Part shown: piece by piece, positions 1 to 64,000 of the stretch | Position numbering within the stretch: position 1 is the stretch's first letter | Layout of the letters: each line of letters begins with the position of its first letter | Notes under the pieces: generated by a model | Told to the model about the DNA's origin: nothing | Database searches by the model: none | What the model saw: only the letters and a program-made list of their open reading frames with translations | Position numbers and translations under genes: made by a program | DNA from: Cyanidioschyzon merolae | Taxonomy: Eukaryota | Direction: 5' to 3' (one strand) | NCBI GenBank assembly: GCA_000091205.1 | Contig: AP006496.2 | DNA: 64,000 nt

Positions 1-600
1 TGTGACTAGTGAACCGACCGTCGATCCAGCATCCTCTGTAGTATTGCAAAGCCGTTTTGTATCCGCACTGCATCCGCACCTGCGGTGTCAGCGCTATTAC
101 GCATGCTTGAAGCAATTACTCTGCGAATGATAGAACGTACAAAATGACCAGTACATCCGAAAGTAAGTTTAAGTTATGGAACTTGAACGTAAGTTTCACT
201 TTGATGAACGCATTTGGGACTACCAATATCCATCCCCGCAATAACGGATCCAGGGTCGATGTACAGGTTTAGCCATCGGAAAAAATATATTGCGTAAGCA
301 GCCTTCATATGTCAGCGCTCTTGTATGCTTCGGATTCCGAACCGGGCTTGCCCGACGTAAGCGCCCGAGGCACGCAGGTGTAAGAAGCCAGCGAGCGAGG
401 AAGTCTGCTGGCTAAAACAGCAGTCGGGCAAACCAGCGAGCCAGTGTACTCCACGAGGGCGAGACACGAGCTCGCCTGCAGCCGCACGTGCTGGGTACTT
501 CAGCGACTCCAAACGAGCCACCGCTCAAACTCTTTTACGTCAAGCAGTTGTGGACGTCCCGTGGTGATGCAGACGAGTTTCTGCCTGAGGCAAAAACGTT

Positions 601-1731
601 TTGGAAATAGGTCAACTTGGCGGTGAACGAGGACCTGGTAGTACTGGCAAGTGGCCCTGTCGACGACACTGTGGAGGCATGTTCACCGGTGGCGAAGCAT
701 TTGCGCCAGCGCCTCATCGTCCCATGTCAAGACTAGGTCGCCAGCGCTGGGCTAGCGCTGCTGGTGAGTCCGACACGCACCAGGCCCAAGCAGCACAGTG
801 TCGCGGCAGGCAGCACTTGGTAGCTCTCGACGGAGCAACCGCCACTGCGGCTGCCGCTACAGAAGGGCACTTTCGTACAGCTGCAACAGTACTGCCCGTT
901 AGGGTGTCGAGCACGATTCCATCGCAACTTTCACGAAAGTCAGCAGCACGAGCAGTCACAGCAGCGACAGTGATGTGTTCGTCACCGTACGAGCACCGGC
1001 ACTCTGCGGAAACGTCCCCCGGATTGCAACGTGTTGCTAGTTCCGCGACGACCGCTGCGACATCGCGAGACCAACCCATTGTATTCTTCTTTGATGTGAT
1101 GGATACTCTTGTTTGTGACCCTTTTTTCAAGGACATGCACCTTCACTTTGGATTTGACAAACGCGAGGACTTTCTCGCCGCAAAGCACCCGGAGACCTGG
1201 ATTCGCTTCGAGCGAGGTGAACTCTCGGTTACCGATCTGGAGCACCTCTTCTTCAGACCGCTGCACACGCTCCCATTGCACTTGGCAAAGCATGCAAGGT
1301 TCAATGCCCGTCGCTTTGAAGCGTATCTTCGCGAGTCTTACAGATTCATGGATGAAGGCATAGAACCGCTGCTCGAGTGGCTTGCATCGCGACAGCCTCC
1401 TGGCACGCTGCATATTCTCTCGAACTACCCCTGCTACTATCGATTCATTGAAGAGAAGTTGGGTCTATCGAGGTACTTATCGTGGACGGCGGTCAGCTGT
1501 GAAACCGGCCTCCGGAAACCTGATCCTCGGGCCTATGCCGAGGCGGCAACGCGGGCTGGCGCGTCAGCTTCACAATGCGTTCTGATCGATGACCAAAAGC
1601 GGAACATTGACGGTGCTCTGGCTGCTGGCTTTGGGGCGGCAATCCTCTATCCCGGCACGAGTTCGGCGTTGCGCTCTCTTCTGGAAGAGTTTCTAGATGG
1701 AAACAACGTCGGCAAGAAGGTGGGCTTTTGA
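601..1731 (+). CDS. HAD-superfamily hydrolase/phosphatase-like protein. The ORF-track start is upstream; the probable ATG is at 973.
   Basis: Motif I 'FFFDVMDTLV' (DxDT) sits near the N-terminus counted from the M at 973. The C-terminal 'CVLIDDQKRNIDGALAAGFGAAIL' resembles HAD motif IV (DD...A.AG). The ORF-track N-terminus (601-972) is low-complexity and probably not coding. Confidence 0.55.
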   Translation: MEIGQLGGERGPGSTGKWPCRRHCGGMFTGGEAFAPAPHRPMSRLGRQRWASAAGESDTHQAQAAQCRGRQHLVALDGATATAAAATEGHFRTAATVLPVRVSSTIPSQLSRKSAARAVTAATVMCSSPYEHRHSAETSPGLQRVASSATTAATSRDQPIVFFFDVMDTLVCDPFFKDMHLHFGFDKREDFLAAKHPETWIRFERGELSVTDLEHLFFRPLHTLPLHLAKHARFNARRFEAYLRESYRFMDEGIEPLLEWLASRQPPGTLHILSNYPCYYRFIEEKLGLSRYLSWTAVSCETGLRKPDPRAYAEAATRAGASASQCVLIDDQKRNIDGALAAGFGAAILYPGTSSALRSLLEEFLDGNNVGKKVGF

Positions 1732-4321
1732 ATGCACTGGATGCGTGTTTTGTAAGGAGATTTTGCATAGAACTCGAGGGTATCGGAGAATGCAGACGCT
1801 TACACCAGCATATGCTCCGAGGCTGCCTCGAACAACGTTCGTAACGACGCGATTCGATCCAATTTAGTACAGTCGAGAGAGCAAGCCTGTCCTGCTCGTG
1901 TCGAGCGAGATCGCCGCGTGGAATAGTACTCAGCGCTGCTCTGGATCCTGCCAGTGGATTGCCCACAACTGCCAGAATACGTATTCGCAAAGCGCAGGGA
2001 TCGAGCGACAGATGACTTTGCGGACACCACTTCTCTTGGTGAGTCGGCGCCAGCGATCGGTAAAACTGGTTCCGTTCATGGACAAGGCGGCACGGATACG
2101 CTCGATTTGCGGTCTGGCAAGGAAACGAAACACGCTGTAGTGTCTACGAAGCCAAGTACGTTCAAGGCAGCAGCTTTGTTCGGCCATAGGTTAGAATCGT
2201 TCCATGAGACATGCAGCATGTAACAGAGACTATGAAGCGTGCAAGTGTATTTCTGGACTGCGTGCACACGCCAGAATCGGCATTGGCCGTCAAAAAAGCA
2301 GGCTGAAAGGTATTCTCTGTGTTTCCAAGGACGCATTCGGACTCGTTCAGTAAATCAACGGGCTTCATCGAGAACGCGGACGCAGGACTGGAGGTCGACG
2401 TGCGTACGGATGCGGCAGCGCTATCCGCAGCATCACTTGAACCAGATCTGGAAGGGGCTTGTTGTGAAGTATACCTCTGTTGCTTCACTTGTTGGTATTC
2501 GAGCCATTCGGATGCTCCGTATTTGCTCCGCATCATCAACACCGTGCTGAACGGCTCCCGTGGCGTGTATGTGTCCATGAAAGCGACGCGAGCTCAGAGT
2601 CTCGAGTGCATGTCGAGATCGCACTGCAAATTCCCGTTAAAAGGATGCGACGCTCACCATCAAATGCAGCTTCCAACGATAAATCTCTGTACACGGGTTT
2701 GTGGTGGCAGGTTGTCCCATTGCCGTCCAGATGGGTGCACACCTTCTGAGCAATATGCAGCAGCGTTTGCATATTTTCAATCGGCAAAACGTTTGCATAG
2801 GCCAGCGTTCTCCGATTGTGCGCTCTTTCTTTTCTTACTTTTTTTCAATGTGCGGTGAAGTATCCATCAAACATCCTACCTCCAAGTTACATCACCTATA
2901 CTTCTTCTCGGATATTCTGGTGGTTTTATAAGTTCTATCACTCACCTAATGCGCGCCCTGCTAGTCCGCAAAGGCTCCTGAACCGCTGGAACGGGTTCAC
3001 CACAGTGACAGAACGGCGTTACCGTACCACAGCGGGCGTCGGCTCGAGGCGTGCTTCACCCGACGTAGAATCGGGTCTCATCGTCAGTTTGTGCTCAGTC
3101 AGTCTGCGGATGCAGGCTTGCCTTCGCTGCACGAAACGCTGGAGGAACTTGGCTGTTAGGATGAATTCTGGGAGTCGTCTGTCTCCTTCGTGATCATGCA
3201 TGGAATGCGTTCTTGGTTGGCAATGCGGGTTTGTGCTTGACACCCACCACAGTGGGTAGGCGCAGAGAGCACTGGGCCCGTGTGCGCATCCGATTCGCTG
3301 GACCTTCCGCTTGGAAGGTAGCATGTGAGTTTGTTCGCCACTGATGAGCGCTGAGGCTCGGTTAATGGACCATCAGTTGCCAGTGCTACACTCAGAGTGA
3401 GTGTCCGGCCTTCGTCTATCACGGTGAAGCCCAGCTGCTGCTGTCCTTCAAGGAGCTCGGTTCGCTCCTGTTTCCAGCGCGGGCACTGTAAGCCTAAATA
3501 TGCCAGCGTCTCCGGAATCTCGTCTCGATAGCAGGGACAGTGTTATTCCCAGTGCGATTCCAGTGTTCCTATACGGCTTAGAGACGGTGCTGCTCGCCAG
3601 AAGCCACCGACGCGTATTGTGGCGAGCCACTAGGTACCTCGAGCTAGTCCCGGGAACTCCAGCGCCTCCCACCAGTACGTGCATGAACAGGCTAGGCTGT
3701 AGTTCCGGTACAGAGTCAAGCCGGCGTTGAGGGCGCGACTGGTTCCGTGGCTACGTTCCCATATTGTTGTTTGGACCGTTCGCTTAAGGCGGCGGGAGCC
3801 TTCTATATTTCTGGGGAACGATTGGGGAGCGTGTTTTCGCCTAGGGGGCGCTTCAGCCAAATCTGCGTTGATTTCAACCAAGTGATCTTGCGGTGCATTG
3901 GGGTTTGCATGGATATGCGACTGAACCAGGTGTGCATGGTGGGCCCTTTGGCCCATATACGTGCCCGGTATCCTGCTGCTATCGCTTCTGTCGAGGATTT
4001 CTGGAGTTCAAGTCCGAGTGCCAGGAGGTATCGCGGTCGATACGCGCACCTCCATATCTGGCGGGCATGAAACACCACGCGCATGTCGCCGTTAAAGGGA
4101 AACGTGATCGCGATCTTTAGCGTGTTGCTCTCAAGTACGAGTTGTATTTGCGTTAAAGTCATAGCAGAGTATACTTTACAGTTCAATTATGTTTCAACCT
4201 TCTTAAACATATCAAGGAACCCCACAGGGAAACGTTGCGAGACGCTATCGAAAAACGTGTCGACTCGTACTCGAAGAGTATTGTCAAGGCGTCGTCAGGA
4301 CTGATGCATTTGGCGAGGTAG

Positions 4322-6450
4322 ATGTATCGCGAAGTGGCGCACATGGAAACGGTCGAGATTCCGGACGAGTTTTTCGACAAGACCTTTATTCGTCAGCTGA
4401 TGCTTGGCACAGGGGAAGCGCGGAGGGAAACTCAGATAGTGCATGCCCTCCACGAAAACTTCGCGGAATTCCGCTTCGAAGGTAATCGATACAAGGGTGA
4501 CTCGACTATTTACATATACGGGGCGGTGAAGTACCTCACGAACCTGAGGAACCATTTGACGATGGACCTCGAACATTTTATGATACGCGCCGTGTTCGCT
4601 CTCGACCCGCGCATCTCTCGCAAAGGTGCATAGGCGATGATCAATGGCATCACGAAAGATCGCAAGCGTGAAGATGAGGTCGAATTTGTCGACAAGAAGG
4701 CGTCAAAAGAGTGCGTGAATGAAGCTTCTGTAATCCGTGCGGCTATCCAAGAGCATCGTGCGGTACTGGGGTTTGTTAATCCAACAGAAAAGATATCAGA
4801 GTTGAAAAAAGACAAGGAAAGATACTATCGCCTCGTCCTGCGGTATTTCGTGTTTCTGGACCGAGAGCTCGAACGCAAAGCGGAGACGAAGCTGAGTGAG
4901 GAGAGAAATAAAGAGTGGGAGAGACGGGCGGCTTCGCTCATGGGAAGCGCTTCTACGTGGTTCCAATGTGCAACATCAAGTCACATTTTGTGACGATCGA
5001 CTCCAGCATCCTCTATGGCATCATGAGACAGATCAGTGGGGAGTTCGATGTTAGCAACGGGAAGTTCATCGGTGAAAATCGGGAGATGCACTAGAAGAAT
5101 ACCTTCGAGTTCAAACTTCTCAAAGCGGGCAAGCAAAAGTTGTTCACTGGGATGATCGAAACCGATGGAGTAGCCTTGTGTGTACACGATCCGCGGTTGA
5201 AGAAAGATCGTTCAGTGCCGTCCTCGGCTACGCCCGTGACGAAGGATGCAGAAAACAAAGCGGCGGATCCTGCGACGCAGCAGGTAGAGGATAACGACCT
5301 TGTCGTTGGTACGGCGAAGCATGAAGATGAGAAGGAGGCGGGTCTTGAGACGCAGAAAGTGCAGGATAACGACTTTGTCGTTGGCGCGGCGAAGCATAAA
5401 GATGAGAAGGAGGCGGGTCTTGAAACGCAGAAAGTGCAGGATAACGACTTTGTCGTTGGCGCGGACCCCGGGAACACGAATATCGTAACCATCGCAGCAT
5501 CCACGCCTGGGGAAGATGATACTGACGGTGACTTACGTCAGAGAGACATGCGACTTTTGAGATTCCCGACAACGAGATGCTATCGAGAATCCGGTATAAC
5601 GAATGCAAGGAAGAGAATCGAGATATGGAATGCAGGAGTGAAAGAGCACTTCGAAGCTTTGAGCGAGGTAACGAGCCGCGGAACGGACTTTCGAGCTTTT
5701 CGGGAATTCCTGCAAGTTCGTGTTGCTCATTGGGATGCGCTGTGGAGGAGTATACAAAGCCTCGGTGGGCTCGTTTGCGAATGAACTTGCACTGTGGGAA
5801 GCAGCGTGCATTCGCGAATTTTTTCAATGAGTTGCGTGCCCTGAAGGAGGATGAAAGTCAGAGGCCCGTAGTAGCGTCTTGGGCAGGGCGATGGAAGACC
5901 CAAACAGGGACTACTCCAGCTCCAACGACGAGGGTATGCAAGGAGTGTGCACGGCGTTTCGTTACAATACCGATAGATGAGTTTCGAGCATCGTATACAC
6001 ACCACGAGCTGGGTTGTACACTTCAGAGGGTCGAGATGGAAACGTGTCAGCGGCGCCCTGAGGATACAAAAAGTACGGACCGCTGACGGAAGAGCAAATG
6101 GAAAGGAGGGCGACAGTTCGTGGACTCCTTGCACTAGCGCTTTCTGCAAACAACGGCAAGAAACGTATCGAATCGTGAACGGAGACTTTAACGCCGCTAT
6201 CAATATAAGGAAATGTGCGGTGATGGAAAGAAGACCTCCAGAGTAGACAAGTGAGAACTTTGGGGACAACCTCTCAGCGTGGGACTATATGAGAAAAAGC
6301 TGGAAGCAGTAGTGAGTGGCCGCCCCCAAAAAACCGGGAGGCACCTGCACGACAGTTGGAGGCTTCTTGTCTAGGGCGGGCTTCGCGCCACTATTGTACA
6401 AGGTCGGCATCGTTTTTGTTTTGAAAGGCGGTGGTGGTGTGGTGTGTGTA
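4322..6450 (+). pseudogene. Near full-length TnpB/Fanzor-like RuvC nuclease pseudogene (family 1, copy A), with an in-frame stop at 4634 and frameshifts.
   Basis: About 640 codons run across consecutive ORFs 4322..4633, 4637..4993, 5140..5784, 5577..6086 and 5977..6246. RuvC-I is 'VVGADPGNTNIV' at ~5458-5475. RuvC-II with its zinc ribbon is 'IPIDEFRASYTHHELGC' at ~5970-6015, continued by 'CTSAFC' in the next frame. RuvC-III is 'NGDFNAAINIRKC' at 6184-6207. A 3' non-coding tail at 6250-6450 is conserved with copies B and C. Composition from 4100 to 5100 is more AT-rich than the flanks. Confidence 0.7.
5282..5460 (+). repeat. Tandem repeat of about 60 bp, 2.5 units, inside Fanzor-like copy A.
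   Basis: The translated units are 'KHEDEKEAGLETQKVQDNDFVVGAA', repeated. The last unit ends in the RuvC-I 'NDFVVGADPGN' box. Confidence 0.8.
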
Positions 6451-6502
6451 CGTCCTTTCTGAACCGCCAATTTTTCGATAAAAGCCCGAACTGCGTGAGA
6501 TT

Positions 6503-6892
6503 GTGACCAGCGCCAATATGGACGTTGCGTCAGGTACGAAAACGGTGCCCGGGGAGAACGTTTCGCAAACCGAGTCTGACAATCTCGTTGTTCTGGAGCG
6601 GCTTGCAGCGAACCTCTTTCTGCGTGTCAACGAGCTTGAAAGAGCGCTGCCGTCGTGCGAGAATGCTGATGGAGAGACGGGCTCAGAAACGCAAGCACTA
6701 TTGCTAGCACGAGTCTCGGAGCTAGAGTCACAGGTTAGATCGCTGACCCACGAAAACGAACGCCTCAAGTATCGGATCCGGCACTTGGTACGCAGTCTAG
6801 AGGCGGTTTTGAGCCCCCGCACCCAGGTCACGAATACTACCATAGCGTCAGCAGCAACGCCGGTGAACGGCAACCCAGCGGCCACTGAGTAA
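6503..6892 (+). CDS. Hypothetical small coiled-coil protein of 129 aa.
   Basis: Heptad-like leucine spacing appears in 'LERLAANLFLRVNELERAL...LLLARVSELESQVRSLTHENERLKYRIRHLVRSLEAVL', and the composition is protein-like. It lies between the 3' tails of two Fanzor-like relics. No homolog was recognised. Confidence 0.3.
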   Translation: MTSANMDVASGTKTVPGENVSQTESDNLVVLERLAANLFLRVNELERALPSCENADGETGSETQALLLARVSELESQVRSLTHENERLKYRIRHLVRSLEAVLSPRTQVTNTTIASAATPVNGNPAATE

Positions 6893-7339
6893 CACCGAGC
6901 TTGAGAAGCGCTACCCCTGGACGTATGCGTCTGGTACAGGGTGCACCGATCGAGTCCTCTGGTCAGGCGACACGGTCGGAGCCGCGTCTGTGCACGCTGC
7001 TCCGAACGAGCGCGCACTTTGGTACGCGCGACCCTTGTGAAGTTATTTGCTGAGCGACGTTGACCTGAACTCGTGTGCAGCGTACAAGCATGGGTACATT
7101 TGCAAGCGGACGCTGGCGCTTGCAGTCGCACAGGGCAGAGCCAGCGCAATGAAAGATGGTGCAGCGCGTTATGTCCGCACCGTTCTGCACTGCGAATGGA
7201 TCGTTCTCCGCCCGTGTCAGCATTAAATGAAACGGACTCACTAATTAGGGCGTACACGCTTAAGTTTGGGTGTCTGCCCGGAGCCATCAGCAACATTCGT
7301 TGCAGGCTTCTCCGGCTTTCAAGACGCTCGACTCTCTGA

Positions 7340-8110
7340 TCTCTCTGGCCTCGTTGCAAGCAGTCGAAGGATGTTGATGGCATCTTTCAACTCCCGACTT
7401 GGTGCTTCCGGCAGTCGTCAACGCATTTGAAACACATGCCAAAAATTGCGATTTATGCCACTAATGTCACTTTCATCTCCATTGTATGCAGCCGCCGTGA
7501 GCTCTTCGCAGCGCTGCCATTGGACGATGGTCCGCTTTTTCCAAATGTCTACGAAGCTTGCCTTTCAGAGGGCCGCTCTGTGGCGCTTGAGCGCTGGCTT
7601 ATGCACGCAGCACGAGTCAGCGACGAGCAAAGAAGGCCCTCTTCGATGCCCTGCGGCCTCTCCGCGTCCGGTGCAGTACCCCAAGATCACGGGCTTCTTC
7701 CAAGCGATCCCCTTGACATGTACTTTGTTCGTCGCGGTCGCAAGCGCACGCTCTTCCATTCGATAGGGGATTCGTGGAATGCGATGATGTTCGTAATGAA
7801 ACACGTACCGGAAGGAGAACCCATGCTCGTGAACAAGTGGAGCGTTTTCGATCCGTCGACGCTCCTCTCATCCGGTTCAATGACACAACTATCGCCCGAA
7901 GCGATTGCTGTGATGACTCGAGTGCAAGCCGAAGATCCTGTTCCATGCAGACAGAAGAGATGAGTGCCTTTGGAAGCATTTCCCAGAACAAATATCGTGC
8001 CTATGTCGAATACAGTTCCGTTAAAGGCCAAAAAAGATGAGGATTGATGTTTCGAACGGAATCGAATATTTGATGGGATACGTTCAGTGCACTTTCGGCA
8101 TGAGCACATG
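7340..8110 (-). mobile_element. TnpB/Fanzor-like relic, family 2 copy 1 (degenerate).
   Basis: The minus-strand ORFs 7687..8109 ('SMGSPSGTCFITNI') and 7565..7804 ('KGIAWKKPVILGYCTGRGEAAG') are homologous to copies at 20.1, 42.1 and 57.2 kb. A RuvC-III-like 'SRELKDAINILRLLATR' box is at ~7349-7399, where the catalytic D is replaced by E. Confidence 0.55.
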
Positions 8111-8600
8111 AAGAACGCATCAAGGGACGATGCCGAACGTTCTTCTTCGTACGTCTAGCGGCGGGAACGGTAGTGCGCCTACCAGTTGCAAAGGAGCCGC
8201 AAAATCGACCACTTGAAGCGCGCAAGATTTGAGCGTGCCACATGAAAGAAAAAGAGAAGCGTCGAAGTTTGCGCGTATGTATTGGTTGATGATGCCCAAT
8301 CGTGTAGGAAAGCTTGTCTCATGGCGTTGCGGATCATCCTGGTGAAGGTAACGTAACGAATACCAGGAACGATGCGTCGAAGGAGCCACTCCGGACAGAC
8401 GACCAAACATCCTAAACCTACGTATGCATCCATTATACCTCATTGCTGTACTTCGAATGTCAAGGCTGCACCTCTAATGAATCGTTCGAACACAAAATCA
8501 AAAGGCAGGAACACACCGATCTGTTCAGTGTTCCGGCTCGATTCGACACCGGCTTGGATGGACGAGCGCGTGATACGCTCGTAACGCCGGGGACTCTCAT

Positions 8601-9012
8601 GGTCTCGGAAGCACGCTTCAGTGTCCCGTCTTCACCGAAGGCGGTTCTTCTGGTGTCACTTGGTATGGTTGCTGTGGTATACGCCTTGCAAGTTTACGAC
8701 GTGCGTAACGAGGAGAAGGTGCGACGCCGGCGAGTAGAGCGACAGGCGGAGGCGTTGCGCAAGTCGCCACAACTTACAGACGAGCAGTTTCGACAACTGC
8801 AACAAGTCCGGCCCTTGTACCCGGGGGACCTTTACGCTTTGCGGGAGGAACGCTGGGAAACCCTGCAGAGACGCATCCGCGAGTGGCTACCGCGCTGGAG
8901 TCCTCGGGAACGGGCGGGCGTTCTCGGGAGCGACGACTCCGTGGCTATGCTTAACACCGAAAGAGAGCGTTTTTCTGTGAAATCCGCAACCGAACGTATT
9001 GATAGCTCCTGA
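8601..9012 (+). CDS. Hypothetical single-pass membrane protein. The track ORF 8443..9012 starts at TTG; the first ATG is at 8601.
   Basis: There is a hydrophobic helix 'AVLLVSLGMVAVVYALQVY' followed by a charged, coiled-coil-like tail. No homolog was recognised. Confidence 0.25.
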
Positions 9013-10937
9013 TATGCCGTTTCAGCGGTAGCGAGCGATCTAAGTCGAACAGGGCGACCTGCTGTCGCTGACCCAGAACGATTCGTATCGGCAAGGCACG
9101 AGAACGTGACTCCCTCCATCTTCTATATTTGGCTCTACAAACATCCACGAGACACGCCGCTGTGTGGCAGTGCTCACAATGAGAAGCGGTGTCCACAGCA
9201 AATTGTACCACGTAGCCGCGGCAAGAGGTCAATCCGGTTACAGAACCTACATCCGCTGGCAATGCACTGGAATGGATGCAATCTTAGTGTCGTAGCGCGA
9301 TAGGGGCGCACGTACGCGCCCCCAGCGATGCGAGCGCAGCATTGCTTAGGCGGAATCCCAGGGGCTCAAACACGCAGCCGGGGCTTGAGTGCAGCCAGTA
9401 CGGTGTCGAGCAATGCCATGATCATGAACCTCGCCTGCGTAGCAAGACTGTTCATGCGTGGCGAAAACCGACCAATCTCCTCGTATGTATCGCTTGATCC
9501 CTAATGGAGCGCGTGTTTTTGTGTGACCGCAGACTGGCGTCGAGTGCGATGCATACGCGCCAACATTTGTGAGATCTGGTATATTGTTGGCGTTGCCTGC
9601 TGCCGGCCTCAATACGAGCGCAACGCTCCCCGGATCCTGGATTTGCATCAGGAACCTGACCAATGACAAGATCCACCTTTTGGCACGCCCCACAACTGTA
9701 CATCGTCGTGTAAACGTGTCCGCATTGCGTTACCAAGCACGAGGCATTCCCCTACATCGCAGGCATCGATGGATGCGCTGCAGCGCAGCGGAAGACGATC
9801 CAACCTTTACGCATCTCGATTCTGAACAGGCCACATCCGAGTGCTCGTGCAGACATGAGGGGCACCGAGGCGTCCCGCCAGGCGTCCCAGCTGGCTGCGA
9901 GTCGACAACCTGCTGCTCGCAGCAGAGCTCGTCCACGAAGTATCGGGAGGTTCCCGAATCCGCAAAGTTTCCCTCATGGTGACGGACTGACCGCAGTCCA
10001 CTGCCCGACGAGTTCAGCTCATCGTCGGACATTGGCACCAGCAGGTGTATTGCAGCGATTCGGAGTCGGCTCCGATGTGCACGTCCACCAGTTCACTTGG
10101 TGTAGGTAGGATCGATGAAGCTATCCAGATTCCCGTGGAGCACGCATACCACTACCAACACGGCCACCACCAGTGACCCTTTCGAAACACTCAACCGTAA
10201 CAAAGCTCCTTTGTGGCAGAATTGCCACCAGCACTAGACCCAGCAGAACACAGACCTGTCGCTCGGCATATGCCATGGGCGACTCTGTTATGCCGCAGGA
10301 TCGCCGCACAGATCATGCAGGCGCACCGCCTGCGCATTAGCGGTGATGCCGCCCCTCCCGTGAACCTGATCCGCGCCCGCCTCTTGACGGCGACATGGCT
10401 CGCGGAGCATGGTTGAACCCCGCCTCGAGCTGGCGCCCGCAAGGGCATAGCGAAACCGTTCTATCTGCGTGCGGTAGCCGCAACGCGACAACAGACACGC
10501 ACCTGACAATGGGCATCCGGGAAACCGCTTCAACGGAACATTACCCCGCGAAGCACGGTCTGGTGTGCTGCAGACAGAACATTATGAGTCTGGAACAGAT
10601 TACGATTGACTTTTGCTTGATGCCGATGACAATGGCTCATCCTGAGGAATCCTGCTTAAATGCATCAATCCTACACCATGAAAAGTCGTGCACGCACGAC
10701 ACCGGATGCGATGCGTGCCGCAGATCGCCTCCAGAAGGCCGTCACCGCATACTCGCCGTGCGTGCATCTCGCACCGCCGCCGGCGCATGCGTGACGGCTA
10801 CACGTGTATTTTCTCCTCAACGATCTCACGCATAACGCGGGGTTGTCCATTAAGAGGCTCGCTGCGGAGGCGCCTACCCCAACGACACAGGAGCGTCCAA
10901 GGCCAACGCCTGCCGTTCCTTGTTAGAAAAGGCAACT

Positions 10938-12464
10938 ATGCTGTGCCAAGTTCGAGGCAGCGAAAGCGATCTCCTGCGGCTTGCTGCCGAGAACCCCGAG
11001 GGATTCGGACCCTGCATACGGCCCAGCGGTTGCTATTTTCGGGAAGAACTGGACGCGCTTCTGGCGCGCCCGCCTGTTGATGGACAGGTGCGGCAGCGAA
11101 GTTTTTCGGGAAGTTTGCTACCGAAACTGGGCGCGGCAGCGCAGGGTCTCAGTGCGTGCTGCACAGGGCTGGAATCAAGGCGTTGCGTTGCGCAGCTTGG
11201 GCACGTCAGTAAGCCACCAGCTGCGCTTTGCGAGCGTCTGGTTTTGTTTATCATTGACTATGACGACACCTTGTATCCAACGAGTCAACTGGGGTCTGCT
11301 GTGCTTCAGCTACAGAGGTTGGAGGAGCTGGCCCAGGCGCAGGCTACCCGCGAAGCTTCACAGCGTGCGGTGGAGGTTCCGCGCTCCCCGAGGTGCTCCT
11401 CACTGCCGCCGAGTCCTGACACGCGTTCCTCAGTGATGCTTGTTTTGGATGACTCTATACCCTATCCGAGTTCCATGCAGCTGGACCAGCACCCATCGGA
11501 GGCGGCTGACGAGATGCATGCGGATGCTCCGTCGGCCGTGCCGAGCATTCGCCCTGGCAGGAGCCCGGGGACCCCGTACGCCACCAGCGAGATCACGTCG
11601 ATATTCACGCAGTTGGCGTATGCTCCCGCTGAGCTGTACGCCTTATGCGTTGAGCTCGACGAAACGGTTTCAGCCTTTCTAACTCTCTGTCTTGACTCGG
11701 GTCGGAACCATCACGTCTCTATTGTAACGAATGCTGACTTGCGTTGGGTGTTTTCCTCGAGTAGGGGCGCGCTACCCCGTACCCATCGTCTGCTATTTGA
11801 CAAAACCGTTTTCGACGCGGAGGCTGGTGCCATTCACACCAGCACTAGCACGAGCCGTACATGTGCTTGCATTTCGGCTCGCGGGCGGTATGGTGACCTG
11901 CGTGATGACGGTACCGAGGCCGTCGGCAGAGACCCGACTGACTGGAAAGTGGCCTGTTTTCGCGACGAAATCGAGAGAGTTCTTGGCGAACGAGATGCGC
12001 TAAGGCGTGAATGGGCTTTTTGGCAGCAGCAGCAGGAGCTCCGCAAGCAAGTCCTGCACGGAAGCACACTCTGGGACGATGCGTTCGAGACCGTATGCGA
12101 GAAGGAGCCCTGCGAACGCTGTCTGGATGCACATCGGCAATTCGAAAGCGATCGACGGCAGCGAGGTATTCGTATGCCTTCCGTCGCCTCCCGAGCTTGT
12201 TTGACGAAAATCCCCTTTGACCTCTTCGTGATCGGTGATAGTGAATATGAAATGGAAGCTGCTCGAAAGATTCATGTCGAATTTCCCATGGCCCGTCTGA
12301 AAGCCATCAAGATGATCGAAGAACCTAGCATGGTGGATATTATGCATCAGCTCAGAGAACTTGCGAAAGAATTACCAGCGTTTATTCAGGCCCGTGGAGA
12401 TCTCCAGCTGGAGCTGGCAAAGTCAACTGGTACGTCTTTGGATGACGTGCACACCTTAACTTGA
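10938..12464 (+). CDS. HAD-superfamily phosphatase-like protein carrying a large low-complexity insertion.
   Basis: Motif I 'LFIIDYDDTLYP' is DxDxT (MDP-1-like DLDYTLW). The motif II candidate is 'HHVSIVTNA'. Motif IV is 'LFVIGDSEYEMEAARK'. About 300 aa of S/P/A-rich sequence lie between the core motifs. The track start at 10920 is TTG; the ATG is at 10938. Confidence 0.5.
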   Translation: MLCQVRGSESDLLRLAAENPEGFGPCIRPSGCYFREELDALLARPPVDGQVRQRSFSGSLLPKLGAAAQGLSACCTGLESRRCVAQLGHVSKPPAALCERLVLFIIDYDDTLYPTSQLGSAVLQLQRLEELAQAQATREASQRAVEVPRSPRCSSLPPSPDTRSSVMLVLDDSIPYPSSMQLDQHPSEAADEMHADAPSAVPSIRPGRSPGTPYATSEITSIFTQLAYAPAELYALCVELDETVSAFLTLCLDSGRNHHVSIVTNADLRWVFSSSRGALPRTHRLLFDKTVFDAEAGAIHTSTSTSRTCACISARGRYGDLRDDGTEAVGRDPTDWKVACFRDEIERVLGERDALRREWAFWQQQQELRKQVLHGSTLWDDAFETVCEKEPCERCLDAHRQFESDRRQRGIRMPSVASRACLTKIPFDLFVIGDSEYEMEAARKIHVEFPMARLKAIKMIEEPSMVDIMHQLRELAKELPAFIQARGDLQLELAKSTGTSLDDVHTLT

Positions 12465-14697
12465 TTGCAGAACCGCTTGTTTGCTCGCGTAAAACATGTA
12501 CACTGACCAAGATCAAAATGCAGGAACGCCAATATCTTCTACGAATTGCCTGGGAGAATCGGTCCCGGTTTCTGTATACAGCGATTCAGGCTTGCTGGAC
12601 GCCTGCTTCGTGGAACCCCAGTGTCTCGCGATCGGCGAGAGTCCAACGCGCTCTCACCCGACCACTGATGTATTTGCATCGCAAGTCTTCGGCAATTCAG
12701 TGCATTACCTAGACTGTGTTCTAAACAATGCCCTCCAAGTCCACGCACCCCAGAGCCGCTAAAAGCCCCGGAGGCATGACATCATCGTCGAAAAATGACC
12801 AAGGTGTTCAAGTCTGTGTCCAGAGAGTGCTTGCGCGCATGGTCGCTGGCGGAATCACACGGAAACGAGCGTCGCTCCATCGATCGCATGGCCATCCGAC
12901 GTTTCCTCATCTTAACGGACATCTTCTGATGCATATGAATTTGTTTGCAATCCCATCTTCCCGATCTATTCCAGGTGCACCTGTGCTCTTTATAAGCGTA
13001 CCTCGTCCGAAACGCATCGGTGTTCGTGGTCCAGAATCGATTCCTGCACCCGTCGCACGTTGTCGTCGAAGGATGCGGCGTGCCGCTTTCGTGCGTGGCA
13101 CTACGTCCAGCGTTATTGGATACCACGAAACGGCGCCTCGTATCGGCGATTTCCATCTTCAATTCATTGCAATGTATCATGGATGCACGCATGTTGCCTC
13201 CTTAGAACCGAGACCTGTGGAGATGTCGGCTCGGTTTCGTGGGCACCCGCCAAAGATCGCCCGCATGAGCCGCTTGGACGCTCATCTACGCTCTCTGAAT
13301 AAAGCCTCCAAAACGTCCCTTCTGCTTGGTAGGGTGCTCAGAGCATGGTGATGTGTTCGGATACCGTCATGCCAACTGTTCGTATTCCTTTTAGCGTTCC
13401 TATGTCCGACGCTCAATCATACAGATCCCTCGACAAACGGAGCAGCTCCAACTGCTTTCCGTTCCTGCGTTTCGCCCCGTGCGCTCGATTTTTCTGTACA
13501 GCAACGACCATGACGATCTTGGACCCGGAATCCGGGCTCACCACGAAGCGTTCCTCTTCAGCTGCCTTGCACGGGTGAAAACGAGTCTCGTTAGATAACT
13601 CAGGCCTTGATTTCAGGAGTTTTACACAGATCATGCAGATGGATATTCTGTCGGTCTCTCAAGTCTTTGCGTACTTCTTTCCATTTTCTGCCCGTCTACG
13701 GGGAACCTTGATCGAGCTCCACCAATGCCCATTGCGAACTTTGTCGAATGCTTCATCGTTGATCACAGGTACCGACTACATCGCTTGTTCTTGCGCGGTA
13801 TGCTGCTATAGATGTCGCCTCTAGACTTCATACCCGCTTACTTCCGGTTAGTTCAGACGCACTGGATGCGCAGCAACACAGAATCACGTCTTTTCTATGT
13901 ATTTACCCACCATTCCTCGACTACAATTCATTCACCCTCTACGTCGTGAGCACGCTCACGGGCAGAAGCGAACCTTTCTGCCCCGGCCCGAGCTCGAGTA
14001 GAGAAGCGGCGTACCTGTCCAATGGTGCTGAAGGTAGAGAACAACTCGAGTAGAAACATGCGAGTTTCAAAACGGTGTTCGATAACAGACAAGACACCTG
14101 CGACTGCACTTACCTGGATCGACAGAACTTCTACACTAGCCAGGCATCGCCGATTCCGCGATTATCGTCGGTATCGCGGAGCGTGTCTCTCGTTCTTCGT
14201 ACGACATTCAAGCTCCGTAACCCATACTTATCCATGGAGATTCTGGCCATTCCGTACGTTTCATCGTGCTTCAAACCTGCCGTGAACGTCCGTCATAGCA
14301 CTTGTGGCGCCGGTGCGCACGCTACATGGAACAGAGCAGTGTTGTTTTGGACTGTACTGATGTAGGGCGAATAGGCTGGCCCAGGGAGCAGCTCAACGCC
14401 AATCTCAGCTGCATAATCCCTCGGCCGCTTTTGAGTGATGCAACCCGAAGTCGTCCATGACCAGGACAGAATCGTGTCGGCAGGAGAATCAGCGAGCAGT
14501 ACTGCGATGAAGGATGCAGTGTTTTACCATACTGCCGCTCTGGCGACGAACAGACGACCGCATGATTGCATCGTCGCTCGGGAAGCTGTTGTGGACGCGC
14601 GCGCATGGCCGCCTCTGTACGAAGAGCGGTTTGCCCCTACTGGAGTTCCCCTGCAAACGCCTGTCATGTCAAGTCTCGTCGAGTGAGCCGAACACGT

Positions 14698-14726
14698 GCT
14701 GCTGCTGCTGCTGCTGCTACTGCTGG
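14698..14726. repeat. (GCT)n microsatellite.
   Basis: gctgctgctgctgctgctactgctgg. Confidence 0.9.
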
Positions 14727-16511
14727 AATAGGCGGTCGCATTCCAGTACGTCACCGATGATGTGTTGTTCATGGAATGACGGTCTAGAAGCGCGATATCG
14801 TTTCTTCTATCATCGTATCGTATCGAAAATGCAGAGAACTTTACATGCGCTGACTTCATTAACAGTACTTCGCAGACAACCTACGGGGTAGGATGCCTTG
14901 ACGAGGACAAAGGCATGTAAACAACGCTTGAAAAGTTCTTCTTTGGGTGCACAACATTCAGTTCAAGGACCAGAATACTTGCAATGAACCTACCTGCTGG
15001 CCGTATATATAATGACGCTCACAAGTGAGGACGTTTTCTCGCGCGAGCAGTGTCAGTATGATGTGTTTGAGGAACCCTCCTCCGATCAACAAGTTATATT
15101 CTTCTGTTGAATATCCGCGAGACGAAATCACAAAAACAAAAACGGGTGTGCTCACAAAGACGTTTCAACACTCAAGGCTCTGAGTGTAGCGCCACGGTAT
15201 ACCTAGTCGACAGTCCAGGCTTTGTATCCAGAGCGTTCCACATAGATCGTGTATCCGTAGTGTACTGCGGCCGGAAAAGCGCCTTGCGCACCGAAGCCGC
15301 TCCCACACTCGTAAAACATCACCCACAGTGCATCACAATCGGGCGGTGACTGGCATGCAGCCGGCACCCCGTACAGCCAACACGCGACGAGAGTATTCAC
15401 AGAGCACTTGGTTTTCGATACCAAAGTACCTGTTTACATTCGAAAACACCAATGGGATTGCAGTCCTGGAAGACGGCACCTCGCGCAAAGTCGGATGCTC
15501 TATGCCGGGGAACGGCGCACCGTGCGCTTCGCTCGCCCTGGGATCAGCAACGGACTCCACGCGTTTCAGGGAATGTGAAGAGAACAAACACGAGCCAGGT
15601 CCGGAATCTCTGATGGTTCGTTGCATCGAGTTTAGAGAAATGGTCGAAGCGTCGCTACCGAACACAAGCGGATCCGGTACTTCGCCATTTTCGTTAACGC
15701 CTGGCATTTGCCAGGAGTGTCCGGTTCCGTTGCAGATCAATGGTCGTTGCACAACGAACAGCATGCGATCCACAAGACTCGGAACGAGAAGCGCATACGT
15801 GCGCATTCAAACAAATACGCTCATTAGACGTGGGATTCCGAATGTGCTCGGCGGTGTCAGTCCAGAGTTTCCTCTTTCATCACTCCAGGTGATCATGTGC
15901 ACGCCCTTAACTCCTCTGAAATGCTGCACTACACTTCAAAAGATATTTGGAGACGTCGACAGCAATGAAGTCACTAAAGATAACCTTACCACCATTACCA
16001 AAGCAAATCTCTGTTTGAGCGCACTTTGTATGCATCAATCGCCATCATGACCCGGGAACGACATGACATCACTGGAAGCACCGCGTATCATGTACGCATG
16101 CGCTGTGTATGTTCTATGTATGCATCGTATACAAATCATAGATTGCCTATTCATGAATCATGCATCCGCGCTCTAGAAATACTCGATGCACGCACGTACG
16201 CAACGCGTCGACCTAGGCGGATATCAGGTAAGCGGCATGCGTGCATGCTGAAAATACCCAAACAAGTATCATAGAAGAGATCTTCTTTGTGGCGACAAGT
16301 AACCAGACTAAACCGATGATTACTTCCTCGGTATGTGAGCGCAGGAAGAAAACGACACATCCCGAGAACGCTGGCAACGTTCCCCGTAAAACAGCGCCGC
16401 CAACATAGCTGCTTTGCGCACCCTGCACATGCATGCATAGAATGCGCTTGATGGCCCAAAATATTGGTACTTGGGGAAGCGCCTTGGAAAACATTTTCCA
16501 GACCGCAAATC

Positions 16512-18761
16512 TTACGCATGCTGCCCATCCAATACGGCATCCACTTCTTCGGCATCGACGGCAAAAGCTGAGACAAACCCCGGTGTTGCTGGTGCAGGAT
16601 GCGCGAATACACTACCATTTGTCGGTGCATCCTGGTCATCGAGAGCGTGCTCCGTCTGTCGTCGCCACATATCTGCATAGTGCCCATTCAGCGCGAGAAG
16701 CGCTGTGTGCGTGCCTCGCTCCACAATACGGCCTTGGTGTAGCACCAGAATCTCATCGGCGTTGACGATTGTTGCGAGTCGATGAGCAACGACCAAAACC
16801 GTTCGATTTTGGCCCAGCTCATCCAACGCAGCTGTTATCTCGCGTTCGGTTTTCGAGTCAAGCGCCGAAGTTGCTTCATCCAAACAGAGAATCCGCGGGT
16901 TCCGGAGGATCGCTCGTGCAATTGCTACCCGTTGTTTCTCACCACCGCTGAGGCGAATGCCGCGCTCGCCGACTAGCGTATCGTACTGGTCGGGCATCGC
17001 ACGAATCGTCTCGTCAATTTTGGCAAGGCGGGCGGCCTCCTCTACCTCCGTCTTGCTCGCGGTTACGTTGCCGTAGGCGATGTTGTAAAATATCGTGTCG
17101 TTAAAAAGAGCTGCCTCCTGTGGAATGAACCCGATCGCTGCCCGCAACGACGACTGGCGAATATTGCGAATCGATTGACCATCAATCAGGATATTGCCCT
17201 CTGTTGCATCGTATAGGCGGTACAGGAGACGTAGGATGGTCGACTTGCCGCCGCCGCTTCCGCCGACGATAGCCGTCTTCTTCCCCGGTGGCACTCGGAA
17301 ACTAATATCGGATAAAACAGGACGCAGCTGACCAGTTACCGGTTCGGGATAGGCGAAGCTCACACGCTCGAAGCGGATCTCGCCGCCTTGACGCAGTTCC
17401 AGCTCGACTGCGTCAGCAGCATCGCAGACAGTAGGTCGCCTTCGTAACAAATCGAATAGATTCTCCAAGTCGACAAGAGCGGCTTTGAGCTCCCGCGTTT
17501 GCCATCCGAGGAACTGCAGCGGCACGCTGAGTTGCTGGAACAGCGATCCAGCCATGACGAGGTCACCGACGGTGAGCGCCTGCTGGACAACACCCCAGGC
17601 GCCGAAAGCATTGATCATAGCATAGGCGACGTTGAAGATCGTCGCCTGCCCTGCATTCAGGAGCGCATACATGCCCTCGTTGCGTACGGCACACTCCTCG
17701 TACGCAGCAAGAACCTTGTCGAAACGGACAGTCTCAAAATTAGCTCGGTCAAAGTATTTCACTGTATCAAAGTTCATCAGCGAGTCAGTGGCCTTGGCGT
17801 TGGCCTCATTATCCAAGTCATTCAAGCGCCGCCGAATAGGAATGAAAGATCGATTCACCCGCAGCGTGAAGAGCACGTAAAATACAAAGAAGGCCAGCGT
17901 GGCTGCGCTCATACTCCAGCTTAACCGCGTTGCCATGATCACGCACACCAGCAACAACTCGAACATCGACGGCAGAAAACTCAAGAAGAGCGCTCGAAAA
18001 AGCGTCATCACCGAGCGGGTGCCACGATTCACAATAGCCGTGACCTGGCCGACTTTGGCCGTCAACAGAAACGAATGATCCAGCTCCAGGAGGTGCTTGA
18101 ACGTCGCACGCGAGATCTGTCGACCTATGCGCTGCGCAGCACGAATGAAGACAATGCTCCGCAACTCATGCAGGACGTTGCCTAGCGTTCGCAGCATGCC
18201 ATGCATGCAGAAGAGGATAATCGCAATGAGTGCCCAGCGCTCTCCGGTTGCCGCCCCACTGCTCAGTGCATCGATACCACGCTTGAATAGAAACGGCACA
18301 CAGACTAGCAGCACTTTCGACAGCACCATAAGGACCAGGGCAATCATAAATCGGCGGGGCAGATCAGGTTCGTGGCGAAACAGTGCTTGTAAGTACCGCA
18401 GAAATACCCGGAACGTCGACTGGGCGCCTGGTAGCGAAAGCTCTTCCGCAGTCCGGTATTCGGCGTCAAAAGCAGACTGTTTCTGGAGACTGTAGGGTTC
18501 CAAGAGCCTTCTGTCAATGCAACACTCATCGATATCATGCACGGGTACGAAGAGCTTTTCGAAGACCTCTGGTGACCCGGTCGGCGGTTTCGAGGCGTTT
18601 GCTGCTGAACAGCGCCAGCTGCGGGCCAGCGGCTCCTTGGTCGGTTTTCGCAGCAACTGCTGGTACGGCGTGCACTTTGCTCGAGGCGCGCAACCCGGAA
18701 ACCGCCTTGGCAGACTGGTTCTGTGTAACGTCACGCGAGGTACAGCGAACACGAAAGCCAT
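16512..18761 (-). CDS. ATM1: Mitochondrial ATM1/ABCB7-type ABC half-transporter (ABCB family).
   Basis: It has TMD then NBD architecture. Walker A is 'GGSGGGKST', the ABC signature is 'LSGGEKQRVAIARAIL', and Walker B is 'ILCLDEATSALD'. The N-terminal TM region 'RRFMIALVLMVLSKVLLVCVPFLFKRGIDAL' and the C-terminal 'LNGHYADMWRRQ' resemble ATM1. The track start at 18782 is GTG; the ATG is at 18761. Confidence 0.88.
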   Translation of the reverse strand: MAFVFAVPRVTLHRTSLPRRFPGCAPRAKCTPYQQLLRKPTKEPLARSWRCSAANASKPPTGSPEVFEKLFVPVHDIDECCIDRRLLEPYSLQKQSAFDAEYRTAEELSLPGAQSTFRVFLRYLQALFRHEPDLPRRFMIALVLMVLSKVLLVCVPFLFKRGIDALSSGAATGERWALIAIILFCMHGMLRTLGNVLHELRSIVFIRAAQRIGRQISRATFKHLLELDHSFLLTAKVGQVTAIVNRGTRSVMTLFRALFLSFLPSMFELLLVCVIMATRLSWSMSAATLAFFVFYVLFTLRVNRSFIPIRRRLNDLDNEANAKATDSLMNFDTVKYFDRANFETVRFDKVLAAYEECAVRNEGMYALLNAGQATIFNVAYAMINAFGAWGVVQQALTVGDLVMAGSLFQQLSVPLQFLGWQTRELKAALVDLENLFDLLRRRPTVCDAADAVELELRQGGEIRFERVSFAYPEPVTGQLRPVLSDISFRVPPGKKTAIVGGSGGGKSTILRLLYRLYDATEGNILIDGQSIRNIRQSSLRAAIGFIPQEAALFNDTIFYNIAYGNVTASKTEVEEAARLAKIDETIRAMPDQYDTLVGERGIRLSGGEKQRVAIARAILRNPRILCLDEATSALDSKTEREITAALDELGQNRTVLVVAHRLATIVNADEILVLHQGRIVERGTHTALLALNGHYADMWRRQTEHALDDQDAPTNGSVFAHPAPATPGFVSAFAVDAEEVDAVLDGQHA

Positions 18762-20129
18762 GCTTGGCTCGAACGTGCGCACCAGTGCACCGCGTAGAGA
18801 AGACGGGCCCAGCTGAAGCCTATGTCCTCTGAATTGACCAATGAACCTCCAAAACAGTCAATTGACGCGAGAGAAATTCTCGCTAGCTTCACCACAAGCA
18901 AGAATGTTGAGCGTTCCGCCCACACCTGCCGAGACGGTGGAACCAATGGAACCACGCGGACGCTACAGTTTCTTCAAAATACGAGCGCTCTATCCAAAGG
19001 GAGCAGCTAACCACGCCGTATCCGTCTAAAAGCGCAAGTTTCGTGCCAAAGCCTCCGTAGCACGCGTTCGTAGCCTATATCGTTCCTGGTGCAACCTGAA
19101 GCTCCGGGGATTGTTTCGTGCGATCGGCACCGGATCGTTCACGCCCGAGGCGAGCGGCCGAGGACGCTTCATTCTGCGAACATGAAAATCGAAAAGTGCC
19201 GTGCCGCAACGCTCAGGATTCGCTGGAAGGCACACCTGGACGCTTCCATCGGTTAGCAAAGAAATAGACTCGACACAGGTGTCGGTGAAGAAGCTGACGG
19301 TGCTTTCGTATGCACAGGCTGCGCTCAGACGTACCGACACACGCGTCGTACTATCGTGGAACACTGAGATACAGGCTCTGTTCTATGCTTGAGATTTTTA
19401 CGAACATGTTTCTCGATGTACATCCTCAATTTTTGACGTACAACAAAAAGGATTAATGAATGCAAGTTTAGTTTGGGATTATTGATTGTCAGTTCGGAAT
19501 GGCTCATTCGACGCGTTCCCGCTGGAGTTCGTGACGATCCGAGACTACAGATGATTCGTGACGCTCTCCAACAAGAGCTCCTAAACTAATCGATATAGAC
19601 ATCCAATGCATACGTAAAGGCCTGCACGCTCGTCCTTTCCTGACGTATACCATGCTCAAATCATGCACTATTCAAATTTCTGGTCTCGCTGTTTCAACGC
19701 AACGCGCGGGAACAGCAAATCGCGCTGCAGTATTGACGAGGAAAAGAATCCGACGACGAGCCCTGACAGCTTCCTCATATACGCTTATGCCGTAAGTTCC
19801 ATGAATTTGTCGCATCAAGTGATCGACTCCGTTCGATAGACAAATTCTCATCGCTTTGCGGCCTTCGGCGAAACTGGACTCGACAGCAGCATGATACCTC
19901 GCATGGGATATGTTTCCAGAGACGGCAGGCTCTTCTGCTCACACGGGAATGGGTGTTAGGCTCGGACTTCAGTCACCGCAGTGATCGCTTCTGGTGGAAG
20001 GTGCGCCAACGCTCGGCATGATGGGTGCCTAGGCGGGTCGAAAGCTGTTGCCTTCTCCGCCAGCTTGGATTCTCCTTCCCGAACTTGTATCATTATGGTC
20101 ATCGTCGCTTTCCGTAAATCCTCTATCGA

Positions 20130-20900
20130 ATGAGACTGTGTGCACTTGCGTGCGCAGCAGACGGAATACTCGCAGAGGGCATCACCCAGAAGAAGCCCGT
20201 CACCATAGGGTACGGCACCCAGCACGGAAACGAAGGAGCGCATCGTGACGAGCTTTTCGTACCCGTCATCGGCACGTACCGAGTGATGAAGGGAATGTTC
20301 ACGTGGAGCAGAGCAGACCTCGGAGAATCAGGTACGGTGGACATATCCGAACAACTGGCTACACGCAGGAGTCGCTGCTGTAAAGCGTGCACTGAGACGA
20401 AACGCAAAAAAGATGAAAATGAGAAGTGAGGCGTCGATCGCAACGACCGTCTGGGCATGAAATGCGTGCAAAACGTACACAAGTAGCGAAACTGGGACTT
20501 AAACGCTACCGTACATATCCGTTGACAGCGGACAATGGAACATGAGGGATTGGTGAGACCGTCGTCGCATTGAAAGCTGATCACGAGAGAGAGAGGAACA
20601 AGATGCGGTTGCAGAAAAAATCTCGTAGAGGCTGGTGTTGATGAAAATGAGAAGCGTCCCAAACTTGAGGGTTTCCATCCGAACGAGTATCCCGGTTCAG
20701 CGTTATTCTGACATGGGCGTGAAAACATCAGAGCATGGCTCTGGTCCCTGCAATGCATCATGCCGCCTCTGTTACGGTCCGCTTCGCTCTGGTATGCTCG
20801 AGTGCGATATCCACTAATGGCAGTGGTCTCGCGCGCCTGCTCAGCGCACGGAACTCGACTGCGCATGAGCCGCAGCGTTTCGCGCACCGGACTTGCACTG
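20130..20900 (+). mobile_element. TnpB/Fanzor-like relic, family 2 copy 2.
   Basis: ORF 20130..20429 'GITQKKPVTIGYGTQHGNEG...VDISEQLATRRSRCCKACTE' carries the RuvC-II E and a CxxC. The RuvC-III box 'WDLNATVHIR' (D at ~20486) is immediately followed by a stop. The downstream tail 'tctgacatgggcgtg' is shared with copy 3. It lies immediately 3' of the helicase gene. Confidence 0.6.
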
Positions 20901-20944
20901 ACTCAAACGCATACCCGATCAGCATCAGCCGGGTATATCCCGAG

Positions 20945-23900
20945 CTAATGGTCGAGCGTGTTCAGTGCCGTGCCTGCCAGCGACGGCGGCAGCGGCTCGC
21001 AATGCTCCAGAACTCGTCGCCATATGGGATTCGAGGTCAATGTGAGTCGATGGCCAGTAATGATGAGGTGATGACTGGCCCGAGTGAGCGCGACGTTCAC
21101 ACGTTCCAGCGAATCCAGTAGTTGTCGACCCTGAGACCGGCAGCTGCAAACCGTCGAGAGCACAATCAGCTTGCGCTCGCCGCCTTGAAAAGCATCGATG
21201 GTGCTGATCTTGACGGATGCCATACTCCAGCGACTGGATTCGATTTTCGCTGCCGATATCCGAGGCCTGTGCCCCAATTCGGCGTTGTCCGAGGCGTTTG
21301 CAAGGTGTTGGATAATGGCGGCTTGGGCCCGATACAAACAGATAACCCCCACTTGTGTGGGTTCCATGGCAGAGCACCGCGCGATTCGCTGGAGAAAACG
21401 CACAATCCATTGCGCTTCCACGCGATTGAAACGACTCTTATCCAGGCTAGCTTCGTCATGACCATCGATTGGCACAAAAGTAACCGGGGCGAGCCTGGGC
21501 ACCGCCGCTGGAAATGCGGTAATCGGGTACGCGCTTCGTACGGCGCCTCCATAGGCGAGCTCGGATGCGATCTGAGCAATCTGGGGATGGCATCTGAACT
21601 GCACAGTGAGATATAGGTTCAGTACATCGGCTCGTTCACCGAGGCGCTTCAACAGCGACCTACTTATGCAGCACTGGTCGGGAACGTCTTCCGAGGACCT
21701 GCCGCTCATCAATGGGGGCAGTTGTCGCTCGTCGCCGGCGATCACGACAAAGACGTGATCGGCGCCGAGTTCTAGAATGGGTGCCAGAGCAAGCGGCTCC
21801 ATGATCTGCGAGGCCTCATCAACGAGAACGACATCGAAGCGGAGTCCGTGCAGAATGGCCTGCGTTGCAGAAGCGCAGGTAACACCGACTACTGATCGAC
21901 TCCGAAACGCTTCTCGACTTGCTTTCTCAACTGTTTCAGAATCCAGTTCTTCAGCTGGTGCTCGTAGATCGAGACATGAGTCGCGTCTTCGCTGCGGACA
22001 TAGCTTCGTCGAGGTTGCATTCCCTGTGAAACAGATCTGCGGGGCGCTGACGAGCTTCATCAGGCCGGTGCGGCATCCACTTCCCGACACGCGTTTCCGC
22101 AGCGCCGACATTGATTGCTCCACCTGCGTGCTGTCTCGAGGAGACGGAAATTCACCGTCCACGGGGGCGACGGTGGGCGCCTCATGCGACATAGCTTGAG
22201 CGATATTCGTTCCAGCAGACGCTGGATGGACCTGCATGGAGTCTCGTCCATTGTCTACTGTCGCTCGACGGAAGCGTTTCTTGAATCCCTTTAGTGTGAA
22301 TTCGCACACACTTGGATGCATTCGCCCTTCGTTACCCGCGCGAGCAAAGTCCTTGAAGCCGCGCTGCAACAGCCCAAGTAGAATATTGTCGACGGCGACA
22401 TTGGTACCAGCAGCAACGAGGATACGAAGCGATGGTTGTTGCTCTAACATTGCCAGGATGCTCTCCACCAAGGTTCGGGTCTTGCCAGTGCCAAACGCTC
22501 CGTGCACGGCAACCAAATGAGGTCGATCAACGCCTCTCGCTTGCGAGTCCTTGCTTCTAATGAGAGCGACGCCGTTCAAACACGCCTGGATGACTTGTTG
22601 TTGTTGTTGTTGTTGTTCCAAGTTCCAAGCGGATGAAACGGTTTCCAACCGCTGGTGCTGCGCAGCGCATGCTGACGCCAGCTCTGTTGGAACGCCACCA
22701 CTGCTAGGACATGGCGAGTCGAGCGAAAAGAGCGTGCGCTGCCGTCCCTCAAGCTGAACAGCGGGATCGGAAGAAGGCTTTGAATCGGAACGTGTACCCG
22801 GTTCGGCACTCGACGGCACAAGTGGAATGTCAGCATTTGCAAATGGTTGCCCGCCGCAACTTTCTAGCGACTTTTGATCCTCATTCCGAAGAGGGACTTG
22901 CTGGAGACAATCATTTTGCGCTTGTGGCTGCTTGGTATTGGTGGTTGCTACCGGAGAACCGACGAGCTGGCGCAAGACATGGAGCCGCCCGAACGGCTCC
23001 TCGTTCAAAAACGCGTCTAAACACAGCAGCTCTGTGGGCAAGCATGCGCAGCACATGACGAGAACGCTACAAGGCTGCTTTCGCCATATACGACGGTTGC
23101 AGCGTCCTAGCGGCTGGACCTCCAAGAGGCCGGATACCGTCGAAACGCCATGGTACAGGGAGCGCACCAACGTAACTCCATCAGCGACTGCGGATGAATG
23201 TTCGCTACGGAAATGCTCCCGCCAAGCTGTGCGCGTTCCGAGGGCCCAGAGCGCGTCACGGTCCAGGCAAGTGGCGAATTCATCGAGTCTGCTCTCGGGT
23301 CGAAAGCGCAGAAAGTACTTCGTACCGGGAACCAGTTGATCGTCCGGCGGTTGTTTGGTTTCGTCATGCAAGCCATGGCGAGTTCGCTGGGCGTTTTTGG
23401 CTGTTCGCGACATCACAGCGAAACTTTCAACGCCATGTCGCACGATGAGAGCAGAACCTTGCCGATGCGGAAGTGCAATATGTGCATATGCAGGCTGTTT
23501 TGAGGAATGGTCCAGAAGTTGCTCGCAGGCGCGTTCCAGAACTTCAGCCTGAGCATCAAGCTGCTTTTGTATCTGTGCAGCAAGCAAAAGGAGCATCTCT
23601 TGACGGTATGCGGGAATCGAGTTCCATGTATTGGTTGTTTGGAGCGATACTTGAGTACTCGAAGACGATCCAGCTGGCTTGCGGCCACCGGGACACAGCT
23701 CGCCAACATCCGCAGTTTCCTTGCGACTCGAAGCGCTCCTGCGCGGGAACGTGAGCGTCAGATCCTGCGCATTCGTGATCTGCCGGCTAGCGCTGCTGCG
23801 ATGTCTCACCGAAACACCGACGCTGTCGATTGCTCCCGAGGAAGGGAGACACGTTGCAAGTCGCGGATGCGACGCGCTGACCCGAAACCGAGGCGGCTCT

Positions 23901-24886
23901 GTAGACGCGTCAGCGTCTTTTGCAAACGCGCTAGGGCCGATACCGCAGCCGCTTACCTGGGGACGTGTAAAACACGAGCCCTGGGGTGCTCCCGCTGTCC
24001 CGGACGCATCGAGCGGGCTATCCTCTGCCAACATGGACAGGAGTTGCTCGTCGCTTAGCTGGACTCGGGGGCAACGCTTCCCATTCTCAATCATGTTTTG
24101 CGGTCCCTGCATTGGTGCCGAGTCCTCATGCGCACTGCCCCCTTTGACCGCACCAACCGACGCACCAGCTTTGTGGTTTGTTGATGACTTTGGCCTTGAA
24201 AACTGCGCCGCGGTTTTCGAAGCCTGCACGCTACGTTCTCGCTGGTCCAGGTCTAGCCCTGTGCTCGACAACGATTGTGCATTGTCGAAGCATGACTGTC
24301 GCCACGCGGGACCTGGAGGCACACGTTCGTATGGTTCCGCGTGCGACTCGCCGGCGCTCCGAGCGCTATTTATTGAATTTGGCAACCGGCCAAGCCTCCG
24401 TAAACCGGTCACCCCGAGAGGTCGACGGGTGCTGTTCGCCGGTCTGACTGTACCTTGAAGCCCCGTCTGTAAGCTTTCACCGTCACTTGACGCTGCACGC
24501 GGTGACAGGCTATCCCGAAGAGCTGGCGGCGCTTGTTTGCAGTCCTCCTCGACTGACTCCACGGGCTCCAGAACCTGCACCAAGATCTGGTTACCGAGCG
24601 AGAAAACCTCGCCGCTAACGTCAATTTTCGTCCTTGGCACCGTCTCGCTGAACACTGTACGTCTCCTTTGATGTGCACGACTCGCACACGCGCTGGAGCT
24701 CGACTCGGGAGACTCGTCCGTAGGCACTGTTTCATCTAACAGCTGCAACCGAACGCGAGCCTCGTTGCCCGGCACCGCACTGCTTTGAAGAATACCGTCC
24801 TTCCAGCGTTTGGACTTGCGATGAACATCGAACGAATAAAGCACAGACCAGCGTTGTGGTCCCGCAGAAGTCAGCCGCGTGGGCAT
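20945..24886 (-). CDS. UPF1-like superfamily-1 helicase (AAA_11/AAA_12 type) with a ~700-aa low-complexity N-terminal region.
   Basis: Motif I is 'GAFGTGKTRT', Ia is 'VAAGTNVAVDNIL', II is 'VLVDEASQIME', III is 'VIAGDERQLPPL', IV is 'QFRCHPQIAQIA', V is 'IDAFQGGERKLIVLSTV', and VI is 'RVNVALTRASHHLIITG'. This is not the Pif1/Helitron type. The track start at 25012 is TTG; the first ATG is at 24886. Confidence 0.85.
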   Translation of the reverse strand: MPTRLTSAGPQRWSVLYSFDVHRKSKRWKDGILQSSAVPGNEARVRLQLLDETVPTDESPESSSSACASRAHQRRRTVFSETVPRTKIDVSGEVFSLGNQILVQVLEPVESVEEDCKQAPPALRDSLSPRAASSDGESLQTGLQGTVRPANSTRRPLGVTGLRRLGRLPNSINSARSAGESHAEPYERVPPGPAWRQSCFDNAQSLSSTGLDLDQRERSVQASKTAAQFSRPKSSTNHKAGASVGAVKGGSAHEDSAPMQGPQNMIENGKRCPRVQLSDEQLLSMLAEDSPLDASGTAGAPQGSCFTRPQVSGCGIGPSAFAKDADASTEPPRFRVSASHPRLATCLPSSGAIDSVGVSVRHRSSASRQITNAQDLTLTFPRRSASSRKETADVGELCPGGRKPAGSSSSTQVSLQTTNTWNSIPAYRQEMLLLLAAQIQKQLDAQAEVLERACEQLLDHSSKQPAYAHIALPHRQGSALIVRHGVESFAVMSRTAKNAQRTRHGLHDETKQPPDDQLVPGTKYFLRFRPESRLDEFATCLDRDALWALGTRTAWREHFRSEHSSAVADGVTLVRSLYHGVSTVSGLLEVQPLGRCNRRIWRKQPCSVLVMCCACLPTELLCLDAFLNEEPFGRLHVLRQLVGSPVATTNTKQPQAQNDCLQQVPLRNEDQKSLESCGGQPFANADIPLVPSSAEPGTRSDSKPSSDPAVQLEGRQRTLFSLDSPCPSSGGVPTELASACAAQHQRLETVSSAWNLEQQQQQQQVIQACLNGVALIRSKDSQARGVDRPHLVAVHGAFGTGKTRTLVESILAMLEQQPSLRILVAAGTNVAVDNILLGLLQRGFKDFARAGNEGRMHPSVCEFTLKGFKKRFRRATVDNGRDSMQVHPASAGTNIAQAMSHEAPTVAPVDGEFPSPRDSTQVEQSMSALRKRVSGSGCRTGLMKLVSAPQICFTGNATSTKLCPQRRRDSCLDLRAPAEELDSETVEKASREAFRSRSVVGVTCASATQAILHGLRFDVVLVDEASQIMEPLALAPILELGADHVFVVIAGDERQLPPLMSGRSSEDVPDQCCISRSLLKRLGERADVLNLYLTVQFRCHPQIAQIASELAYGGAVRSAYPITAFPAAVPRLAPVTFVPIDGHDEASLDKSRFNRVEAQWIVRFLQRIARCSAMEPTQVGVICLYRAQAAIIQHLANASDNAELGHRPRISAAKIESSRWSMASVKISTIDAFQGGERKLIVLSTVCSCRSQGRQLLDSLERVNVALTRASHHLIITGHRLTLTSNPIWRRVLEHCEPLPPSLAGTALNTLDH
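22595..22616. repeat. (TTG)n microsatellite, encoding poly-Q on the minus strand within the helicase.
   Basis: ttgttgttgttgttgttgttg. Confidence 0.9.
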
Positions 24887-24949
24887 GCACGCGCGGAGCA
24901 GACAAGACAGCAACGCTGCATGCACGCATGCATTCCCGCCATTGCCAGG

Positions 24950-25560
24950 CGACTGGTGACGTCGTTTCGCTTCGATGCGTGGCGTTGTCCATAAAATGAT
25001 GCAATGTTTCAAAAGTTACATCTTCTATGCGTACGCATGCCCGAGGGGCATACGTGTTCCGTGGAGCAGTGCCCGAGCATGGCGGCGGGTGCTCCATATA
25101 CATGTCCGTAAAACTTGAAATGTTCTACGACCACGACGGGTATGCGTACATTTTTACGCGCTTACGCCTCTTAGCTTTTCTGACCGGCATTCTGCTATCG
25201 GTTTCAGCTTCTCCTTGCACAGTTCGAGCCTGACAGGCTGCCAAGTGAAGCAGGAATTGTGTCAGCTCCTCGGGTCTCGTCTTCAGCACCGCACATCGTA
25301 TGATATTGATGACGGCGTTGAAGTCTCGCTTCACCAACTCCTTGCGTTTATTGCCTCTGGTTGAACTCACCAATGCAAGGATTGCTAGAACTCGTGCTCT
25401 CTGTGCCGTTTGCTGCAGTGTCAGCGCTGCGCTGCCTTCTCTCCATCACGATCTTCTGCAGTGTACATCCCAGCACATCCCTTACATATTTTGATTCTTC
25501 AAATGTACGCACTTCTTTATGCCCGTAGGTAAGGAATTCCCCTGAAAGAGAAGGACTGGT
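24950..25560 (-). mobile_element. TnpB/Fanzor-like 3' fragment, family 1 copy B.
   Basis: Minus ORF 25125..25373 carries 'KRDFNAVINIIRCAVLKTRPEELTQ' (RuvC-III). The upstream frame 'EVRTFEESKYVRDVLGCTLQKIVMERRQR' is homologous to copy A 'IDEFRASYTHHELGCTLQRVEMETCQRR'. The 3' tail at 24950-25125 aligns with copy C (for example 'cgatgtgcggtgctga.gacgagacccg.ggagctgac'). It sits within 70 bp of the helicase start codon. Confidence 0.65.
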
Positions 25561-26188
25561 GGCAGAAACAGGTCATGCGCCCTGGTGTGTCACCGTGTGC
25601 TGAACGCATCAGCGATTCGCCCAGTGCAGCGATGTTTACGTTTCACGATGGAAAACATACACTGAATGGGCATGAACCACGGAGTGTACGGCGGAATGAA
25701 AATCAGCACTATCCCCGCCAGAATTTGCAAAAACCCCGAACTTAACGGTAATCTAGAAATGCCACGTGGTCCTTTAGAAGAGCGTCGTCATACGGCATCG
25801 AAAATTCTCCAATGATTCGACAAAGAACGTGCTGTTGTATCAGCCTTGCCTGTGAGCGAAACTGAGGCCGCCAAGTGGATCCGCTCCACCTGGACCAGAC
25901 GATGATTTCCGAGTTCTCCTCACGTTCGATTGTACATACAACGGAACACCCTGCTCCGCGAATACCCGTATACGCTCCAACCGTCTCATCCGATGAAAGT
26001 CTCATCAACTGAAAAAACAAACCGACTTGCCTGTGCTTCATACCGATGGTTGAGTTCTGTGAATTCTGTTGTTGCGGATTCGGCGGAAGCTGTGCTTTCG
26101 TGAACCTGGACTTTATTGCGCCCGGATCCCAGTGTTTTGAGGGTCAAACGAACAATCTGTTGAGAAACAGAGACGCTTGTGGGAACTA

Positions 26189-26461
26189 TTATCGTCGCTC
26201 TTTGCCTTCCGCAAAGAGATCGATCGGTTGTTTTTCTACCGTAGACCGCAAAAAGTCTTTAAAAATATCGGTTTTTGGCACTAAACTCCTTTCTTCTTTC
26301 ACTGTTCCTAAACTATCCGCGTACCGTGGTACGACTGACCTGAAGGAGGAGCGCAGTCCTTCTTCCACTGTCCAGAAAAGAATATATATACTACAAGCGA
26401 TTCGTCTACGATGTATACGATACTTTGCATCGTGATTTCGATAGCCTCCTACGTGCCACAC
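26189..26461 (-). mobile_element. Fragment related to a Tc1/mariner-type transposase N-terminal HTH.
   Basis: 'VPKTDIFKDFLRSTVEKQPIDLFAEGKER' is homologous to 'APKTDILKECLREMVENDPSFTLRKAKT' in the ORF at 31734..32132. Confidence 0.35.
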
Positions 26462-26700
26462 TCTGGGTGAAACAGACTTGCGTTGAAAGATTATGAAAAC
26501 CCATGCAGCCTAGCAGGCAGGTCGGAGTACGTAAATGAATCATATTGTTCCGTTCACAATGCAACGAGTCGCGCAGTCGGCTGCGGGCGGACGAATCGCG
26601 TACCGCGAGCCACGTTGTATGAAGCGGTGTCTGTCTTCGCACTGAAGTCGACGTCGATACTGCTTCTCCGGACGCTCGCTTCAACGCGATCCGGGAGAAG

Positions 26701-27255
26701 ATGCGGCCTCTTACAGAGGACCAGACTCGCCTCGTTTTCGAAAAACTTGCCCGATATATGGGGAAGAATATAAAGCTGCTGTTAGATCGACCCGATGAGG
26801 AGCACTGCTTCCGTTTACACAAGAACCGGGTGTACTACGCGCCGGTACGTCTGATCCGCCAGGCAACTCGCGTGCCGAAGGACGATTTGATTTGTTTCGG
26901 CGTTTGTGTAGGCAAGTTCACGCATTCTGGCAAGTTCCGCGTCGAAGTGACGTTTTTGGACTATCTTGGCAACTATGCACTAGGAAAAGTCTGGCTGAAA
27001 AAGAGTTCCGAAATGAGTTTTCTCTATGGGAACCACGTTGTCAAAGGCGGCGTGGCCCGTTTCACCGAGGGTGCAGTCAAGAACCAAGCTGTGGTCGTGT
27101 ACAACGAGGACGATATTCCTCTTGGTTTCGGGGTCATGGCCCGGTCTGTTGTTGAGTGCGGCATGGCAGGTCCCGAAGACCTTGTTGTTCTGAACCAGGC
27201 GGACCTGGGGATGTATTTGCGCGAAGAGGGGACGCTCTCCGCTGCAGCCTCCTAG
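26701..27255 (+). CDS. NIP7: 60S ribosome subunit biogenesis protein NIP7.
   Basis: It aligns along its full length with NIP7: 'MRPLTEDQTRLVFEKLARYMGKNIKLLLDRPDEEHCFRLHKNRVYY...SFLYGNHVVKGGVARFTEG...VVVYNEDDIPLGFGVMA' (PUA domain). It is 184 aa with an ATG start. Confidence 0.92.
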   Translation: MRPLTEDQTRLVFEKLARYMGKNIKLLLDRPDEEHCFRLHKNRVYYAPVRLIRQATRVPKDDLICFGVCVGKFTHSGKFRVEVTFLDYLGNYALGKVWLKKSSEMSFLYGNHVVKGGVARFTEGAVKNQAVVVYNEDDIPLGFGVMARSVVECGMAGPEDLVVLNQADLGMYLREEGTLSAAAS

Positions 27256-28863
27256 AACTGTGACTTCGGCGACTGCACCGCGACTTGCCCGGTGCAGAGT
27301 ACCAATCGGATTGCATTCGGTCTTGGTGAACAGGGGATTGCTGGAGTTACGGCCCGAGGAATTTATGATATACGCTTTGAAGTTGCTAAATAACAGATGG
27401 CGGCGGGAGCATTCGGAGCGGAAACGCATGCACCACATCTGGGGCAAATGATATTTAGGCGATAGAACATGGTATCTTTACAGTCTGCCGCAGCACAGCG
27501 ACCTTGTGTGTCGTACCCTGAGTTCTTTTACACACGCATCACCGTCCCTGAGTAGATTGTGTACGTTCGTTTCCGCAAGCTTGCGAACCAAATGCGGATT
27601 CAAGGCCATGCGAGTAGTTTGTCCCGAATACGTATGGGCGAGGTTTCGGAAACATGATCTTGGTTCCGATGTGGACGCCTATCCCGAAAGGAACGGGATG
27701 TAACCAGCCTTATAAACAGAGCAGTTAATTCTAGAACAGCTGTACCAGCACGCTCTTTCTGTTGGTACATGTCATTCTCGCGGGTATTAAAGAAACAGAT
27801 AGTATCCTCTAGACTAGAGAATCGTCACGGAAATTCGAAAAAAATGTCACTATTTGGGAATGAAATGGCCTCACTTCAATAAATCAGTAATTCTACGCCC
27901 ATCAGCCGGATGAGTCATGTCCCTCGTTGGCAATATGCTGAGCGCCGTGCACCAGAAATAGAACATATCAGACGCTGTCTGCACAACTGTCTCCTGATCG
28001 TTTCATTCTAATCCATGCGATCTCAAAGCAACGCTACCCAAGCATTCATAAGATGCAGAGATTCCGTGCCGCACATGTGAACGGAGATGAAGAGACACCG
28101 ATGGACAAAGAAAAAACAAGCTTCCATGGCAGACCGTGGCGCGTTGAACCGGACACAATCGAATTCGCACTGAAACGCGACCGCATACGATACGAGCTAC
28201 AGCTATTCGTCCCAGTCGATGAGCGTGTACGCGGAAGAAACCCTAGACATGTATAGGAGCATTCAAAGAGTGGTAAAACGCTGCTCGCAGGGAAGGGGTG
28301 ACAGAACATGACGACTTGAGAGTTACGATACCTCGCAGGTCTCACGAAAGTGCAGCAGTAGAAGCTCGCTCTCCCCTGGTCGAGACCTATGTAAACTGTA
28401 GCGGGGAGCAAGTACTGAGAAACTGAAACCGATCGGAATCGGCTGGTCAAAAAAGTCTCGGAGGCGCCTGCGCGTGCGTAGATGTATCCGCCATCGATGG
28501 TTGTGAAACGTTCTCGTTCTGCTGACCATTGAGAATATCGACTGGTACCGGTGAATCACGCCTTGGTCCCTCGCCTTGATCGACTTGACAAAACTGTTCT
28601 GTCTCCGTGCTGCATGCGCGCCGGCACGATCAGCGCACTATCGCGGAGGCTCGCGGCCCACGATGCAACGTAAGAAACAACCAGTCTCGCTGGGGGATCG
28701 TACGGGTACTGGAACTTGGAAGCAGGTGAAACCACGAATGCTTCCTCTGATCGCTGGCATCAAGCGCACAATGGCAGAGATCCCTGGTCTATATGTGTAG
28801 ACGAGCTGTCGAGCACGAGGCATCTGGAGAATGTGTCGAAAAAACACCCGTGATCATCATCAT

Positions 28864-28887
28864 CGCCGCCGCCGCCGCCGCCGCCGC
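28864..28887. repeat. (GCC)n microsatellite preceded by (ATC)3.
   Basis: atcatcatcatcgccgccgccgccgccgccgccgca. Confidence 0.9.
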
Positions 28888-28931
28888 AGATCTCCAGGCG
28901 CCAGCGGCGAGGTCATGAACGATCAGCAACG

Positions 28932-29717
28932 ATGCACACCGGGTGCCGCCTTAAGCTACAAGAGGACGTGGGAAGCGAAATGAACGCGTTCGTTATTGTA
29001 TCTTTGCGCCTACATAGTGCACTTGCCGTTCGGGTGTCGACGCATACCTGCCAACCACCAGCGTCTACGTTCACTGGAGGTTCGAGTGCGCGCTGGGTTC
29101 AGAGTCTGCGGCGGCCGTTTGCAGCGAATCGTCCGTGCCTTCACGATCCCTCTGCACGTCCAGCGATAGGAGCTACTCGTCGACACCCCACGAGTAGGCG
29201 TGAGTACACGAATACACACATGATGATCAAGGTAGGGGATAAGTTTCCCTCGGGTACGTTTGGGATAATGAAGAATGGCGCTCCTTCAGAGATCACCACA
29301 GATGAGGTCTTCAAGGGTCAGACGGTGGTGATCTGTGGCGTCCCTGGCGCCTTTACGGGCACGTGCAACGCTCGTCACCTACCAGGGTACGTGAACCTGG
29401 CGGACAAGTTCCACGAGCTCGGTGCAAAGGTGGCGTGCCTGGCCACGAACGACGCTTTTGTCATGGATGCGTGGATGAAGATGCGGAACGCCGAGGGCAA
29501 AGTGATTCCACTCAGCGATGGCGACGCTTCGCTTCTGCGTCAAATGGGCCTCACTTTTGACACGGCCAAGTTCGGTGGCGTCCGCGCGGTGCGATTCTCT
29601 ATGATTGTGCAGGACGGTATCGTCAAGGCGTTGAATGTAGAGCAGGGAGGAGCGTTCACCGAGAAAAGCGCTGCGGAAACTGCCTTGGAGCAGTTAAAAG
29701 CTTTAAAGTCGGCATGA
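28932..29717 (+). CDS. PRDX5: PRDX5-type (type II, atypical 2-Cys) peroxiredoxin with a ~96-aa N-terminal extension that may be an organellar presequence.
   Basis: 'VICGVPGAFTGTCNARHLPGYVNLADKFHELGAKVACLATNDAFVMDAWMKM' contains the peroxidatic Cys in the PGAFTxTC context typical of Prx5/PrxII. The N-terminal extension is R/S/A-rich and lacks acidic residues. An internal M at 29221 begins 'MMIKVGDKFP', which is the usual start of the mature family. Confidence 0.85.
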   Translation: MHTGCRLKLQEDVGSEMNAFVIVSLRLHSALAVRVSTHTCQPPASTFTGGSSARWVQSLRRPFAANRPCLHDPSARPAIGATRRHPTSRREYTNTHMMIKVGDKFPSGTFGIMKNGAPSEITTDEVFKGQTVVICGVPGAFTGTCNARHLPGYVNLADKFHELGAKVACLATNDAFVMDAWMKMRNAEGKVIPLSDGDASLLRQMGLTFDTAKFGGVRAVRFSMIVQDGIVKALNVEQGGAFTEKSAAETALEQLKALKSA

Positions 29718-30091
29718 GCGGCATGGATACGCCAGGAAGCGACAGCGCGGGCTAGCGTTCCAGCAGAGAGAAATAGGATACGCTAGCGTAGCGCCAGCAC
29801 GAGCGGATGAACCCATGGCAACGGGGGCGGTGCTGGTTGACAATCGGGTGCTGTCGTTCGCAACCCGCTCACATGTTCACCCTTGCGCACGTCCGCGCCC
29901 GCCTCACGAGGCTCCCGCACTTACCGTCTACGCAAGCCACAAAAACATAGAGCGCGCACGTGCAGGCTGGTAATCGGTCGTCGCCCCGGGCGGTGCAACG
30001 CGTCACCGGCCTCCGCGACCGGCGCAGCACTTTCTGCGGAACGCGGCCAGCGTATGTTAGAAGCTACCAGGACTCGCGGCAGGAAAGCTGG

Positions 30092-31399
30092 TTATAAATC
30101 CGCATTCACTTGCAGCTCTCGCCGGCGCACGATCTCGGCTTCCTCTCGTTCCTGCTGAATAGAGCGCACCTTGCGAGACTCTTGGTCGTAATACAGCACG
30201 GTGGGGCGCCTGCCAAATGGACGGATCCAGAGGTCTTCAAGTCCATTCTCGATCTCCCAGGCCTCCTGCATGGTCTTCACCAGCTCACTACGAACATCAA
30301 ATGTGTTCCCAACAGGCTCACGAAATGCCACACGGTACTCGCGATACTCGTTGCAGTCTGGATCCGCGCTCGATTCGGACCCGGATACACGCTTGTCGCG
30401 CAGCTCGGAAGCTCGCCCGTTGCTCGAACTGGAGACGTTTCGCTGCTGGGCTCCGTTCGCAGCACGATCTGGGCGCGACGGCTCCGCGTCTTCTTCACAA
30501 GGACAGAGCCGAACTCGCAGATCGAAACCAAGCCGATCCAGGCTCACGATCGAACAGTCCAGCGGCTCAATATCCAGGAACACCCGGCAGAAACGCAAAA
30601 GTTCCTCTTTGTGTTCGCGATTCAAACGCACGAGAAGCGTTGGGGCGTCTAAAGCAAGCGGGTCAGGTTTTGCGTTGCGGTACTCCTCGACATCGACCCA
30701 GGTGGCGGTCACTCCGAAACCGCCCACATAGTACACATCCTGTACCTCCATCCGGTAGAACCTGAACTCTGGGTAGCTCAGTGCCTGCTCCGCGTGCGGG
30801 AACCGTTCTATATAGCGGTACGCGTACTCCTCGAGTTCGCTGCCCTCGAGCTCATAGAGCTCGCCCACAAGCGTAGCGCGCTGCCCGCCCTGGCCGCTAC
30901 TGTCACGTGGCTGCGCAAAGAGCGAACAGCGCGGGTCATGACGCAGGTTGATCGAGTGTGCTGCGTTCTTCGCGAGGAGAAAGATGGGACGCCCCCACTC
31001 ATCAAGGATGAAGTCAACGTGGGTCCCAAACGGATGTCCACCGTGTTTGAACGACGCCGTACACAGGGTACCCGTCGCGCAGACGTGCAGCACAGTTCGC
31101 GCTCGCTCACCAGTAGAAAGCTGGTGCCGGTTCTCGTGCCACGCTCGCTCGACATTTCGTGTATGAAGCTCCTCAGAGCTGGTACTGCAGCCGACCAAAG
31201 CAGCCGGTCGTCGCAACCCGTTTTCGCGCCGAACTCGAAAGCAATGGCGCACGTTCGCTTCTACCCCGGTACCGCGGCGTCGACCGGGAGCGCATGCAGC
31301 ACGGTCTCGCAAACGCGACTGCAGCCAACAACCACTGAAGCTCTGGCGCAGAAAGCGAGCACCAGGTTGAGCAAGTGCTCCTGTCCATTGAAATGCCAT
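30092..31399 (-). CDS. Pyridoxamine 5'-phosphate oxidase-like FMN-binding split-barrel protein with a DUF2470 C-terminal domain (GluTR-binding protein / HugZ-like).
   Basis: 'TVLHVCATGTLCTASFKHGGHPFGTHVDFILDEWGRPIFLLAKNAAHSINLRHDPRCSLFAQ...ATLVGELYELE' matches the Pyridox_oxase_2 pattern, followed by 'YPEFRFYRMEVQDVYYVGGFG' (DUF2470-like). The track start at 31420 is GTG; the ATG is at 31399. The ~115-aa N-terminus could be a transit peptide. Confidence 0.65.
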   Translation of the reverse strand: MAFQWTGALAQPGARFLRQSFSGCWLQSRLRDRAACAPGRRRGTGVEANVRHCFRVRRENGLRRPAALVGCSTSSEELHTRNVERAWHENRHQLSTGERARTVLHVCATGTLCTASFKHGGHPFGTHVDFILDEWGRPIFLLAKNAAHSINLRHDPRCSLFAQPRDSSGQGGQRATLVGELYELEGSELEEYAYRYIERFPHAEQALSYPEFRFYRMEVQDVYYVGGFGVTATWVDVEEYRNAKPDPLALDAPTLLVRLNREHKEELLRFCRVFLDIEPLDCSIVSLDRLGFDLRVRLCPCEEDAEPSRPDRAANGAQQRNVSSSSNGRASELRDKRVSGSESSADPDCNEYREYRVAFREPVGNTFDVRSELVKTMQEAWEIENGLEDLWIRPFGRRPTVLYYDQESRKVRSIQQEREEAEIVRRRELQVNADL

Positions 31400-31504
31400 G
31401 GTCGTGCACACTCTCGACACTCTTGCGAGACGCCGTACAGGTAAATCGCTCTATGGGAATTAGTGTTGATGCCGGGTGCGCTCTCGCCCGGTATCTCCGG
31501 ACGT

Positions 31505-31620
31505 CGAGCAGGCGATGCAGCGGCGAGCAGGCGATGCAGCGGCGAGCAGGCAATGCAGCGAAGAGCAGGCGATGCAGCGGGCGTGAAGGCAATGCAGCGG
31601 CGTGAAGGCGATGCAGCGAT
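31505..31620. repeat. Minisatellite of a 19-20 bp unit, about 6 copies, in the 5' flank of the PNPOx-like gene.
   Basis: Repeats of 'agcaggcgatgcagcggcg' with variants (gcaatgcagcgaag, gtgaaggcaatgcagcgg). Confidence 0.8.
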
Positions 31621-31733
31621 CACCGCAGCCGTCTACAAGATGCGCGCGCGCGAGCGACGCTCGACACATCTTTCAACTCAATTTTGTTTCACCCTAGCTG
31701 CGGTGGTGAGCAGGAGCTCGAAATCACGATGCA

Positions 31734-32132
31734 ATGTACCCTGTAGATTGTAGAAGAGTTGCCAGTAGGATATACTCTTTACTGCATAGTTCAAGGAGGA
31801 CTGCGTCTCTTCTTCAGGTTAGTCATACCACAGTACTACGCTGGTTGAGGAACACGGAAAGGAAGAAGTATAAGCGCTCTGCGCCTAAAACCGATATTCT
31901 CAAAGAGTGCCTGCGGGAAATGGTAGAAAACGACCCATCTTTTACCTTGCGGAAAGCAAAAACGACGATAGAGGCCACCATAGGCGTATCTGTTTCTCAC
32001 CAGCTTGTTCGTGTGGTCCTGAAATCACTGGGATACCGTCGCAGAAAAGTCCGACTTCACCCACGACCAACTTCCACCGAACTCGCAACAACAGCGTCTC
32101 TGGAAAGTCGCTATCGATATGAAGCCGAGTGA
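31734..32132 (+). mobile_element. Tc1/mariner-type transposase fragment with only the N-terminal HTH DNA-binding region; no DDE domain follows.
   Basis: 'SHTTVLRWLRNTERKKYKRSAPKTDILKECLREMVENDPSFTLRKAKTTIEATIGVSVSHQLVRVVLKSLGYRRRKVRLHPRP' follows the Tc1-like paired/HTH pattern (compare 'KIAAELNS.GIKVSVSTVKRVLHRHGLRGCRARKKP'). Confidence 0.45.
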
Positions 32133-32812
32133 CGCTGGTGTGTTTTCTCAGTCGATAAGACTTGCTTCGGGTGAAACGGGCGGCGCGTATACGGGTATGC
32201 GCGGAGCAGGGCGCTCGTTGTACGTCTGGTGAAGCTCGAAGAGAACGGAGATATCATCATCCGTTCTATCTGGAATGGATTCATTTGGCAGCCTCAGTTT
32301 TGGCTCCTAGAGAAGACTTACAGAACAGCACCAACCATATTATCGAATCATTGAAGACTTTTCCCTGACGTCTGGTGATGTCCTTCTATCAGACAACGTG
32401 GTATTTCACCATTCGCAATGTGTTCAAGCTTGTGCGGATGATATCTGGGAACAGAGTCGCTCTTCATTCCTTCGTACTGTACGTGTTTCGGCTTCATCAA
32501 AAGAGAGTTTTCTATCGCGGAACGTTAGGATCGCACCACTCGGCGAATCGCTGAAGCGTTCTGCGCAAGGTGACACACCGGGGCACATAACCTCTTGCTT
32601 CCACCAGTCCTTCGCGCTCCGGGAAGGTCGTCACCTCAGGCCATAAACCAGTGCCTTCATGTTCATAAATAAAAAATCTATGGGAAAGTTACGTGCATAA
32701 AAGTCGAGGATGCTGGCGACCCGCTGGGTCCCGCGGCAACTCCTGCGTTCCTGCGAATTTGCGCTCTCGATGCAAGTCAGATAGGTTTTCCTTTGTAGGC
32801 ACGTTCCAAAGA

Positions 32813-34087
32813 ATGCTTTGGTGTTCAAGTCCTGACCGATTGCGTTGCATACACAGACATTTTCTCTGGCACTTACTCACTTTAAGTCTGTCGATCATCC
32901 AGGGTTTCGCGGTCTCAAGAGCGCTGTACGCAGACCATTCGCCTGTTGTCCGTCTCACAGACGACAACTTCCGACGACTGGTGTTGGACTCGTCAGAAAC
33001 CTGGCTGGTAGAGTTTTACGCACCCTGGTGTGGCCACTGTCGCAGTCTCGCACCAAACTGGGAAAAAGCGGCTCGAAGACTGAACGGTCTCGTGCGTGTC
33101 GGTGCAGTCGACTGCGAGCAAAACAGGGCGCTGGCCCAGGAGTACAATATTCAAGCGTTTCCAACGATCAAGCTTTTCACCGGACGCAAACGCACCACTG
33201 AGCGCCGCCAGCCTCTGGACTACCACGGAGGCCGCTCACTGAAAGATATTGTACGTTTCGCGCGTCGCTCGCTCGTCGGGTATGTCCACACAGTGGATCC
33301 CAGCGGTGTGGACGCTTTCCTCCGAGAGGAATCCTCAAAAGGCCACGTGCTTCTGGTGACCACGAACCAGCGCACGAGTGCGATTTATCGAGCGCTCTCT
33401 GAGCGCCATGTCGACCGTGCACTCTTCGGTGTTATGCGGCTTGCCGCGCATGATGAGGCCTCTATGAGCGCGCTCTTGAAGCGCCTGGGGGCGCAACCTC
33501 GTCTCCCCGCGGTCATCGGTGTTCCGGCTGGAGCAGACCTGGACTCAAATACGGTACTCGTCCTCAATGATAGAGAGAAAATGAGCATCCGGGCTCTCGA
33601 TGACCTGGTGAGGCAACTTGTCAACAAAACGAACCGCCAACCGACGACAAAGCCGACGGCGACGGCAAACATAGAGAAACGCTCCAGCACGACCGCGCAG
33701 GCGGCCGGAAACAGTTGGCACGATCTATTCGGAAATGAGTGCACCGCTCGGGATTCAGTCCGACTTTGCGTGATCTTAGCTCAACCAGAACTAGAGAAGC
33801 TTGTCGACGCACTGAATGAGAAATACGTACACGATGGCGTGCACGTAGCCATGAGAGAGGCACGTGTGTTACGCTCGCGACTCAAACTCGCCCCAAATAC
33901 CTTGGCGCTGGTGATTCGACCGCGTAAGCAGCGCATAGCTGTGCTAGAACACGACGTCGTTAACGCATTACCCGCAGCGGATGGGATCAGCGCTTTTATT
34001 GATCGCGCCTTGGGAGGTGATCTGCGATACCGACCGCTCAGCGACCTTTTAGAACCCTCGACGGATGCAACCAGAGATGAGTTATAA
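32813..34087 (+). CDS. Secreted thioredoxin-domain protein (protein disulfide isomerase family).
   Basis: A signal-peptide-like 'FLWHLLTLSLSIIQGFAVSRALY' is followed by the Trx active site 'WLVEFYAPWCGHCRSLAPNWEKAA' and 'IQAFPTIKLF'. The track start at 32693 is GTG; the ATG is at 32813. Confidence 0.75.
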   Translation: MLWCSSPDRLRCIHRHFLWHLLTLSLSIIQGFAVSRALYADHSPVVRLTDDNFRRLVLDSSETWLVEFYAPWCGHCRSLAPNWEKAARRLNGLVRVGAVDCEQNRALAQEYNIQAFPTIKLFTGRKRTTERRQPLDYHGGRSLKDIVRFARRSLVGYVHTVDPSGVDAFLREESSKGHVLLVTTNQRTSAIYRALSERHVDRALFGVMRLAAHDEASMSALLKRLGAQPRLPAVIGVPAGADLDSNTVLVLNDREKMSIRALDDLVRQLVNKTNRQPTTKPTATANIEKRSSTTAQAAGNSWHDLFGNECTARDSVRLCVILAQPELEKLVDALNEKYVHDGVHVAMREARVLRSRLKLAPNTLALVIRPRKQRIAVLEHDVVNALPAADGISAFIDRALGGDLRYRPLSDLLEPSTDATRDEL

Positions 34088-34945
34088 ACGATGAGCCTCG
34101 TTCGCGTACCGGCGTCTGCACCAGTGCGACTCCCTGAACGATTTGATGCTGTCGTTTTATGCTAGTGAGAGGCGCCATTCGGAACATCTTGCTAGGCAAA
34201 CTCACATTTGCTCGGAGTGATATTGGAGCAGCGGCCGCATAACCCTGATGGCCACGTCGCGGTACCACGAGTACCCTGCAGAGGTATCGCGGTTTATCGG
34301 AAGCGCGCGCTTCGTACCGCCCGGTCGCTACCGTCTCTCCGCGTGTTGTAGCGTCGCCGCTTGCGGAAACATGCCCGCTCTCGTGCCCTGAAGTTGTCCC
34401 GTTTTCACGCTATCTCGTATTGAGATTCCTGCCCATTGATGGGTCGCAACGGCCAGCGTCGTAGTTCGGAAGCGAGCGCGTGTGCCGTCGACGATTCGCG
34501 ACATGCGTCAATGAGAGACTCGAGAAACTCGGACGAGAACGAGTACTGCTCGCTTCCACTTTTTCCCACGAAATAGCCCTATGCAGCGCACGACCATGTT
34601 TACATGCGCGCTTATCATCGCATCGTCGTGGTATTCTGCGCCTCTGCAAGAGGCCCCAACACACTTACAGACGCACAGAGGATAGTGTCTTGAGTCGTTG
34701 CTCTGGCGACTCTGCTTCCGTACACGTTGCAAAGAGCTGCTCACTGCGCATGCAAAGCTATAACCGGTAGAGAAATTCGGGACGCTTTGGCTACAGATAC
34801 GACTATATGCACAAAGCGCTGTCGAGGCATAATGCGCGTACATGGTTCAGTGACTCGGTAACTGGCAACGTATCCGAGGCGGTATGGACGCGACCCAGTG
34901 TGAGGCGGCTGGGAAGCGTTCGCAATTGCTGCGTTTCTACGCTTA

Positions 34946-35290
34946 CTACCCTGAAGACGGGGGCCGCGGGTCGCGGGGTACCTCAGCTTCTTCAGCCAAC
35001 CTAACGTAGGCGTATTTAAAGTCTTGGTCTCGCCAGTCGTAGCGGCCGAGGTAGCGTCGCCGTTTCCCGTAAACGTTGAGGGTATTCACTCGCTCCACTG
35101 GAAGTCCATATAGCTTCTCCAAAATCTGTTTAATCTCCACTCGTGTCAAGCTGGGGACGGTTTTGAGTTTGATGAAGCGCGTGCGGAAAGTGTCCGCTGT
35201 GGACTTGGAGAGCTGTTTCTGCTCGGCACGCAGGGCCGGCTCAAAGCGAAGACGAAGGTTAAAGTTCGGGAAGTACAGACGGGGTGGCAT
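34946..35290 (-). CDS. MRPL23: Mitochondrial ribosomal protein uL23m (MRPL23-like).
   Basis: 'MPPRLYFPNFNLRLRFEP...LTRVEIKQILEKLYGLPVERVNTLNVYGKRRR...KYAYVRL' matches the conserved uL23m N-terminus and body. The track ORF starts upstream at a non-ATG codon. Confidence 0.65.
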   Translation of the reverse strand: MPPRLYFPNFNLRLRFEPALRAEQKQLSKSTADTFRTRFIKLKTVPSLTRVEIKQILEKLYGLPVERVNTLNVYGKRRRYLGRYDWRDQDFKYAYVRLAEEAEVPRDPRPPSSG

Positions 35291-38200
35291 CGGTAACTTT
35301 GCAACCAATGCCCTTGAAAATATGCGTTTCTTTTCCCGAACCGGTGCTAAAATCGTTATCCTTACCGTAAGACTGACCGTAGGTGCTCGCCCGCACTGCA
35401 AGCCACGCCGCAGCGACAACGTTGTGAGCAAGGATTGTGTCCTTCTCGGCGAGACGGGTGTCGCATCGTTTCCGCTTCACCCGCGTCAGGTTCGAGCAGA
35501 ACACTGCACTGCTCGCTCCGTTCCCACATCTCGAACTTCTTCCGAACTTTTCTTCGATGAACAGCCTTGAAATTCCAGGTACAACTCTAACTGGTGACGT
35601 ATTCGTACGTGTTTTCAAGATCATCGGTCGTATTTTTCGGAGTGGCTCCTTTGAAACTTTGCCACGGGCATTCTTGACGTTACGGGAGTCAAGGCGATGC
35701 GTGACGCACTCGAACAGGATTTCAAAAAAAAGACCAATATCGTTCTTGAATATGTAGGAATAAACCTTGACGTTTCGTACCGTGTACGATATCCAAACCG
35801 CATACGCTTCAGGTTTTCTATTCTTATGTTTCATGGCATTTCATGTGTGCACAGCGACTGAAGCCGCTGGATTGGCGACGAAATATCCTCGGTGTCATTT
35901 CCTGAGGATTTGCCCGCAAGCTCATGCCAGCTCCTCACGAATCCCGGCACATCAAATAATCGATTCCGCTCGAAACACGAATGCTCCTCTCTTAATCGCC
36001 ACCGTGAAAATGGTATTCGACGCAGCACGATACCTCCGAAGGGGGAATGCTCGCAGGGGCTCCCGTCTGTTTTGTTTGCCCGGAAAAGAGTCCCTGACTC
36101 GGACTTGAATCATTTCAGTGATCTAGTCCAGTGAAGGATACGTCATCGCTTGGCACGAAGGGAGCATAGACGGTTGGACACTTCTCGATTCCCTTTCTAG
36201 ATCAGAACTTTATGTTGAATTCGTAATTCGTGATGGACAACATCGCGCCCCGCAGATTCATTCTCAAACGCAAAAGCGTGCATCCGCGTGTGCTGCGGAT
36301 AAAGGACTTGCCTTGGGGATCGCCCGGAAGCAGGCCGTGATCCTGGTACACCACATCGGGCACGGAAACGGATGAGAACATCCAGGAGATCTTTCCGTGT
36401 ATGTCTTGGGGATGCGCCAGCCATGTTCAGCATCTTGTAGCGTGACAGAGCGACACTCGCATGAAAAGCACTAGTAGACATATGTGACCATCTGGCTACG
36501 TTGAAGCGTCAACGCTGCGGACGGCGCATCGAGACGATCGAGAAAGATGATGAAAATTTTCACAAGCAGCATCGTTCGCCACTATCTTCCGTGCATCAAA
36601 TGCGTGAACAACTACCCGAAGCATTTTAGTCGGGAGTTTCACGCAGCCACGAACATCCCCCGACTGCTGCTAACGGCGCTGTAAGGACAGGAGACACCGG
36701 CGTATGTAACGCGGGATGTAAGCGCAAGGAAAAGAAAACAGTCGCCGAAAAAGCGCCCAAAGTGCGCTTTGAATGACACGGGGAAGAAACAAAAACTTTA
36801 GCGTGTACACACGAGTTGGCTAAGTGCGACCCGCACCATCCCAGTCTGACATGGATCTAAACTAGGCGGAAACGTCAAGTCGTGTGGTTGTGCATCTGGT
36901 CATTGCGTTTTCAGGGAGGATCCGATAAACTTTTGCCGTTATCGATGCGCGTTCTCGCGTTTCGGGGAAGCACGGGCTCGTGCGACATCCGAGTCAGCAA
37001 CGGTAGGATTCGTCGACACTGTTGTGTCCGGTTCCTTGAGGAGTTGAGCATCCGTCGCTGCCGCCGTGCGCGCTCCGAACAGGTCTGTAGTGATGGAGCG
37101 CTCCTCAAAGCATTCATTTAGTCTTGATAGTCTCTATCCCGCCGGCGTCTGAGAATAGGGCGCTGCTGATGTGCCTCGCGTGACGGGTATCAAAGTGCGA
37201 GCCCGGTGAGCAACTCGTGTGCGCCAATCGTCGCTCTGGTTTTTCTGGAACGCCATTCCGCACTCTGCCCCGTTCAAAGGGTATCGCACGCGCATCTGCT
37301 CTCGAAGCCTCCAATAAACACCAGCTTGTGTCCGCAAGAACTTGAAAAATTCCAAGGAACCGCGCTCAGATACCAGCAACAACTTCCCTTCATGACATAA
37401 AACGTGATGCATATGCGGAAAGCGCTCGCAATGTAAGCACCCCAAAGTGCGGCTCAAGTGTTTGTCGACTCGTTTTCGAACATTTCCTGGTCGGCCGAAA
37501 GCGCCACCCTCGACTTTCGTGACTTGCCGTCGATGGACTACGAGCACGATCCACGCACCTCATCAAAACTCGACTTGTATGGACATAGAGGACGATGGAA
37601 CCTCGCGCCAGTGCCGCTCGGTGCCGCTGGATTCCTCCTCATTTTTGGAAATTGACGCAACATTGTACGTTTTGTAACTGCAACTCCAGCGACGCTTCCA
37701 AGGACGAGTCCGCCACTAGGGAGCGCCCCGTGTACGGACGCATGACGAACCAGATTGAACCGCTGCTCTCTACGAGTAGCGGAACATAGGCACTGCTCCA
37801 GAGAACAGCTTCCGCGGTGCCTCAAATTGAAATGCACCGGGACGTAGATGAACATGCTCAGCTCCGTATGCACAGCGCACGCTTCATGAGCATCCCATGG
37901 CCATATCTGAGGATCAATGCGAACTCGCTTTCACTGTCGAGGTCTGTCGGGCAACGCCAGGAACGGTCTTATGGCTTCAGCACTCGCAGCAGCGAGGACT
38001 CATTCGGTGTTATAGCGGGTCAACGCGAATACCGTGGCCTCGATTCGTGCAGCACGCGGAAATGCCCAAAGAATTACGCATGATCAAGCAAACTGGGCTT
38101 GAATCGGGCGCTTGTTCACGGAAATCAAACCACTGACAATGACCAGACGTCGCCAACGCGCTACCTCTCCGAACAAGCTGCAGCGCAAGCAACATTGGAC

Positions 38201-38444
38201 TGCACGAAATGCGTCCCTAAATACAAAGCCATTCCAAACCGGGACCGCACTCGCCTCTGTCTGTGGAAGAATCCATGTTCGCCTGAGCGCATACGCGCCT
38301 TGGGGCTTGTTTTTGTGCAGGCGTGCGTTTGTATCCGTACGCTATCCCTCAGCGGCACGTGATCTCTAGCATATGCGCCGTACGCGCGCAAAGCACCACT
38401 GCCGATCACCGCATACAGCGGTGCAGGCGACTGGAAACACTCGT

Positions 38445-40703
38445 TCAACTCACATAGTGGTACAGGTTAGGGTCCCGCTCATCGCGGCCGATGTATTCAC
38501 GTTGGAGGAGCGATTCAACGCGCTGCTTCACATCCGAAACCGACGGTCCGAAGCAGAGCTCGGCGCCAAGCTGCTGCACGAGGTCTGCATGCGACAGACT
38601 CTTCTGTTTCTTCAGCAACCGCACGATGGCTGCATCGATTTGGTGCTGTCGATCAGGGCTCGCTACCGGGCCGCTCGGTACCTGCTCGGGCGGCCGCTCC
38701 AACAAGGCAATGTCCAAAAGTCGCAAACGACGACGACTTGTCTGCAGATCGGCGTTGAAACGATAGCGTGCAGGAGCGGTCACAGGCCCTGATGAGGCAG
38801 CTTCTGCACCACGCTCTCGAATCAGCACCGGACACTGCGATGAGGAGAGAGAATCCAGAATCCGTTCAAGCTCCGCAGAGTCCGCGATACCGGTCTGCTG
38901 CTGTAGTTCCGCAAGCGTCCAAGCATCCCGTTCGTTGAAGAGCAGCAGCACCACGGCCTGGCTCAGCGTAACGTGAAGCACTTTCTCGCCGTTAGCAAAC
39001 TGCACCCGTAGCTCTGCGGAACTCAGAGACGGCTCCCAGATAAGGCGCCTTCCAGAAAATCGTGCGTGATAAAAGCGATGAAAAGAGCGCTGCTGACTCT
39101 CCAGCCCCGGTGGTACCTGCAGCAAGAAAGATTCGCTACTGTTCCAGTATGCCTGTGTGATGACTTTGCAGGTGAACGACGGCAATCGAGATGAACCCGA
39201 TCCCGGACCCATTCGGTACTCCTGCAAAAGGTCCTGACTAAGATCCATATCTTTGAGCATATTGACGAGATGATTGACATAGACTGCGCCACATTCGGCG
39301 CGTAGCAGTTCCACCACGTACTGCTCGCAGGCCGTCGACGCAGTGAGATCGAATAGCAAGCGCTGTGCCAGATACTTTTTGTAAAAGGCCAGAAAACTAT
39401 CCTTGCCGCTAAGATAACGAAAGAGCTCCAAAAGCTTTCCGATTTTGCGCCGTATGTCCGGCTCCGGAATCGAGGTGCTGCTCACGCGCAGCAGGTCGTG
39501 AAAAGAGCGAGCCAAGCGCTCCGCCGGTGTAGGCTGGCGGGTGTTCAGCGCCGCCTCAAAAGCCGTCTGGGCTGCATTATGGAAACGAACGTCTGCCTGA
39601 AACGCTTCCCGTTCGGTTTGCTCGGCACGATCCAGCAACGCTAACAATCGCTCTATCATTTCGTGATCACGCGCCCGATCGTTCACGATCTGTGTCCCTC
39701 GAACACGAATATAATCACTGTAGCGCGGCACAAGACGCCACAATTCATCTATGGATCGCAACAGCACATAGAGACGACGCAAATCCGTTAGAGATACAGC
39801 GTCTAAGAGGCTCTCCAGGCCCCGATCCATCATCACACTCACACAGTGGCGACCGAGCACATCGTGCAGGATCGCGAACAGCGGTTTCTCCGTGCTCGGC
39901 TCGAGGTGGAGGCGGCAGCGCTCAGCCTCGGCCTGTGTACTGTGCTCAAAATAGGCCAAATAGTCCGATAGAGTTCCCTGTGTGACAAATTCGGTGCCTT
40001 TCGCCACATAAAATGCGCGCGTCTGCTGGAAGAAGAGCGGCTCGAAGTGGGTGCGATAGAAACCCAACGGTGCGAACATCTCCCTAAGAATAGCGCGTAA
40101 GTCTGAGCAATCTCCTCGCTGTTTGCCTTTGCGATCCAGCTCGATTTCCAGAAGCACTGCTCCGAGCGTCGGCAGGAGGACGCGTTGTTGTTCCGCGAGC
40201 ATGTGCTTCGCGAACAGCTCTAGCGCCATCTCCCACAGCGACGGCACCTGAGGACTTTCCGCCGCATAAGTCCGATCGAGGTAGAGAAAAATCGCCTGGA
40301 TATCCCGAAATCGCTCACAGAAAGCTCGCCACACATCGAGCACAGGAGCAAAAGCGGGCCGCTCCGTTGGTTCAACTGCCTGAGCGCTACCCTGTGCCAC
40401 GTGCAGCATAGCCGCTAGGACGGGATCGCTCAGCTGTTCCCGAAAAACGCGCTCGAGATACCCGTCCACCTCCCGCTGCAAGTCCGCGTACAGCTGCTTT
40501 GCGAGATGGTGCAGACACAAGTCCTCCACGCGGCGATAGTGCTCTTCGTACGAGAGCGGCCTCCGCGAAGAAGGCGAGAACACCTGGTCGAGTGCCCGTG
40601 CCAGGTGAGTCCAGCTCTCCTGATAGAACTCCTGGGGGAGTTTCGGCTCCCGCCGGAGCGGCCGAATAATGAGCTTTTTGGGTGCTCGCTGGTTTGATTC
40701 CAT
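38445..40703 (-). CDS. CUL4: Cullin, CUL4-like.
   Basis: The N-terminus 'PKKLIIRPLRREPKLPQEFYQESWTHLARALDQVF' matches CUL4 '[30 protein letters not shown]'. There is a cullin-homology domain and a C-terminal neddylation/winged-helix domain '...IDAAIVRLLKKQKSLSHADLVQQLGAELCFGPSVSDVKQRVESLLQREYIGRDERDPNLYHYVS'. The track start at 40772 is GTG; the ATG is at 40703. Confidence 0.85.
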   Translation of the reverse strand: MESNQRAPKKLIIRPLRREPKLPQEFYQESWTHLARALDQVFSPSSRRPLSYEEHYRRVEDLCLHHLAKQLYADLQREVDGYLERVFREQLSDPVLAAMLHVAQGSAQAVEPTERPAFAPVLDVWRAFCERFRDIQAIFLYLDRTYAAESPQVPSLWEMALELFAKHMLAEQQRVLLPTLGAVLLEIELDRKGKQRGDCSDLRAILREMFAPLGFYRTHFEPLFFQQTRAFYVAKGTEFVTQGTLSDYLAYFEHSTQAEAERCRLHLEPSTEKPLFAILHDVLGRHCVSVMMDRGLESLLDAVSLTDLRRLYVLLRSIDELWRLVPRYSDYIRVRGTQIVNDRARDHEMIERLLALLDRAEQTEREAFQADVRFHNAAQTAFEAALNTRQPTPAERLARSFHDLLRVSSTSIPEPDIRRKIGKLLELFRYLSGKDSFLAFYKKYLAQRLLFDLTASTACEQYVVELLRAECGAVYVNHLVNMLKDMDLSQDLLQEYRMGPGSGSSRLPSFTCKVITQAYWNSSESFLLQVPPGLESQQRSFHRFYHARFSGRRLIWEPSLSSAELRVQFANGEKVLHVTLSQAVVLLLFNERDAWTLAELQQQTGIADSAELERILDSLSSSQCPVLIRERGAEAASSGPVTAPARYRFNADLQTSRRRLRLLDIALLERPPEQVPSGPVASPDRQHQIDAAIVRLLKKQKSLSHADLVQQLGAELCFGPSVSDVKQRVESLLQREYIGRDERDPNLYHYVS

Positions 40704-41899
40704 CTCCTCTGTGACTGAGCGGGTCCCAGGCGCTTCGCAACCAGCTCCAAACTCCTCGTTCGCAGCGTTCACAAAACGAGCGCCTCTTGGAACGTACGCG
40801 AGCGCACCGCTGGCAGCGGTACGCTTGGCAACCGGTTAACCTAAAGCGGGTGTTGCAGCGGACACCATGAAAGACAGAAACCACTACCGGAGGGCAAGTG
40901 ACCCTGAAATCAAGAGTCATTGGTGAAATAGTGGCGATGGGGGCTGTTGTTAGCAATGCAGACTACCAGCGCTTGACTTTCGGTAACTGTTCTGGTCTAC
41001 TAAGGGTAGGGAGCTGGCTCGGAACGTTCCTGGGTGCCACAGGAAAACGACACCGCCACTTGGGACGCTGGCTGGTTGCTCACCAGAGCTTGTGAGCACT
41101 TGCTTGAGTTCGACATTCAGGGCTCATGTTTTCTGTAGAATGCACGTTTGCGCACTGTCTTGTTAAGTAGGGATGGAGCGTTCAGGGTTCTTGGTACTGG
41201 AAGCGCTGAACGTACGACACAGCCGAGCCAAGTGCCAGGGGAGCGGGAAGTGACTGGAGCGACGGTGTGATTAATTGACGACAACGAGGTCACTCACCGT
41301 AGTGTGCAGCTGGTAACGAGTATTCAGAGACGCTCGCGTGCAGCGTCCCGGGAATAAAACCAGGGGCAACTGAGACGCCCCGCAACGTTTCCGGGAAGCC
41401 ACACAGTTTCCATCGAGCCGGTTGGATCGCTTCAAAAGGAAGCCTTTCCCAGTATTTGACCTTGGTGGTTACTTTGTCTTCCACTGGGGCTTGCCCCTCG
41501 TTGCGAGTAGCGTGCATCACGCGAGACCTTCAACAGCGTATGTCACGGGATGCCCCGCCAGTTCTCGATCAGGAACAAAAGAGTACGGGACTTGCTGTTC
41601 TGGGCGTGCGGCAGTCGCCCCTAGTACGCATTCGTGAAACGTTTGTGGGCGCTTCTGGGCGTACGCTCTTGAAAGAGTTGCTGGCTCGAGTACAGTTTCA
41701 TGCGCGCTGGCAGTTGCTATCGTTACAGGCAAACGGAGGTTCCGCGCGGACCACGCAAGGATGCTTAGGCCGCAGACATCGGACTGGAGTCGGCTCTCAG
41801 CACAGAGCAGCTCCATCAATAAAGAGCGCGGAATGAACCGTAGGGAAATACCGCAGGCTCGTTCGTCGCTGGTATTTTCGGAATACGTCGTGCCGATTC

Positions 41900-42600
41900 T
41901 TCGCATAGGCACACTCACACGAGAATGAAACCGAACAGGTCTACGGACTCGGGCGTACACACGCCAAAGCCTGGCTCTCTTCCCAGTGGTACGAATAACA
42001 ACCCGTGCGGGCTTTTTCGGCGACTGCTTCTTTCTTGCTTTACTCTGTCTCGACCGCTCTGTTGTCAACAGTCGAGGGATACTCATGGCTGCGTTCAAGT
42101 CCCTGGGACGATGTTTCTGGCTGTTGTCGACACATTTCACGCACGATGTAAGTCGGGCGCTGCGCTTTGCTTGCCATATATTCACCTTGTTTATGTGCAG
42201 CCTTGATGCGCTCTTTGTAACAGTGACAATTGAGTGCGATCAGGTGTTCTTGTCTATCCATAACACGTCGTGCTGCGAGTTCCGCGCTGTGGCTCGTGAA
42301 CACCGGCTTCATCGCTCGGTTCGTGCACTTGCGCGGTACATGAGGCATATTCCGATGCACTCCTCCGTTTCCAAACCGGCTGCAGTACGCTACGATCACA
42401 TAGTTCTGCTGGATGATCGCCTCGATTACTTCGCTGTCCGCAGCACGCGCAAATGCAAACTGTTCCATTCGATGAAGGATTTGTGAAACGTGACGTTCAT
42501 GATCATGAAAAAAAGTACCGGAAGGAAAATCCAGGTTAGGGAGAAATTCGGGTAATCTAGATCCATTTGCGCTCTTTTCATGCAAACCAGTGACACAGTC
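41900..42600 (-). mobile_element. TnpB/Fanzor-like relic, family 2 copy 4.
   Basis: Minus ORF 42040..42585 'DFPSGTFF...VIEAIIQQNYVIVAYCSRFGNGG...QEHLIALNCHCYKERIKA' has the RuvC-II E and the first CxxC. Overlapping ORF 41517..42185 begins 'LTSCVKCVDNSQKHRPRDLNAAMSIPRLL', which carries the second CxxC immediately before the RuvC-III RDLNAA box. This is the canonical TnpB C-terminal architecture split over two frames. Confidence 0.65.
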
Positions 42601-43458
42601 CGTACTGGACGCGATTGCTGCGATGACTCTAGTCCGAATCCAAGACGCTTTTCATGCAGACGTAAGCAGTGCGGGCCTCTGGGAACAGATCCCGATGACA
42701 GGTATTGTTTTGCTGTTGAATGCGGTTTCGTCGATGGTCACGAAGCGATGGGGATTCTTCTTTAGCACGGAATCGACGATTTGTAGTGACAATCTCAGTG
42801 GACTTTCAGTGTGATCTTATGACTAATTCCTCAACAAACGCCATCGAGCACTTTTCGCTGTCAATGCAACCGCGTCAATAAATGCACCAACGAATCACCA
42901 TGAAACTTAACGATCGAAAACTTGAAGAATACGTGATTTGGGTTTCATACACGTAAGCATTCGAGAATCATGGAGGTTTCTACATACATATTGCATCGCG
43001 ATATCGGTTGTTCGACGAAACCCATCTTCGAGAGCGTCTCGAATCATCTTGATTCCGTTAACGAAACGTATTGCTGCGGCGAGAAGAACGAAGTCGAGAG
43101 AGCCACCCCATATAGACGATCGCGAGTCCCAAAACTACGTACGATGTCGATAGCCTTTATTGCTGTACTTCGAATATCAAGGATGTATATCAAAAAAGAC
43201 AGGAAAAATGGAAAAGGAGGAACAGAGCGAGCACGTCCCTGTTCCATTTTCGTCCACGACGGCTGGAGGACTGGGTATACGAACAGCGCTTTGCGATGAC
43301 GCGTCAGGTAGGTAACCCTGGAAAACAACTTGATGCGCCTACAACTTGCGTGAGCACTTGCTGAAAGCCATATTTTACTGAAGGCTGAATCAACGGACCC
43401 TGCAGATGAGTTTACGTCGACGTGACTGCGAGCCCGCGCAACCAGCACTAGCGGGCCG

Positions 43459-45621
43459 TCAGTGAGATGCATCCCGCTGGGCAGCCGCATTGCGAGCCCG
43501 TCCAGAGGACTCCTCGACTTCCGGCTGGATACCGCCCGGCTCCGAGTTCGCTTTCGACGGTTTCAGCAGCGCTCGTAATGGTGGCAAACGACTTTGAGGC
43601 ATCAGAAAGCGCAACAGCATGGCAGTCGCTCGACCAACCATCAGCATATTGAGGCCGTGCCAAACCTGTACCACAACGTGCTGTGCGCTCAGCGTCTTCC
43701 CACAAGTCAAGGCAGCAGCAAACTGCCGCCGGATAAACTCCAGCGCCAGAAGCGAGCTCGCACTAGCACAAAAAATCGCCTTCGCTATATACGCATAATC
43801 CATCGCTCCAATAGCAACACCATCCAGCGCCCAAGTAATGGCATTCAGCGGGGCCATTAAAGCGATCACCCGCGTGCCCTGACGCGTCGCCTCCCGCACG
43901 GCTGCATTCGGGGAGAATATATGTGGTATGAGCTGGTGACCCAGTGGCGACCACCAGAGCACCCCGAACAGGAGGCCCACGCGCAGACTCAATTGAACGA
44001 TTCGGTTTGCAGCCAAACGCGCTTGTATCCTCGCCACATCCGAAGGGTCCTGAACTTCAGCGTCAAGCGGAACACCCAACGCCACACAATCCTTCTCCGT
44101 GAGTAGCCGCGCACCGCCAAGAGCTGATGCTACCATGGACTGAGCTGCCACCGACAGCGAGTCGCATAGCATAGCGGTCATCACCCAGACCTGTCGGAGG
44201 ACCTCGAAAGCGGACGAGGCGACCGGCCCCCCGTAGTACGCTGTCGTGCTGGTTGCATAAGTAAGCGTTACTAGAATCGACACCGTGCGGATCGTCACCA
44301 GGCCGCCAGCGGATAGAAGCGGTCGAATTTGTGCCCAACTCGGAGGTCGACGCAGATCCCGACAGTCGAGTATACCCGCCGCGGGCGATTGTGCAAAGAG
44401 CCAGTGCTGGAAACGTTCCAGTGTACCGGTCCAGGAACGATGTACCAGGTACCGAGGCTGCGGTCCATGCGCTTGTGGGGGCACAGGCGCAGTTCCAGGT
44501 CGTCTTCGAGTTAGCACTAGGAACATGCAACAGAACGTGAGAATCTGTGCGAGAGCGGTTGCAGCTGCCGCCCCAATCACGTGCAGTCTCAGCGGAAATA
44601 TAAGCAGCGCATCACCGAAAAAGTTGAGCACGTTTGTAGCCAGTGAGATACGGAAGGGAGTCGCGGTATCGCGATACCCACGGAATGCCCCCGATAAGAC
44701 CATACTGCCGACGACAAAGGGCATTGCGAGCGTTCGGGTGCGGATATACGCGACGCCATATTGTAGGACACTGCCCGAGGCTCCGAGCTTCCCCAGTAAC
44801 CAGGGGCAACCCAGGAAAATCGTCACTGCGAGCACCAAACCGAGCGAGCACGCTAACCAGAGGCCCCGAGCTAGCGCTCGACTCGCCTCAGCGTGATTCC
44901 CAGCCGCGCCAGCCCGTGCAACGATGGGTGTCGTTGCAATGGCCAGTGCTTGGAAGAGAATGATGGAGAAGTTGAAAACCATGGTCGAGACACCAACGCC
45001 CGCTAATGGGGCTGGGTCCGGAGTCCACACTGTCGCTGTCCAGGAGCGTGGAATCCGCGCCACAAACAGCGTATCCACGAGCGTCATCAGCGGGTCGAGT
45101 GCTAGGGCACCCAAAGCCGGCAGTGCTAGTCGTGAAATTTCCTTATCCAATGGAGAGCTGCCTACGAGTTGCTGCAGCGTGCTCCGCAGGAAGCGCAATA
45201 CAACCGCGGTTTGAGCATGTGCACGCTCCCGGATGCTACTGGGCGAGTGAGAGGCTCGCCAGGGTCGACGCAACAGCCCGCTCTGGGCAAGTCCTGTCCA
45301 TGCACCTCTTCGCCGGCTAGGATTCCAGTTTAGGTCGCCGTGCTGTGCGCGGCCTAGTCGCTGCTGGTGCCCAGAGCGCGCAGGTGCCAGCCACTGGCTG
45401 CCCGAGCTGCAACCACGCAAGCAAGCCCAGCGTGAACAAGGGTGGAAACCGCAACGCAGGCCAGCGTAGCTGCTGCCCTGGGGCCTCTTCAAGTTCCCCT
45501 GTTGACAGCTGAGGTATGTGCGCGAAGCGCTTGCGAGCGTGCTGGTACAGGGGTCGCTACAGGAAGTCGCAAAGGCAGCGCGGAGCTTTCGCCCTCCGTA
45601 GAGGCTCGTGAAGAAACCCAT
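43459..45621 (-). CDS. MATE (multidrug and toxic compound extrusion) family transporter, with N- and C-terminal soluble extensions.
   Basis: 'DKEISRLALPALGALALDPLMTLVDTLFVARI' is the MATE N-lobe signature. About 12 hydrophobic segments are present. The start is an ATG. Confidence 0.82.
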   Translation of the reverse strand: MGFFTSLYGGRKLRAAFATSCSDPCTSTLASASRTYLSCQQGNLKRPQGSSYAGLRCGFHPCSRWACLRGCSSGSQWLAPARSGHQQRLGRAQHGDLNWNPSRRRGAWTGLAQSGLLRRPWRASHSPSSIRERAHAQTAVVLRFLRSTLQQLVGSSPLDKEISRLALPALGALALDPLMTLVDTLFVARIPRSWTATVWTPDPAPLAGVGVSTMVFNFSIILFQALAIATTPIVARAGAAGNHAEASRALARGLWLACSLGLVLAVTIFLGCPWLLGKLGASGSVLQYGVAYIRTRTLAMPFVVGSMVLSGAFRGYRDTATPFRISLATNVLNFFGDALLIFPLRLHVIGAAAATALAQILTFCCMFLVLTRRRPGTAPVPPQAHGPQPRYLVHRSWTGTLERFQHWLFAQSPAAGILDCRDLRRPPSWAQIRPLLSAGGLVTIRTVSILVTLTYATSTTAYYGGPVASSAFEVLRQVWVMTAMLCDSLSVAAQSMVASALGGARLLTEKDCVALGVPLDAEVQDPSDVARIQARLAANRIVQLSLRVGLLFGVLWWSPLGHQLIPHIFSPNAAVREATRQGTRVIALMAPLNAITWALDGVAIGAMDYAYIAKAIFCASASSLLALEFIRRQFAAALTCGKTLSAQHVVVQVWHGLNMLMVGRATAMLLRFLMPQSRLPPLRALLKPSKANSEPGGIQPEVEESSGRARNAAAQRDASH

Positions 45622-46939
45622 GCCTCCTTCGTACTCAAACCTGAGAGGTCTCCGGCTTTACAGTTATTCGAACACGAGTATATTGTTAGTCGTTAGTTTC
45701 AGTTGAATCGGGCAGTCGCGCCCGCCTTGCTATTGTGAATAGAGTCCTTTCCAGAATGCAGTTCGAGAAAAGGCGCATGGCGGACACCGTTTGCGACGGT
45801 GGCGGTGTCATGACCGCTTTTCTGCAGGAACGCTTGACGCTAGACGTTCATTGGACCAGTTCCGAGCTGATTTACGTCTGAGGTATTTGTTGATTGTTTG
45901 GATGCTGAGATATCATTGAAGAAAGCACGCGTCTGCCTTGTTGACAAGCGAAATTTGCGGCAGCAGCACTGGAAGATTCCTCGGAAACGCCAGCAACGCT
46001 ACCGCTCCTAGCTGCCTCACGACCAATAAATCCTGAAAACACCGCTTGTCGTAAAAGTCTGTGGCTTATCTATTTCACTGAGAGGGTATCCGAGTGGTAC
46101 GCGTTCTGTGCTCGTTCTTCACCTGAGGGAGATTCCGCGAGCACGTAAAGATTGTTCAGGTTCAGGCGTTCAGTTTGAGCAGCAGCAACAGCAGCAGATA
46201 ACGCTTTTACGATAAATCCAGAGAAAGAGGACTCCCAAGTGCTGCCTCATCAGAGTCGGAGGCGGAACAAGGTACGTGCAGGTCGCTTACGAGGTGTCTG
46301 TTGTTTTCCCTTCTGACCACAGCCTGAATCCTGTATACACAGTTTCTCTCAGCGCGGTGGCAAAGTATGTCGCTTGGTTCATCGGTACTTCTCCTGGTTG
46401 TGCTAGACTAACGACAACTCATTCAAGCAGATCAAAGCTGTTGCGACTGCGAGAGACGGTGTGTGTCCTCCGGAACTGCCGCATCGGCGCATATCACAGA
46501 CTCGTTTGCTCTGCCAATTCTCTGGCCTCGGTTTTGAATAGAGGAAGCAAACAATTCGAAAGCTTTTTGATACAGCACGCTTCGTAGAAGCGTTTCCTCC
46601 CGAAGATTCCATTCATCATAGGAAACAGGTCACGGGAAGCCCTCCGTTTCTGAATATTCTTCCCTTATCATCTACGCGCAGCAGCGTGGTAGAAAAGAGT
46701 GGACTGCTCCAACACGCCATCTGACGCCTCATTGGAAGCCGCAGATACTCTCTAGTTCGTCGCAGTGGCACGCTTTCTGGGCGTTGTCTACGCCCCAGCT
46801 CCGAGAGATCGACACGTCCGCTGCCGCATCGTTGTAGTGGAGGCTGCAGAACGCAGCGACCGCTCCAGCTCTGGACCAAAGAAGCAGCGACCGCATGCCC
46901 GGTGCCTTTGACTTGGACCCAACTCGCAGCTGATGGGCA

Positions 46940-47839
46940 ATGTTCGCTTTGGAAGAGCTTCCACGGATACCCGACTTCACTGAGCGTGCAATTTGTGAGC
47001 TTTTCGAACTATACGCATCCATCGAGAGTGTACAGCTACCACCGCAATCATCCGACGCAACGAACAGCTCCAGCGCTACGGCACCTGGGAACATCTTCAG
47101 TGCTGAACGTGGCCCCAGGTACCTTGGCCCAAGAGCGCTGGTTCGTTTCTTTACTGAGCTTGGTGTAGACATGCGCTCGCTGGCTGCCTTAGCGTTTGCC
47201 TGGCTCGGACGTTGGCAGTACCCCTGTCATTGCAGAGAAGAGGGTTTTGCGCGAGGCGTGCGTTACGCGCTCTGGGCACTAGACCGGCGGCAGCACAATG
47301 AGCCCAGACGCTGGGAACAAGTCCAGGCGACATGCTCAACGCTTCTCGAAACCAGTATCTGGCCAAGGGAATCGACAGCACTGTTTGAACGGCTCCGATC
47401 GGCCTTTCCGGACGCCGTCCTGTCCTACACGCAGCGTTCTGCTGAAGCCGCTCTTGATTTTTACCTTTTCGCCTTTGACTTGAACCGCCAGAGCCCATAC
47501 CGGCGCTCGCTGTCGCTCACTGACGCCCGTTACCTCTGGAAACAGTTTCTCAGCGAATCGTGCTATCTCGCGACGCCTGCTTCCCCGGGAACGCCAGCGG
47601 GAGTCGCCAATCAGCCATGGCGATATCTCGAGCACTTTGACGCATACCTCGAGTCGCGCTGTGGAATGGCTGGCACCATCATCTCACGTGATACATGGTA
47701 CTGGGTGCTAATGTTTGCGCGCGAAACCCAGGTCGCAGGATCCAGCTTCTTTGCGAACTACAACCAGGGGGATGCCTGGCCTGTACTCCTAGACGGATTT
47801 GTGGAGTATCTGCGCGAAAACAAGCTTCTTAGCTCGTGA
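46940..47839 (+). CDS. DCN1: DCN1-like (defective in cullin neddylation) protein with a PONY/DCUN1 domain.
   Basis: 'ISRDTWYWVLMFARETQVAGSSFFANYNQGDAWPVLLDGFVEYLRE' matches the DCN1 C-terminal 'IskDtWnllLdF...dlsnYdeeGAWPvLIDdFVef'. Upstream, 'DFYLFAFDLNRQSPYRRSLSLTDARYLWKQFL' matches the 'FYrFtFnfak...ksLdletAi.lWkl' pattern. Confidence 0.8.
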   Translation: MFALEELPRIPDFTERAICELFELYASIESVQLPPQSSDATNSSSATAPGNIFSAERGPRYLGPRALVRFFTELGVDMRSLAALAFAWLGRWQYPCHCREEGFARGVRYALWALDRRQHNEPRRWEQVQATCSTLLETSIWPRESTALFERLRSAFPDAVLSYTQRSAEAALDFYLFAFDLNRQSPYRRSLSLTDARYLWKQFLSESCYLATPASPGTPAGVANQPWRYLEHFDAYLESRCGMAGTIISRDTWYWVLMFARETQVAGSSFFANYNQGDAWPVLLDGFVEYLRENKLLSS

Positions 47840-48529
47840 ATGACAAGCACAGGAATGCCCGATCAGCACATTTGTATGCATTTGTGCAGTTTTACTGCGA
47901 AAAGCAGAGTCAGCGTCATGCCACATTGGAGCTGGCTCGTGAGCGAGCCCAGGAAACGACGGGAAACGCGGCACCAGTTGGCGACTACGAAACGGTGCCG
48001 GAGGCACTACGGAGGCGTCCCTGCAGTCCAGCTCGGCTGCAGTGTGCGATCCAAGGCACCGAGTCTGCGGTATCGAATGCACGTACGGCGGCTTCTCATG
48101 AACGCGTTCCTCTATAATCATTGACCTGGTCCATTGGAACGAATCTAGGAAGCAGGGAACGGCTCGAAAGGCGCATCGACGTAATTAGACGAGTCTATGT
48201 CAATGCCAGAGGCAGTGCGGGATCGACGTCGCGGTCCTTTACGGCGTACGAGGTACGCCCCTCACCGTGATGCATTGCATGGTACGCAACGGCATCCAGA
48301 GCCACACCTGGATGGCCGGATTGAGTCCAGTTCTGCGATGTACCGAAGGTTTACACGCAGGACATGCGGGCATCGCCCGTTCTAGACATTGTGTAGCCTT
48401 GCGGTGCCGCCAAAGGCTGACGCCGGCGATACGCGCTGCTTCTTTAGGGTCGTATGGATTGTTCGACATCCGCGCTGATGCTCCAGATGGAAGCTGTGCC
48501 AGACCTGGTGGTGAACCCTTAAACCATCG

Positions 48530-48823
48530 GAAGCGGCGCTTCGGTTGCTTGCCGGACAGACGGCAGCATTCACGTATTTGGAAGCGTTCATTGAAACGCA
48601 ATGATTCTTCACGCTAAAAAAGTATCAGAAGCGGCGCTGCGGTTGCTTGCCGGACAGACGGCAGCATTCACGTATTTGGGAGCGTTCATTGAAACGCAAT
48701 GATTCTTCACGCTAAAAAAGTATCAGAAGCGGCGCTGCGGTTGCTTGCCGGACAGACGGCAGCATTCACGTATTTGGGAGCGTTCATTGAAACGCAATGA
48801 TTCTTCACGCTAAAAAAGTATCA
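48530..48823. repeat. Tandem repeat of a 98-bp unit, 3 copies.
   Basis: The unit 'gaagcggcgctgcggttgcttgccggacagacggcagcattcacgtatttgggagcgttcattgaaacgcaatgattcttcacgctaaaaaagtatca' begins at ~48530, 48628 and 48726 with 2 mismatches. A fourth unit diverges at 48824. Confidence 0.85.
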
Positions 48824-49575
48824 GAAGCGCCTGTGGAGCCGTTGTCGGTGCCCTGGCATATCCAGTAATATCGGAGAAAGAAACAACCATATCTTTCGCC
48901 GATTGCTCAGAAGCATGGTATCCGACTCAAAAATAGAGCAATCCAATCGTGTTGGATGACGGAACCGCACTATACCAGCGCCTTGCCCCAGGCGAGAGTT
49001 CAACACCGGCTCTCCGGGCTGCTGATTTCCTTTTCATCGAAAGGCTGCAGCAATCCAACACCATGCCAACACTGAGTACTGACGATTACGTCGAAAGTTG
49101 AGGCGACATAGAGCCTTTGCAGGCACCACAGGAGACTCCGTTGCATCAATCCCTACATTTCTGAGCCAGCAAGATGAGACTACAACGCCCACAGCGTGTC
49201 CCTCATTAAGCGCTTTACAGTGCCTCGCACATGATGTGTTCGTTTGGCTGTATACGTACTGGGACCGACGCTGTAGCTGGTCAGATGGTCATTGGAAATG
49301 GCGACCCATCAATGTATCCCGTGAAACGTGTGTGCAAGGCGGTAATCCTACGATCCAGCCGCATCTCATCTACTGCATCGAGCATCAGTAGTGTTCCCGC
49401 ACGCAGGTTTGATTGAAAGATCCCAGAGGAATACGGATAGCGGACAACCATGCCTCCAGAACTTTTATGGAAAGTTGGCTGAAGCGGTGCGACATGGCGA
49501 GGGAGGCTCGTCGAGCCTCTTCCAAGTACGAAGCTGAGCGATCCCGAACGACATCCTGCATCGCGTTTTCGGGGG

Positions 49576-50150
49576 ATGCTCGCCTTTCATATGCTTCCAT
49601 CGGAAGCCCGTGACAATAGCCTCATACTGGCCTGCCGGTTTCGAGTGTGCTTCTATTTTTATTGTACTCTTTTCGAGAGGATCTCCCACTTCTCTCACTG
49701 GTGGAATTGTGTCCTCCTCGTGCACCTTGCAGGGCGGCATGGATTTGGTCGCTATGCTCTTCGTCCGTGTTCTTCATCGAAATTCAAACGAATTCGGTGG
49801 ACGACGGGACCAGAATTCTACTGTTCTATGTATGTCTCTACGATTCCTCAGGCGGCTTTTCGTCATCTAACAGAGGCAAGAAACGCCTGGAGTTCGTGAA
49901 CTGAGACGTTAACGCCGCCGTCCATATCAGACGATGTGCGGTGCTGATGACGAGACCCGCGGAGCTGACGCAATCTAACCTTGTGGGGTAGTTTCTCTCG
50001 CTCGAAATATGCAAGGAAAAACTGAAGTCGATAGCAGGGGCCCGCCGAAAAAGACCAGGAGGCGTCCGCACGTCAGTGGGCAGACATAGAGCCTACGGCG
50101 GGCATAGCGCCGCTCGTCACCACTGTACACCGGCTGTATAGCGTTTGTCG
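49576..50150 (+). mobile_element. TnpB/Fanzor-like 3' fragment, family 1 copy C.
   Basis: The RuvC-III box 'RDVNAAVHIRRCAVLMTRPAELTQ' begins at 49905. The downstream tail, 'gcaaggaaaaactgaagtcgatagcaggggcccgccgaaaaagaccaggaggcgtccgcacgt', is conserved with copy B (minus strand, 24950-25125) and with the copy A tail (6300-6400). The upstream frames are disrupted. Confidence 0.6.
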
Positions 50151-50199
50151 CTTGAAAGGCGTGTCGCTCTTGCTGGTAGCGAATGCCTGCGTGGCTGCT

Positions 50200-52263
50200 T
50201 TATCCAGCGAACGCTATGACGTACATGGTATGACGGAAGGGTTTGGCGAAGCGTCCGTAGTTGGCTCCCTTCTCCCCAAGGTACACAATCGTTGTGGTGT
50301 AGAGCCCGAAGGACTTGAGGAAACCCTCTGGATCGTCTGTACCAAAAACAAGCGTCTGCCTCGTGTGACTGTTCTCACTCTGCTTGTGGTTGTTCGACGG
50401 TGTTGCACGCTTTCGGGAGCTGTGGGCTTCGAGCCCAGGCCTCTGGGGCAGTTCACCACTTTGGAGCGTCTCTTCGGTGGACTCCTCGCTCGTTCGTGGC
50501 GTTGAGGCTGTTCGGGCTTGTAGTTTGCGGACTAGGGCCTCCTGCACAAAACTCGCCCCTGTCCAGGATGCTCGACCTACCGGCATGAGGCTGCGCATGT
50601 CGCTGAAGAGCGCGCGACACAGAGACTCGGGGAGATAGTAGGTGAGGCCCTCGAGCAACCACACGGAGCTGTTGCCTGGATCGAAGCCAGCAGCTAGGAG
50701 ATCTTGCTTCCAGTCTTTGGTCAAGTCGCTGGGCACATATTTCACCAGAGATTTTGGTTTGTAGCTGGGAAAATCGTTCCGCAAGATCCGCAGTTTGTAT
50801 TCGAGCACGACGGGCATGTCGAGCTCGTAGACGACTGTATCCCGCGGTATATCCAGCCGGTAGGCTCGCATGTCGAGCCCAGCACCCAAGATGACGACCT
50901 GGCGTGGAGGTGGTTCGTTCGATGCCGAGCCCTGCTCCTTGCCGAACAGGCATCGCATTAAAAAGTCGTCAAAGTAGCGCGTTCGGACCGGTATTCGGGA
51001 TAGTTGATCGGTGGTGCTGGTGCGGGCGCGCTCCCTTTGGGCGGCCATAAAACGAGCGCCGGCTAGCTTTTCCGCAAAAATATCGCGAACAAGCGCTTGC
51101 TCGCCGTAGAGTTCCAGCTCCAATGCTCGCGCCGCCGCAAGTAGCTGCGAAGCACGTACCATGCTATACAGCGGATGGGCGCTCTGGATTCTCAGTTGTG
51201 GTCCAGATCGACTTTCCGTTGCGGACTGGGGCACCTGCGCCAGTGGAGGGCGTTCTCCTGCAGCCTTCGTGTTCGCGTCGGTGCTCGCGTTCGAGGCTCG
51301 TGATCCGTTGGATACCTCGGACTCGCCAGGGACGCTTCCTGTGGTCGCGTTCTCGTTTGTTGCTGCTGGACAGGACCGTGCATCCTCGGCAATGACTCCA
51401 GCAAGCTCCACTGTGGGCAAGCGCTCAGCGTCGCGAGCGACCGGTGCCGCTGCCGACTCGACAGCAGCGGCGGATGCGTTTTTCTCGGACACGGGAGTGG
51501 CGGTCTCCGCTCTGTCCGCAGCTTTCGTCGTCTTCGCGCGCTCGTTTTGTCGATGTGCTCGATTCGAAGCACCCCCTGTGACAATTCTCCCGAGCGATAG
51601 AAACGCCGAGACGACACCGGGATTGCGTTTCTCACTGTTTGTCACTGGTAGCCGCGCTTTGCTCGGGAGCTTGGGTTCTGGTGCCGGCGGTGCTGGCTGC
51701 GCACTCACGGGTGGCTCCTCATGTGATGACACGTGCAGCGCTGAGGCGTCAACGTCCTGTGCCGTTGCCTCGACCAACATCGAAAGCGGATCGCGCTGGG
51801 GCAGTTCTGGTAGCGACGGTGCCGTCACCGGCGCCGGCTCAACAACGGATATTTCGCCCTGGCTCGAGCGACGCCGTTCATGAGACCGCGCCTCTGCACC
51901 CTCTCGTCCGGCTCGCCGTCGCTGCCGTCTTCGAGAGCCCCACCGCCATAAACCTCGACTCGCAAAGAAGACCAAAACTGCCAGGCCAAGCGTGCCGGGG
52001 AGCAATCGCCGTTGTTTGCCCGAAACTGCTTCGGTCGCGCGGTCCTCGACCCCGAGCAAGCTCTTCTTGCGCTCACGGGTGGATTGCGGGCCGGTCTGCA
52101 CAGAGCCGTTGCTTTTAGGAGCAGGTAAACGTCGTTCAGACCACAGCCGTTGCCGTGGCTGCATCGCCTCTGCGTGGTGGCGCGCACGGCGTCGGTGGCC
52201 GCTCGCCGCACGCCCTGCATACAACGAAGCTGCAGCTCGGCTGGCCCCGAGGTCTGAACCCAT
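50200..52263 (-). CDS. SAM-dependent methyltransferase of the leucine carboxyl methyltransferase (LCM) / TIGR00027 family. The conserved domain is 50200..51162; the long low-complexity N-terminal extension is uncertain.
   Basis: 'MVRASQLLAAARALE...' is the family's N-terminal start pattern. The SAM-binding 'VVILGAGLDMRAYRL' and 'VVYELDMPVVLEYK' follow. The ATG at 51162 would give a typical 320-aa protein. The upstream 400 codons are A/S/R/P-rich and contain one hydrophobic segment. Confidence 0.65.
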   Translation of the reverse strand: MGSDLGASRAAASLYAGRAASGHRRRARHHAEAMQPRQRLWSERRLPAPKSNGSVQTGPQSTRERKKSLLGVEDRATEAVSGKQRRLLPGTLGLAVLVFFASRGLWRWGSRRRQRRRAGREGAEARSHERRRSSQGEISVVEPAPVTAPSLPELPQRDPLSMLVEATAQDVDASALHVSSHEEPPVSAQPAPPAPEPKLPSKARLPVTNSEKRNPGVVSAFLSLGRIVTGGASNRAHRQNERAKTTKAADRAETATPVSEKNASAAAVESAAAPVARDAERLPTVELAGVIAEDARSCPAATNENATTGSVPGESEVSNGSRASNASTDANTKAAGERPPLAQVPQSATESRSGPQLRIQSAHPLYSMVRASQLLAAARALELELYGEQALVRDIFAEKLAGARFMAAQRERARTSTTDQLSRIPVRTRYFDDFLMRCLFGKEQGSASNEPPPRQVVILGAGLDMRAYRLDIPRDTVVYELDMPVVLEYKLRILRNDFPSYKPKSLVKYVPSDLTKDWKQDLLAAGFDPGNSSVWLLEGLTYYLPESLCRALFSDMRSLMPVGRASWTGASFVQEALVRKLQARTASTPRTSEESTEETLQSGELPQRPGLEAHSSRKRATPSNNHKQSENSHTRQTLVFGTDDPEGFLKSFGLYTTTIVYLGEKGANYGRFAKPFRHTMYVIAFAG

Positions 52264-54127
52264 GGAGCTGGTGCTGCAGCACCAAGATACTTCAGGTAGG
52301 GCAACTGCTCCGAGCAGCAACGCCACACACGCGCTTCAACCGGGCAGCAAACGCGAGTCGAATGCACTGCAGCCACGGTACCCAGCGCCAGGTACAATGT
52401 TGCACTCGGCCAGTGTTGCTTGCGAGCGCGCACCATCGCACACAGAACGGGATATATCGGTATAAAAATGTATAAAACAAACGTTCTCCGTCTGGGCGTC
52501 GCGCATCGTCGCCACCCAGGGACACGTGTTTGTGGCGCACGAGCACCTGCCACAGGCTCGCGTGTGTGCCGCAGACACCGCAAGTGTCGGGCAGCGGTCG
52601 ATAGAGTTTACAGATGTCGGGGCCAGAGGACGGGCGGCAGACGATAGACGCCGTAGAGGCCAGCGAGGCAGTCTCGCGTACCGCAGTTACCTGGAAGCGA
52701 CATGTTTCCGGATGCGTTTCTATCGTTTATGGAGCTGGGGCGATTATGCAGGCTGGAACGGAATTCGTGATAGCAACAGTCCCGATTCGTGAAGAAAGGC
52801 GGCATGCACTTGGGCATAGTGACAAGCAGAGAGCAGGACGGCTCTTTGGTCTTGGGCAGCTCGCGCTGGTGGAGGTTGCGGTAGCGGCCCAAGTCAAGCA
52901 TCAGGTTTCTGGTATCTCTTGAACCATGGCGTCGATTTCGACAAAGACCTTGGGCTATGGTTAACAGGCAGTATACTCCGTGTGCAACATGGAACGGCTG
53001 ATCCGTCTTTGTCTCTGAAGCGCAGATGCAAGGCTTCAAGATGACTTGTTTCGGGATCGCGCAGCAACATGAGCGGATTCGGATATCGCTCGAGCGCTAC
53101 GAGCTTGAGGCGGCAGCGGTGGTGCTGGTACTGCCGCAGACGCGCCGCGGATGCATTGTATCCGTGAGCGCTGGGTAGCTCGTGGGGGGTTTCTCGGCTC
53201 GGATTTGTGTCTCGCAAGGTTCGATCAAGAAAATAGCTCTTGTGGAATGCCCAAGCCTCCACTTCCAGAGGCTATTTTGGAGGAAGAACGTTCCGCATGT
53301 CCGACGAAATCACGCGGGCACTGCGTTCTAGACCCACGCGGTGGCGAGTGCCTCAGCACCGTCTGCGCAGCTGGACCGCTCTCTCTCTGAGTCCAGCAAA
53401 GAGGCTGAGGAGCGTGCTCAGCGTCCACGCTGCCTCCAAGTCGACCACCTCCTCCAGCGTGTCGTTCTGTGTCCAGGCGATCGTCTTGGCCTCACCTCTC
53501 TCTCTCTCGCAGGTTCAAGACCTCGGGCTGACATCTACACAAGCGGCACTAGAGCACCGCAACGTCGTTCTGTCCCTGCTGGGTGTGCGCGGCAGCAACG
53601 TCTCATCCAGCGCCGCTGCGGGTGCCTGTGGAAGCCTCGGCACCCGAATCGTCACCGGATGCAGCGCGCGCCTTTTCTTGACGGCAAGGCTAGCCTGGTG
53701 TCAGTGGACCCTCGCCATCTTTCGAGAAAAACGGCATCCGTTACCCCATTGAGTCACCGTCACTGCGTACCCCAGCGATCATGTTGCGCTGAAACGCAAT
53801 CGCGAATACCGCTTTGCAGCAGGTGCTTCATCGGATGGACCCCACAACACGTGTCAATAAATGTCCCAATAGGCGCACACAGCCGGGCAACGGTGCAGCA
53901 CAGAACCTCGCTCGCGTACCGGTCAGTGCGCACGAGCACTCCATACGTTTCGCTTGCTCGTGCAGCTCCAGGTCTGTTTCGCCTGTACTCCCGCAACTGG
54001 GTGGAGCGTGCGCGGCATCGCACGCTAGTGCGTAGCGCTGACCTCGTTGTGCGCTCATCAGACCCTGTCTGGGTCCGCGAAACTAGTTTGTGGGCAGAGC
54101 TCGAGCCTCTGGTGCACCGCGTTTCCT

Positions 54128-54796
54128 ATGCAGCGGTTTCTCGATAGCATAAGTGCAGCGACGCAGGCAAAGTCTCCGGCGGAGCACGAGACACTGGTCG
54201 CCATGGCCGACCTCTACGCTATCATCACTTGCGTGGAGTACCTGGAGCGGGCGTGGCGCGCTAACGCCGTCTCCGATGAAGACTACACACGCAACTGCTC
54301 ACGATTGATCGCACAGTTTCGGGCAACGCGTCAGCTCGTCATGGACGATGTGCCGTCTGTGATATCCTTTCTTGAGGAGTACCACCTCGCTGCCCGAGCG
54401 GCGATGAATCGACTGCAGGTCGGTGTGCCTGCCACCGTCGAGCATGCAAACAGCAGCGATGAGACGCGAAGGCGTAACTTTACAGCGGCTGCAATACAGG
54501 CAACCGAGGCGTTCTTGACATTCCGTGACGCGTTGGAACTCGGCGAGCGTTCGGTCGACCGTTTGCTCCCGTATTTGCGAGAAATCCTGCTGGTCCTCGG
54601 CAGAATGGGCGCGGTTTTTGGGACAGCCGACGGTGACGCTACCGTCCAGAGAGAGCGCATTGTGCAGTGGGTTCGGCGTCTAGACGCAATGCACGCCTAT
54701 GAGCAGATCACTGAGGAAGACAAACGACAACTCGCGCACGACGTCGATACGCTGTACGATACCTTCCGACGCCGAGTAGGCGAGCTTGAAATGTAG
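54128..54796 (+). CDS. VPS28: ESCRT-I subunit VPS28.
   Basis: The N-terminal domain 'LVAMADLYAIITCVEYLERAWRANAVSDEDYTRNCSRLIAQFRA...FLEEYHLAARAAMNRLQVGVPATVEH' and the C-terminal 4-helix domain '...VQWVRRLDAMHAYEQITEEDKRQLAHDVDTLYDTFRR' match VPS28 conserved blocks. The ATG is at 54128; the track ORF begins at TTG 54047. Confidence 0.75.
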   Translation: MQRFLDSISAATQAKSPAEHETLVAMADLYAIITCVEYLERAWRANAVSDEDYTRNCSRLIAQFRATRQLVMDDVPSVISFLEEYHLAARAAMNRLQVGVPATVEHANSSDETRRRNFTAAAIQATEAFLTFRDALELGERSVDRLLPYLREILLVLGRMGAVFGTADGDATVQRERIVQWVRRLDAMHAYEQITEEDKRQLAHDVDTLYDTFRRRVGELEM

Positions 54797-55032
54797 GTCG
54801 TGCGGCACGGCGACGTCATATGGAAACGGAGACCCTAACGGGATACGGGCCTGATGCAGCACGCCTATCATCATTGATGATCCAGCGAAAAGTACCCAGA
54901 TGGGTTCAATCAAAGCGTACTACGTACTGCATGGACTGGTACCTGGTGCGAAAGGCAATCGAAATTGCGATAGCAGCAGCAGTAGTAGTAGTAGTAGCGC
55001 ATCCAAGCTTTATATTCGAGCCGCATGCTGCC

Positions 55033-56256
55033 TTACAAGGAGGCATCCTCTCGCGCGTGCTGTGAGGGCTTCGATTCACGCTGCTTCGCACTGGATTCCA
55101 GTGCATCTGCCCGAGAGATGCTCGACCGAAGAGGTCGCCTTGCCTTCCCCGGATGACGCCTGTGTCCCTTTTGGATGCGGCCCTGGATGCGCCCAGCAGC
55201 TCCTGCGGCAGAAAAACGCCGCTCTCGAGGCACCCGCTTTCGAGACTCCTCCGGATACGAACGACGACGTTGTTGCTTTCGGGGCTGCCTCACCGAACGA
55301 CTCCAGGCGCTCTGGGGGTTTGGGCGCTCCGGCCGCACGTCGACTACCGTCGCTCGGCGGATACGTAAAGGCAGCCAGGTATTATGCGATGACGGGAAGG
55401 GTCGTGCAGGTCGCCACCACAGCAGCGGATCAGCAGCAGGCATGAAAACCGAACCCGTCTCTGGCTTCAGGTTTGTTGCAGACGCCGGAGGAGCAGTCAA
55501 CGCGCCCTGTTTCGGGGAGTGCTCGTTGCTCGCTGACGCTGCGGCATCCTGCAGAGGTTGCTGCGGCTCTGTAGCGGCAAGCATGCTCGGTTGCTCCGCA
55601 TCGTCGTTCATCCGCGAAACAGGCGCCTCTACCTCCGCTGCGTCTTTCTTCAGCTCAGGATCATGCTGCGCAGTTTCTTCTCGGCGCTGATGCTCCGCCA
55701 TCGACGACTGCTGAATACCAAGCCAGCGCTCTTCCTCCGCACGCAGAACATCGGGTTCCATCGGAGGACCTATGCTGAGCCGAGCGAGCACCCAGTTCGC
55801 GGTATGCTCATCCGCAAAAACAGCGTTACACGAGGAGTCATTGATCCACTCTATCCAGCTCGGCTCGATGCACTCGTTCTCCACGAAATAACGTTTCAAG
55901 TCTCGCGTGGATAAACGATCCACTCCGTAGAGGTGCAACGCCTCAGGGCGCGGAGCCTCTCCCTCGGCAACGTGTCGAGGCTTCTCCAGCGTCTCAAACG
56001 GCACCAGTACGGCGCCCTCGGGGAGCAGAAACGGATCCACGTCCGTAAACCCATACGTTGTGGCGGGCTGGTCGAAGAGTTGCGCCCACAGAGGGCGTTC
56101 TCGCTGTTCTGCTTCACGCGAGAGGTCGAAACCGCTCACAAGAGCTCCAGTCTCCGCGAACAAGGGTGCAGGAGCCGCCCCGCTGCTTCCGGCCAGCGTC
56201 GAGACGAACGTTTTCGAATGCTCTCCGCCAAACGAATCCGCCGGAGCGGACGTCAT
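55033..56256 (-). CDS. NCBP3-like (nuclear cap-binding protein subunit 3 family) protein.
   Basis: 'ALHLYGVDRLSTRDLKRYFVENECIEPSWIEWINDSSCNAVFADEHTANWVLARL' matches the NCBP3 core motif (…LHvrGvD.mST.Dv..YF….IEWiDDsSCNvVF…). The remainder is low-complexity. The start is an ATG. Confidence 0.5.
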   Translation of the reverse strand: MTSAPADSFGGEHSKTFVSTLAGSSGAAPAPLFAETGALVSGFDLSREAEQRERPLWAQLFDQPATTYGFTDVDPFLLPEGAVLVPFETLEKPRHVAEGEAPRPEALHLYGVDRLSTRDLKRYFVENECIEPSWIEWINDSSCNAVFADEHTANWVLARLSIGPPMEPDVLRAEEERWLGIQQSSMAEHQRREETAQHDPELKKDAAEVEAPVSRMNDDAEQPSMLAATEPQQPLQDAAASASNEHSPKQGALTAPPASATNLKPETGSVFMPAADPLLWWRPARPFPSSHNTWLPLRIRRATVVDVRPERPNPQSAWSRSVRQPRKQQRRRSYPEESRKRVPRERRFSAAGAAGRIQGRIQKGHRRHPGKARRPLRSSISRADALESSAKQRESKPSQHAREDASL

Positions 56257-56831
56257 CCTCGTACGGTAGCTAGACGGAGCTCTTCCGTTCGACTATCGAG
56301 TAAAGAGCCGCTTTCTCGTTCTGAAACTGGTCGCCCACAGCGTCGAGCGTCGAGCGACAGCCTCAGCACTCGTTCGTGCCCTAAACTCGCGTTGAATAAA
56401 ACTGGAACACTGATGTGTACGCTCTGTTCTTGTCATTCGATAATTGTTTTAGATGTACAGTGTCGATATCCAAGTGCAGCTATCGGGACTGTCAAATTCA
56501 TGCGTACTTTTAGGATGCTCGGTTGTCTTTCCGGTGTGACGCCTTTGGCTCGTCGCAACTGGAACTCGCTGCACCACCGGAAAGATGATGATACGCGACA
56601 CCCTGGAACAGTGGCTCGCAGCATCATCGTTCGTTATCCAAGGCATGGGCAGAGGTCCCCAGTGTTCCCCATTTCCTTAGGTAGAGCATGCCCGAATCAG
56701 GTGTTCTTCAAGTTTTCGATGTTCCTGTTTCACGGCGGCTTGTGGGCGCAGCGATTCGCGCCGATGGATGAACCACGAGGACATACTCGACGTCGTTTCT
56801 CGATGACTCGTTCACAAGCTCGTGCCGGAAC

Positions 56832-57077
56832 TTCACTCAACACGTCACTTCAAACCATCGATGTCGATCGAAAGTCGCGTCGTCATTTGTCTACGATCAT
56901 CGAGGAAACTGCATCCGATAACAGCATGATACTGCCTACGTGACTTGATCCCGGTTCACTCAACACGTCACTTCAAACCATCGATGTCGATCGAAAGTCG
57001 CGTCGTCATTTGTCTACGATCATCGAGGAAACTGCATCCGATAACAGCATGATACTGCCTACGTGCCTTGATCCCGG
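56832..57077. repeat. Direct tandem duplication of a 123-bp unit, 2 copies with 1 mismatch, immediately 5' of Fanzor-like family 2 copy 3.
   Basis: The unit 'ttcactcaacacgtcacttcaaaccatcgatgtcgatcgaaagtcgcgtcgtcatttgtctacgatcatcgaggaaactgcatccgataacagcatgatactgcctacgtg.cttgatcccgg' is repeated. Confidence 0.85.
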
Positions 57078-57171
57078 AGGCTTCCATCATTCCTTTCTGG
57101 ATGGAAACGCTTTTTGGAGTCTGACTTGAGTCATCAAGTAGATCGCTTTAAGTAGAACGTGCCTCACTGAT

Positions 57172-57900
57172 ATGCATGAACGGAGCATAGATCGATCAAA
57201 AGTTCTCGACATGTTCTCGAGCATAGATTCTCCTTCCGGTGCTTGTTCCATCATGGACAGCATCGAGTTCCACAAATCGTCCATCGGATGGACCGGCATG
57301 CGCTTGCGTGTGCAACAGACAAAGAACTCTTCGAGGGCATCGACCAAAAGAAGCTCGTGATCGTGCGGTACGGCACCGGGTACGGAAACCGAGGACGGCA
57401 ACAACACGAGTCTCCCGTACCGGTCAACGGCATGGAGCAAGCGATGTCGTGCTGGTCACGCGTAACAGGGTCGACCTCGGGGACAGCGGTAGGCGTCGTG
57501 TACATCTGCGAACATCTGACTACATTCAGTTGTCACAGCTGCAAAGAGCGTACCGAGGCCGTGATGAAAAGTACGTAAACTGCAAGCGAAGCGTACCTGG
57601 CGACATACATCTGTGCATGAAATGCATGAGCAAAATTCGAGAGCAGCTGAGTTCGGACTTTTTCTGCTGTTATCAGCAGCGTTCGAATACTGACGACAGA
57701 GCTGGAGCAACAGCAGAGACCTGCATATGTAAAGCCGGACACACGCGAGAGATGAAGAGCGCGCAGTCACAGCGAACACCCGCACAACCCTGACACTGAC
57801 CACAGTATAAACAAACCAAAACCTGAGCTCTTCCGACCCAGATTGGTAAATAAACCCGTTCGATTCCTCTGACATGGGTGTACCTCGTCAAGCCCTCAGG
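57172..57900 (+). mobile_element. TnpB/Fanzor-like relic, family 2 copy 3, with a decayed RuvC-III.
   Basis: It contains 'SIDSPSGACS', then 'GIDQKKLVIVRYGTGYGNRG...VVYICEHLTTFSCHSCKERTE' (RuvC-II E and CxxC), a second finger 'HLCMKC', and the box 'RTFSAVISSVRIL' at ~57651-57680 where RDxNAAxNI would be (D replaced by T). The tail 'tctgacatgggtgta' is shared with copy 2. Confidence 0.55.
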
Positions 57901-59160
57901 TGGTATGACGTTATGGGACACGCGGTTAGCCGACGAGACCTCTACCCGTTGCGTCTTGTCTGCGGACAGAATTCTCCGAATAACCTACCCGCTAGAGACA
58001 GGTGCATGCGCTCGTCCGAGGCGACCTAGTGGAACATCGAGAAACGCTGGTGAAACTCGAGTCTCATATCCTCAGACGGACGACGATTCTCCTGGACACG
58101 CTTGCCTGCACCTACTGTTGCTCGACAGGGCCTCGCTAGGTGACTAGAAGCGCTCGCCTGCCGGGAGGTCGTCTCCGTGCCTAGCCTGCGTCCAAGGTAC
58201 GAAATACCTTTCGCACCCGGTCCGGTACGTGGAACCACCAGGAGAAGCACAGGTCGTAGAAAACGGAAATAGACGGTGAACTCGAGTCATAGTTTAGCTT
58301 CGGTGTCGCCTACGTGTTCACCAGTTGCGGTACAAAGAAGAATACCCAAACTCTTGTGAACGGCTCCAGCGGAACGTATCTTTCAGACCAGCCAACAACG
58401 CTGCAATCATAGCCATCATACTATGTCGCTGAAGCTCGCTCACCTACCTCATAGGAGAGCCTTCTCAACCGTGCACCTTGACGTCGTCTGAGTGCCAAGG
58501 TGCGTCCACGAGTCCTCATTTGAGCGTCTGCGTATCAACAACAACAAAAACGATCCCTCTGGGAGCTCCGTATCAACGAACGTTGGCTTGGGCGTTCAGC
58601 TCGCGGTGCGAAACTGTCTGAGCAGGCACTTTGGGTCTTGGCCTGGTCTCTTTCTTTTGGCTAACGTTAGAAAAACTGCTTGAACGAGGTATCCTGGTCT
58701 TCGACGGAGACCTGCACGACACTGGCGATTGGTCTGTCCGCTAGGTTGCGAACAGCGCTTTTCAAGCGCTGCGTCGACGATACCGCTTCGTTCCTCGTCC
58801 GTTGAAGCGCTGGAAAACGAAAGCCTTTGGTCGTTCTACTGCTAGCCAAGAGCGCTCTTGGAGCGTAACGTCAACGTCATCGCGTAGTACCCAGCTTGCC
58901 GGGGCGTTGTTGTTGCTGTTGTTGTTGAACAGGACCGCATCCCGGTCAGCGACAACGTCTGTGATTCGTTTCGTTTGCGAACGACACTGCTACTTTGATA
59001 CGAGCGTCCGTAAAGTGACGGCCGCTTCTCGGTACCAGCTGAGCGAGCACGCTCCGAGTCCAAATCCTGGATGCGCTGCATGCTCGGAGAGTGCTTCGCT
59101 CGAGCTTACTGGTAAGCGAGTCGGTGAGCAAGCGCCAACACACAACATTGTGCCTTGGCA

Positions 59161-62100
59161 ATGGGCGCTGCCGAAGCTCGTTCAGAAGAGCTTGAAGCAC
59201 TCCAAGCTATCTACGGGTCTGAGCTACGCATCCTAAGCGACGACGACGAACTCCACTTCGAGGTCGACGTCCATGTGGCGAGTGCAAACCAACCTGCCAA
59301 CGACGCTCTAGGCGTGCGACTACGCTTTCATCTACCGCAAGGCTATCCAAGTGGAGGCTGGCGAGCTCGAGCCCGTGTTGGTGTCTCCGCTGGTCCAGCA
59401 TCGACACAGAAATGGTCGTTATCGCCGAATGATCTGGAGGTACTGCGGAGAAAGATCCAGAGCCTCTGTGAGGAAGCCGCCAGAGCGCGAACATCTGTGG
59501 GCTACGAGGTGGTAGAGCTCGCGCGAACCTTTCTCCGCGAATACCTCGAGGCAAGCCATGATCTCGGCGAAGCAGGGACCATTGTTCGTCCACTCCACGA
59601 GGCCATGCTTGAGCGTGAACAGCGACAGTTTGAGGAACAAGAGCGTGCTGAACTGGAACGAACCGCCCAGCAGCGAGAGCGTCTCGAGAGGTTGCAGCAG
59701 CAGCGCGAGGAGGCCGAGCGGCTTCAGACGCTGGAGGCTCTCGCTGCCGAAGAGCGACTTGCGCGCAAACTCCAGTACCAGCGGATGGCGGAGTCATCGA
59801 CAGCAGTCGACGAAGACGGGCACTGCACAGCGGAAGGAGGCTCGGGCATTGCCACGAACGCACACCCCTGGGACGTTCCACCTTCGTGGACGATTCTGGA
59901 AGCGTTGCGGGAAACTCTGCAACAGCAGTCAGAGAGGCGTGTAGCGCGTGATTTGGATGATGTGTCGATATGGTCGGGGCACCAAGATGATCTCGATGCA
60001 GAACGTAGCGAGCATTCGGACGGTGATGCCACCGCACAGCCTGCTGCTGCGTATGAGAGGGTCTCGAGCGTAGCCGCCTGGGAAGCGGCATCGTACGGTG
60101 TCTCGCAGGGCATTCGCTCCTCTTGGTTATCGTTGGGGTCTCTGCGAACGTCATCATCATCGCCGTCGTCCAGTTTATCCCATAGTATGCGTAGTGCGTC
60201 TTCGGACGATAGCAGTATCGCCGTTGCCGAGTTCCCTCGTGCGCTCAGGAAAGGCAAGCACCCGAGTCAGTCCGCCAGCGTAAGCGGATCGCCGTCGACC
60301 TCGGAGAATACTGGCATCTTTGCCGACTGGTGTTGGACCCACTCGAAGCCACACAGGTCATCGGCATGCGGTACCTCCACAGACGCATCATCGGCGTCAA
60401 AGTCGGGCTGCAGTGCCTCTGCATCGACGAAGACTAGCCCTGCACAGCAGACGCTACCTGGAACCGCTGCTAAAAGCGGTTCTGAAAGAGCGCGACGCAG
60501 CCGCCGCCGCCGCAGCCGCCGCCACCACCACCACCACCACGACCGAGTTCCGTCGAGCACATATACCGTTCAACAAGAGCACCAACAACAGGTCTTGAAG
60601 TGGTTTCTCGAGAGCCTCTGCGCCCAGATGACACCAGATGAGGCTGCTGCGGCTTGTGCGCGATGGCATCGCAAACTCGGCATTGTACTGGAGCGCTCGG
60701 CAGCGGCGGCATCAGCGTCAGAAGACTGCGACGATGATCGTATCCAGGGCATTCCCAGTGCTCCACTAATGATCCAACTCAACGATGATCGCGACGTGGA
60801 TGGTAGCGTCACAAATCTGCTCTCGTTCGGGGAAGCCTTGACCCGCAAGGCACCTGATCGGCTAGAGGCGACGGTGAAACGGGTTCTGGGCAGCACTGCC
60901 TGGCATTATTGTCGCCAGTTTGTCCATGGAGAGCGGTTTCGCAAGACGTCACATGGACGTGCACAGCAGTCGTTGCAGTCAGGTCAGGAGAAAGAACGGA
61001 AAGCGCCCCTGTCGTTAACGTCGCACACACATGCACAGCACACGCTACAATTCGGCCATGGAGAAGAGCGGCGACATCGATCCCTGCTGCAGGGCAATGT
61101 GCCGCCTGCTGGCACTCGAAAACGTACTTCCCGCTTCGAAACAGACTTTGACATGTTGGAGCTGCTCGGTCGTGGTGGTTTTGGCGCTGTGGTCAAGGTC
61201 CGACAGCGACTTGACGGGCGCATCTACGCTGTCAAGATCGTGCCGCTGCACCGCAAGGACCTTGAAGATCCGCGGATCCTGCGAGAAACCACCACATTGA
61301 GCCGCTTAGCGCACCCACGTTGTGTACGCTACTATGGGTGCTGGGTGGAGCCTATCGATGTGCTGCGGTTCTCAGAGGCCCTTTCGAGTGCTCGCACTGG
61401 TGCCCAAGACTCGCAACGCGCCCTTGGTGCTGCGTCTGCAGCGAATACATCCGCTGCACAGTACCAAGCACAGCAGCAGCAGCAGCAGCCATCTTTATCC
61501 TTGGCATCGCTTGTGTTGCGGGAGCAGCTCTCGTATTCGATGCCTTCCAGCGATACAACTGGAGCAACGTCCGCTGGCCCCGAGTCATCGAGTGCCATCG
61601 TCGCTTTTCTCTTCATTCAGATGGAGTACTGTCCACGCACACTGCGCGCTTTTATCGATCAAGACTTGGACGCTGGTACCGATCTGTGGCAAGTCTTTCG
61701 ACAGATTGTCGAAGGTGTTGAGTACCTGCATTCGCTGATGCTCATCCATCGGGACTTGAAGCCAACCAATATTTTCGTTGGCGGGCCTCGTGTCTCGTCG
61801 TCTCCTTCTCAAGGTACGCTTGGTGATCGTTTGTCGCACACCTGGACGGAGACCGAGTCCATTTCGATCAAAATAGGAGACTTTGGGCTGGCGACCACGC
61901 TGAGTGTGGCGTCTCTCCGACGTGCCCCGGGCGCTGCCGAAGCGACGAATGCACGCGGAACTGCTGATGCTGCTAGTGCTGATGGTGCTGGTGAAACAAG
62001 TGCTGCCCTGGAGCTGACGCGCTCAGTTGGAACCGCCTTCTATCGAGCACCCGAATTATCCATGAGGCCAGCGAGCAACGAGCAGGATACCGAGCAGCCG

Positions 62101-64000
62101 ATATCGTCATCGCCCACCTACGACACCAAAGTCGATATCTACGCGCTCGGCGTCATCTTGTTCGAACTCTTCTACGGTCCCATGCAGCGTACTGCTGCCA
62201 CAGCCGCTCCTGGATGCAAGACCAGTGGAGATGGCTCCAGCTCCGTAACCGAACACGAACGTTTTGTGATACTGACGAATTTGCGCGAAAGGCTGCAAGT
62301 ACCTGCAGCGTTCGCGGAAAAGCTCCCGCGTCAAACCCGCTTGATCCGCCTCCTGATGGCAAAGAACCCCGACGAACGCCCCAGTGCAAAGCAGTTGTTG
62401 AAGATGCTTCCGGTGAAAGTCGAACACGAGTACTGGTCCGAGCTGCTACAGGCAGTTGCAGATCCAGTGTCCACTGTGGACCGGCGACTCCGAACACGCG
62501 TCATTGGGGCGCTTTTCGAGGGCGCCTTGCGTGGAGCGGCACCACTTGTGCGGAAGCGCGACATCCACCAGGCGCCGGGTGAATCCTCACATGCGTCGTC
62601 TGGTGCAGCGCATGGTATCGTCCACAGCTGCCTCGAGGCATCACCTGTAGCCTGGAACTGCCTCCACCAGGCTGTTGCCGTACTGCAGCGTCATCAGAGT
62701 GTTGCGTTCGTGCTCCAGCACCATGTGGACGCTTCTGTACTGGATTCGCGCATCGCAAACGGACTGCGTCGAGTGAACACCACGGAAGCGCACCGGACTC
62801 GCCACCAGCTGGGTAGCAACGGTACCGGTGGCGTCGAGAGTGCACAACGCCTTGTCAGAGCGGGTACCGAAGGTGTGGCGGGGTATTCGCAGGCCGCAGC
62901 AGCAGGTCGTCGAGCCGCCACGCCGGTGTTATTGCCCACTGGCGAATACGTTTGGTTGCCTGCGGAACGATTTCATGACTTTCTGGAGCAGTGGATGTCA
63001 TCCAGTGCAGCTGTGGAAGCGTTGACGCGAGCCAGCATTGCACCTCCCTTGCGCTTCCATCGAGTCGCCACGGTCTGGGGCTGGCGTTCACTGGATGCCC
63101 CCAGGAGCTTTGACGACCCGCTGGCGGGTTGTGCATACCTTGAGGCGCTTTTCGAGGCGCCTGGGCTCAGCAAAAGCGCTCCTGCAAACATCCGCAGCGG
63201 TGAGCGTCTCGTCCAGCGCCGTTCGGGTGCAATGTCTGCAGCGGCAAGCGTTCATGTGTCGTCGTCGTCGTCGTCGTCGTCGTTGGCATGCCGAGTGCGC
63301 TCGAACGAGAGCTCGATGCAGGCTTCGCGCTCCTCTTCGATGGGTACCGTCGCTAGCGACGAGCAGCTGCATGGCGCTGCGAGCGCTCTATGGTGGCACT
63401 CTACCTCAGCCGAGCGGCACGAGCTTTTCGCGACGACCCTGCTTGAGTTCGATGAGCTGCAGTTGAAGTTACGGCGGCGGCGGTGGCGGCGACGACGACG
63501 ACAACGACAACGACGAGGTCAAGAGACAACCAGCGCACTGCTCCTCGTCGATGCTGAGCTTCTCTTCATGGCGACGAGTTTGCTCTGGCCCTATTGTCCG
63601 TCTACAGGTCCAATGAAACTGGTTTCGACAGCGGAACAGCGAACGAGTGGTACGAGCACGTCGACTGGACGTCGCGGGAGCAAAGCGCGTCAGCGGCAGA
63701 ACCGCCGCGGCACACATTCAGCTTCCACTGGTGCTGCTTCTGCTTCTGCTTCTGCTGCTTCTGGTAGTGCGTCCGTGTCGACAACGAGTGTTGAAAAGGT
63801 GCTCATCCGCATCGGACATACGGGTCTGACGCGGGCACTCACCCGAGCGCTGCTCACAGGAAGTTCCAGCAGCAGCAGCAGCAGCAGCAGCTGCAGCAAT
63901 AGCAATGTGTATCGTGCGCTGGAGTATGAGGACGTCGGCGACCAGGCTGGAGCGCTTGCGCAGTTACGTGCCGCACTGCACCAGCACTTGCGACTGGGGT
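59161..64000 (+). CDS. GCN2: GCN2-like eIF2-alpha kinase, 5'-partial. The ORF is open to the window edge; more than 1613 codons are present.
   Basis: An N-terminal RWD domain 'EELEALQAIYGSELRILSDDDELHFEV' is followed by a charged linker. The kinase domain has 'LLGRGGFGAVVKVRQRLDGRIYAVKIV', 'HPRCVRYYGCWVE', 'LIHRDLKPTNIFVG', 'IKIGDFGLAT' and 'DIYALGVILFELFY', with a poly-Q/low-complexity kinase insert at 61390-61620. A HisRS-like region follows. Frame 1 has a stop at 59113 and no stop through 64000. The two antisense ORFs 59207..60160 and 59724..60257 (minus) are spurious. Confidence 0.85.
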   Translation, partial: MGAAEARSEELEALQAIYGSELRILSDDDELHFEVDVHVASANQPANDALGVRLRFHLPQGYPSGGWRARARVGVSAGPASTQKWSLSPNDLEVLRRKIQSLCEEAARARTSVGYEVVELARTFLREYLEASHDLGEAGTIVRPLHEAMLEREQRQFEEQERAELERTAQQRERLERLQQQREEAERLQTLEALAAEERLARKLQYQRMAESSTAVDEDGHCTAEGGSGIATNAHPWDVPPSWTILEALRETLQQQSERRVARDLDDVSIWSGHQDDLDAERSEHSDGDATAQPAAAYERVSSVAAWEAASYGVSQGIRSSWLSLGSLRTSSSSPSSSLSHSMRSASSDDSSIAVAEFPRALRKGKHPSQSASVSGSPSTSENTGIFADWCWTHSKPHRSSACGTSTDASSASKSGCSASASTKTSPAQQTLPGTAAKSGSERARRSRRRRSRRHHHHHHDRVPSSTYTVQQEHQQQVLKWFLESLCAQMTPDEAAAACARWHRKLGIVLERSAAAASASEDCDDDRIQGIPSAPLMIQLNDDRDVDGSVTNLLSFGEALTRKAPDRLEATVKRVLGSTAWHYCRQFVHGERFRKTSHGRAQQSLQSGQEKERKAPLSLTSHTHAQHTLQFGHGEERRHRSLLQGNVPPAGTRKRTSRFETDFDMLELLGRGGFGAVVKVRQRLDGRIYAVKIVPLHRKDLEDPRILRETTTLSRLAHPRCVRYYGCWVEPIDVLRFSEALSSARTGAQDSQRALGAASAANTSAAQYQAQQQQQQPSLSLASLVLREQLSYSMPSSDTTGATSAGPESSSAIVAFLFIQMEYCPRTLRAFIDQDLDAGTDLWQVFRQIVEGVEYLHSLMLIHRDLKPTNIFVGGPRVSSSPSQGTLGDRLSHTWTETESISIKIGDFGLATTLSVASLRRAPGAAEATNARGTADAASADGAGETSAALELTRSVGTAFYRAPELSMRPASNEQDTEQPISSSPTYDTKVDIYALGVILFELFYGPMQRTAATAAPGCKTSGDGSSSVTEHERFVILTNLRERLQVPAAFAEKLPRQTRLIRLLMAKNPDERPSAKQLLKMLPVKVEHEYWSELLQAVADPVSTVDRRLRTRVIGALFEGALRGAAPLVRKRDIHQAPGESSHASSGAAHGIVHSCLEASPVAWNCLHQAVAVLQRHQSVAFVLQHHVDASVLDSRIANGLRRVNTTEAHRTRHQLGSNGTGGVESAQRLVRAGTEGVAGYSQAAAAGRRAATPVLLPTGEYVWLPAERFHDFLEQWMSSSAAVEALTRASIAPPLRFHRVATVWGWRSLDAPRSFDDPLAGCAYLEALFEAPGLSKSAPANIRSGERLVQRRSGAMSAAASVHVSSSSSSSSLACRVRSNESSMQASRSSSMGTVASDEQLHGAASALWWHSTSAERHELFATTLLEFDELQLKLRRRRWRRRRRQRQRRGQETTSALLLVDAELLFMATSLLWPYCPSTGPMKLVSTAEQRTSGTSTSTGRRGSKARQRQNRRGTHSASTGAASASASAASGSASVSTTSVEKVLIRIGHTGLTRALTRALLTGSSSSSSSSSSCSNSNVYRALEYEDVGDQAGALAQLRAALHQHLRLG
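61470..61489. repeat. (CAG)n microsatellite (poly-Q in the GCN2 kinase insert). Similar coding trinucleotide repeats occur at 60499-60540, 63259-63283, 63471-63517, 63731-63765 and 63866-63890.
   Basis: cagcagcagcagcagcag. Confidence 0.9.

Follow-up and report, generated by a model that had tools for sequence, protein, structure and literature searches.

We conclude with high confidence that a 64,000-nt stretch of Cyanidioschyzon merolae 10D chromosome 14 (the window) holds dead copies of two Fanzor1-carrying transposon families, the second a mariner/Fanzor1 chimera, together with a lone Fanzor1 relic of a third lineage. The window is nuclear DNA, and eight host proteins encoded in it are identical to GenBank entries (within BAM81222-BAM81234). 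An initial annotation had described seven decayed TnpB/Fanzor copies in two families. All seven intervals proved to be genuine, non-chance TnpB/Fanzor-related sequence by tblastn, Fanzor1 HMM and blastn searches (for family 2, with L066, a near-intact metagenomic locus encoding a 726-aa Fanzor1). TnpB/Fanzor derivation, distinct families, decay, and old, repeated transposon activity are all supported. Two units had been missed, at 35478-36857 (+) and 12626-13796 (−), and the limits were too narrow: family 2 units measure 1.35-1.5 kb, and copy A of family 1 begins at 4029 rather than 4322.

The finding is real, yet mostly known already, the main family having been published in 2007 and 2013. 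Nozaki et al. (2007) described an interspersed repeat of 253 copies, related to WSSV WSV486 and making up about 5% of the C. merolae genome (PMC1955436). Bao and Jurka (2013) described CMe-1A, with about 150 copies that share roughly 80% identity with the consensus, and the capture of Fanzor1 by Mariner elements; a single Fanzor1 family is included for C. merolae, and family 2 is not (PMC3627910). Although such sequences had been described as rare in nuclear DNA of eukaryotes, this does not hold for C. merolae, in whose genome no interspersed repeat is more abundant than this one (PMC1955436, PMC3627910).

Family 1 and the published element CMe-1A

Sequence comparison identifies family 1 as CMe-1A, Bao and Jurka's Fanzor1 element and the 253-copy repeat of Nozaki et al.: the published 3,169-bp consensus aligns to copy A (85-86% identity by blastn) and to fragments B and C. 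The published CMe-1 protein also matched the copy A translation. CMe-1A is an element of about 3.2 kb with no terminal inverted repeats, and its sole gene encodes a 734-aa Fanzor1. For this family, tblastn and Fanzor1 HMM searches matched A, B and C at 4199-6273, 25254-25409 and 49881-49985 (i-E 1e-61 to 1e-6).

Copy A (4029-6430, +; HMM i-E 1e-61) spans consensus positions 645-819 and 1080-3169, with 2.3 kb aligned. It lacks the 5′ 644 bp and consensus positions 820-1079, including the ATG at 906, and contains five single-nucleotide deletions (at 4942, 5744, 6069, 6172 and 6263) and four in-frame stops (at 4319, 4631, 5092 and 6244). A tandem array of 2.7 copies of a 75-nt unit, detected by Tandem Repeats Finder (5262-5464, +) and encoding a 25-aa repeat, lies in the linker immediately upstream of RuvC-I; relative to the consensus it is a 150-nt in-frame insertion of two extra units. 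Of CMe-1A, copies B and C retain only short pieces from the 3′ end. Fragment B (25259-25478, −) corresponds to consensus positions 2737-2985 (76-84% identity by blastn; HMM i-E 2.8e-8) and encodes KRDFNAVINI at 25302-25331 (−). Fragment C (49875-50161, +) corresponds to positions 2889-3169 (72% identity by blastn; HMM i-E 1.1e-6). Its RD-box arginine codon has become a stop codon, and direct reading of the sequence showed that its 3′ terminus, GAAAGGCG, is the same as that of copy A. Published CMe-1A (PMC3627910) and family 1 share this 3′ terminus, the motifs IETDG, GADPGN, DEFRTS and RDFNAAINI, and the lack of inverted termini; there is no difference of kind between them, the window copies being truncated and frameshifted.

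Copy A might instead be a live gene whose frame changes are spliced out as introns, which the initial annotation had set against its relic reading. Fanzor genes of some eukaryotes do contain introns (table in PMC3627910), and the 253-copy family was reported to be transcribed (PMC1955436). However, each frame change in copy A corresponds to the loss of one base that the family consensus has, and since no sequence intervenes at the deletion points these are not introns. The four in-frame stops and the deleted ATG region also argue against a live gene, as do the tabulation of CMe-1 as a single-exon gene (PMC3627910) and the presence of introns in just 0.5% of C. merolae genes (PMC1955436). A spliced, functional copy A is therefore extremely unlikely. 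The relic reading extends to the whole window: as annotated, it holds no intact copy, its nuclease-encoding capacity is now nil, and the copies in it are neutral relics positioned between host genes. Regarding the suggestion that an intact copy may exist elsewhere in the genome, an intact Fanzor1 is, according to Bao and Jurka, still encoded by some copies of CMe-1A (PMC3627910); the near-intact relatives found in our searches (P0001 and L066) came only from hot-spring metagenomes.

The third-lineage relic lies at 12626-13796 (−), where tblastn with P0057 gave E 2e-29 and the HMM gave i-E 1.5e-9 and 6.3e-8. It is 28-34% identical in amino-acid sequence to CMe-1-type proteins, and remnants of its motifs can be read as VVSPDSGS (RuvC-I), TDAFRTRY (glutamate replaced by alanine) and DTDLNTLV (RD box). 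No blastn match to it was found in CMe-1A or among 572 kb of related loci.

Catalytic motifs and fold of family 1

The translation of copy A contains the RuvC-I motif GADPGN at 5458-5475 (+), as first annotated, with its aspartate kept; it aligns with the DPG of family alignment A2, in which D484 is invariant. IDEFRAS follows at 5973-5993 (+), supplying the RuvC glutamate immediately before the TNB region, a placement described in PMC11423790, and this glutamate corresponds to the invariant E656 of the same alignment. The RuvC-III box, GDFNAAINI at 6181-6207 (+), has exchanged its arginine for glycine and keeps the aspartate. No CxxC lies downstream of IDEFRAS: the CMe-1 consensus and copy A both read DEFRxSYTHHELGC...C. 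The paired CxxC motifs that had been ascribed to every copy are thus confined to family 2. The RD(F/L/V)NAA(I/V)(N/H)I box, likewise ascribed to all, has degenerated in most of them (GDFNAAINI, RDFNAVINI, *DVNAAVHI, RELKDAINI and WDLNATVHI) and lost in 57172-57900; a strict regular expression for it gave a single exact match, at 42078-42104.

Family 1 is a Fanzor1 by its Pfam family, by a profile match and by its fold. Many of its 102 homologues match Pfam DUF8286, and a profile built from 19 of them matched the Guillardia theta Fanzor1 (PDB 9CER) with an E-value of 4.6e-7 over a region that covers RuvC. The AlphaFold2 model of P0001, the closest near-intact relative (752 aa), had a pLDDT of 76.7; in this model residues 374-471, the counterpart of the copy A repeat linker, are disordered. 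Foldseek matched the model to Spizellomyces Fanzor1 (9CEZ, 8GKH) with an E-value of 1e-16 and a target-normalised TM-score of 0.70. Parasitella and Guillardia Fanzor1 came next, and Cas12 and TnpB appeared only at E > 0.01. Across the solved Fanzor1 structures (Spizellomyces punctatus 8GKH and 9CEU-9CEZ, G. theta 9CER, Parasitella parasitica 9CF0 and 9CF1) the fold of P0001 is shared (Foldseek E 1e-13 to 1e-16), as is the catalytic D...E...D order of the CMe-1 lineage. Sequence identity to them is only 12-15%, and the CMe-1 lineage has lost the zinc-ribbon cysteines (CxxC...CxxC) of TNB.

Fanzor1 proteins of active relatives bind an omega-RNA that is copied from the 3′ end of the element encoding them and use a RuvC site to cut matching DNA, as demonstrated for the Fanzor1 of Spizellomyces, Guillardia and Parasitella. 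By analogy, the CMe-1A protein would act in the same way. Bacterial TnpB (IS200/IS605, IS607; OMEGA) has a homologous RuvC and TNB core. It differs from the elements described here in that these have a eukaryotic nuclear host, no TnpA partner and a much larger N-terminal part. The link to TnpB is seen in matches of PF07282 to the family 2 consensus and to two distant family 1 relatives (P0100 and P0102); unlike bacterial TnpB, family 1 itself falls below the Pfam TnpB thresholds.

Structure of family 2

Only part of family 2 is Fanzor. It is a non-autonomous Tc1/mariner-type element of 1,380 bp and not, as had been annotated, a TnpB/Fanzor element as such: a truncated DDE_3 transposase gene makes up its 5′ 60%. 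We derived a consensus from 29 distinct copies, the metagenome scan having given 74 loci before reduction. Conservation rises and falls sharply at the element ends, which are inverted repeats of 25-29 bp (27/29 positions matching in the consensus) adjoining TA. The proposed Pfam test gave no significant match for individual decayed copies and worked only with the reconstructed family 2 consensus. There DDE_3 matched over profile positions 3-117 (E 4.4e-10; 40 bits, cut-off 28.6), with weak HTH_33 and HTH_Tnp_Tc3_2 matches upstream, and PF07282 (Cas12f1-like TNB) also matched (E 9.9e-8; 32.5 bits, cut-off 26.3). The 5′ part thus comprises the HTH and the DDE_3 transposase through its second aspartate, and the last third of the transposase is absent. 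The 3′ 40% carries the last ~185 Fanzor1 codons, the first ~70% of Fanzor1 being gone. The two parts are in different frames in the consensus and in every copy. The consensus gives no means of telling the TA flanks apart from the inverted repeat, and most window copies have no preserved TA; the Tc1/mariner assignment is made because of the DDE_3 and HTH matches and the inverted termini, and not through a demonstrated target-site duplication.

The five window copies are each 71-75% identical to this consensus, and the four annotated at the outset share 65-74% DNA identity among themselves. Tblastn with L066 detected those four at E 1e-11 to 5e-15, with 47-56% identity to the C-terminal part, and hhalign aligned their C-terminal parts to the Fanzor1 alignment with 92% probability (E 5e-7). 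Termini were mapped for copy 1 (7209-8556, −; 73% identity; L066 E 1.3e-14) and copy 2 (19338-20719, +; 75%; E 4.5e-15), the latter with CxxC motifs at 20373-20390 and 20454-20471 and WDLNATVHI at 20490-20519 (+). The additional copy 5 (35478-36857, +; 71%) covers element positions 1-1377, matches L066 at E 1.2e-6 and 1.8e-5, and encodes SREFHAATNI at 36628-36657 (+). Copy 4 (41908-43265, −; 74%) retains the first transposase aspartate in FVTIDETAF (42718-42744, −), and NCHCYKE, CVKCVD and RDLNAAMSI within 42078-42231 (−). In copy 3 (56384-57880, +; 74%), TA adjoins both termini; a tandem-repeat search found a 123-bp internal duplication (56832-57077, +), and the second transposase aspartate lies in SIMDSIEFHKS (57247-57279, +), and FSCHSCKE is encoded at 57525-57548 (+).

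Origin of family 2

Could the unit of about 1.4 kb be a shortened gene of a true Fanzor/TnpB family, with its upstream half a degenerate WED/RuvC-I? An RNase-H-like fold is common to RuvC and DDE, the sequence 'FVAIDETAF' bears a superficial resemblance to the RuvC-I strand 'xxGxDxG', and weak similarity to L066 extends ~20-35 residues upstream of QRALA in the Fanzor frame, overlapping the transposase frame. That upstream half nevertheless passes the DDE_3 cut-off (E 4.4e-10) and has HTH matches, includes 'IMDNIAFHKS', a second-aspartate motif typical of Tc1/IS630 transposases, and is out of frame with the Fanzor part. Tblastn with the whole L066 Fanzor1 gave no family 2 match before residue 520, and the Fanzor1 HMM had no match in the upstream half. 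On these grounds a true Fanzor gene was already disfavoured, and we consider it very unlikely.

The elements closest to the mariner/Fanzor1 chimera are the Fanzor1-bearing Tc1/mariner elements PUl-1 and PUl-4 of Pythium ultimum and PGv-1 (PMC3627910 Fig. 3). These have the same order and orientation, a 5′ DDE_3-type transposase and a 3′ Fanzor1, with inverted termini about 25 bp long that adjoin TA, and the C-terminal part of family 2 is collinear with residues 647-784 of the PUl-1 Fanzor1. Family 2 differs in being a 1.38-kb deletion derivative with two out-of-frame remnants. Most simply, it would have arisen when a composite 'transposase + Fanzor1' mariner element of the Pythium kind underwent an internal deletion, the defective derivative then being amplified in trans. 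A composite parent with full transposase, full Fanzor1 and the same termini was not found. L066 has a related right terminus adjoining TA, and no left terminus was detected in it.

The Fanzor 3′ end might also have been kept as a source of omega-RNA, making family 2 copies putative guide-RNA satellites of a full-length Fanzor1 acting in trans and mobilised by mariner transposase. It is established that in TnpB and Fanzor elements the 3′ gene end and element end are the source of omega-RNA (context in PMC11423790). The Fanzor 3′ region and right terminus are kept in 29/29 family 2 copies, and the defective element multiplied to 29 copies or more. The 3′ regions fold only moderately better than shuffled sequence (z −2.5 and −3.0); for the consensus's final 240 nt z is −2.98, and 1/200 shuffles folded as well. 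But any terminus-keeping internal deletion, including a random one, gives the same appearance, the ~570 nt of coding sequence retained exceeds the needs of an omega-RNA, every copy has diverged by 25-29%, and the same genome yielded no intact partner Fanzor. We therefore consider such satellites improbable.

CMe-1A copies between nuclear genes

Eight conceptual proteins from the window were exact matches in the public protein collection. Seven of them are C. merolae 10D entries in the range BAM81222-BAM81234 (852,727-bp record; locus tags CMN116C, CMN121C), and the eighth clusters with 10D entry BAM81225. These matches assign the window to chromosome 14 in the nuclear genome of this red alga from hot springs. 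Base composition is even (~55% G+C), and the long uninterrupted ORFs are typical of eukaryotes (cullin, ABC-B transporter, ZGRF1/UPF1-like helicase, NCBP3 and MatE transporter). The Fanzor-like copies sit between the exactly matching nuclear genes, and bacterial contamination was therefore rejected. Seven decayed TnpB/Fanzor-like copies in two families had been listed in the initial annotation. HMM searches, tblastn and consensus alignments showed that these are real, and chance motif matches were rejected as their explanation; the intervals were imprecise, and two units had been missed.

Family 1 comprises copy A and fragments B and C. The pieced-together translation of copy A found 102 homologues, the best of them 64-71% identical and many containing Pfam DUF8286. 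When P0001, a 752-aa near-intact relative from a metagenome, was used as a tblastn query, 4199-6261 was covered by five consecutive pieces, with shifts of frame and no gap in protein coordinates. An HMM made from 19 diverse homologues matched the window at 4199-6273 (i-E down to 1e-61), 25254-25409 (3e-8) and 49881-49985 (1e-6). The published CMe-1A consensus (3,169 bp), taken from the supplement of Bao & Jurka, was then aligned to the window. Copy A (4029-6430) corresponds to consensus positions 645-819 and 1080-3169 with 86% identity, fragment B (25259-25478) to 2737-2985, and fragment C (49875-50161) to 2889-3169. Copies A and C share one end, with the terminus ...GAAAGGCG.

CMe-1A was described as having ~150 copies, with ~80% identity to the 3,169-bp consensus and no inverted termini, and a single-exon gene for a 734-aa Fanzor1; some copies were reported to be still intact (PMC3627910). 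Nozaki et al. (2007) had found 253 copies of a ~3.2-kb repeat, amounting to ~5% of the C. merolae genome, with transcribed copies and a truncated ORF resembling WSSV WSV486 (PMC1955436). The repeat and CMe-1A are one and the same element, and at 253 copies and ~5% of the genome a 64-kb stretch therefore normally holds one or a few of them.

Pfam TnpB models, proposed earlier as a check, gave no significant match to the decayed family-1 copies or to their close intact relatives. The 19-homologue profile matched Guillardia theta Fanzor1 (PDB 9CER) across RuvC with an E value of 4.6e-7. The Fanzor1 fold (WED, REC, RuvC, TNB) was examined on P0001, rather than on decayed copy A itself. The AlphaFold2 model of P0001 (pLDDT 76.7, pTM 0.71) matched Fanzor1 from Spizellomyces, Parasitella and Guillardia with E values of 1e-13 to 1e-16 and target-normalised TM-scores of at most 0.70; matches to Cas12 and TnpB were weak and ranked behind the Fanzor1 structures. 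Homology to established Fanzor1 proteins, together with the predicted fold of this relative, thus argues that family 1 is Fanzor1, in agreement with the identity first proposed.

The GADPGN motif noticed earlier as the RuvC-I of copy A was found at 5458-5475, followed collinearly by IDEFRAS (5973-5993) and GDFNAAINI (6181-6207). The three catalytic columns (D484, E656 and D725) are invariant in A2, the alignment of family-1 homologues, and the motifs in copy A no longer lie in a single reading frame. The order D, E, D in GADPGN, DEFRTS and RDFNAA is that described for Fanzor1 (PMC11423790). Between the glutamate and the RD box, every copy had earlier been credited with CxxC...CxxC, the C4 zinc ribbon. 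No such pair is present in the CMe-1 consensus, in P0001 or in copy A, all of which read DEFRTSYTHHELGC...C...VRGLLALVS in this region. The loss of the zinc-ribbon cysteines, seen in the consensus and every close relative, is lineage-specific. CxxC...CxxC belongs to the Fanzor1 motif of Bao & Jurka, who still placed CMe-1 in Fanzor1 (PMC3627910).

As had been recognized, no copy is intact. Copy A is without the first 644 bp of the consensus and positions 820-1079, the ATG included, and has four in-frame stops, two of which are TGG to TAG changes. A 75-nt repeat within it has expanded in frame by 150 nt relative to the consensus. Its frame changes might have been spliced introns; the lesions are five 1-nt deletions relative to the consensus, at 4942, 5744, 6069, 6172 and 6263, and the intron reading was rejected in favour of indels. 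Fragments B and C are stumps, and the RD-box arginine of C is now a stop codon.

Several further features were observed in and around these copies. A 25-aa repeat directly upstream of RuvC-I (window 5262-5464; P0001 residues ~374-471) is predicted to be disordered; the consensus has one unit, copy A about three and P0001 four to five. The P0001 frame (locus L001, 10001-12259; metagenome Ga0504780_000149) is an open CMe-1-type frame of 752 codons, 71% identical to the CMe-1 consensus, with GADPGN, DEFRTS and RDFNAA intact. Because its ancestral ATG position carries a mutation and it lacks the C-terminal ~35 residues, we regard it as near-intact rather than clearly functional. Four fragments match the first 635 bp of CMe-1A, a segment named TE-N2_CMe by Bao & Jurka (about 70 genome copies; PMC3627910). 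They lie at 9-278(-), 2853-3320(+), 10414-10471(-) and 28586-28728(-) and share 64-76% identity with the consensus. Among them, 2853-3320 is 700 bp upstream of copy A, yet far more diverged than copy A. Adjoining fragment C on the opposite strand, 49397-49576(-) weakly matched N-terminal positions 51-108 of the Fanzor1 HMM (i-E 0.002) and scored E 0.02-0.06 in tblastn; it may be a further relic or a chance match. One arm of an inverted pair of ~1-kb repeats (25478-26491 and 31668-32685; 70% identical, without a long ORF) abuts fragment B; the pair is probably another unclassified non-autonomous element. Two tandem arrays, a young one at 48526-48829 (98 bp x 3.1, 98% identity) and one at 31505-31618 (19 bp x 5.9), are unrelated to the Fanzor elements.

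Family 2 and its two remnants

Each of the four listed family-2 intervals covers the 3′ part of a longer repeat, and these repeats share 65-74% identity with one another. A consensus of these four copies gave weak Pfam matches, to DDE_3 upstream (E 0.018) and PF07282 downstream (E 0.0013), and no matches in a word-indexed protein search. Comparison of the downstream part with a Fanzor1 alignment by hhalign gave a probability of 92% (E 5e-7). A scan of metagenome contigs yielded 74 related loci, all on Cyanidioschyzon-like contigs, representing 29 distinct copies; these loci include a near-identical orthologue of every listed window copy.

The 29-copy consensus contains a sharply bounded conserved block of 1,380 bp. 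The block terminates on both sides in inverted repeats, CACCCGTGTCAGATTAAAATGGAAC and its complement, which agree at 27 of 29 positions if the adjacent TCTA/TAGA is counted; conservation climbs at one terminus and drops at the other. The termini are visible only in the 29-copy consensus; an inverted-repeat search on single window copies found no consistent ones. TA, a putative target-site duplication, adjoins both consensus termini, the copy at 56384-57880 on either side, and the right terminus at L066, a metagenome locus with a Fanzor1 gene. This TA is palindromic and so indistinguishable from an extension of the inverted repeat, and is lost in other window copies. Mapping the consensus back located five copies, each 71-75% identical to it: copy 1 at 7209-8556(-), copy 2 at 19338-20719(+), copy 3 at 56384-57880(+), copy 4 at 41908-43265(-), and copy 5, previously unlisted, at 35478-36857(+).

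One frame of the consensus encodes a transposase, with helix-turn-helix regions and DDE_3 extending through 'FVAIDETAF' and 'IMDNIAFHKS'. DDE_3 was matched at profile positions 3-117 of 146 with an E value of 4.4e-10 (40 bits; cut-off 28.6); matches to HTH_33 (E 4e-4) and HTH_Tnp_Tc3_2 (E 1e-3) were both under the Pfam cut-offs. Truncation of the gene has removed the third catalytic residue. A different frame encodes the Fanzor1 part, QRALA...KKPVIVGYGTGRGNGGG...VVDIWEHLTTVKCHRCE...LCMKCV...RNRDLNAAINILRLL, which includes the CxxC...CxxC...RD arrangement and matched PF07282 with an E value of 9.9e-8 (32.5 bits; cut-off 26.3). The zinc-ribbon architecture first proposed for all copies therefore holds in family 2, and the Pfam check succeeded on the 29-copy consensus; pieced translations of single family-2 copies gave nothing significant. 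With the L066 Fanzor1 as a tblastn query, E values were 1e-11 to 5e-15 on the four listed copies and 1.2e-6 on the fifth.

Homology to the RuvC-II, TNB and RuvC-III region of TnpB/Fanzor is found in the 3′ 40% of family 2. Neither the Fanzor1 HMM nor tblastn with L066 gave a Fanzor match upstream of this part, and a complete nuclease (WED, REC, RuvC-I) is absent, the upstream 60% being a DDE_3 remnant in the other frame. The original identification was thus half right for this family. A natural in-frame transposase-Fanzor fusion protein was rejected, since the frames differ in the consensus. The longest open frame in any copy anywhere is at most 257 codons. From its sequence, we classify family 2 as a non-autonomous Tc1/mariner-IS630-type element, part transposase remnant and part Fanzor1 remnant.

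An ATG-initiated ORF of 330 codons at 6391-7383(-) starts ~175 nt inside the 3′ end of copy 1, and two orthologous metagenome loci (L005 and L020) have a stop-free frame of 331 residues at the same relative position. Since the protein collection has no entry for the exact product, annotation may place the start further downstream.

Proposed origin of family 2, and a relic of a third Fanzor1 lineage

In the layout of its parts, family 2 resembles the PUl-type elements of Pythium (PMC3627910): the 5′ end holds transposase sequence, Fanzor1 follows with the same orientation at the 3′ end, and termini of ~25 bp adjoin TA. Fanzor1 inside mariner elements is an arrangement already described (PMC3627910). 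A blastp comparison of the family-2 N-terminal part with the PUl-1 transposase was not significant (E 0.47). In the near-intact 726-aa Fanzor1 of L066, IETDG, DPGR, CxxC...CxxC and RDFNAAINI are all present. Over its last ~160 residues it shares 47-56% identity with the Fanzor part of family 2, and a related terminus and TA lie downstream. No left terminus or transposase was found beside it. Directly upstream of this ORF, an ORF fragment at L066 1910-2386 is RuvC-II-like (ARFAPGGYG...TPTT...VVDEFRST), which suggests nested or tandem Fanzor insertions.

By analogy with the Pythium elements, we infer that family 2 would have arisen by an internal deletion in a composite mariner element carrying transposase and Fanzor1, and that the defective derivative could then have been amplified in trans. 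This is the simplest origin because the two remnants are out of frame. The search of the L066 flanks did not find a composite parent.

The 19-homologue HMM also gave an unlisted match at 12947-13763(-), with i-E values of 1.5e-9 and 6e-8. It lies within a relic at 12626-13796(-), detected by tblastn with the Fanzor1-type homologue P0057 (E 2e-29) and 28-34% identical to Fanzor1 proteins. The RuvC-I, glutamate and RD positions are recognizable but mutated. The relic has no DNA similarity to CMe-1A, and no further copies were present in 572 kb of related loci.

Presumed mechanism and the history of Fanzor1 in Cyanidioschyzon

In living Fanzor relatives, an omega-RNA guides the RuvC site to cut both DNA strands (PMC11423790), and the same mechanism is presumed for both window families from homology and fold. 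Folding was somewhat more stable than for shuffled sequence, with a z-score of -2.5 for the last 266 nt of the CMe-1A consensus and of -3.0 for the 3′ region of the family-2 consensus. These scores are compatible with a putative omega-RNA and do not amount to evidence for one. Family-2 elements might be guide-RNA satellites, mariner-type elements that spread by keeping a putative omega-RNA 3′ end and the right terminus, with a Fanzor1 supplied in trans that could protect or re-copy the element after excision. We consider this very improbable. If true, bacterial elements that carry omega-RNA alone would have a eukaryotic equivalent in family 2, and C. merolae would once have hosted at least three Fanzor1 lineages, compared with the one reported. 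None of the window copies of any lineage can be functional now.

The discovery value of family 1 is low, as it had already appeared in the literature, in 2007 as a repeat and in 2013 as a Fanzor1 element. What is new is the 1.38-kb element consisting of a truncated transposase and a Fanzor1 tail, with defined termini and a reconstructed consensus. P0001 and L066, both from hot-spring metagenomes, are possible starting points for Fanzor1 derived from thermo-acidophiles. Beside the anatomy of the chimeric element, the relic at 12626-13796 and family 2 provide new evidence that Cyanidioschyzon had more Fanzor1 lineages than the single family in the literature.

Follow-up and report, generated by a model that had tools for sequence, protein, structure and literature searches.

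The CMe-1A family of Cyanidioschyzon merolae was described in 2013 as a set of about 150 copies that are about 80% identical to their consensus, have no TIRs, and include some intact ORFs (Bao & Jurka 2013, Mobile DNA 4:12; PMC3627910). The published consensus is 3169 bp long, and the CMe-1 protein has 734 amino acids (PMC3627910). Fanzor1 genes also reside in Tc1/mariner-type transposons, such as PUl-1 of Pythium ultimum (Bao & Jurka 2013; PMC3627910). The single gene of the CMe-1A family codes for a protein of the Fanzor1 group, eukaryotic homologues of TnpB, and by homology to SpuFz1, PpFz1, and GtFz1 this protein may act as an RNA-guided RuvC DNA endonuclease. Its guide would presumably be an omega-RNA produced by transcription of the element's 3′ end.

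We analyzed a 64,000-nucleotide stretch of C. merolae contig AP006496.2 (assembly GCA_000091205.1), referred to here as the window, in which one copy of the family, Copy A, is the most complete and the others are fragments. Copy A consists of a Fanzor1 gene that is degenerate but still collinear (Table 1), within an element core at 4029–6430. Its DNA is 85–86% identical to the CMe-1A consensus, with consensus positions 645–819, 1080–2191, and 2117–3169 corresponding to window positions 4029–4202, 4199–5309, and 5385–6430, respectively; consensus positions 820–1079 are missing. The right end of Copy A coincides exactly with the consensus end at 3169. This right end, the absence of TIRs, and a family of many mostly degenerate copies of about 80% identity with few intact members are what Copy A has in common with the published description. 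Once repaired, the Copy A protein is collinear with residues 59–710 of the published CMe-1 protein, and 487 of 702 positions were identical by BLASTP. Copy A is very probably a dead, neutrally decaying CMe-1A copy carrying a Fanzor1 gene, in which the supposed internal duplication is a 75-bp coding minisatellite present in 1 to 6 units across the family. The family has been known since 2013, as has its consensus, and Copy A, as one further dead copy, is a largely ordinary finding of little consequence for the window.

The long collinear TnpB/Fanzor-like frame announced by the original prediction is present in Copy A, in five pieces (frame 2, 4322–4945; frame 1, 4942–5745; frame 3, 5745–6071; frame 2, 6056–6172; and frame 1, 6172–6246). 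It comprises 642 codons counted from 4322, in agreement with the estimate of about 640, or approximately 683 from 4199, where the gene remnant begins; the interval originally assigned to it, 5282–6246, covers the 3′ half only. To locate its lesions, we compared Copy A with the consensus and with six other copies. The ATG and the first 58 codons are gone, lost in a deletion of 260 bp near 4199–4202. Four single-base deletions were located (at about 4941, 5743, 6069, and 6172), at least three frame changes having been reported originally, and the one in-frame stop reported at 4634 was replaced by three internal TAG codons (4319, 4631, and 5092) plus a premature terminal TAG at 6244. Because the start codon and 58 codons are lost and four frameshifts and three internal stops have accumulated, Copy A is unable to make a protein, and the pseudogene reading was right. 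The same locus in an independent metagenome assembly (L061) is 98.6% identical to the window and has in common with Copy A the 260-bp deletion, two frameshifts, and all three internal stops. Since L061 shares the lesions that fall within its span, the single-base gaps are unlikely to be sequencing errors. Copy A had further been proposed as the best template in the window for reconstructing the ancestral protein; it is indeed the most complete copy there, but there is no need to reconstruct an ancestor from it, given that the consensus is available, as are near-intact paralogs such as P0001.

Table 1. Positions in the window of the features of Copy A and of its flanking modules
Feature	Position	Strand	Remarks
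Upstream repeated module, element B, about 1.25 kb	2774–4024	+	Fixed junction to the Fanzor core; 86% identical to L001 8404–9671
5′ untranslated part of the CMe-1A core (consensus 645–819)	4029–4202	+	86.3% identical to the consensus; ends at the 260-bp deletion junction
Degenerate Fanzor1 (CMe-1) coding sequence	4199–6246	+	Collinear with consensus residues 59–710; about 85–86% DNA identity
In-frame TAG	4319–4321	+	Glu in the family; common to L061
In-frame TAG at a conserved Trp codon	4631–4633	+	Common to L061; the stop originally placed at 4634
1-bp deletion, frame 2 to frame 1	4941–4942	+	Common to L061
In-frame TAG at a conserved Trp codon	5092–5094	+	Common to L061
Repeat unit 1 (TKDAENKAADPATQQVEDNDLVVGT)	5239–5313	+	Best matches are unit 1 of L041, L071, L037, L035, and L012 (85–88%); 76% identical to unit 2
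Repeat unit 2 (AKHEDEKEAGLETQKVQDNDFVVGA)	5314–5388	+	Best matches are terminal units of L079, L035, L080, L060, and others (up to 92%)
Repeat unit 3 (AKHKDEKEAGLETQKVQDNDFVVGA)	5389–5463	+	73/75 identical (97%) to unit 2; present in L061; supplies the β-strand into RuvC-I
RuvC-I catalytic Asp codon GAC in GADPGN	5464–5466	+	Invariant column; aligned to DPG/DPN of PpFz, SpuFz, and GtFz
1-bp deletion, frame 1 to frame 3	5743–5744	+	Common to L061
RuvC-II catalytic Glu codon GAG in IDEFRAS	5979–5981	+	Invariant column; aligned to DEFRTS/DEYKTS of Fanzor1 structures
1-bp deletion, frame 3 to frame 2	6069–6070	+	
1-bp deletion, frame 2 to frame 1	6172–6173	+	
RuvC-III catalytic Asp codon GAC in NGDFNAAINI (NRDFNAAINI in the family)	6184–6186	+	Invariant column; aligned to NRD of Fanzor1 structures
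Premature TAG	6244–6246	+	Ends the originally predicted ORF; the consensus protein runs about 40 residues further
Conserved 3′ tail: remnant of the last 35 codons or so and noncoding sequence to the right end	6247–6430	+	Aligned across 44 copies; candidate omega-RNA scaffold
G/T-rich simple tail (GTGGTGGTGTGGTGTGTGT)	6431–6449	+	After the element end; similar tails follow many copies

When the repaired Copy A protein was searched against the PDB on its own, only SpuFz1 was retrieved (E = 1.2), for which reason a profile was needed; a Pfam scan of the same protein gave no match. The family profile, made from 39 relatives including repaired Copy A, retrieved PpFz1 (6.6e-21), SpuFz1 (9.4e-15), and GtFz1 (1.9e-6) and no other PDB family, and the precomputed family of the Copy A relatives is PF26935 (DUF8286). 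Profile homology of the CMe-1 clade to SpuFz1 (8GKH), PpFz1 (9CF0), and GtFz1 (9CER) extends over the REC, WED, and RuvC regions, although sequence identity is merely 13–15%. The repaired protein aligns with these characterized Fanzor1 proteins over RuvC-I, RuvC-II, and RuvC-III, an alignment on which the original prediction had been staked beforehand. The catalytic D/E/D residues form invariant columns in 39–42 relatives and align to DPG, DEFRTS, and NRD of the solved Fanzor1 proteins, and all three codons are kept in Copy A (5464, 5979, and 6184). An AlphaFold model of the near-intact paralog P0001 had a pLDDT of 79.5 and a pTM of 0.76. Foldseek with this model returned SpuFz, PpFz, and GtFz structures as the top 7 hits (E values of 2.5e-16 to 1.3e-13; target-normalized TM of 0.51–0.73 to these Fanzor1 chains), followed by Cas12 proteins; the Fanzor/TnpB/Cas12-type fold (WED-REC-RuvC) was thus found for P0001 rather than for Copy A itself. 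Taken as a whole, the profile, the D/E/D motifs, and the paralog model support the assignment of the Copy A family to Fanzor1. By analogy with the three solved proteins, the CMe-1 clade may share their mechanism, i.e., omega-RNA-guided dsDNA cleavage at a single RuvC site. The clade differs from them in its variable repeat loop before RuvC-I, and the element that carries SpuFz1 is flanked by TIRs, whereas CMe-1A has none.

The TnpB/Fanzor superfamily typically has a zinc ribbon (TNB), CxxC...CxxC, between RuvC-II and RuvC-III. These CxxC pairs are absent from the CMe-1 clade, in which the region reads ...YTHHELGCTLQRVEMEKCQR..., and PF07282 was below threshold or absent in close relatives, coming near the cutoff only in the distant proteins P0114 and P0116. 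The absence of the cysteines, which looks like a derived loss, means that nuclease activity of the clade cannot be assumed. CMe-1 was not excluded from Fanzor1 on zinc-ribbon grounds by Bao & Jurka (PMC3627910).

The feature that had drawn attention to Copy A was a unit of 60 bp, duplicated about 2.5 times. TRF identified a tandem repeat at 5262–5464 (2.7 copies, 90% matches, score of 315), far beyond chance, but its period is 75 bp, as is implied by the 25-residue peptide quoted in the original prediction itself. Set in the codon register, the array consists of three full 75-bp (25-codon) units at 5239–5463 and ends directly before the RuvC-I Asp codon (5464–5466). It therefore adjoins the DFVVGADPGN motif as described, and of the N-terminal half of the catalytic motif, said to be duplicated, the β-strand into the Asp (DNDFVVGA) is repeated and the Asp itself is not. 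Judged by its sequence, unit 3 is a young duplicate of unit 2 and the sole copy-specific part of the Copy A array; units 2 and 3 are both similar to the unit that stands last in other copies.

A VNTR is made of head-to-tail units of 10–100 bp, the copy number of which varies between alleles or copies. For MINISATELLITE, anchor-to-anchor distances in 82 copies were 89, 164, 239, 314, 389, and 464 bp, with a second series shorter by 12 bp, corresponding to 1 to 6 units in exact 75-bp steps; the spacer in the window, 239 bp or three units, is the modal value. With its TRF period of 75 and its 1 to 6 units in the 82 copies, the array is a coding minisatellite, and it is a family-wide polymorphism, not a lesion of Copy A. 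The published CMe-1A consensus has one unit, compared with three in Copy A and 1–6 in its relatives, and the 2013 paper says nothing of the 75-bp coding repeat (PMC3627910).

In the model that we propose, the 75-bp unit would encode an acidic disordered linker and a hydrophobic strand (DNDFVVGA) leading into the RuvC-I Asp, and the array would grow and shrink from copy to copy, with replication slippage or unequal exchange as the presumed cause. Copy A may descend from a copy with two units, one of the “first” and one of the “last” type, and the last unit, adjoining RuvC-I, would have been duplicated recently, probably once Copy A was already inactive, as the divergence levels suggest. Only the final unit would need to supply β-strand 1 of the RuvC fold. 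Upstream units would merely lengthen the loop between the preceding β-strands (putative WED domain) and RuvC, and their tolerance in long-ORF copies would follow from this. In the P0001 model, the repeat residues 375–471 have a pLDDT below 50, and the strand at 478–484 is confidently modeled; for the extra units, disorder is predicted. The CMe-1 array resembles coding minisatellites in protein linkers in that its unit is a multiple of three, its copy number is polymorphic, young units stand beside old diverged ones, and the segment is disordered. It differs from the usual cases in its location inside a multicopy transposon gene and in a last unit that doubles as the first β-strand of the catalytic domain. 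The published consensus hides this repeat, which lies directly before the RuvC-I catalytic strand, and anyone expressing the “CMe-1” Fanzor for genome-editing tests must decide how many repeat units to include. The variants found in nature constitute a ready-made insertion-tolerance experiment at the inferred WED/RuvC junction.

Three other explanations were weighed against a dead copy with a neutral minisatellite. Copy A might be a functional spliced gene, with short introns at the frame changes and the repeat as a normal protein domain; in favor of this, the host is eukaryotic, Copy A has kept every one of the D/E/D codons, and its dN/dS versus other copies is 0.33–0.51. Compared with the consensus and six paralogs, however, each frame change is the loss of a single base and not the insertion of an intron, and introns were rejected as the cause on this ground. 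Near-intact paralogs are single uninterrupted ORFs, two of the stops replace a conserved Trp and one a Glu, and the ATG has been deleted along with 58 codons. Values of dN/dS between family copies are 0.3–0.5, which reflects selection in the family, and the low dN/dS of Copy A was inherited from the active lineage before insertion, whereas the substitutions between the window and L061 are distributed 6/6/8 over codon positions 1/2/3 (hand tally from the difference list), an even and neutral-looking pattern. We consider the chance of a spliced gene to be next to nothing. An assembly artefact, by collapse or expansion, is highly improbable as the source of the repeat or of its copy number, even though tandem repeats in high-copy elements are easily misassembled and the comparison data are mostly short-read metagenome contigs. 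In the independently assembled L061, all three units recur and a single base is different, the Copy A units are not identical to each other (76% and 97% identity), and this explanation was rejected on the exact 75-bp steps of the 82 spacers and their distinct unit sequences.

The expansion could also be an adaptive feature of an active Fanzor1, serving as a tunable linker or decoy strand, of which Copy A keeps a functional variant. Long-ORF copies carry 2–6 units, all in-frame multiples of 75 bp, the unit always contains the strand preceding the catalytic Asp, and expansion is limited to the CMe-1 clade, the relatives of about 40% identity being without extra units. A unit that is a multiple of three allows slippage to keep the frame without selection, however, and the extra units, besides their predicted disorder, diverge fast (adjacent units are typically 71–85% identical). 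Young duplications, with 91–97% identity between adjacent units, occur at differing array positions (L036, L041, L080, L008, and L076), also in clearly dead copies like Copy A, and the published consensus works conceptually with one unit. An adaptive role is accordingly rated as quite unlikely, and the neutral minisatellite in a decaying CMe-1A copy remains the preferred reading.

At its 5′ side, the core begins at a junction (4028/4029) common to all copies. The first 635 bp of the consensus are TE-N2_CMe-like, whereas Copy A has a different module there, element B, of which only 2875–3081 resembles the consensus (positions 84–288, 75% identity); the first 300 bp or so of element B resemble TE-N2_CMe. 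Element B was found inverted beside the core in L057, L025, and L024, and a search of its minus strand gave no convincing ORF, the sole frame there being short or broken. At least four alternative 5′ modules occur among the relatives at the same junction, and the 5′ module of Copy A therefore looks like a subfamily difference.

The nearest outgroup proteins, P0070 and its cluster (about 40% identical), belong to mariner-type Fanzor1 elements: they are encoded directly downstream of a DDE_3 transposase gene, and the P0070-cluster elements end in ...GAGTATA. No convincing TIRs were seen in these mariner-associated relatives, the contigs of which may be too short. CMe-1A differs from mariner-type elements in that it lacks both a transposase gene and TIRs and occurs with alternative 5′ modules. 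It is possible, but unlikely, that the CMe-1 clade is an unusual Fanzor1 lineage that tolerates or exploits a hypervariable 25-residue repeat, has lost the zinc-ribbon cysteines, and combines swappable 5′ modules with a 3′ hairpin and a G/T-rich tail, with a nuclease and a mobilization (one-ended or 3′ anchored?) unlike those of characterized Fanzor1. The fixed core, the swappable 5′ modules, the terminal hairpin, the G/T-rich tail, and the mariner-borne nearest relatives lead to testable hypotheses on the transposition mechanism.

The 3′ tail was analyzed as a candidate omega-RNA region. Scanning the entire window for Rfam families and tRNAs gave no match. In a hand-drawn four-stem model of the tail, 76.6% of cells were paired, versus 77.6% in shuffles, and no covariation was found; this outcome is expected if most copies decay neutrally and so does not count against the model. 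The 3′ tails of the mariner-associated relatives of about 40% identity have no sequence similarity to that of CMe-1A and no alignable sequence from which covariation could be read. The RNAalifold consensus of the tail was weak (−5.8 kcal/mol), and the equivalent RNA of the near-intact L001 had a folding energy of −63.3 kcal/mol (z = −2.58). In Copy A, the tail contains a putative long-range stem, pairing about 6308–6317 with 6388–6396, and a terminal hairpin at 6406–6430 that lies exactly at the element end.

Tandem Repeats Finder detected one array in Copy A, the degenerate Fanzor1 gene, at 5262-5464 (period 75, 2.7 copies, 90% matches, score 315). The original prediction had described about 2.5 copies of a 60-bp unit, a miscount, since the 25-residue peptide quoted for it equals 75 bp. 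Read in codon register, the array comprises three units. Unit number was then derived for 82 copies from the distance between two flanking anchors, and the distances fell only at 89, 164, 239, 314, 389, and 464 bp, or 12 bp below these values in a parallel series, corresponding to one to six units. Three units form the commonest class (20 copies), which includes the window and L061, the same locus in a metagenome contig. Copies with a long ORF carry two to six units, the published consensus has one, and relatives at ~40% identity lack an extra unit. By sequence comparison, the Copy A duplication is part of a family-wide coding minisatellite.

Neighbouring units are typically 71-85% identical, and near-identical neighbours occur at differing array positions across copies (units 1-2 of L036, 97%; 2-3 of L041, 96%; 3-4 of L080, 97%; a pair each in L008 and L076, 93%), which argues that duplication has been recurrent. 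Unit 1 of Copy A best matches the first units of other copies, and units 2 and 3, identical at 73 of 75 positions, both best match the last. These relations show that the ancestor of Copy A had two units and that the unit touching RuvC-I was duplicated recently. The young units differ by 2.7%, versus ~14% divergence of Copy A from the consensus, and many earlier lesions are common to L061, suggesting that the unit-3 duplication most likely arose when Copy A was already dead. Because unit length is divisible by three, slippage leaves the reading frame intact, and selection need not be invoked.

Three-frame translation of window 4150-6400 bore out the predicted collinear TnpB-like frame, albeit in five pieces from 4322 and with homology extending upstream to ~4199, so that the predicted bounds of 5282-6246 need correction. 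The same holds for the predicted single in-frame stop at 4634 and at least three frame changes: mapping against six other copies and the consensus gave three internal TAGs and four single-base deletions. The stops at 4631 and 5092 are both TGG-to-TAG, G-to-A transitions at conserved Trp codons. L061, 98.6% identical over window 4050-5922, carries several of the same lesions as Copy A: the 260-bp deletion, frameshifts one and two, and each of the three internal stops. The 20 substitutions between the two coding remnants (manual tally of the difference list) fall 6/6/8 at codon positions 1/2/3, a neutral-looking pattern. Between family copies, dN/dS was 0.3-0.5, the imprint of purifying selection in the active lineages from which they arose, in agreement with the coding capacity of the CMe-1A family being maintained (PMC3627910). 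Of the 80 loci fetched, most are likewise disrupted. Copy A is a pseudogene, a dead member of a known family.

The repaired Copy A protein alone gave no Pfam match, and its sole match in the PDB, SpuFz1, was nonsignificant (E = 1.2). A database search returned 116 relatives, the best of which, P0001, is a 752-aa ORF without interruptions, carried by a 49-kb metagenome contig. A 39-sequence profile matched solely three solved Fanzor1 proteins in the PDB, PpFz1 (E = 6.6e-21), SpuFz1 (E = 9.4e-15), and GtFz1 (E = 1.9e-6), with alignments spanning DPG (RuvC-I), DEFRT (RuvC-II), and NRDxNAAxN (RuvC-III); the catalytic Asp, Glu, and Asp of these motifs are invariant columns in family alignments. When an AlphaFold2 model of P0001 (mean pLDDT 79.5, pTM 0.76) was searched against the PDB with Foldseek, the best seven matches were SpuFz/PpFz/GtFz chains (E 2.5e-16 to 1.3e-13; target-normalised TM 0.51-0.73), followed by Cas12 proteins. 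Thus, the predicted Fanzor identity of Copy A stands, because the family aligns with known Fanzor proteins through all three RuvC motifs and in fold. Unlike the usual Fanzor, members of the CMe-1 clade have no CxxC...CxxC zinc-ribbon cysteines in the interval from RuvC-II to RuvC-III, where just HH...C...C is left (P0001 656-725; window ~5979-6186). The cysteines are kept in P0116, a distant relative.

In the P0001 model, residues 375-471, which take in units 1-3 and the greater part of unit 4, have pLDDT <50, and strand 478-484 (DFIVGAD), which runs into the catalytic Asp, is confidently modelled. The duplication had been predicted to have copied the N-terminal half of the catalytic motif; this is right for the beta-1 strand before the Asp but not for the Asp itself. 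Only the last unit would need to fold into RuvC, and the others would lengthen the loop between the preceding strands (P0001 350-370, putatively WED) and RuvC.

CMe-1A comprises ~150 copies, each ~80% identical to a ~3-kb consensus whose 5' 635 bp is the TE-N2_CMe repeat; it has no TIRs, some ORFs are still intact, and target-site duplications were not determined (PMC3627910). We compared the 3169-bp consensus from the supplement of that paper with the window, and its single unit (2121-2195) found three matches in Copy A. The repaired protein is collinear with residues 59-710 of the 734-aa CMe-1 (487/702 positions identical), the only large gap being the 50 residues of two extra units. Copy A is accordingly a member of this published family; the 75-bp coding repeat and its one-to-six-copy polymorphism by RuvC-I are the sole element unmentioned in 2013, a modest curiosity. 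The ~55% G+C of the window and its long intron-free ORFs are compatible with a Cyanidioschyzon-type genome. For two proteins encoded in the window, exact copies turned up in metagenome and SRA assemblies only.

Features of Copy A, its relatives, and other elements (window positions unless a locus is named)
Feature	Position	Strand	Remarks
Unit 1	5239-5313		
Unit 2	5314-5388		
Unit 3	5389-5463		
RuvC-I catalytic Asp codon	5464-5466		GAC, in GADPGN; directly after unit 3
Frame pieces	4322-4945; 4942-5745; 5745-6071; 6056-6172; 6172-6246		frames 2; 1; 3; 2; 1
Deletion	~4199-4202		260 bp
Single-base deletions	~4941, ~5743, ~6069, ~6172		
TAG stop	4319		family residue Glu
TAG stop	4631		family residue Trp
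TAG stop	5092		family residue Trp
Premature TAG	6244		
Consensus 645-819	4029-4202		86%
Consensus 820-1079			absent from window copy; contains ATG at position 906
Consensus 1080-2191	4199-5309		85%
Consensus 2117-3169	5385-6430		86%
Upstream modules, examples	L005 4227-4668; L014 4019-4673; L043 400-1597		
Fanzor1 fragment, second divergent lineage	12785-13760	-	28-34% identical to CMe-1 clade
3'-terminal CMe-1A-like fragment	25257-25623	-	consensus 2810-2985
3'-terminal CMe-1A-like fragment	49860-50161	+	consensus 2889-3169; includes conserved 3' tail
Solo TE-N2_CMe-like fragments	9-278, 28586-28728	-	68-74% identical to consensus first 266 bp
Tandem repeat	48526-48829		98 bp x 3.1, 98% matches; ~1 kb upstream of Fanzor fragment 49860
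Tandem repeat	56832-57077		123 bp x 2.0, 99%
Tandem repeat	31505-31618		19 bp x 5.9, 87%

The upstream boundary of the Fanzor core is sharp in all copies and corresponds to window 4028 (consensus ~643). At least four unrelated modules precede it, differing from copy to copy yet joined at that exact base, while the 3' end stays constant; this arrangement may bear on how the unclassified CMe-1A element moves. The window module, element B (2774-4024), is a 1.25-kb repeat abutting the core at the fixed junction, 86% identical to L001 8404-9671 and inverted beside the core in L057, L025, and L024; over its first ~300 bp it is similar to the TE-N2_CMe portion of the consensus, and its minus strand has no clear ORF. 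Loci L001 and L003 (L003 21-1609) are 97.6% identical from upstream module through core to right flank; further upstream they are wholly unlike, L003 having an inverted partial Fanzor copy there, which suggests rearrangement or nested insertion between strains. The nearest outgroup proteins (P0070 and its cluster, ~40% identity; L090-L093, gene 1501-3600, and L094) are encoded immediately downstream of a gene for a DDE_3 (Tc1/mariner-type) transposase, and their elements end in ...GAGTATA. These ends lie ~185 nt past the stop codon, in ...GTGTTCCACAWTTCA.TTTC.TGAGTATA.

Fanzor1 proteins are omega-RNA-guided DNA endonucleases (descriptions of PDB 8GKH and 9CEU-9CF3), and by homology the CMe-1 family would presumably act likewise. 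Conservation among copies is good over the last ~35 codons and the ~60 nt of noncoding sequence that runs to the right end, where a hairpin closes the element at its exact terminus. The 3' RNA of the near-intact L001 folds into a long-range stem around three hairpins, with the terminal hairpin after it (-63.3 kcal/mol, z = -2.58 versus shuffles). Covariation tests on this tail, which have little power on neutrally decaying copies, gave no support; we propose the tail as a hypothetical omega-RNA. The terminal hairpin occurs as CGTCGTTCGA-CTT-TCGAACGGCG and AACGTTTTTC-TTTT-GAAAGGCGTT, both with G-U pairs workable on plus-strand RNA alone, and many copies continue past it into ~15-25 nt of G/T-rich simple sequence (window 6406-6449 for hairpin plus tail; right ends of L001-L081).

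Besides Copy A, three more Fanzor fragments are present in the window, along with three TE-N2-like pieces, one of which falls within element B. The divergent fragment most resembles P0063, a protein of the same group as the mariner-associated P0070 (~40% identity to CMe-1). On the opposite strand, a 207-aa ORF overlaps this fragment.

Follow-up and report, generated by a model that had tools for sequence, protein, structure and literature searches.

The helicase gene at 20945..24886 (minus strand) of a 64,000-nucleotide stretch of contig AP006496.2 of the red alga Cyanidioschyzon merolae 10D (the window) is, with high probability, an ordinary ZGRF1-family host gene, and the two lineage-specific, decayed relics on either side of it, probable Tc1/IS630-Fanzor1 deletion derivatives, are most likely neutral flanks. 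There is nothing unusual in the overall arrangement; what is new, in a modest way, is the structure of the flanking relics, which, judged from their motifs and domain matches, are chimeras of a larger 5′ remnant of a Tc1/IS630-type transposase followed by a Fanzor1 C-terminal tail.

The helicase is encoded by an uninterrupted ORF of 1313 aa plus stop, counted from the first ATG, and is identical to BAM81223.1 of C. merolae 10D (P0008), which carries the GenBank annotation ‘similar to regulator of nonsense transcript stability’. An earlier reading of the window, made from the letters alone (the sequence-only reading), had described a 1313-aa SF1 helicase with the motifs DEASQ, QFRCHP and VALTRA, and both ORF and motifs are present. 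The core (21047..22537, minus strand) comprises AAA_11 (aa 784-1060, E 1.7e-29) and AAA_12 (aa 1075-1280, E 1.8e-37) and contains a Walker A motif GAFGTGKT at 22478-22501, DEASQ at 21806-21820, QFRCHP at 21584-21601 and VALTRA at 21077-21094. At the N-terminus, ZGRF1-like_N (DUF2439, PF10382) was detected above its cut-off (E 1e-5, 26.2 bits against 23), with the best-matching stretch at aa 12-36 (24779..24853, minus strand); the surrounding aa ~1-110 are conserved in the alignment with the ortholog P0002, and the same domain is precomputed for both P0002 and the helicase's own cluster, P0001. The Pfam scan listed only AAA_11/12/19/30, UvrD-type and ZGRF1-like_N families. It gave no UPF1 CH/zinc-knuckle or UPF1-specific 1B/1C insertion domain, no Rep/HUH or Pif1 domain and, at E <= 0.01, no Zn_ribbon_GRF match for a GRF zinc finger. 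From N- to C-terminus, the protein would consist of the DUF2439 domain, a lengthy disordered linker, a middle domain that is conserved and the Upf1-like motor.

The closest solved structures are those of UPF1/Nam7 (E 1e-30 to 2e-29, aa 969-1299), followed by DNA2, SMUBP2 and SEN1. The earlier label ‘UPF1-type’ therefore suits the helicase core, in which both structure and the motifs DEASQ, QFRCHP and VALTRA are common to UPF1/Nam7, the nonsense-mediated decay helicase behind the GenBank annotation, but not the whole protein, which lacks a CH domain and has a ZGRF1-like N-terminus and ZGRF1-type nearest homologs. When aa 400-1313 alone were used to search 1.84 billion representatives, 17 of the 51 nearest cores carried ZGRF1-like_N and 17 of the 51 carried Zn_ribbon_GRF, and none of the 21 families reported for these cores was a UPF1-, DNA2- or SEN1-specific domain. 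The domain content thus points to a ZGRF1-type architecture (DUF2439 N-domain plus SF1B core) and not to UPF1 proper. This architecture, N-terminal DUF2439/ZGRF1-like_N with a C-terminal Upf1-like SF1B helicase, is shared with human ZGRF1 (C4orf21), for which it has been described together with the protein's 5′-3′ DNA helicase activity and its part in recombinational or crosslink repair (PMC7473174); the group named for comparison includes the DUF2439 proteins Mte1 of S. cerevisiae and Dbl2 of S. pombe. Unlike ZGRF1, in which a GRF zinc finger is expected, the C. merolae protein has none detected; the ZGRF1-type homologs among the matches are also far longer (~1,900-2,200 aa). By homology, its most likely role is that of a 5′-3′ DNA helicase in recombinational repair.

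Among 5.8 billion proteins, the helicase is represented by only one 90%-identity cluster (P0001) and one ortholog with the same domains (P0002, 39% identity). An exhaustive search returned P0001, then P0030 (57%), P0002 (53%) and P0031 (43%), after which the matches fell to E ~1e-59. Comparison with three other cyanidiophyte assemblies, L007, L009 (GCA_013995675.1) and L010 (GCA_026184775.1), revealed the conserved gene order L23-Trx-CREG-Prx-NIP7-helicase-ABC, in which the ABC transporter gene (ABC_membrane + ABC_tran; 16512..18782, minus strand) is the conserved downstream neighbor. NIP7 (26701..27255, plus strand; identical to the C. merolae 10D protein) is divergent from the helicase in C. 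merolae, but lies in tandem with it, upstream on the same strand, in the three relatives. Because the helicase is single-copy and the NIP7-helicase-ABC neighborhood occurs in three relatives without the relics, we take it to be an ordinary single-copy nuclear host gene and not a transposon passenger, as the sequence-only reading had thought probable.

The bracketing of the gene, with two transposon-derived ends facing it, is the sole argument for the alternative of a single composite mobile element made up of helicase and relics, or of the helicase as passenger of a Helitron-like or other helicase-bearing transposon. This alternative was refuted: synteny and single copy number rule it out, and we give it a negligible probability. 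Moreover, the relics belong to different families with ends of their own, both terminal inverted repeats (TIRs) of the downstream one falling inside 19337-20721, and the domain regions of the helicase show conservation of the ortholog type. The sole trait in common with Helitrons and other helicase-bearing transposons is an SF1 helicase ORF adjoining transposon-derived DNA; unlike theirs, this helicase is Upf1-like (AAA_11/AAA_12) and not Pif1-like, as had been noted from the motifs, has no Rep domain, is single-copy and is syntenic.

The presence of Fanzor-like relics of two different families on the two flanks was borne out, CMe-1A upstream and a second family (family 2) downstream, although both lie farther from the gene than had been estimated. 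The upstream relic is on the helicase strand and occupies 1.42 kb (78%) of the 1.81-kb divergent NIP7-helicase spacer. Its CMe-1A-equivalent end lies at ~25070, so that ~180 bp and not ~70 bp separate it from the ATG at 24886, and recognizable similarity is already fading near 25117-25140. The intervening spacer (24887..25069) has no repeat or consensus match and is the likeliest site of the helicase core promoter and 5′UTR. The Fanzor1 3′ part (25070..25477, minus strand; consensus ~2737-3169) was delimited by tail alignment and by blastn against the published CMe-1A consensus (PMC3627910 supplement 2). In the latter, 25477->25259 aligned with consensus 2737-2985, with 76% identity over 2810-2985 (176 nt, E 8e-31) and 84% over 2737-2773. 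This tail matches other tails at 73-78%, its final 50-70 nt are degraded, and it retains the RuvC-III motif as RDFNAVINI (pattern RDxNAAxNI) at 25302-25328. When three copies were aligned with the consensus, the short adjacent segment 25478..25521 (minus strand) proved homologous to the part of CMe-1A immediately before the Fanzor ATG (consensus ~850-900), which places an internal-deletion junction at 25478/25477, with roughly consensus 900-2737 missing. No intact Fanzor ORF was found in the relic: RuvC-I and RuvC-II are deleted, stops and frameshifts are present, and only consensus ~850-900 and 2737-3169 are left. Elsewhere in the window, CMe-1A is represented by a near-full copy (4029-6430, 85%) and a tail (49875-50161). 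There are also short derivatives of CMe-1A that have no transposase portion.

The remainder of the upstream relic (25522..26491, minus strand) is a putative Tc1/IS630-type transposase remnant with many stops, assigned from the order of its HTH, DE... and PPYTP motifs, from self-blast and from Pfam matches below the gathering scores (HTH_Tnp_Tc3_2, E 1.8e-6, 28.6 vs 31.5 bits; DDE_3 at PPYTP, E 3.6e-3, 17.6 vs 28.6 bits). It is 70% identical to a copy at 31668-32685 and 68% identical to one in L032/L035, and hhalign aligned it with the 5′ part of family 2 (E 0.0036); a PDB search with it gave no matches. The transposase part of both relics had been overlooked in the first reading.

The downstream relic, family-2 copy B, is a 1.38-kb non-autonomous TIR element (19337..20721, plus strand) convergent with the helicase and defined by a 17-copy consensus. 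Its ~26-bp TIRs (19337-19362 and 20696-20721; 5′ ACACCCGTGTCAGATTAAAATGGAAC; 3′ end, reverse-complemented, ACACCCATGTCAGAATGAAATGGAAC) fall exactly where conservation among the 17 copies begins and ends. The element thus stops 223 bp, not ~45 bp, from the helicase stop codon, and the unique spacer between them (20722..20944), in which conservation among the 17 copies is at background and no repeats occur, is likely the 3′UTR/terminator region of the helicase. Family 2 has at least 17 distinct copies, ~66-72% identical to a preliminary five-copy consensus. In copy B, an IS630/Tc1-type DDE transposase remnant (~19450-20195) is fused to a Fanzor1-like C-terminal part (~20118-20690) carrying RNWDLNATVHI at 20487-20519 (plus strand). 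The 17-copy consensus matched DDE_3 above its cut-off (35.5 against 28.6 bits, E 1.1e-8; the domain stops after profile position 113 of 146), HTH_33 (E 3.6e-4), HTH_Tnp_Tc3_2 (E 8.3e-4) and PF07282 (Cas12f1-like TNB, formerly OrfB_Zn_ribbon, the domain type with CxxC...CxxC and RD.NAA.NI; 29.2 against 26.3 bits, E 1e-6), and its Fanzor part is collinear with the CMe-1 C-terminus (21% identity, E 8e-4). A complete RuvC triad was not found in this consensus: no Fanzor N-terminal/RuvC-I region is recognizable, and the upstream part reads as DDE transposase. The 17 copies are old, and their flanks show no consistent duplication and no visible TA target-site duplication; CT is common at the end of the left flank. 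Neither relic can encode an active protein.

We infer from three shared junctions, and by analogy with PUl-1, that both relics arose by internal deletion of composites, that is, of Tc1/IS630-type transposons bearing a Fanzor1 gene as cargo whose middle was lost. The upstream relic, read 26491->25070, would represent a full-length transposase remnant, the Fanzor upstream region, the deletion of ~consensus 900-2737, and the Fanzor C-terminus with the 3′ end. In the family-2 progenitor, the transposase would already have been cut short just past a PPYSP-like motif and followed directly by the final third of another Fanzor1. Bao & Jurka (2013, PMC3627910) reported CMe-1A as ~150 copies at ~80% identity to the consensus, gave it no classification and found no TIRs, and their consensus has no transposase. 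This, together with the short derivatives mentioned above, the lack of an intact Tc1-Fanzor parent in our searches and the fact that the upstream transposase family is represented by only three copies, speaks for a Fanzor and an unrelated Tc1-like element having been inserted independently, nested or side by side, and then truncated. We nevertheless consider such separate insertions doubtful. The helicase-flanking copy and two further ones (25.5 kb, 32.7 kb and L032) join the Fanzor unit, from consensus ~850, downstream of the transposase relic at one and the same junction and in the same orientation; in family 2, the DDE-Fanzor junction is identical in 17/17 copies, inside one TIR-bounded unit. 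Furthermore, a transposase preceding Fanzor1 on the same strand, between terminal TIRs, is the order of the Mariner/Tc1 elements PUl-1, PUl-2 and PGv-1 (Bao & Jurka 2013, Fig. 3), from which the C. merolae copies differ as non-autonomous deletion derivatives with no visible TA duplication and no intact parent found.

Fanzor guide RNAs are encoded in the Fanzor 3′ end region. A bolder proposal, which we regard as speculative and improbable, is that the C. merolae Fanzor1 genes (CMe-1 and a second, undescribed family) are Tc1/IS630-type cargo, and that the abundant relics between genes are TIR-bounded internal-deletion derivatives, which keep the transposase-proximal and Fanzor 3′ ends and perhaps retained the latter for a reason. 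If the 3′ end were kept for a cis need or for guide-RNA-directed homing by a trans-acting Fanzor, and not merely for its TIR, these relics would be RNA-guided, non-autonomous elements of a new type.

As to their age, similarity to the relics was absent from L007, L008, L009 and L010, and the orthologous helicase spacers of the three relatives are relic-free, in answer to the earlier suggestion that orthologous loci be checked for the flanking insertions. Across seven C. merolae haplotypes, both relics are fixed, and no insertion polymorphism was seen in the six environmental ones, which are collinear and 99.3% identical. Two non-autonomous copies would thus have been inserted into the helicase spacers after C. 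merolae split from its sequenced relatives, and decayed thereafter. SNP densities were 6.9 per kb in the transposase relic and 9.8 per kb in the CMe-1A tail (both from small counts, 4-7 SNPs), 17.4 per kb in family 2, 8.1 per kb at fourfold sites and 15-30 per kb in other intergenic stretches; the relics vary at about the synonymous-site level, with no constraint signal.

NIP7 is inverted relative to its position in the three relatives; therefore, the 5′ neighborhood of the helicase was rebuilt in the C. merolae lineage, and, as part of the same speculative proposal, the upstream copy might have accompanied this inversion, which would have rebuilt the promoter region. Such a history would suit the exaptation of the relics as helicase promoter/5′UTR (upstream) and terminator/3′UTR (downstream), perhaps after the inversion had removed the ancestral upstream context, as would the co-orientation of the upstream relic with the gene, the large share of the divergent spacer it fills, the fixation in 7/7 haplotypes and an upstream SNP density below that of other intergenic DNA. 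However, that density equals the fourfold level; unique sequence of ~180 bp on the 5′ side and 223 bp on the 3′ side still adjoins the CDS, in a range comparable with the entire spacers of the compact relative L010 (325 and 233 bp); and relics of the same kinds adjoin many unrelated genes in the window. We therefore hold co-option, by which the element tails would now supply the flanking regulatory sequence as the sequence-only reading had put forward, to be decidedly unlikely, although distal promoter elements of the helicase or NIP7 could lie inside the upstream relic. Most likely, the core promoter and terminator sit in the two unique stretches, and the relics act as neutral spacer DNA. Relics make up ~30% of the non-genic DNA of the window, where ~10/19 genes have one within 260 bp, and the setting of the helicase, between relics, is what intergenic DNA in C. 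merolae normally looks like.

The helicase gene claimed by the sequence-only reading is a real open reading frame (20945-24886, minus strand) whose 1313-aa product is identical to BAM81223.1 of C. merolae 10D. The quoted motifs DEASQ (21806-21820), QFRCHP (21584-21601) and VALTRA (21077-21094) were all found in it, together with GAFGTGKT (22478-22501), each on the minus strand. It carries the Pfam domains AAA_11 and AAA_12, and its nearest solved structures are UPF1/Nam7 first, followed by DNA2, SMUBP2 and SEN1, which identifies the motor as Upf1-like SF1 and not Pif1. The proposed designation "UPF1-type, not Pif1" therefore holds for the motor but not for the whole protein, which is ZGRF1-type. 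The N-terminus matches ZGRF1-like_N (DUF2439) with a score above the curated Pfam cut-off, and no UPF1 CH domain was detected by Pfam. When residues 400-1313, excluding the N-domain, were searched against 1.84 billion representative proteins, ZGRF1-like_N and the GRF zinc finger were each present in 17 of the best 51 helicase cores, and the families reported for these 51 included none specific to UPF1, DNA2 or SEN1. Human ZGRF1 is organised as DUF2439, then a GRF finger, then the helicase (PMC7473174); the algal protein shares the DUF2439 and helicase domains but lacks a detectable GRF zinc finger. It is a ZGRF1-family helicase (DUF2439 plus SF1B) with an Upf1-like motor rather than a UPF1 ortholog. 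GenBank describes the gene, misleadingly, as "similar to regulator of nonsense transcript stability"; its ZGRF1-family assignment is relevant to recombination and repair work in this genetically tractable alga.

In an alignment with its ortholog P0002 (39% identity), conservation was concentrated in the N-domain at ~aa 1-110, in a middle domain at ~aa 420-640 and in the motor, with divergent linkers between them, a pattern typical of host proteins that evolve under purifying selection. The helicase is represented among 5.8 billion clustered proteins by its own 90% cluster (27 members, of which one comes from 10D and the others are environmental haplotypes) and by P0002, with no other copies. 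The exhaustive search of the 1.84 billion representatives detected no paralog, and a word-indexed protein search with the helicase alignment added nothing. The order L23, thioredoxin, CREG, peroxiredoxin, NIP7, helicase and ABC transporter recurs in three further assemblies (L007, a JGI metagenome contig; L009, GCA_013995675.1; L010, GCA_026184775.1). Divergence from them is substantial (identity 70-87% for NIP7 and 64-81% for the ABC transporter). The alternative that the helicase and its flanking relics form a composite mobile element is refuted by this single-copy status and conserved neighbourhood, and the helicase is a host gene, as the initial reading had favoured over a transposon passenger. 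A gene model from yet another source, P0032, fuses NIP7 with the helicase, which also points to host-gene status.

Orthologous loci were compared for the flanking insertions. Six environmental contigs (L001-L006) match the window at 99.3% identity, stay collinear with it for 16.7-31.4 kb (to 35 kb in two cases) and carry both relics in place, whereas blastn and tblastx detected no relic similarity in the orthologous spacers of L007, L009 and L010, indicating that the relics are confined to the C. merolae lineage and fixed there. These relatives have short spacers: NIP7 and the helicase are 325-1130 bp apart, the helicase and the ABC transporter 233-1312 bp. In all three, NIP7 shares the strand of the helicase and precedes it, forming a NIP7-helicase-ABC transporter tandem. 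The C. merolae NIP7 gene (26701-27255, plus strand; product identical to BAM81224.1 of strain 10D) is inverted relative to these three cyanidiophyte loci, so that NIP7 and the helicase are divergent with a relic between them. The block MATE-cullin-L23-Trx-CREG-Prx-NIP7-helicase-ABC spans 13.6 kb in L010 versus 29 kb in the window (16512-45621), and much of the difference consists of transposon relics. The locus thus offers a clean before-and-after comparison of relics inflating an otherwise compact genome.

To characterise the upstream relic, the 3169-bp CMe-1A consensus (supplement 2 of Bao & Jurka 2013, PMC3627910), an element left unclassified there and whose roughly 150 copies are already published, was mapped onto the window. 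A 3' tail was located beside the helicase (25477 to 25259, minus strand, consensus 2737-2985), and a four-way alignment placed its consensus-equivalent end at ~25070, ~180 bp from the ATG instead of the ~70 bp first proposed. Directly 5' of this tail lies a segment (25478-26491) that shares 70% identity with 31668-32685, and its translation, interrupted by many stops, matches HTH_Tnp_Tc3_2 (E 1.8e-6) and, at a PPYTP motif, DDE_3 (E 3.6e-3), both below the gathering score. By these matches the segment reads as a putative Tc1/IS630-type transposase relic. Searching PDB sequences with the pseudo-proteins of the two transposase relics, and with a profile, gave no usable match. The transposase relic continues into the CMe-1A region just 5' of the Fanzor start codon in three independent copies, namely the helicase-proximal one, one at 32.7 kb in the window and one in locus L032; in the helicase-proximal copy, ~consensus 900 is joined directly to consensus 2737 at 25478/25477. 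An ancestral composite of transposase and Fanzor1 that later suffered an internal deletion would be the simplest reading, an organisation the same as that of PUl-1 and PGv-1 described by Bao & Jurka. The second transposase relic copy (31668-32716, plus strand) enters the CMe-1A pre-ATG region and then the first ~15 Fanzor codons (32683-32716; KVEDAGDPLGPAAT versus KEVEDPGGPVSPAAG), ending ~100 bp before the ATG of the thioredoxin-domain gene (~32812).

Elsewhere in the window, CMe-1A is represented by a near-full copy (4029-6430, plus strand, 85% identical to the consensus), a further 3' tail (49875-50161, plus strand, consensus 2889-3169) and four 5' fragments (9-278, 2875-3081, 10414-10471 and 28586-28728, the last on the minus strand and equivalent to consensus 82-231). 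The near-full copy is without consensus ~820-1080 and contains a 75-bp triplication of consensus 2117-2196 at 5240-5464, the same triplication being present in metagenome locus L014. The 5' fragment at 28586-28728 and the 3' tail at 25070-25477, in the same orientation, flank NIP7 and the transposase relic. Their interpretation as a split element or as inversion breakpoints was dropped because no simple inversion yields these orientations and such fragments are common; their placement around NIP7 may be chance. Short CMe-1A deletion derivatives, found at several genomic sites among loci L015-L046 (for example L018, 11303-11789), join consensus ~790-968 to ~2831-3169. Since the similarity of these derivatives begins near consensus 790, the first ~790 positions of the published sequence, including TE-N2_CMe, may be foreign to the Fanzor unit.

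The downstream relic belongs to family 2, a repeat with five copies in the window. The five-copy consensus had suggested a pure transposase relic that was not Fanzor-like (DDE_3, E 6.8e-4, sub-threshold in Pfam), a view overturned by a second-frame (frame 1) reading and a 17-copy consensus. The second frame encodes a Fanzor-type C-terminus (VIVGYGTGHGN...VVD..EHLTT..C..C...C.KC....RDLNAA.NI), and a metagenome contig scan with this peptide retrieved 39 loci. All matches to at least 900 bp of the consensus, in these loci and the window, were collected, and the 43 matches resolved into 17 distinct copies, nearly all of which contain the transposase and Fanzor parts as one unit. Column identity among them rises sharply from ~0.38 to ~0.7 at one boundary and drops again at a second, which defines a 1.38-kb element whose ends are inverted repeats of ~26 bp, ACACCCRTGTCAGAWTRAAATGGAAC. 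These repeats are visible only in the multi-copy consensus, a search within single copies yielding nothing consistent. In the 17-copy consensus, the 5' part matches DDE_3 (35.5 bits, E 1.1e-8) in addition to HTH domains, and the 3' part matches PF07282 (Cas12f1-like TNB; 29.2 bits, E 1e-6), DDE_3 and PF07282 both scoring above the Pfam curated thresholds. An hhalign comparison of the family-2 5' profile with the single PUl-1 transposase was not significant, and a word-indexed protein search with the family-2 pseudo-protein added nothing.

The Fanzor part of family 2 shares just 21% identity with CMe-1 (E 8e-4) and therefore represents a different family, in agreement with the proposal that Fanzor-like relics of two families, here the CMe-1A tail upstream and the PF07282-matching family 2 downstream, flank the gene. 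The helicase-proximal copy (19337-20721, plus strand) is convergent with the helicase, and 223 bp, not the ~45 bp first suggested, separate its 3' repeat from the stop codon. The sequence-only reading was thus right about the gene, its motifs and the two different Fanzor-like relics, but erred in the distances and missed the transposase halves. A 254-aa ORF at 20123-20887 (minus strand), for which no homologs or domains were found, is probably spurious. The five-copy alignment placed the other copies at 7440-8490, 35680-36740, 42047-43200 and 56380-57660; by analogy with 19337-20721, their Fanzor-side ends are probably ~200 bp longer. If so extended, the first would reach ~7190 and overlap the ORF at 6391-7383. 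The last contains a 123-bp tandem duplication (56832-57077). A second Fanzor1-like family exists as a 1.38-kb, TIR-bounded transposase-Fanzor chimera, and CMe-1A here appears joined to a Tc1/IS630-type transposase, which together place the C. merolae Fanzors among the Mariner/Tc1-borne ones. The chimeric nature of both relic families, the 1.38-kb family, which may already be named in Repbase or Dfam, and the corrected helicase identity are modest additions.

The relics had also been proposed to supply regulatory sequence to the helicase. SNP densities compared across seven haplotypes, with small counts, showed no clear constraint on the relics: the transposase relic has 6.9 SNPs per kb, the CMe-1A tail 9.8 and family 2 17.4, against 8.1 at fourfold-degenerate and 6.4 at other coding sites. 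Within 18.7-29 kb the three relic segments alone recur elsewhere; the stretches adjoining the coding sequence (~180 bp 5' and 223 bp 3') are unique and similar in length to the complete spacers of the compact relative L010. We found no positive evidence that the relics have any effect, and the regulatory claim is unsupported. By an approximate gene list, recognisable relics take up ~18% of the window and ~30% of the non-genic part, and lie within 260 bp of a gene end for ~10 of 19 window genes, which makes the bracketing unremarkable. Along this part of the genome it is the rule to find dead transposon copies beside a conserved host gene; the helicase is not singled out, and the finding as posed matters little. 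Only 39 bp separate the end of the CMe-1A tail at 49875-50161 from the stop codon of the leucine carboxyl methyltransferase gene (50200-52326, minus strand), less than the distance of either relic from the helicase.

The window as a whole is intron-poor (GC 50-60%), with ordinary housekeeping genes on both strands, encoding a HAD hydrolase, the ABC transporter, NIP7, peroxiredoxin, a CREG-like protein, a thioredoxin-domain protein, cullin, a MATE transporter, a DCN1-like protein, leucine carboxyl methyltransferase, VPS28 and NCBP3. Scanning its full length for Rfam families and tRNAs gave no matches. ORFs of 207-514 aa without a Pfam domain lie at 6391-7383 (minus), 10920-12464, 12728-13351 and 15328-16050 (all plus), and 41517-42185 and 59207-60160 (both minus). 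Finally, the DCN1-like gene is followed by a spacer that contains a 98-bp tandem repeat of ~3 copies at 96-100% identity (48521-48829).

Follow-up and report, generated by a model that had tools for sequence, protein, structure and literature searches.

A short structured tail beyond the decayed Fanzor1 reading frames of a Cyanidioschyzon merolae transposon family: a candidate omega RNA scaffold

The systems closest to the locus analyzed here have been described from two sides, as guide-RNA scaffolds and as transposons. The omega RNA scaffold of SpuFz1 comprises two stems plus a 6-nt linker, a variable guide of 14-15 nt comes after it, and the distal part of its stem 2 is dispensable (PMC10432273). 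In three Fanzor1 structures the first stem-loop (SL1) is the conserved and protein-bound element and the region beyond SL1 may be unconstrained (PMC11423790); moreover, the RNAs that other Fanzors bind originate in the 3' non-coding region next to the right end (PMC10530073). On the transposon side, CMe-1A of C. merolae (Bao & Jurka 2013) comprises ~150 copies of ~3 kb which are ~80% identical to their consensus, has neither terminal inverted repeats nor recognisable target-site duplications, and has its 5' 635 bp in common with another repeat (PMC3627910). The CMe-1A paper (2013, PMC3627910) predates omega RNAs and contains no description of a 3' tail, and no published guide RNA or omega-RNA-like tail of a CMe-1A-type family was found in the literature searched.

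We analyzed a stretch of 64,000 nt (the window) of contig AP006496.2 of Cyanidioschyzon merolae (GCA_000091205.1), in which a repeat family (family 1) is represented by copies A, B and C. Of 1,380 relatives detected by a homology search, many with a length of 600-700 aa, 44 diverse members were made into a family profile, which recognized 3-4 Fanzor1 family copies within the window. The profile matched PpFz1 (Parasitella, 9cf0; E 3.4e-17), SpuFz1 (Spizellomyces, 8gkh; 5.5e-11) and GtFz1 (Guillardia, 9cer; 8e-6). Single-sequence searches for solved Fanzor1 relatives gave only E 0.16 or nothing, a profile of close homologues gave no usable match, Pfam returned only a sub-threshold match to PF07282 (TNB) in one relative, and the AlphaFold model computed from a shallow alignment reached a pLDDT of 34. 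The catalytic triad, D314 (G.DPG), E486 (DEFRT) and D555 (RD.NAA.NI), was invariant in the 44-sequence alignment, and copy A keeps GADPGN, DEFRAS and DFNAAINI despite its broken reading frame. By sequence, the family 1 protein is assigned to Fanzor1.

When the translation of copy A was repaired, it matched 188 proteins, all of them from JGI/ENA metagenomes (identity of the listed ones, 48-79%). Metagenome contigs contained 420 related stretches, and 80 related loci were retrieved as the comparison set. The longest open stretch among the sampled copies was 606 aa and almost all of these copies were pseudogenes: family 1 is a Fanzor1 transposon family of a Cyanidioschyzon-type red alga, old and for the most part dead. 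As for the surroundings, the neighboring NIP7 gene (26701-27255) shared 86-87% identity with those of Cyanidiococcus yangmingshanensis and of a close relative at NCBI and 70% with that of Cyanidium caldarium; proteins identical to its product were confined to JGI metagenomes.

Family 1 is very likely CMe-1A or a close relative of it, the match being one of description and not one against the Repbase consensus. The points of likeness were: i) the host is of the Cyanidioschyzon lineage, the element carries a Fanzor1 ORF and its length is ~2.4-3.1 kb; ii) the copies are many and old, their identity is roughly 75-85%, and they have a modular 5' region that other repeats share, for which a common left boundary lay at window position ~4029 with at least three different 5' modules upstream of it; iii) in family 1, too, neither terminal inverted repeats nor target-site duplications could be made out: the tail compared with the left region gave no terminal inverted or direct repeats above shuffles and the left-end comparison of copies left no target-site duplication or TAM readable. 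Both the transposon and its protein were thus already known in kind, because family 1 fits the description of CMe-1A. The features of the window copies are collected in Table 1.

Table 1. Features of the family 1 copies and of adjoining sequence in the window (positions count from its first nucleotide).
Feature	Position	Strand	Remarks and basis
Copy A, whole element	~4030-6440	(+)	Nearly full-length, decayed, tail present
Copy A, Fanzor1 ORF	4196..6374	(+)	Frameshifts and stops; family-profile hmmsearch on six-frame translation, tblastn with homologues, three-frame reading
Copy A, RuvC-III box DFNAAINI	6184-6207	(+)	
Copy A, region taken for a tail by the initial annotation	6208..6371	(+)	C-terminal ~55 codons, RKCAVMERRPPE-stop-TSENF...LEAVVSGRPQKTGRHLHDSWRLLV
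Copy A, ancestral stop TAG	6372-6374	(+)	
Copy A tail, stem-loop 1 GGCG-GGCTTCG-CGCC	6375..6389	(+)	Covariance model, fold, stem conservation
Copy A tail, single-stranded linker ACTATTGTAC	6390..6399	(+)	Family consensus ACTACTGTAC; alignments
Copy A tail, long hairpin (stem-loop 2)	6400..6440	(+)	Ends at loss of between-copy similarity
Copy A, 3' flank, candidate guide segment by analogy only	6441..6460	(+)	Start uncertain by ~+/-7 nt
Long helicase-like ORF	20945-25012	(-)	ORF list
Interval of the initial annotation	24950..25125	(-)	Unrelated to the element; spans upstream region and 5' end of the helicase-like ORF
Copy B, internal/C-terminal ORF fragment, no tail	25156..25572	(-)	Self-blastn, tblastn, profile
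Copy B, box DFNAVINI	25325-25302	(-)	
Copy C, 5'-truncated fragment, last ~75 codons	49860..50096	(+)	tblastn; profile match 49905-49979; internal stops
Copy C, box DVNAAVHI	49905-49928	(+)	
Copy C, ancestral stop, mutated to TAC	50094-50096	(+)	
Copy C, decayed non-coding tail, insertion in stem-loop 1	50097..50171	(+)	Covariance model, nhmmer

The initial annotation had proposed that the copies share sequence after the RuvC-III box, and this was borne out in three ways. The pattern cgatgtgcggtgNtgaNgacgagaccc occurred exactly twice in the window, at 25298-25272 (-) and 49932-49958 (+), against an expectation of 0; self-blastn of the window aligned copy B with copy C (25359-25156 with 49871-50073) at 75% over 209 nt (E 1e-31); and copies A and C aligned over 6287-6430 and 50007-50161 with a score of 51, that of shuffles being 16.4 +/- 2.2. 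A 14-mer that it had reported as shared between copies of a second repeat family was likewise present, at 20707 and 57868; the repeats carrying it gave no Fanzor1-profile match at E<=1.

What the copies share, however, is not what it had been taken for. The annotation had read a core, cgatgtgcggtg...gacgagaccc...gatagcag...ccgccgaaaaagaccaggaggcgtccgcacgt, as non-coding sequence after the stop. The core string encodes RCAVL.TRP...IAG...RRKRPGGVRT, and in all three copies it corresponds to the last ~60 residues of the family protein (tblastn E 2e-14 for C, 3e-12 for A and 6e-8 for B). In copy A, for example, the family C-terminus matched 6178-6297 (63% identity) and 6264-6371 (72% identity, at the E value just given), and the stretch 6208-6371 is broken by one stop and one frameshift. 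Homologues that keep the C-terminus run on after the RuvC-III box as ...DFNAAINIRRCAVLETRPPEWTRENFVGQPLKVELYEKKLEAVVGGRSKKTGRRLHVSWRRFV and then stop: the last ~60 codons, intact in the metagenomic homologues, are disrupted in the copies of the window. The stop follows ...HVSWRRFV, with TAG or TAA directly behind RRFV in 52 of 67 loci. Furthermore, among 31 distinct copies third codon positions were 0.67-0.80 conserved along the ORF and first plus second positions 0.79-0.93, and this third-position deficit held in the last 65 codons, except for the final ~10, where the three positions were equal. Therefore, because intact homologues read through the core and third codon positions vary more, the core is coding, and the supposed conserved non-coding tail is mostly disrupted C-terminal Fanzor ORF sequence.

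The position given for the tail of copy B (24950-25125) did not hold either. The reverse complement of this interval scored 16 against copy A and 16 against copy C in local alignments, with shuffles at 15.4 and 16.2, and matched neither the covariance model of family tails (filters off) nor the family-tail nhmmer profile. The interval was thus rejected as part of the element, since its similarity to A and C is no better than that of shuffles. The similarity of copy B to the other copies stops at 25156, ~7 codons short of the stop position, and both the covariance model (filters off) and nhmmer were empty in or near copy B.

These results bear directly on the reading of the initial annotation as a whole, i.e., a conserved non-coding RNA after the stop which includes the core cgatgtgcggtg...ccgccgaaaaagaccaggaggcgtccgcacgt and has its copy-B representative at 24950-25125. 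A core string common to B and C, and more weakly to A, speaks for it, as do the slightly more conserved third positions in the last 180 nt (0.78-0.80) and the overlap of omega RNA with the 3' end of the ORF in some systems (17 codons in GtFz1, and ISDra2 TnpB; PMC10432273). Yet the core is coding sequence, the copy-B interval is unrelated to the other copies, and RNAalifold over the ORF end plus the true tail yielded a consensus as weak as -7.9 kcal/mol, with hardly any covariation, so that we regard this reading as barely credible. Its more general part, a structured RNA or a transposon end at the 3' end of the nuclease gene, survives once it is relocated to a tail of 72-80 nt.

This true non-coding tail of ~72-80 nt starts at the true stop codon and is present in A and C and absent from B. 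It begins with a short GGCG/CGCC stem-loop (stem-loop 1), continues with the conserved linker ACUACUGUAC and closes with a hairpin that is long and variable (stem-loop 2); in metagenome copies the order is GGCG-loop-CGCC, then ACTACTGTAC, then AC(Y)G..GG CGTCGTTCGA CTT TCGAACGGCG TT(T)GGTG. A covariance model built from 33 metagenome tails, with the window sequences excluded, matched the window in copy A (6369-6440, 67.3 bits, E 7e-19) and in copy C (50091-50171, 21.8 bits, E 6e-5; nhmmer E 1e-6). Another match (59839-59914, 9 bits, E 0.48) was treated as chance. In the comparison set, the model placed the tail just past the ORF end and on the sense strand in 76 of the 80 loci. Four further matches in these loci, one of which lay on the minus strand, came from neighboring copies or fragments, and thus there was no inverted upstream copy of the tail that would point to terminal inverted repeats. 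Among Rfam families, none reached its gathering score anywhere in the window, and a search of 6100-6500 at E<=1 was also empty.

The end of the element was located by the loss of between-copy similarity, as the initial annotation had suggested. Pairwise similarity of distinct copies ended 70-87 nt after the ORF, and column identity fell from 0.74 (+1 to +30) to 0.61 (+31 to +60) and 0.32 (+61 to +90, approximately random). From ~+2 past the end of the covariance model the base composition of the flank was random (53 distinct tails, both window copies included). A basal helix, in which the CAC(C) that follows the linker pairs with a (G)GUG close to the end of the tail, formed in 30 of 40 tails vs ~18 in controls; relative to the model end, it finished at -7 to +10 nt.

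Within the tail, conservation was strongly uneven. Among the 53 distinct metagenome copies, column identity reached 0.94 and 0.89 in the two stem strands of stem-loop 1 and 0.85 in the linker, and was 0.55 in the loop of stem-loop 1, 0.49-0.72 in stem-loop 2 and 0.27 in the flank just past the tail. The stems of stem-loop 1 and the linker were thus conserved at or above the level of non-synonymous sites, whereas the whole-tail average was no better than that of third codon positions. As almost all sampled copies are pseudogenes, the conservation of the tail reflects past master copies.

The best-preserved copies fold as stem-loop 1, linker and long stem-loop 2 (z = -4.5, -3.8 and -3.0) and copy A keeps this two-stem layout (z = -1.7); the fold of copy C is no better than shuffles (z = +1.2), and averaged over all copies the z-score was only -1.1. 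The stem-loop 2 variants CGTTCGA/TCGAACG, ACGTTTTTC/GAAAAACGT and ACGTCTTTC/GAAAGACGT all remain paired, and so does the quite different version of one comparison locus (L003). The sense strand contains many G-U pairs and folded at -24.3 kcal/mol, the antisense strand at -19.6 kcal/mol (the sense strand being the more stable one in 44 of 55 copies). On the other hand, in half-swap chimeras between the hairpins of different copies the native pairing was favored by only ~2 kcal/mol. Two further pairings were considered and dropped: i) that of coding AAAGTCGAAC (KVEL) with the 5' arm of stem-loop 2, which was seen in one locus (L073) and which, by eye, subfamilies with alternative arms would not form; ii) that of the stop UAG with CUA of the linker, for which only one of ~12 copies with a TAA stop carried the compensating change.

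Whether tails covary depended on how they were aligned. On a structure-blind MAFFT alignment, covariation was not above shuffles, and RNAalifold on the tail alone recovered only the invariant 4-bp stem. On the covariance-model alignment, which is fitted to structure and whose significant measures can be inflated by sequence relatedness, pairs changed on both sides numbered 13 vs 7.8 +/- 1.8 in shuffles (4/500 reach 13), and 76% of cells were paired vs 35-56% with slid partners. The register of stem-loop 2 shifts between subfamilies, which explains why RNAalifold was uninformative and why column covariation in the MAFFT alignment was not significant. Taken together, the evidence for a conserved sense-strand structure in the tail is real but moderate, and the support from covariation is modest.

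It could be argued from the same data that the tail has no function and is a leftover 3' untranslated sequence, alignable only by common descent, with hairpins that are simply inherited palindromes. Most copies are dead, the mean identity of the tail (0.74, then 0.61) is not above the ~0.75 of third codon positions, and the mean fold z-score and the MAFFT covariation are as weak as such a remnant would have them. We nevertheless consider this rather improbable: conservation is heterogeneous, with stems and linker at 0.85-0.94 vs loops at 0.55; both-side pair changes exceed those of shuffles; several distinct stem-loop 2 variants are still paired; and the layout coincides with the experimentally determined Fanzor1 scaffold.

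A second alternative accepts a function and places it in DNA: the tail would be only the right end of the element, a cis site and possibly a strand-specific ssDNA hairpin for its mobility machinery, with no role as RNA. The tail does stop exactly where between-copy similarity is lost, its terminal feature is a long hairpin, the element, of no assigned class, lacks terminal inverted repeats (also PMC3627910), and 5'-truncated copies (copy C and a fragment at 120-229 of comparison locus L005) keep the 3' end. However, the most conserved parts, stem-loop 1 and the linker, lie ~45-65 nt inside the end and are not its terminal nucleotides; no Helitron-type terminus (hairpin plus CTRR) was found at the end of the tail; and the abundant G-U pairs favor RNA, or at least one particular strand. 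Moreover, right end and omega RNA scaffold are the same sequence in characterized TnpB and Fanzor systems (PMC10432273, PMC10530073), so that a role as DNA end does not exclude one as RNA. A tail acting at the DNA level only therefore appears unlikely to us.

The explanation that we favor, with moderate confidence, is a joint one: an old Fanzor1 family, a disrupted ORF end mistaken for a tail, and a true tail of 72-80 nt that would serve as omega RNA scaffold and right end at once. By analogy with published Fanzor1 systems, the sequences at 6375-6440 (copy A) and 50097-50171 (copy C), to which the candidate guide-RNA scaffold is hereby moved, most likely encode the scaffold of a Fanzor omega RNA. 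The tail is read in this manner because its position, size, element order and gradient of constraint are those of published Fanzor1 scaffolds: the scaffold is ~75 nt in SpuFz1 and PpFz1 and 72-80 nt in family 1; the order, from a short stem-loop 1 through a short single-stranded linker and a long stem-loop 2 to a variable flank, is the same; and stem-loop 1 and linker are conserved, with the distal part of stem-loop 2 variable or dispensable. The RNAs are likened here by layout and not by sequence similarity, and the proteins are related at profile level.

Following SpuFz1 and PpFz1, we would expect the tail to be expressed as RNA, bound by the protein and active as a guide. Transcription would run past the 3' end of the element and enter the flank; the protein would bind stem-loop 1 (GGCG/CGCC) and the linker with its RuvC/TNB face; stem-loop 2 would be a long and largely dispensable spacer; and the ~15-20 nt of flanking DNA directly past stem-loop 2 would act as guide. 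Two differences from these systems are evident. Inverted repeats of 30 nt and a left-end CA/CATA motif are present in SpuFz1 elements and were not found for family 1, and the family 1 protein has ~40 extra C-terminal residues past the RP..L.R motif, at which SpuFz1 and PpFz1 end.

Comparison can be extended to more distant systems. The candidate scaffold of family 1 shares with the omega RNA (reRNA) of ISDra2 TnpB (IS200/IS605) its place at the nuclease gene's 3' end and its limit, the right end of the element, and would likewise take its guide from the flank; the ISDra2 TnpB RNA, however, overlaps the ORF extensively and has a pseudoknot, whereas the conserved structure of family 1 starts at the stop and has two simple stems. 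IS200/IS605 elements also have a TnpA Y1 transposase and defined left- and right-end hairpins, while for family 1 no transposase gene was noticed in the course of the analyses above. Copy C (~310 nt) and the fragment in L005, which keep the tail without a nuclease gene, resemble the "ghost" omega RNA loci of S. punctatus and the standalone fRNA of C. reinhardtii; the ghost loci, on the other hand, are bounded by inverted repeats and well conserved, and copy C is 5'-truncated with a decayed tail.

The lack of terminal inverted repeats, the absence of an identified transposase gene and the sense-strand-specific structured 3' end, which 5'-truncated copies keep and which is the one conserved non-coding feature of the element, also gave rise to a more far-reaching idea, namely that the tail does more than guide homing and that the Fanzor protein and the 3' RNA (or ssDNA) end alone suffice for spread, via RNA- or 3'-end-primed copying. 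We hold this to be a long shot; if true, the Fanzor1/omega RNA pair of this thermoacidophilic red alga would be compact by nature and might tolerate heat and acid.

Returning to the scaffold reading, the tail of family 1 is an ordinary new example of a known Fanzor1 system, and our understanding of Fanzor biology is unchanged by it. The case shows that decayed ORFs can be mistaken for conserved non-coding sequence. If confirmed as omega RNA, the tail would give the Cyanidioschyzon-type Fanzor1, whose transposon has been known since 2013, a SpuFz1-like scaffold of compact size (~75 nt). The host lineage lives in hot, acidic springs, and for that reason the tail, if confirmed, could interest groups seeking robust small genome editors.

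The copies of family 1, an old Fanzor1 transposon family, had a common left boundary at window position ~4029, which was seen in metagenome loci L010, L021, L027, L015 and others, while at least three distinct modules lay upstream of it across the copies; one of these (window 3316-4029) was 90% identical to L010:1-713. Such varied 5' modules recall the sharing of one 5' module by CMe-1A, a C. merolae Fanzor1 element, and TE-N2_CMe (PMC3627910).

Repeats, genes and other features mapped in the window are listed in the table. Immediately upstream of the copy B fragment is one copy (25478-26491, minus strand) of a ~1-kb dispersed repeat, which recurs in metagenome loci L063, L058, L069 and L078. 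Moreover, the interval that the initial annotation gave for copy B (24950-25125) is overlapped by the 5' end of the helicase-like ORF, and the exact protein of the window NIP7 was matched only in JGI metagenomes. From this gene, the host is identified as a Cyanidioschyzon-like alga that is uncultured. Within the ORF of copy A, a D/E/K-rich block is repeated, and its copy number differs among homologues.

Features mapped in the window around and beyond the family 1 copies
Feature	Position	Strand	Remarks
Dispersed repeat, ~1 kb	25478-26491; 31668-32685	-; +	70% identity between the two window copies
Tandem repeat, 98-nt unit x3, overlapping	48526-48829		Upstream of copy C
Tandem repeat, 123-nt unit x2	56832-57077
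Coding tandem repeat, 75-nt	5240-5464		Within ORF of copy A
NIP7 gene, intact	26701-27255	+	86-87% identity to Cyanidiococcus-type red algae
Uninterrupted ORF, 1355 codons	20945-25012	-	Putative helicase-like motifs, recognised by eye
Marginal covariance-model match to tail	59839-59914	+	9 bits, E 0.48
Second Fanzor1-like remnant, decayed	12974-13658	-	Fanzor1 profile; far more divergent than family 1
Family 2 repeats	19432-20720; 57120-57881; 7644-8457; 42448-42807		Mutual identity 64-74%

Fragments of the second remnant each matched the profile (E 6e-5 to 2e-3), at 26-30% identity to family 1. The family 2 repeats described in the initial annotation were recovered as four related window stretches, together with their shared 14-mer TCTGACATGGGYGT (at 20707 and 57868); they gave no match to the Fanzor1 family profile at E<=1 and so count only as candidate nuclease copies.

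The tail, the 72-80-nt candidate omega RNA scaffold 3' of the Fanzor1 stop, occurred in three variant forms: i) a solo 3' fragment in which the tail is preceded by just ~40 nt from the end of the ORF, without a nuclease gene (L005:120-229); ii) a tandem duplication of linker and stem-loop 2 (L012:685-800); iii) a subfamily with the tail terminus ...TTCCAGGGG(T/C)G (L058:260-328). The marginal tail match at 59839-59914 is probably due to chance. Furthermore, in the final ~10 codons of the ORF (RRLHVSWRRFV; window 6340-6374 and equivalent locus positions), the three codon positions were equally conserved (0.81/0.84/0.80), and a palindrome, AGACG-TTT-CGTCT, within these codons ends at the stop codon. 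Thus the candidate guide RNA may start inside the ORF.
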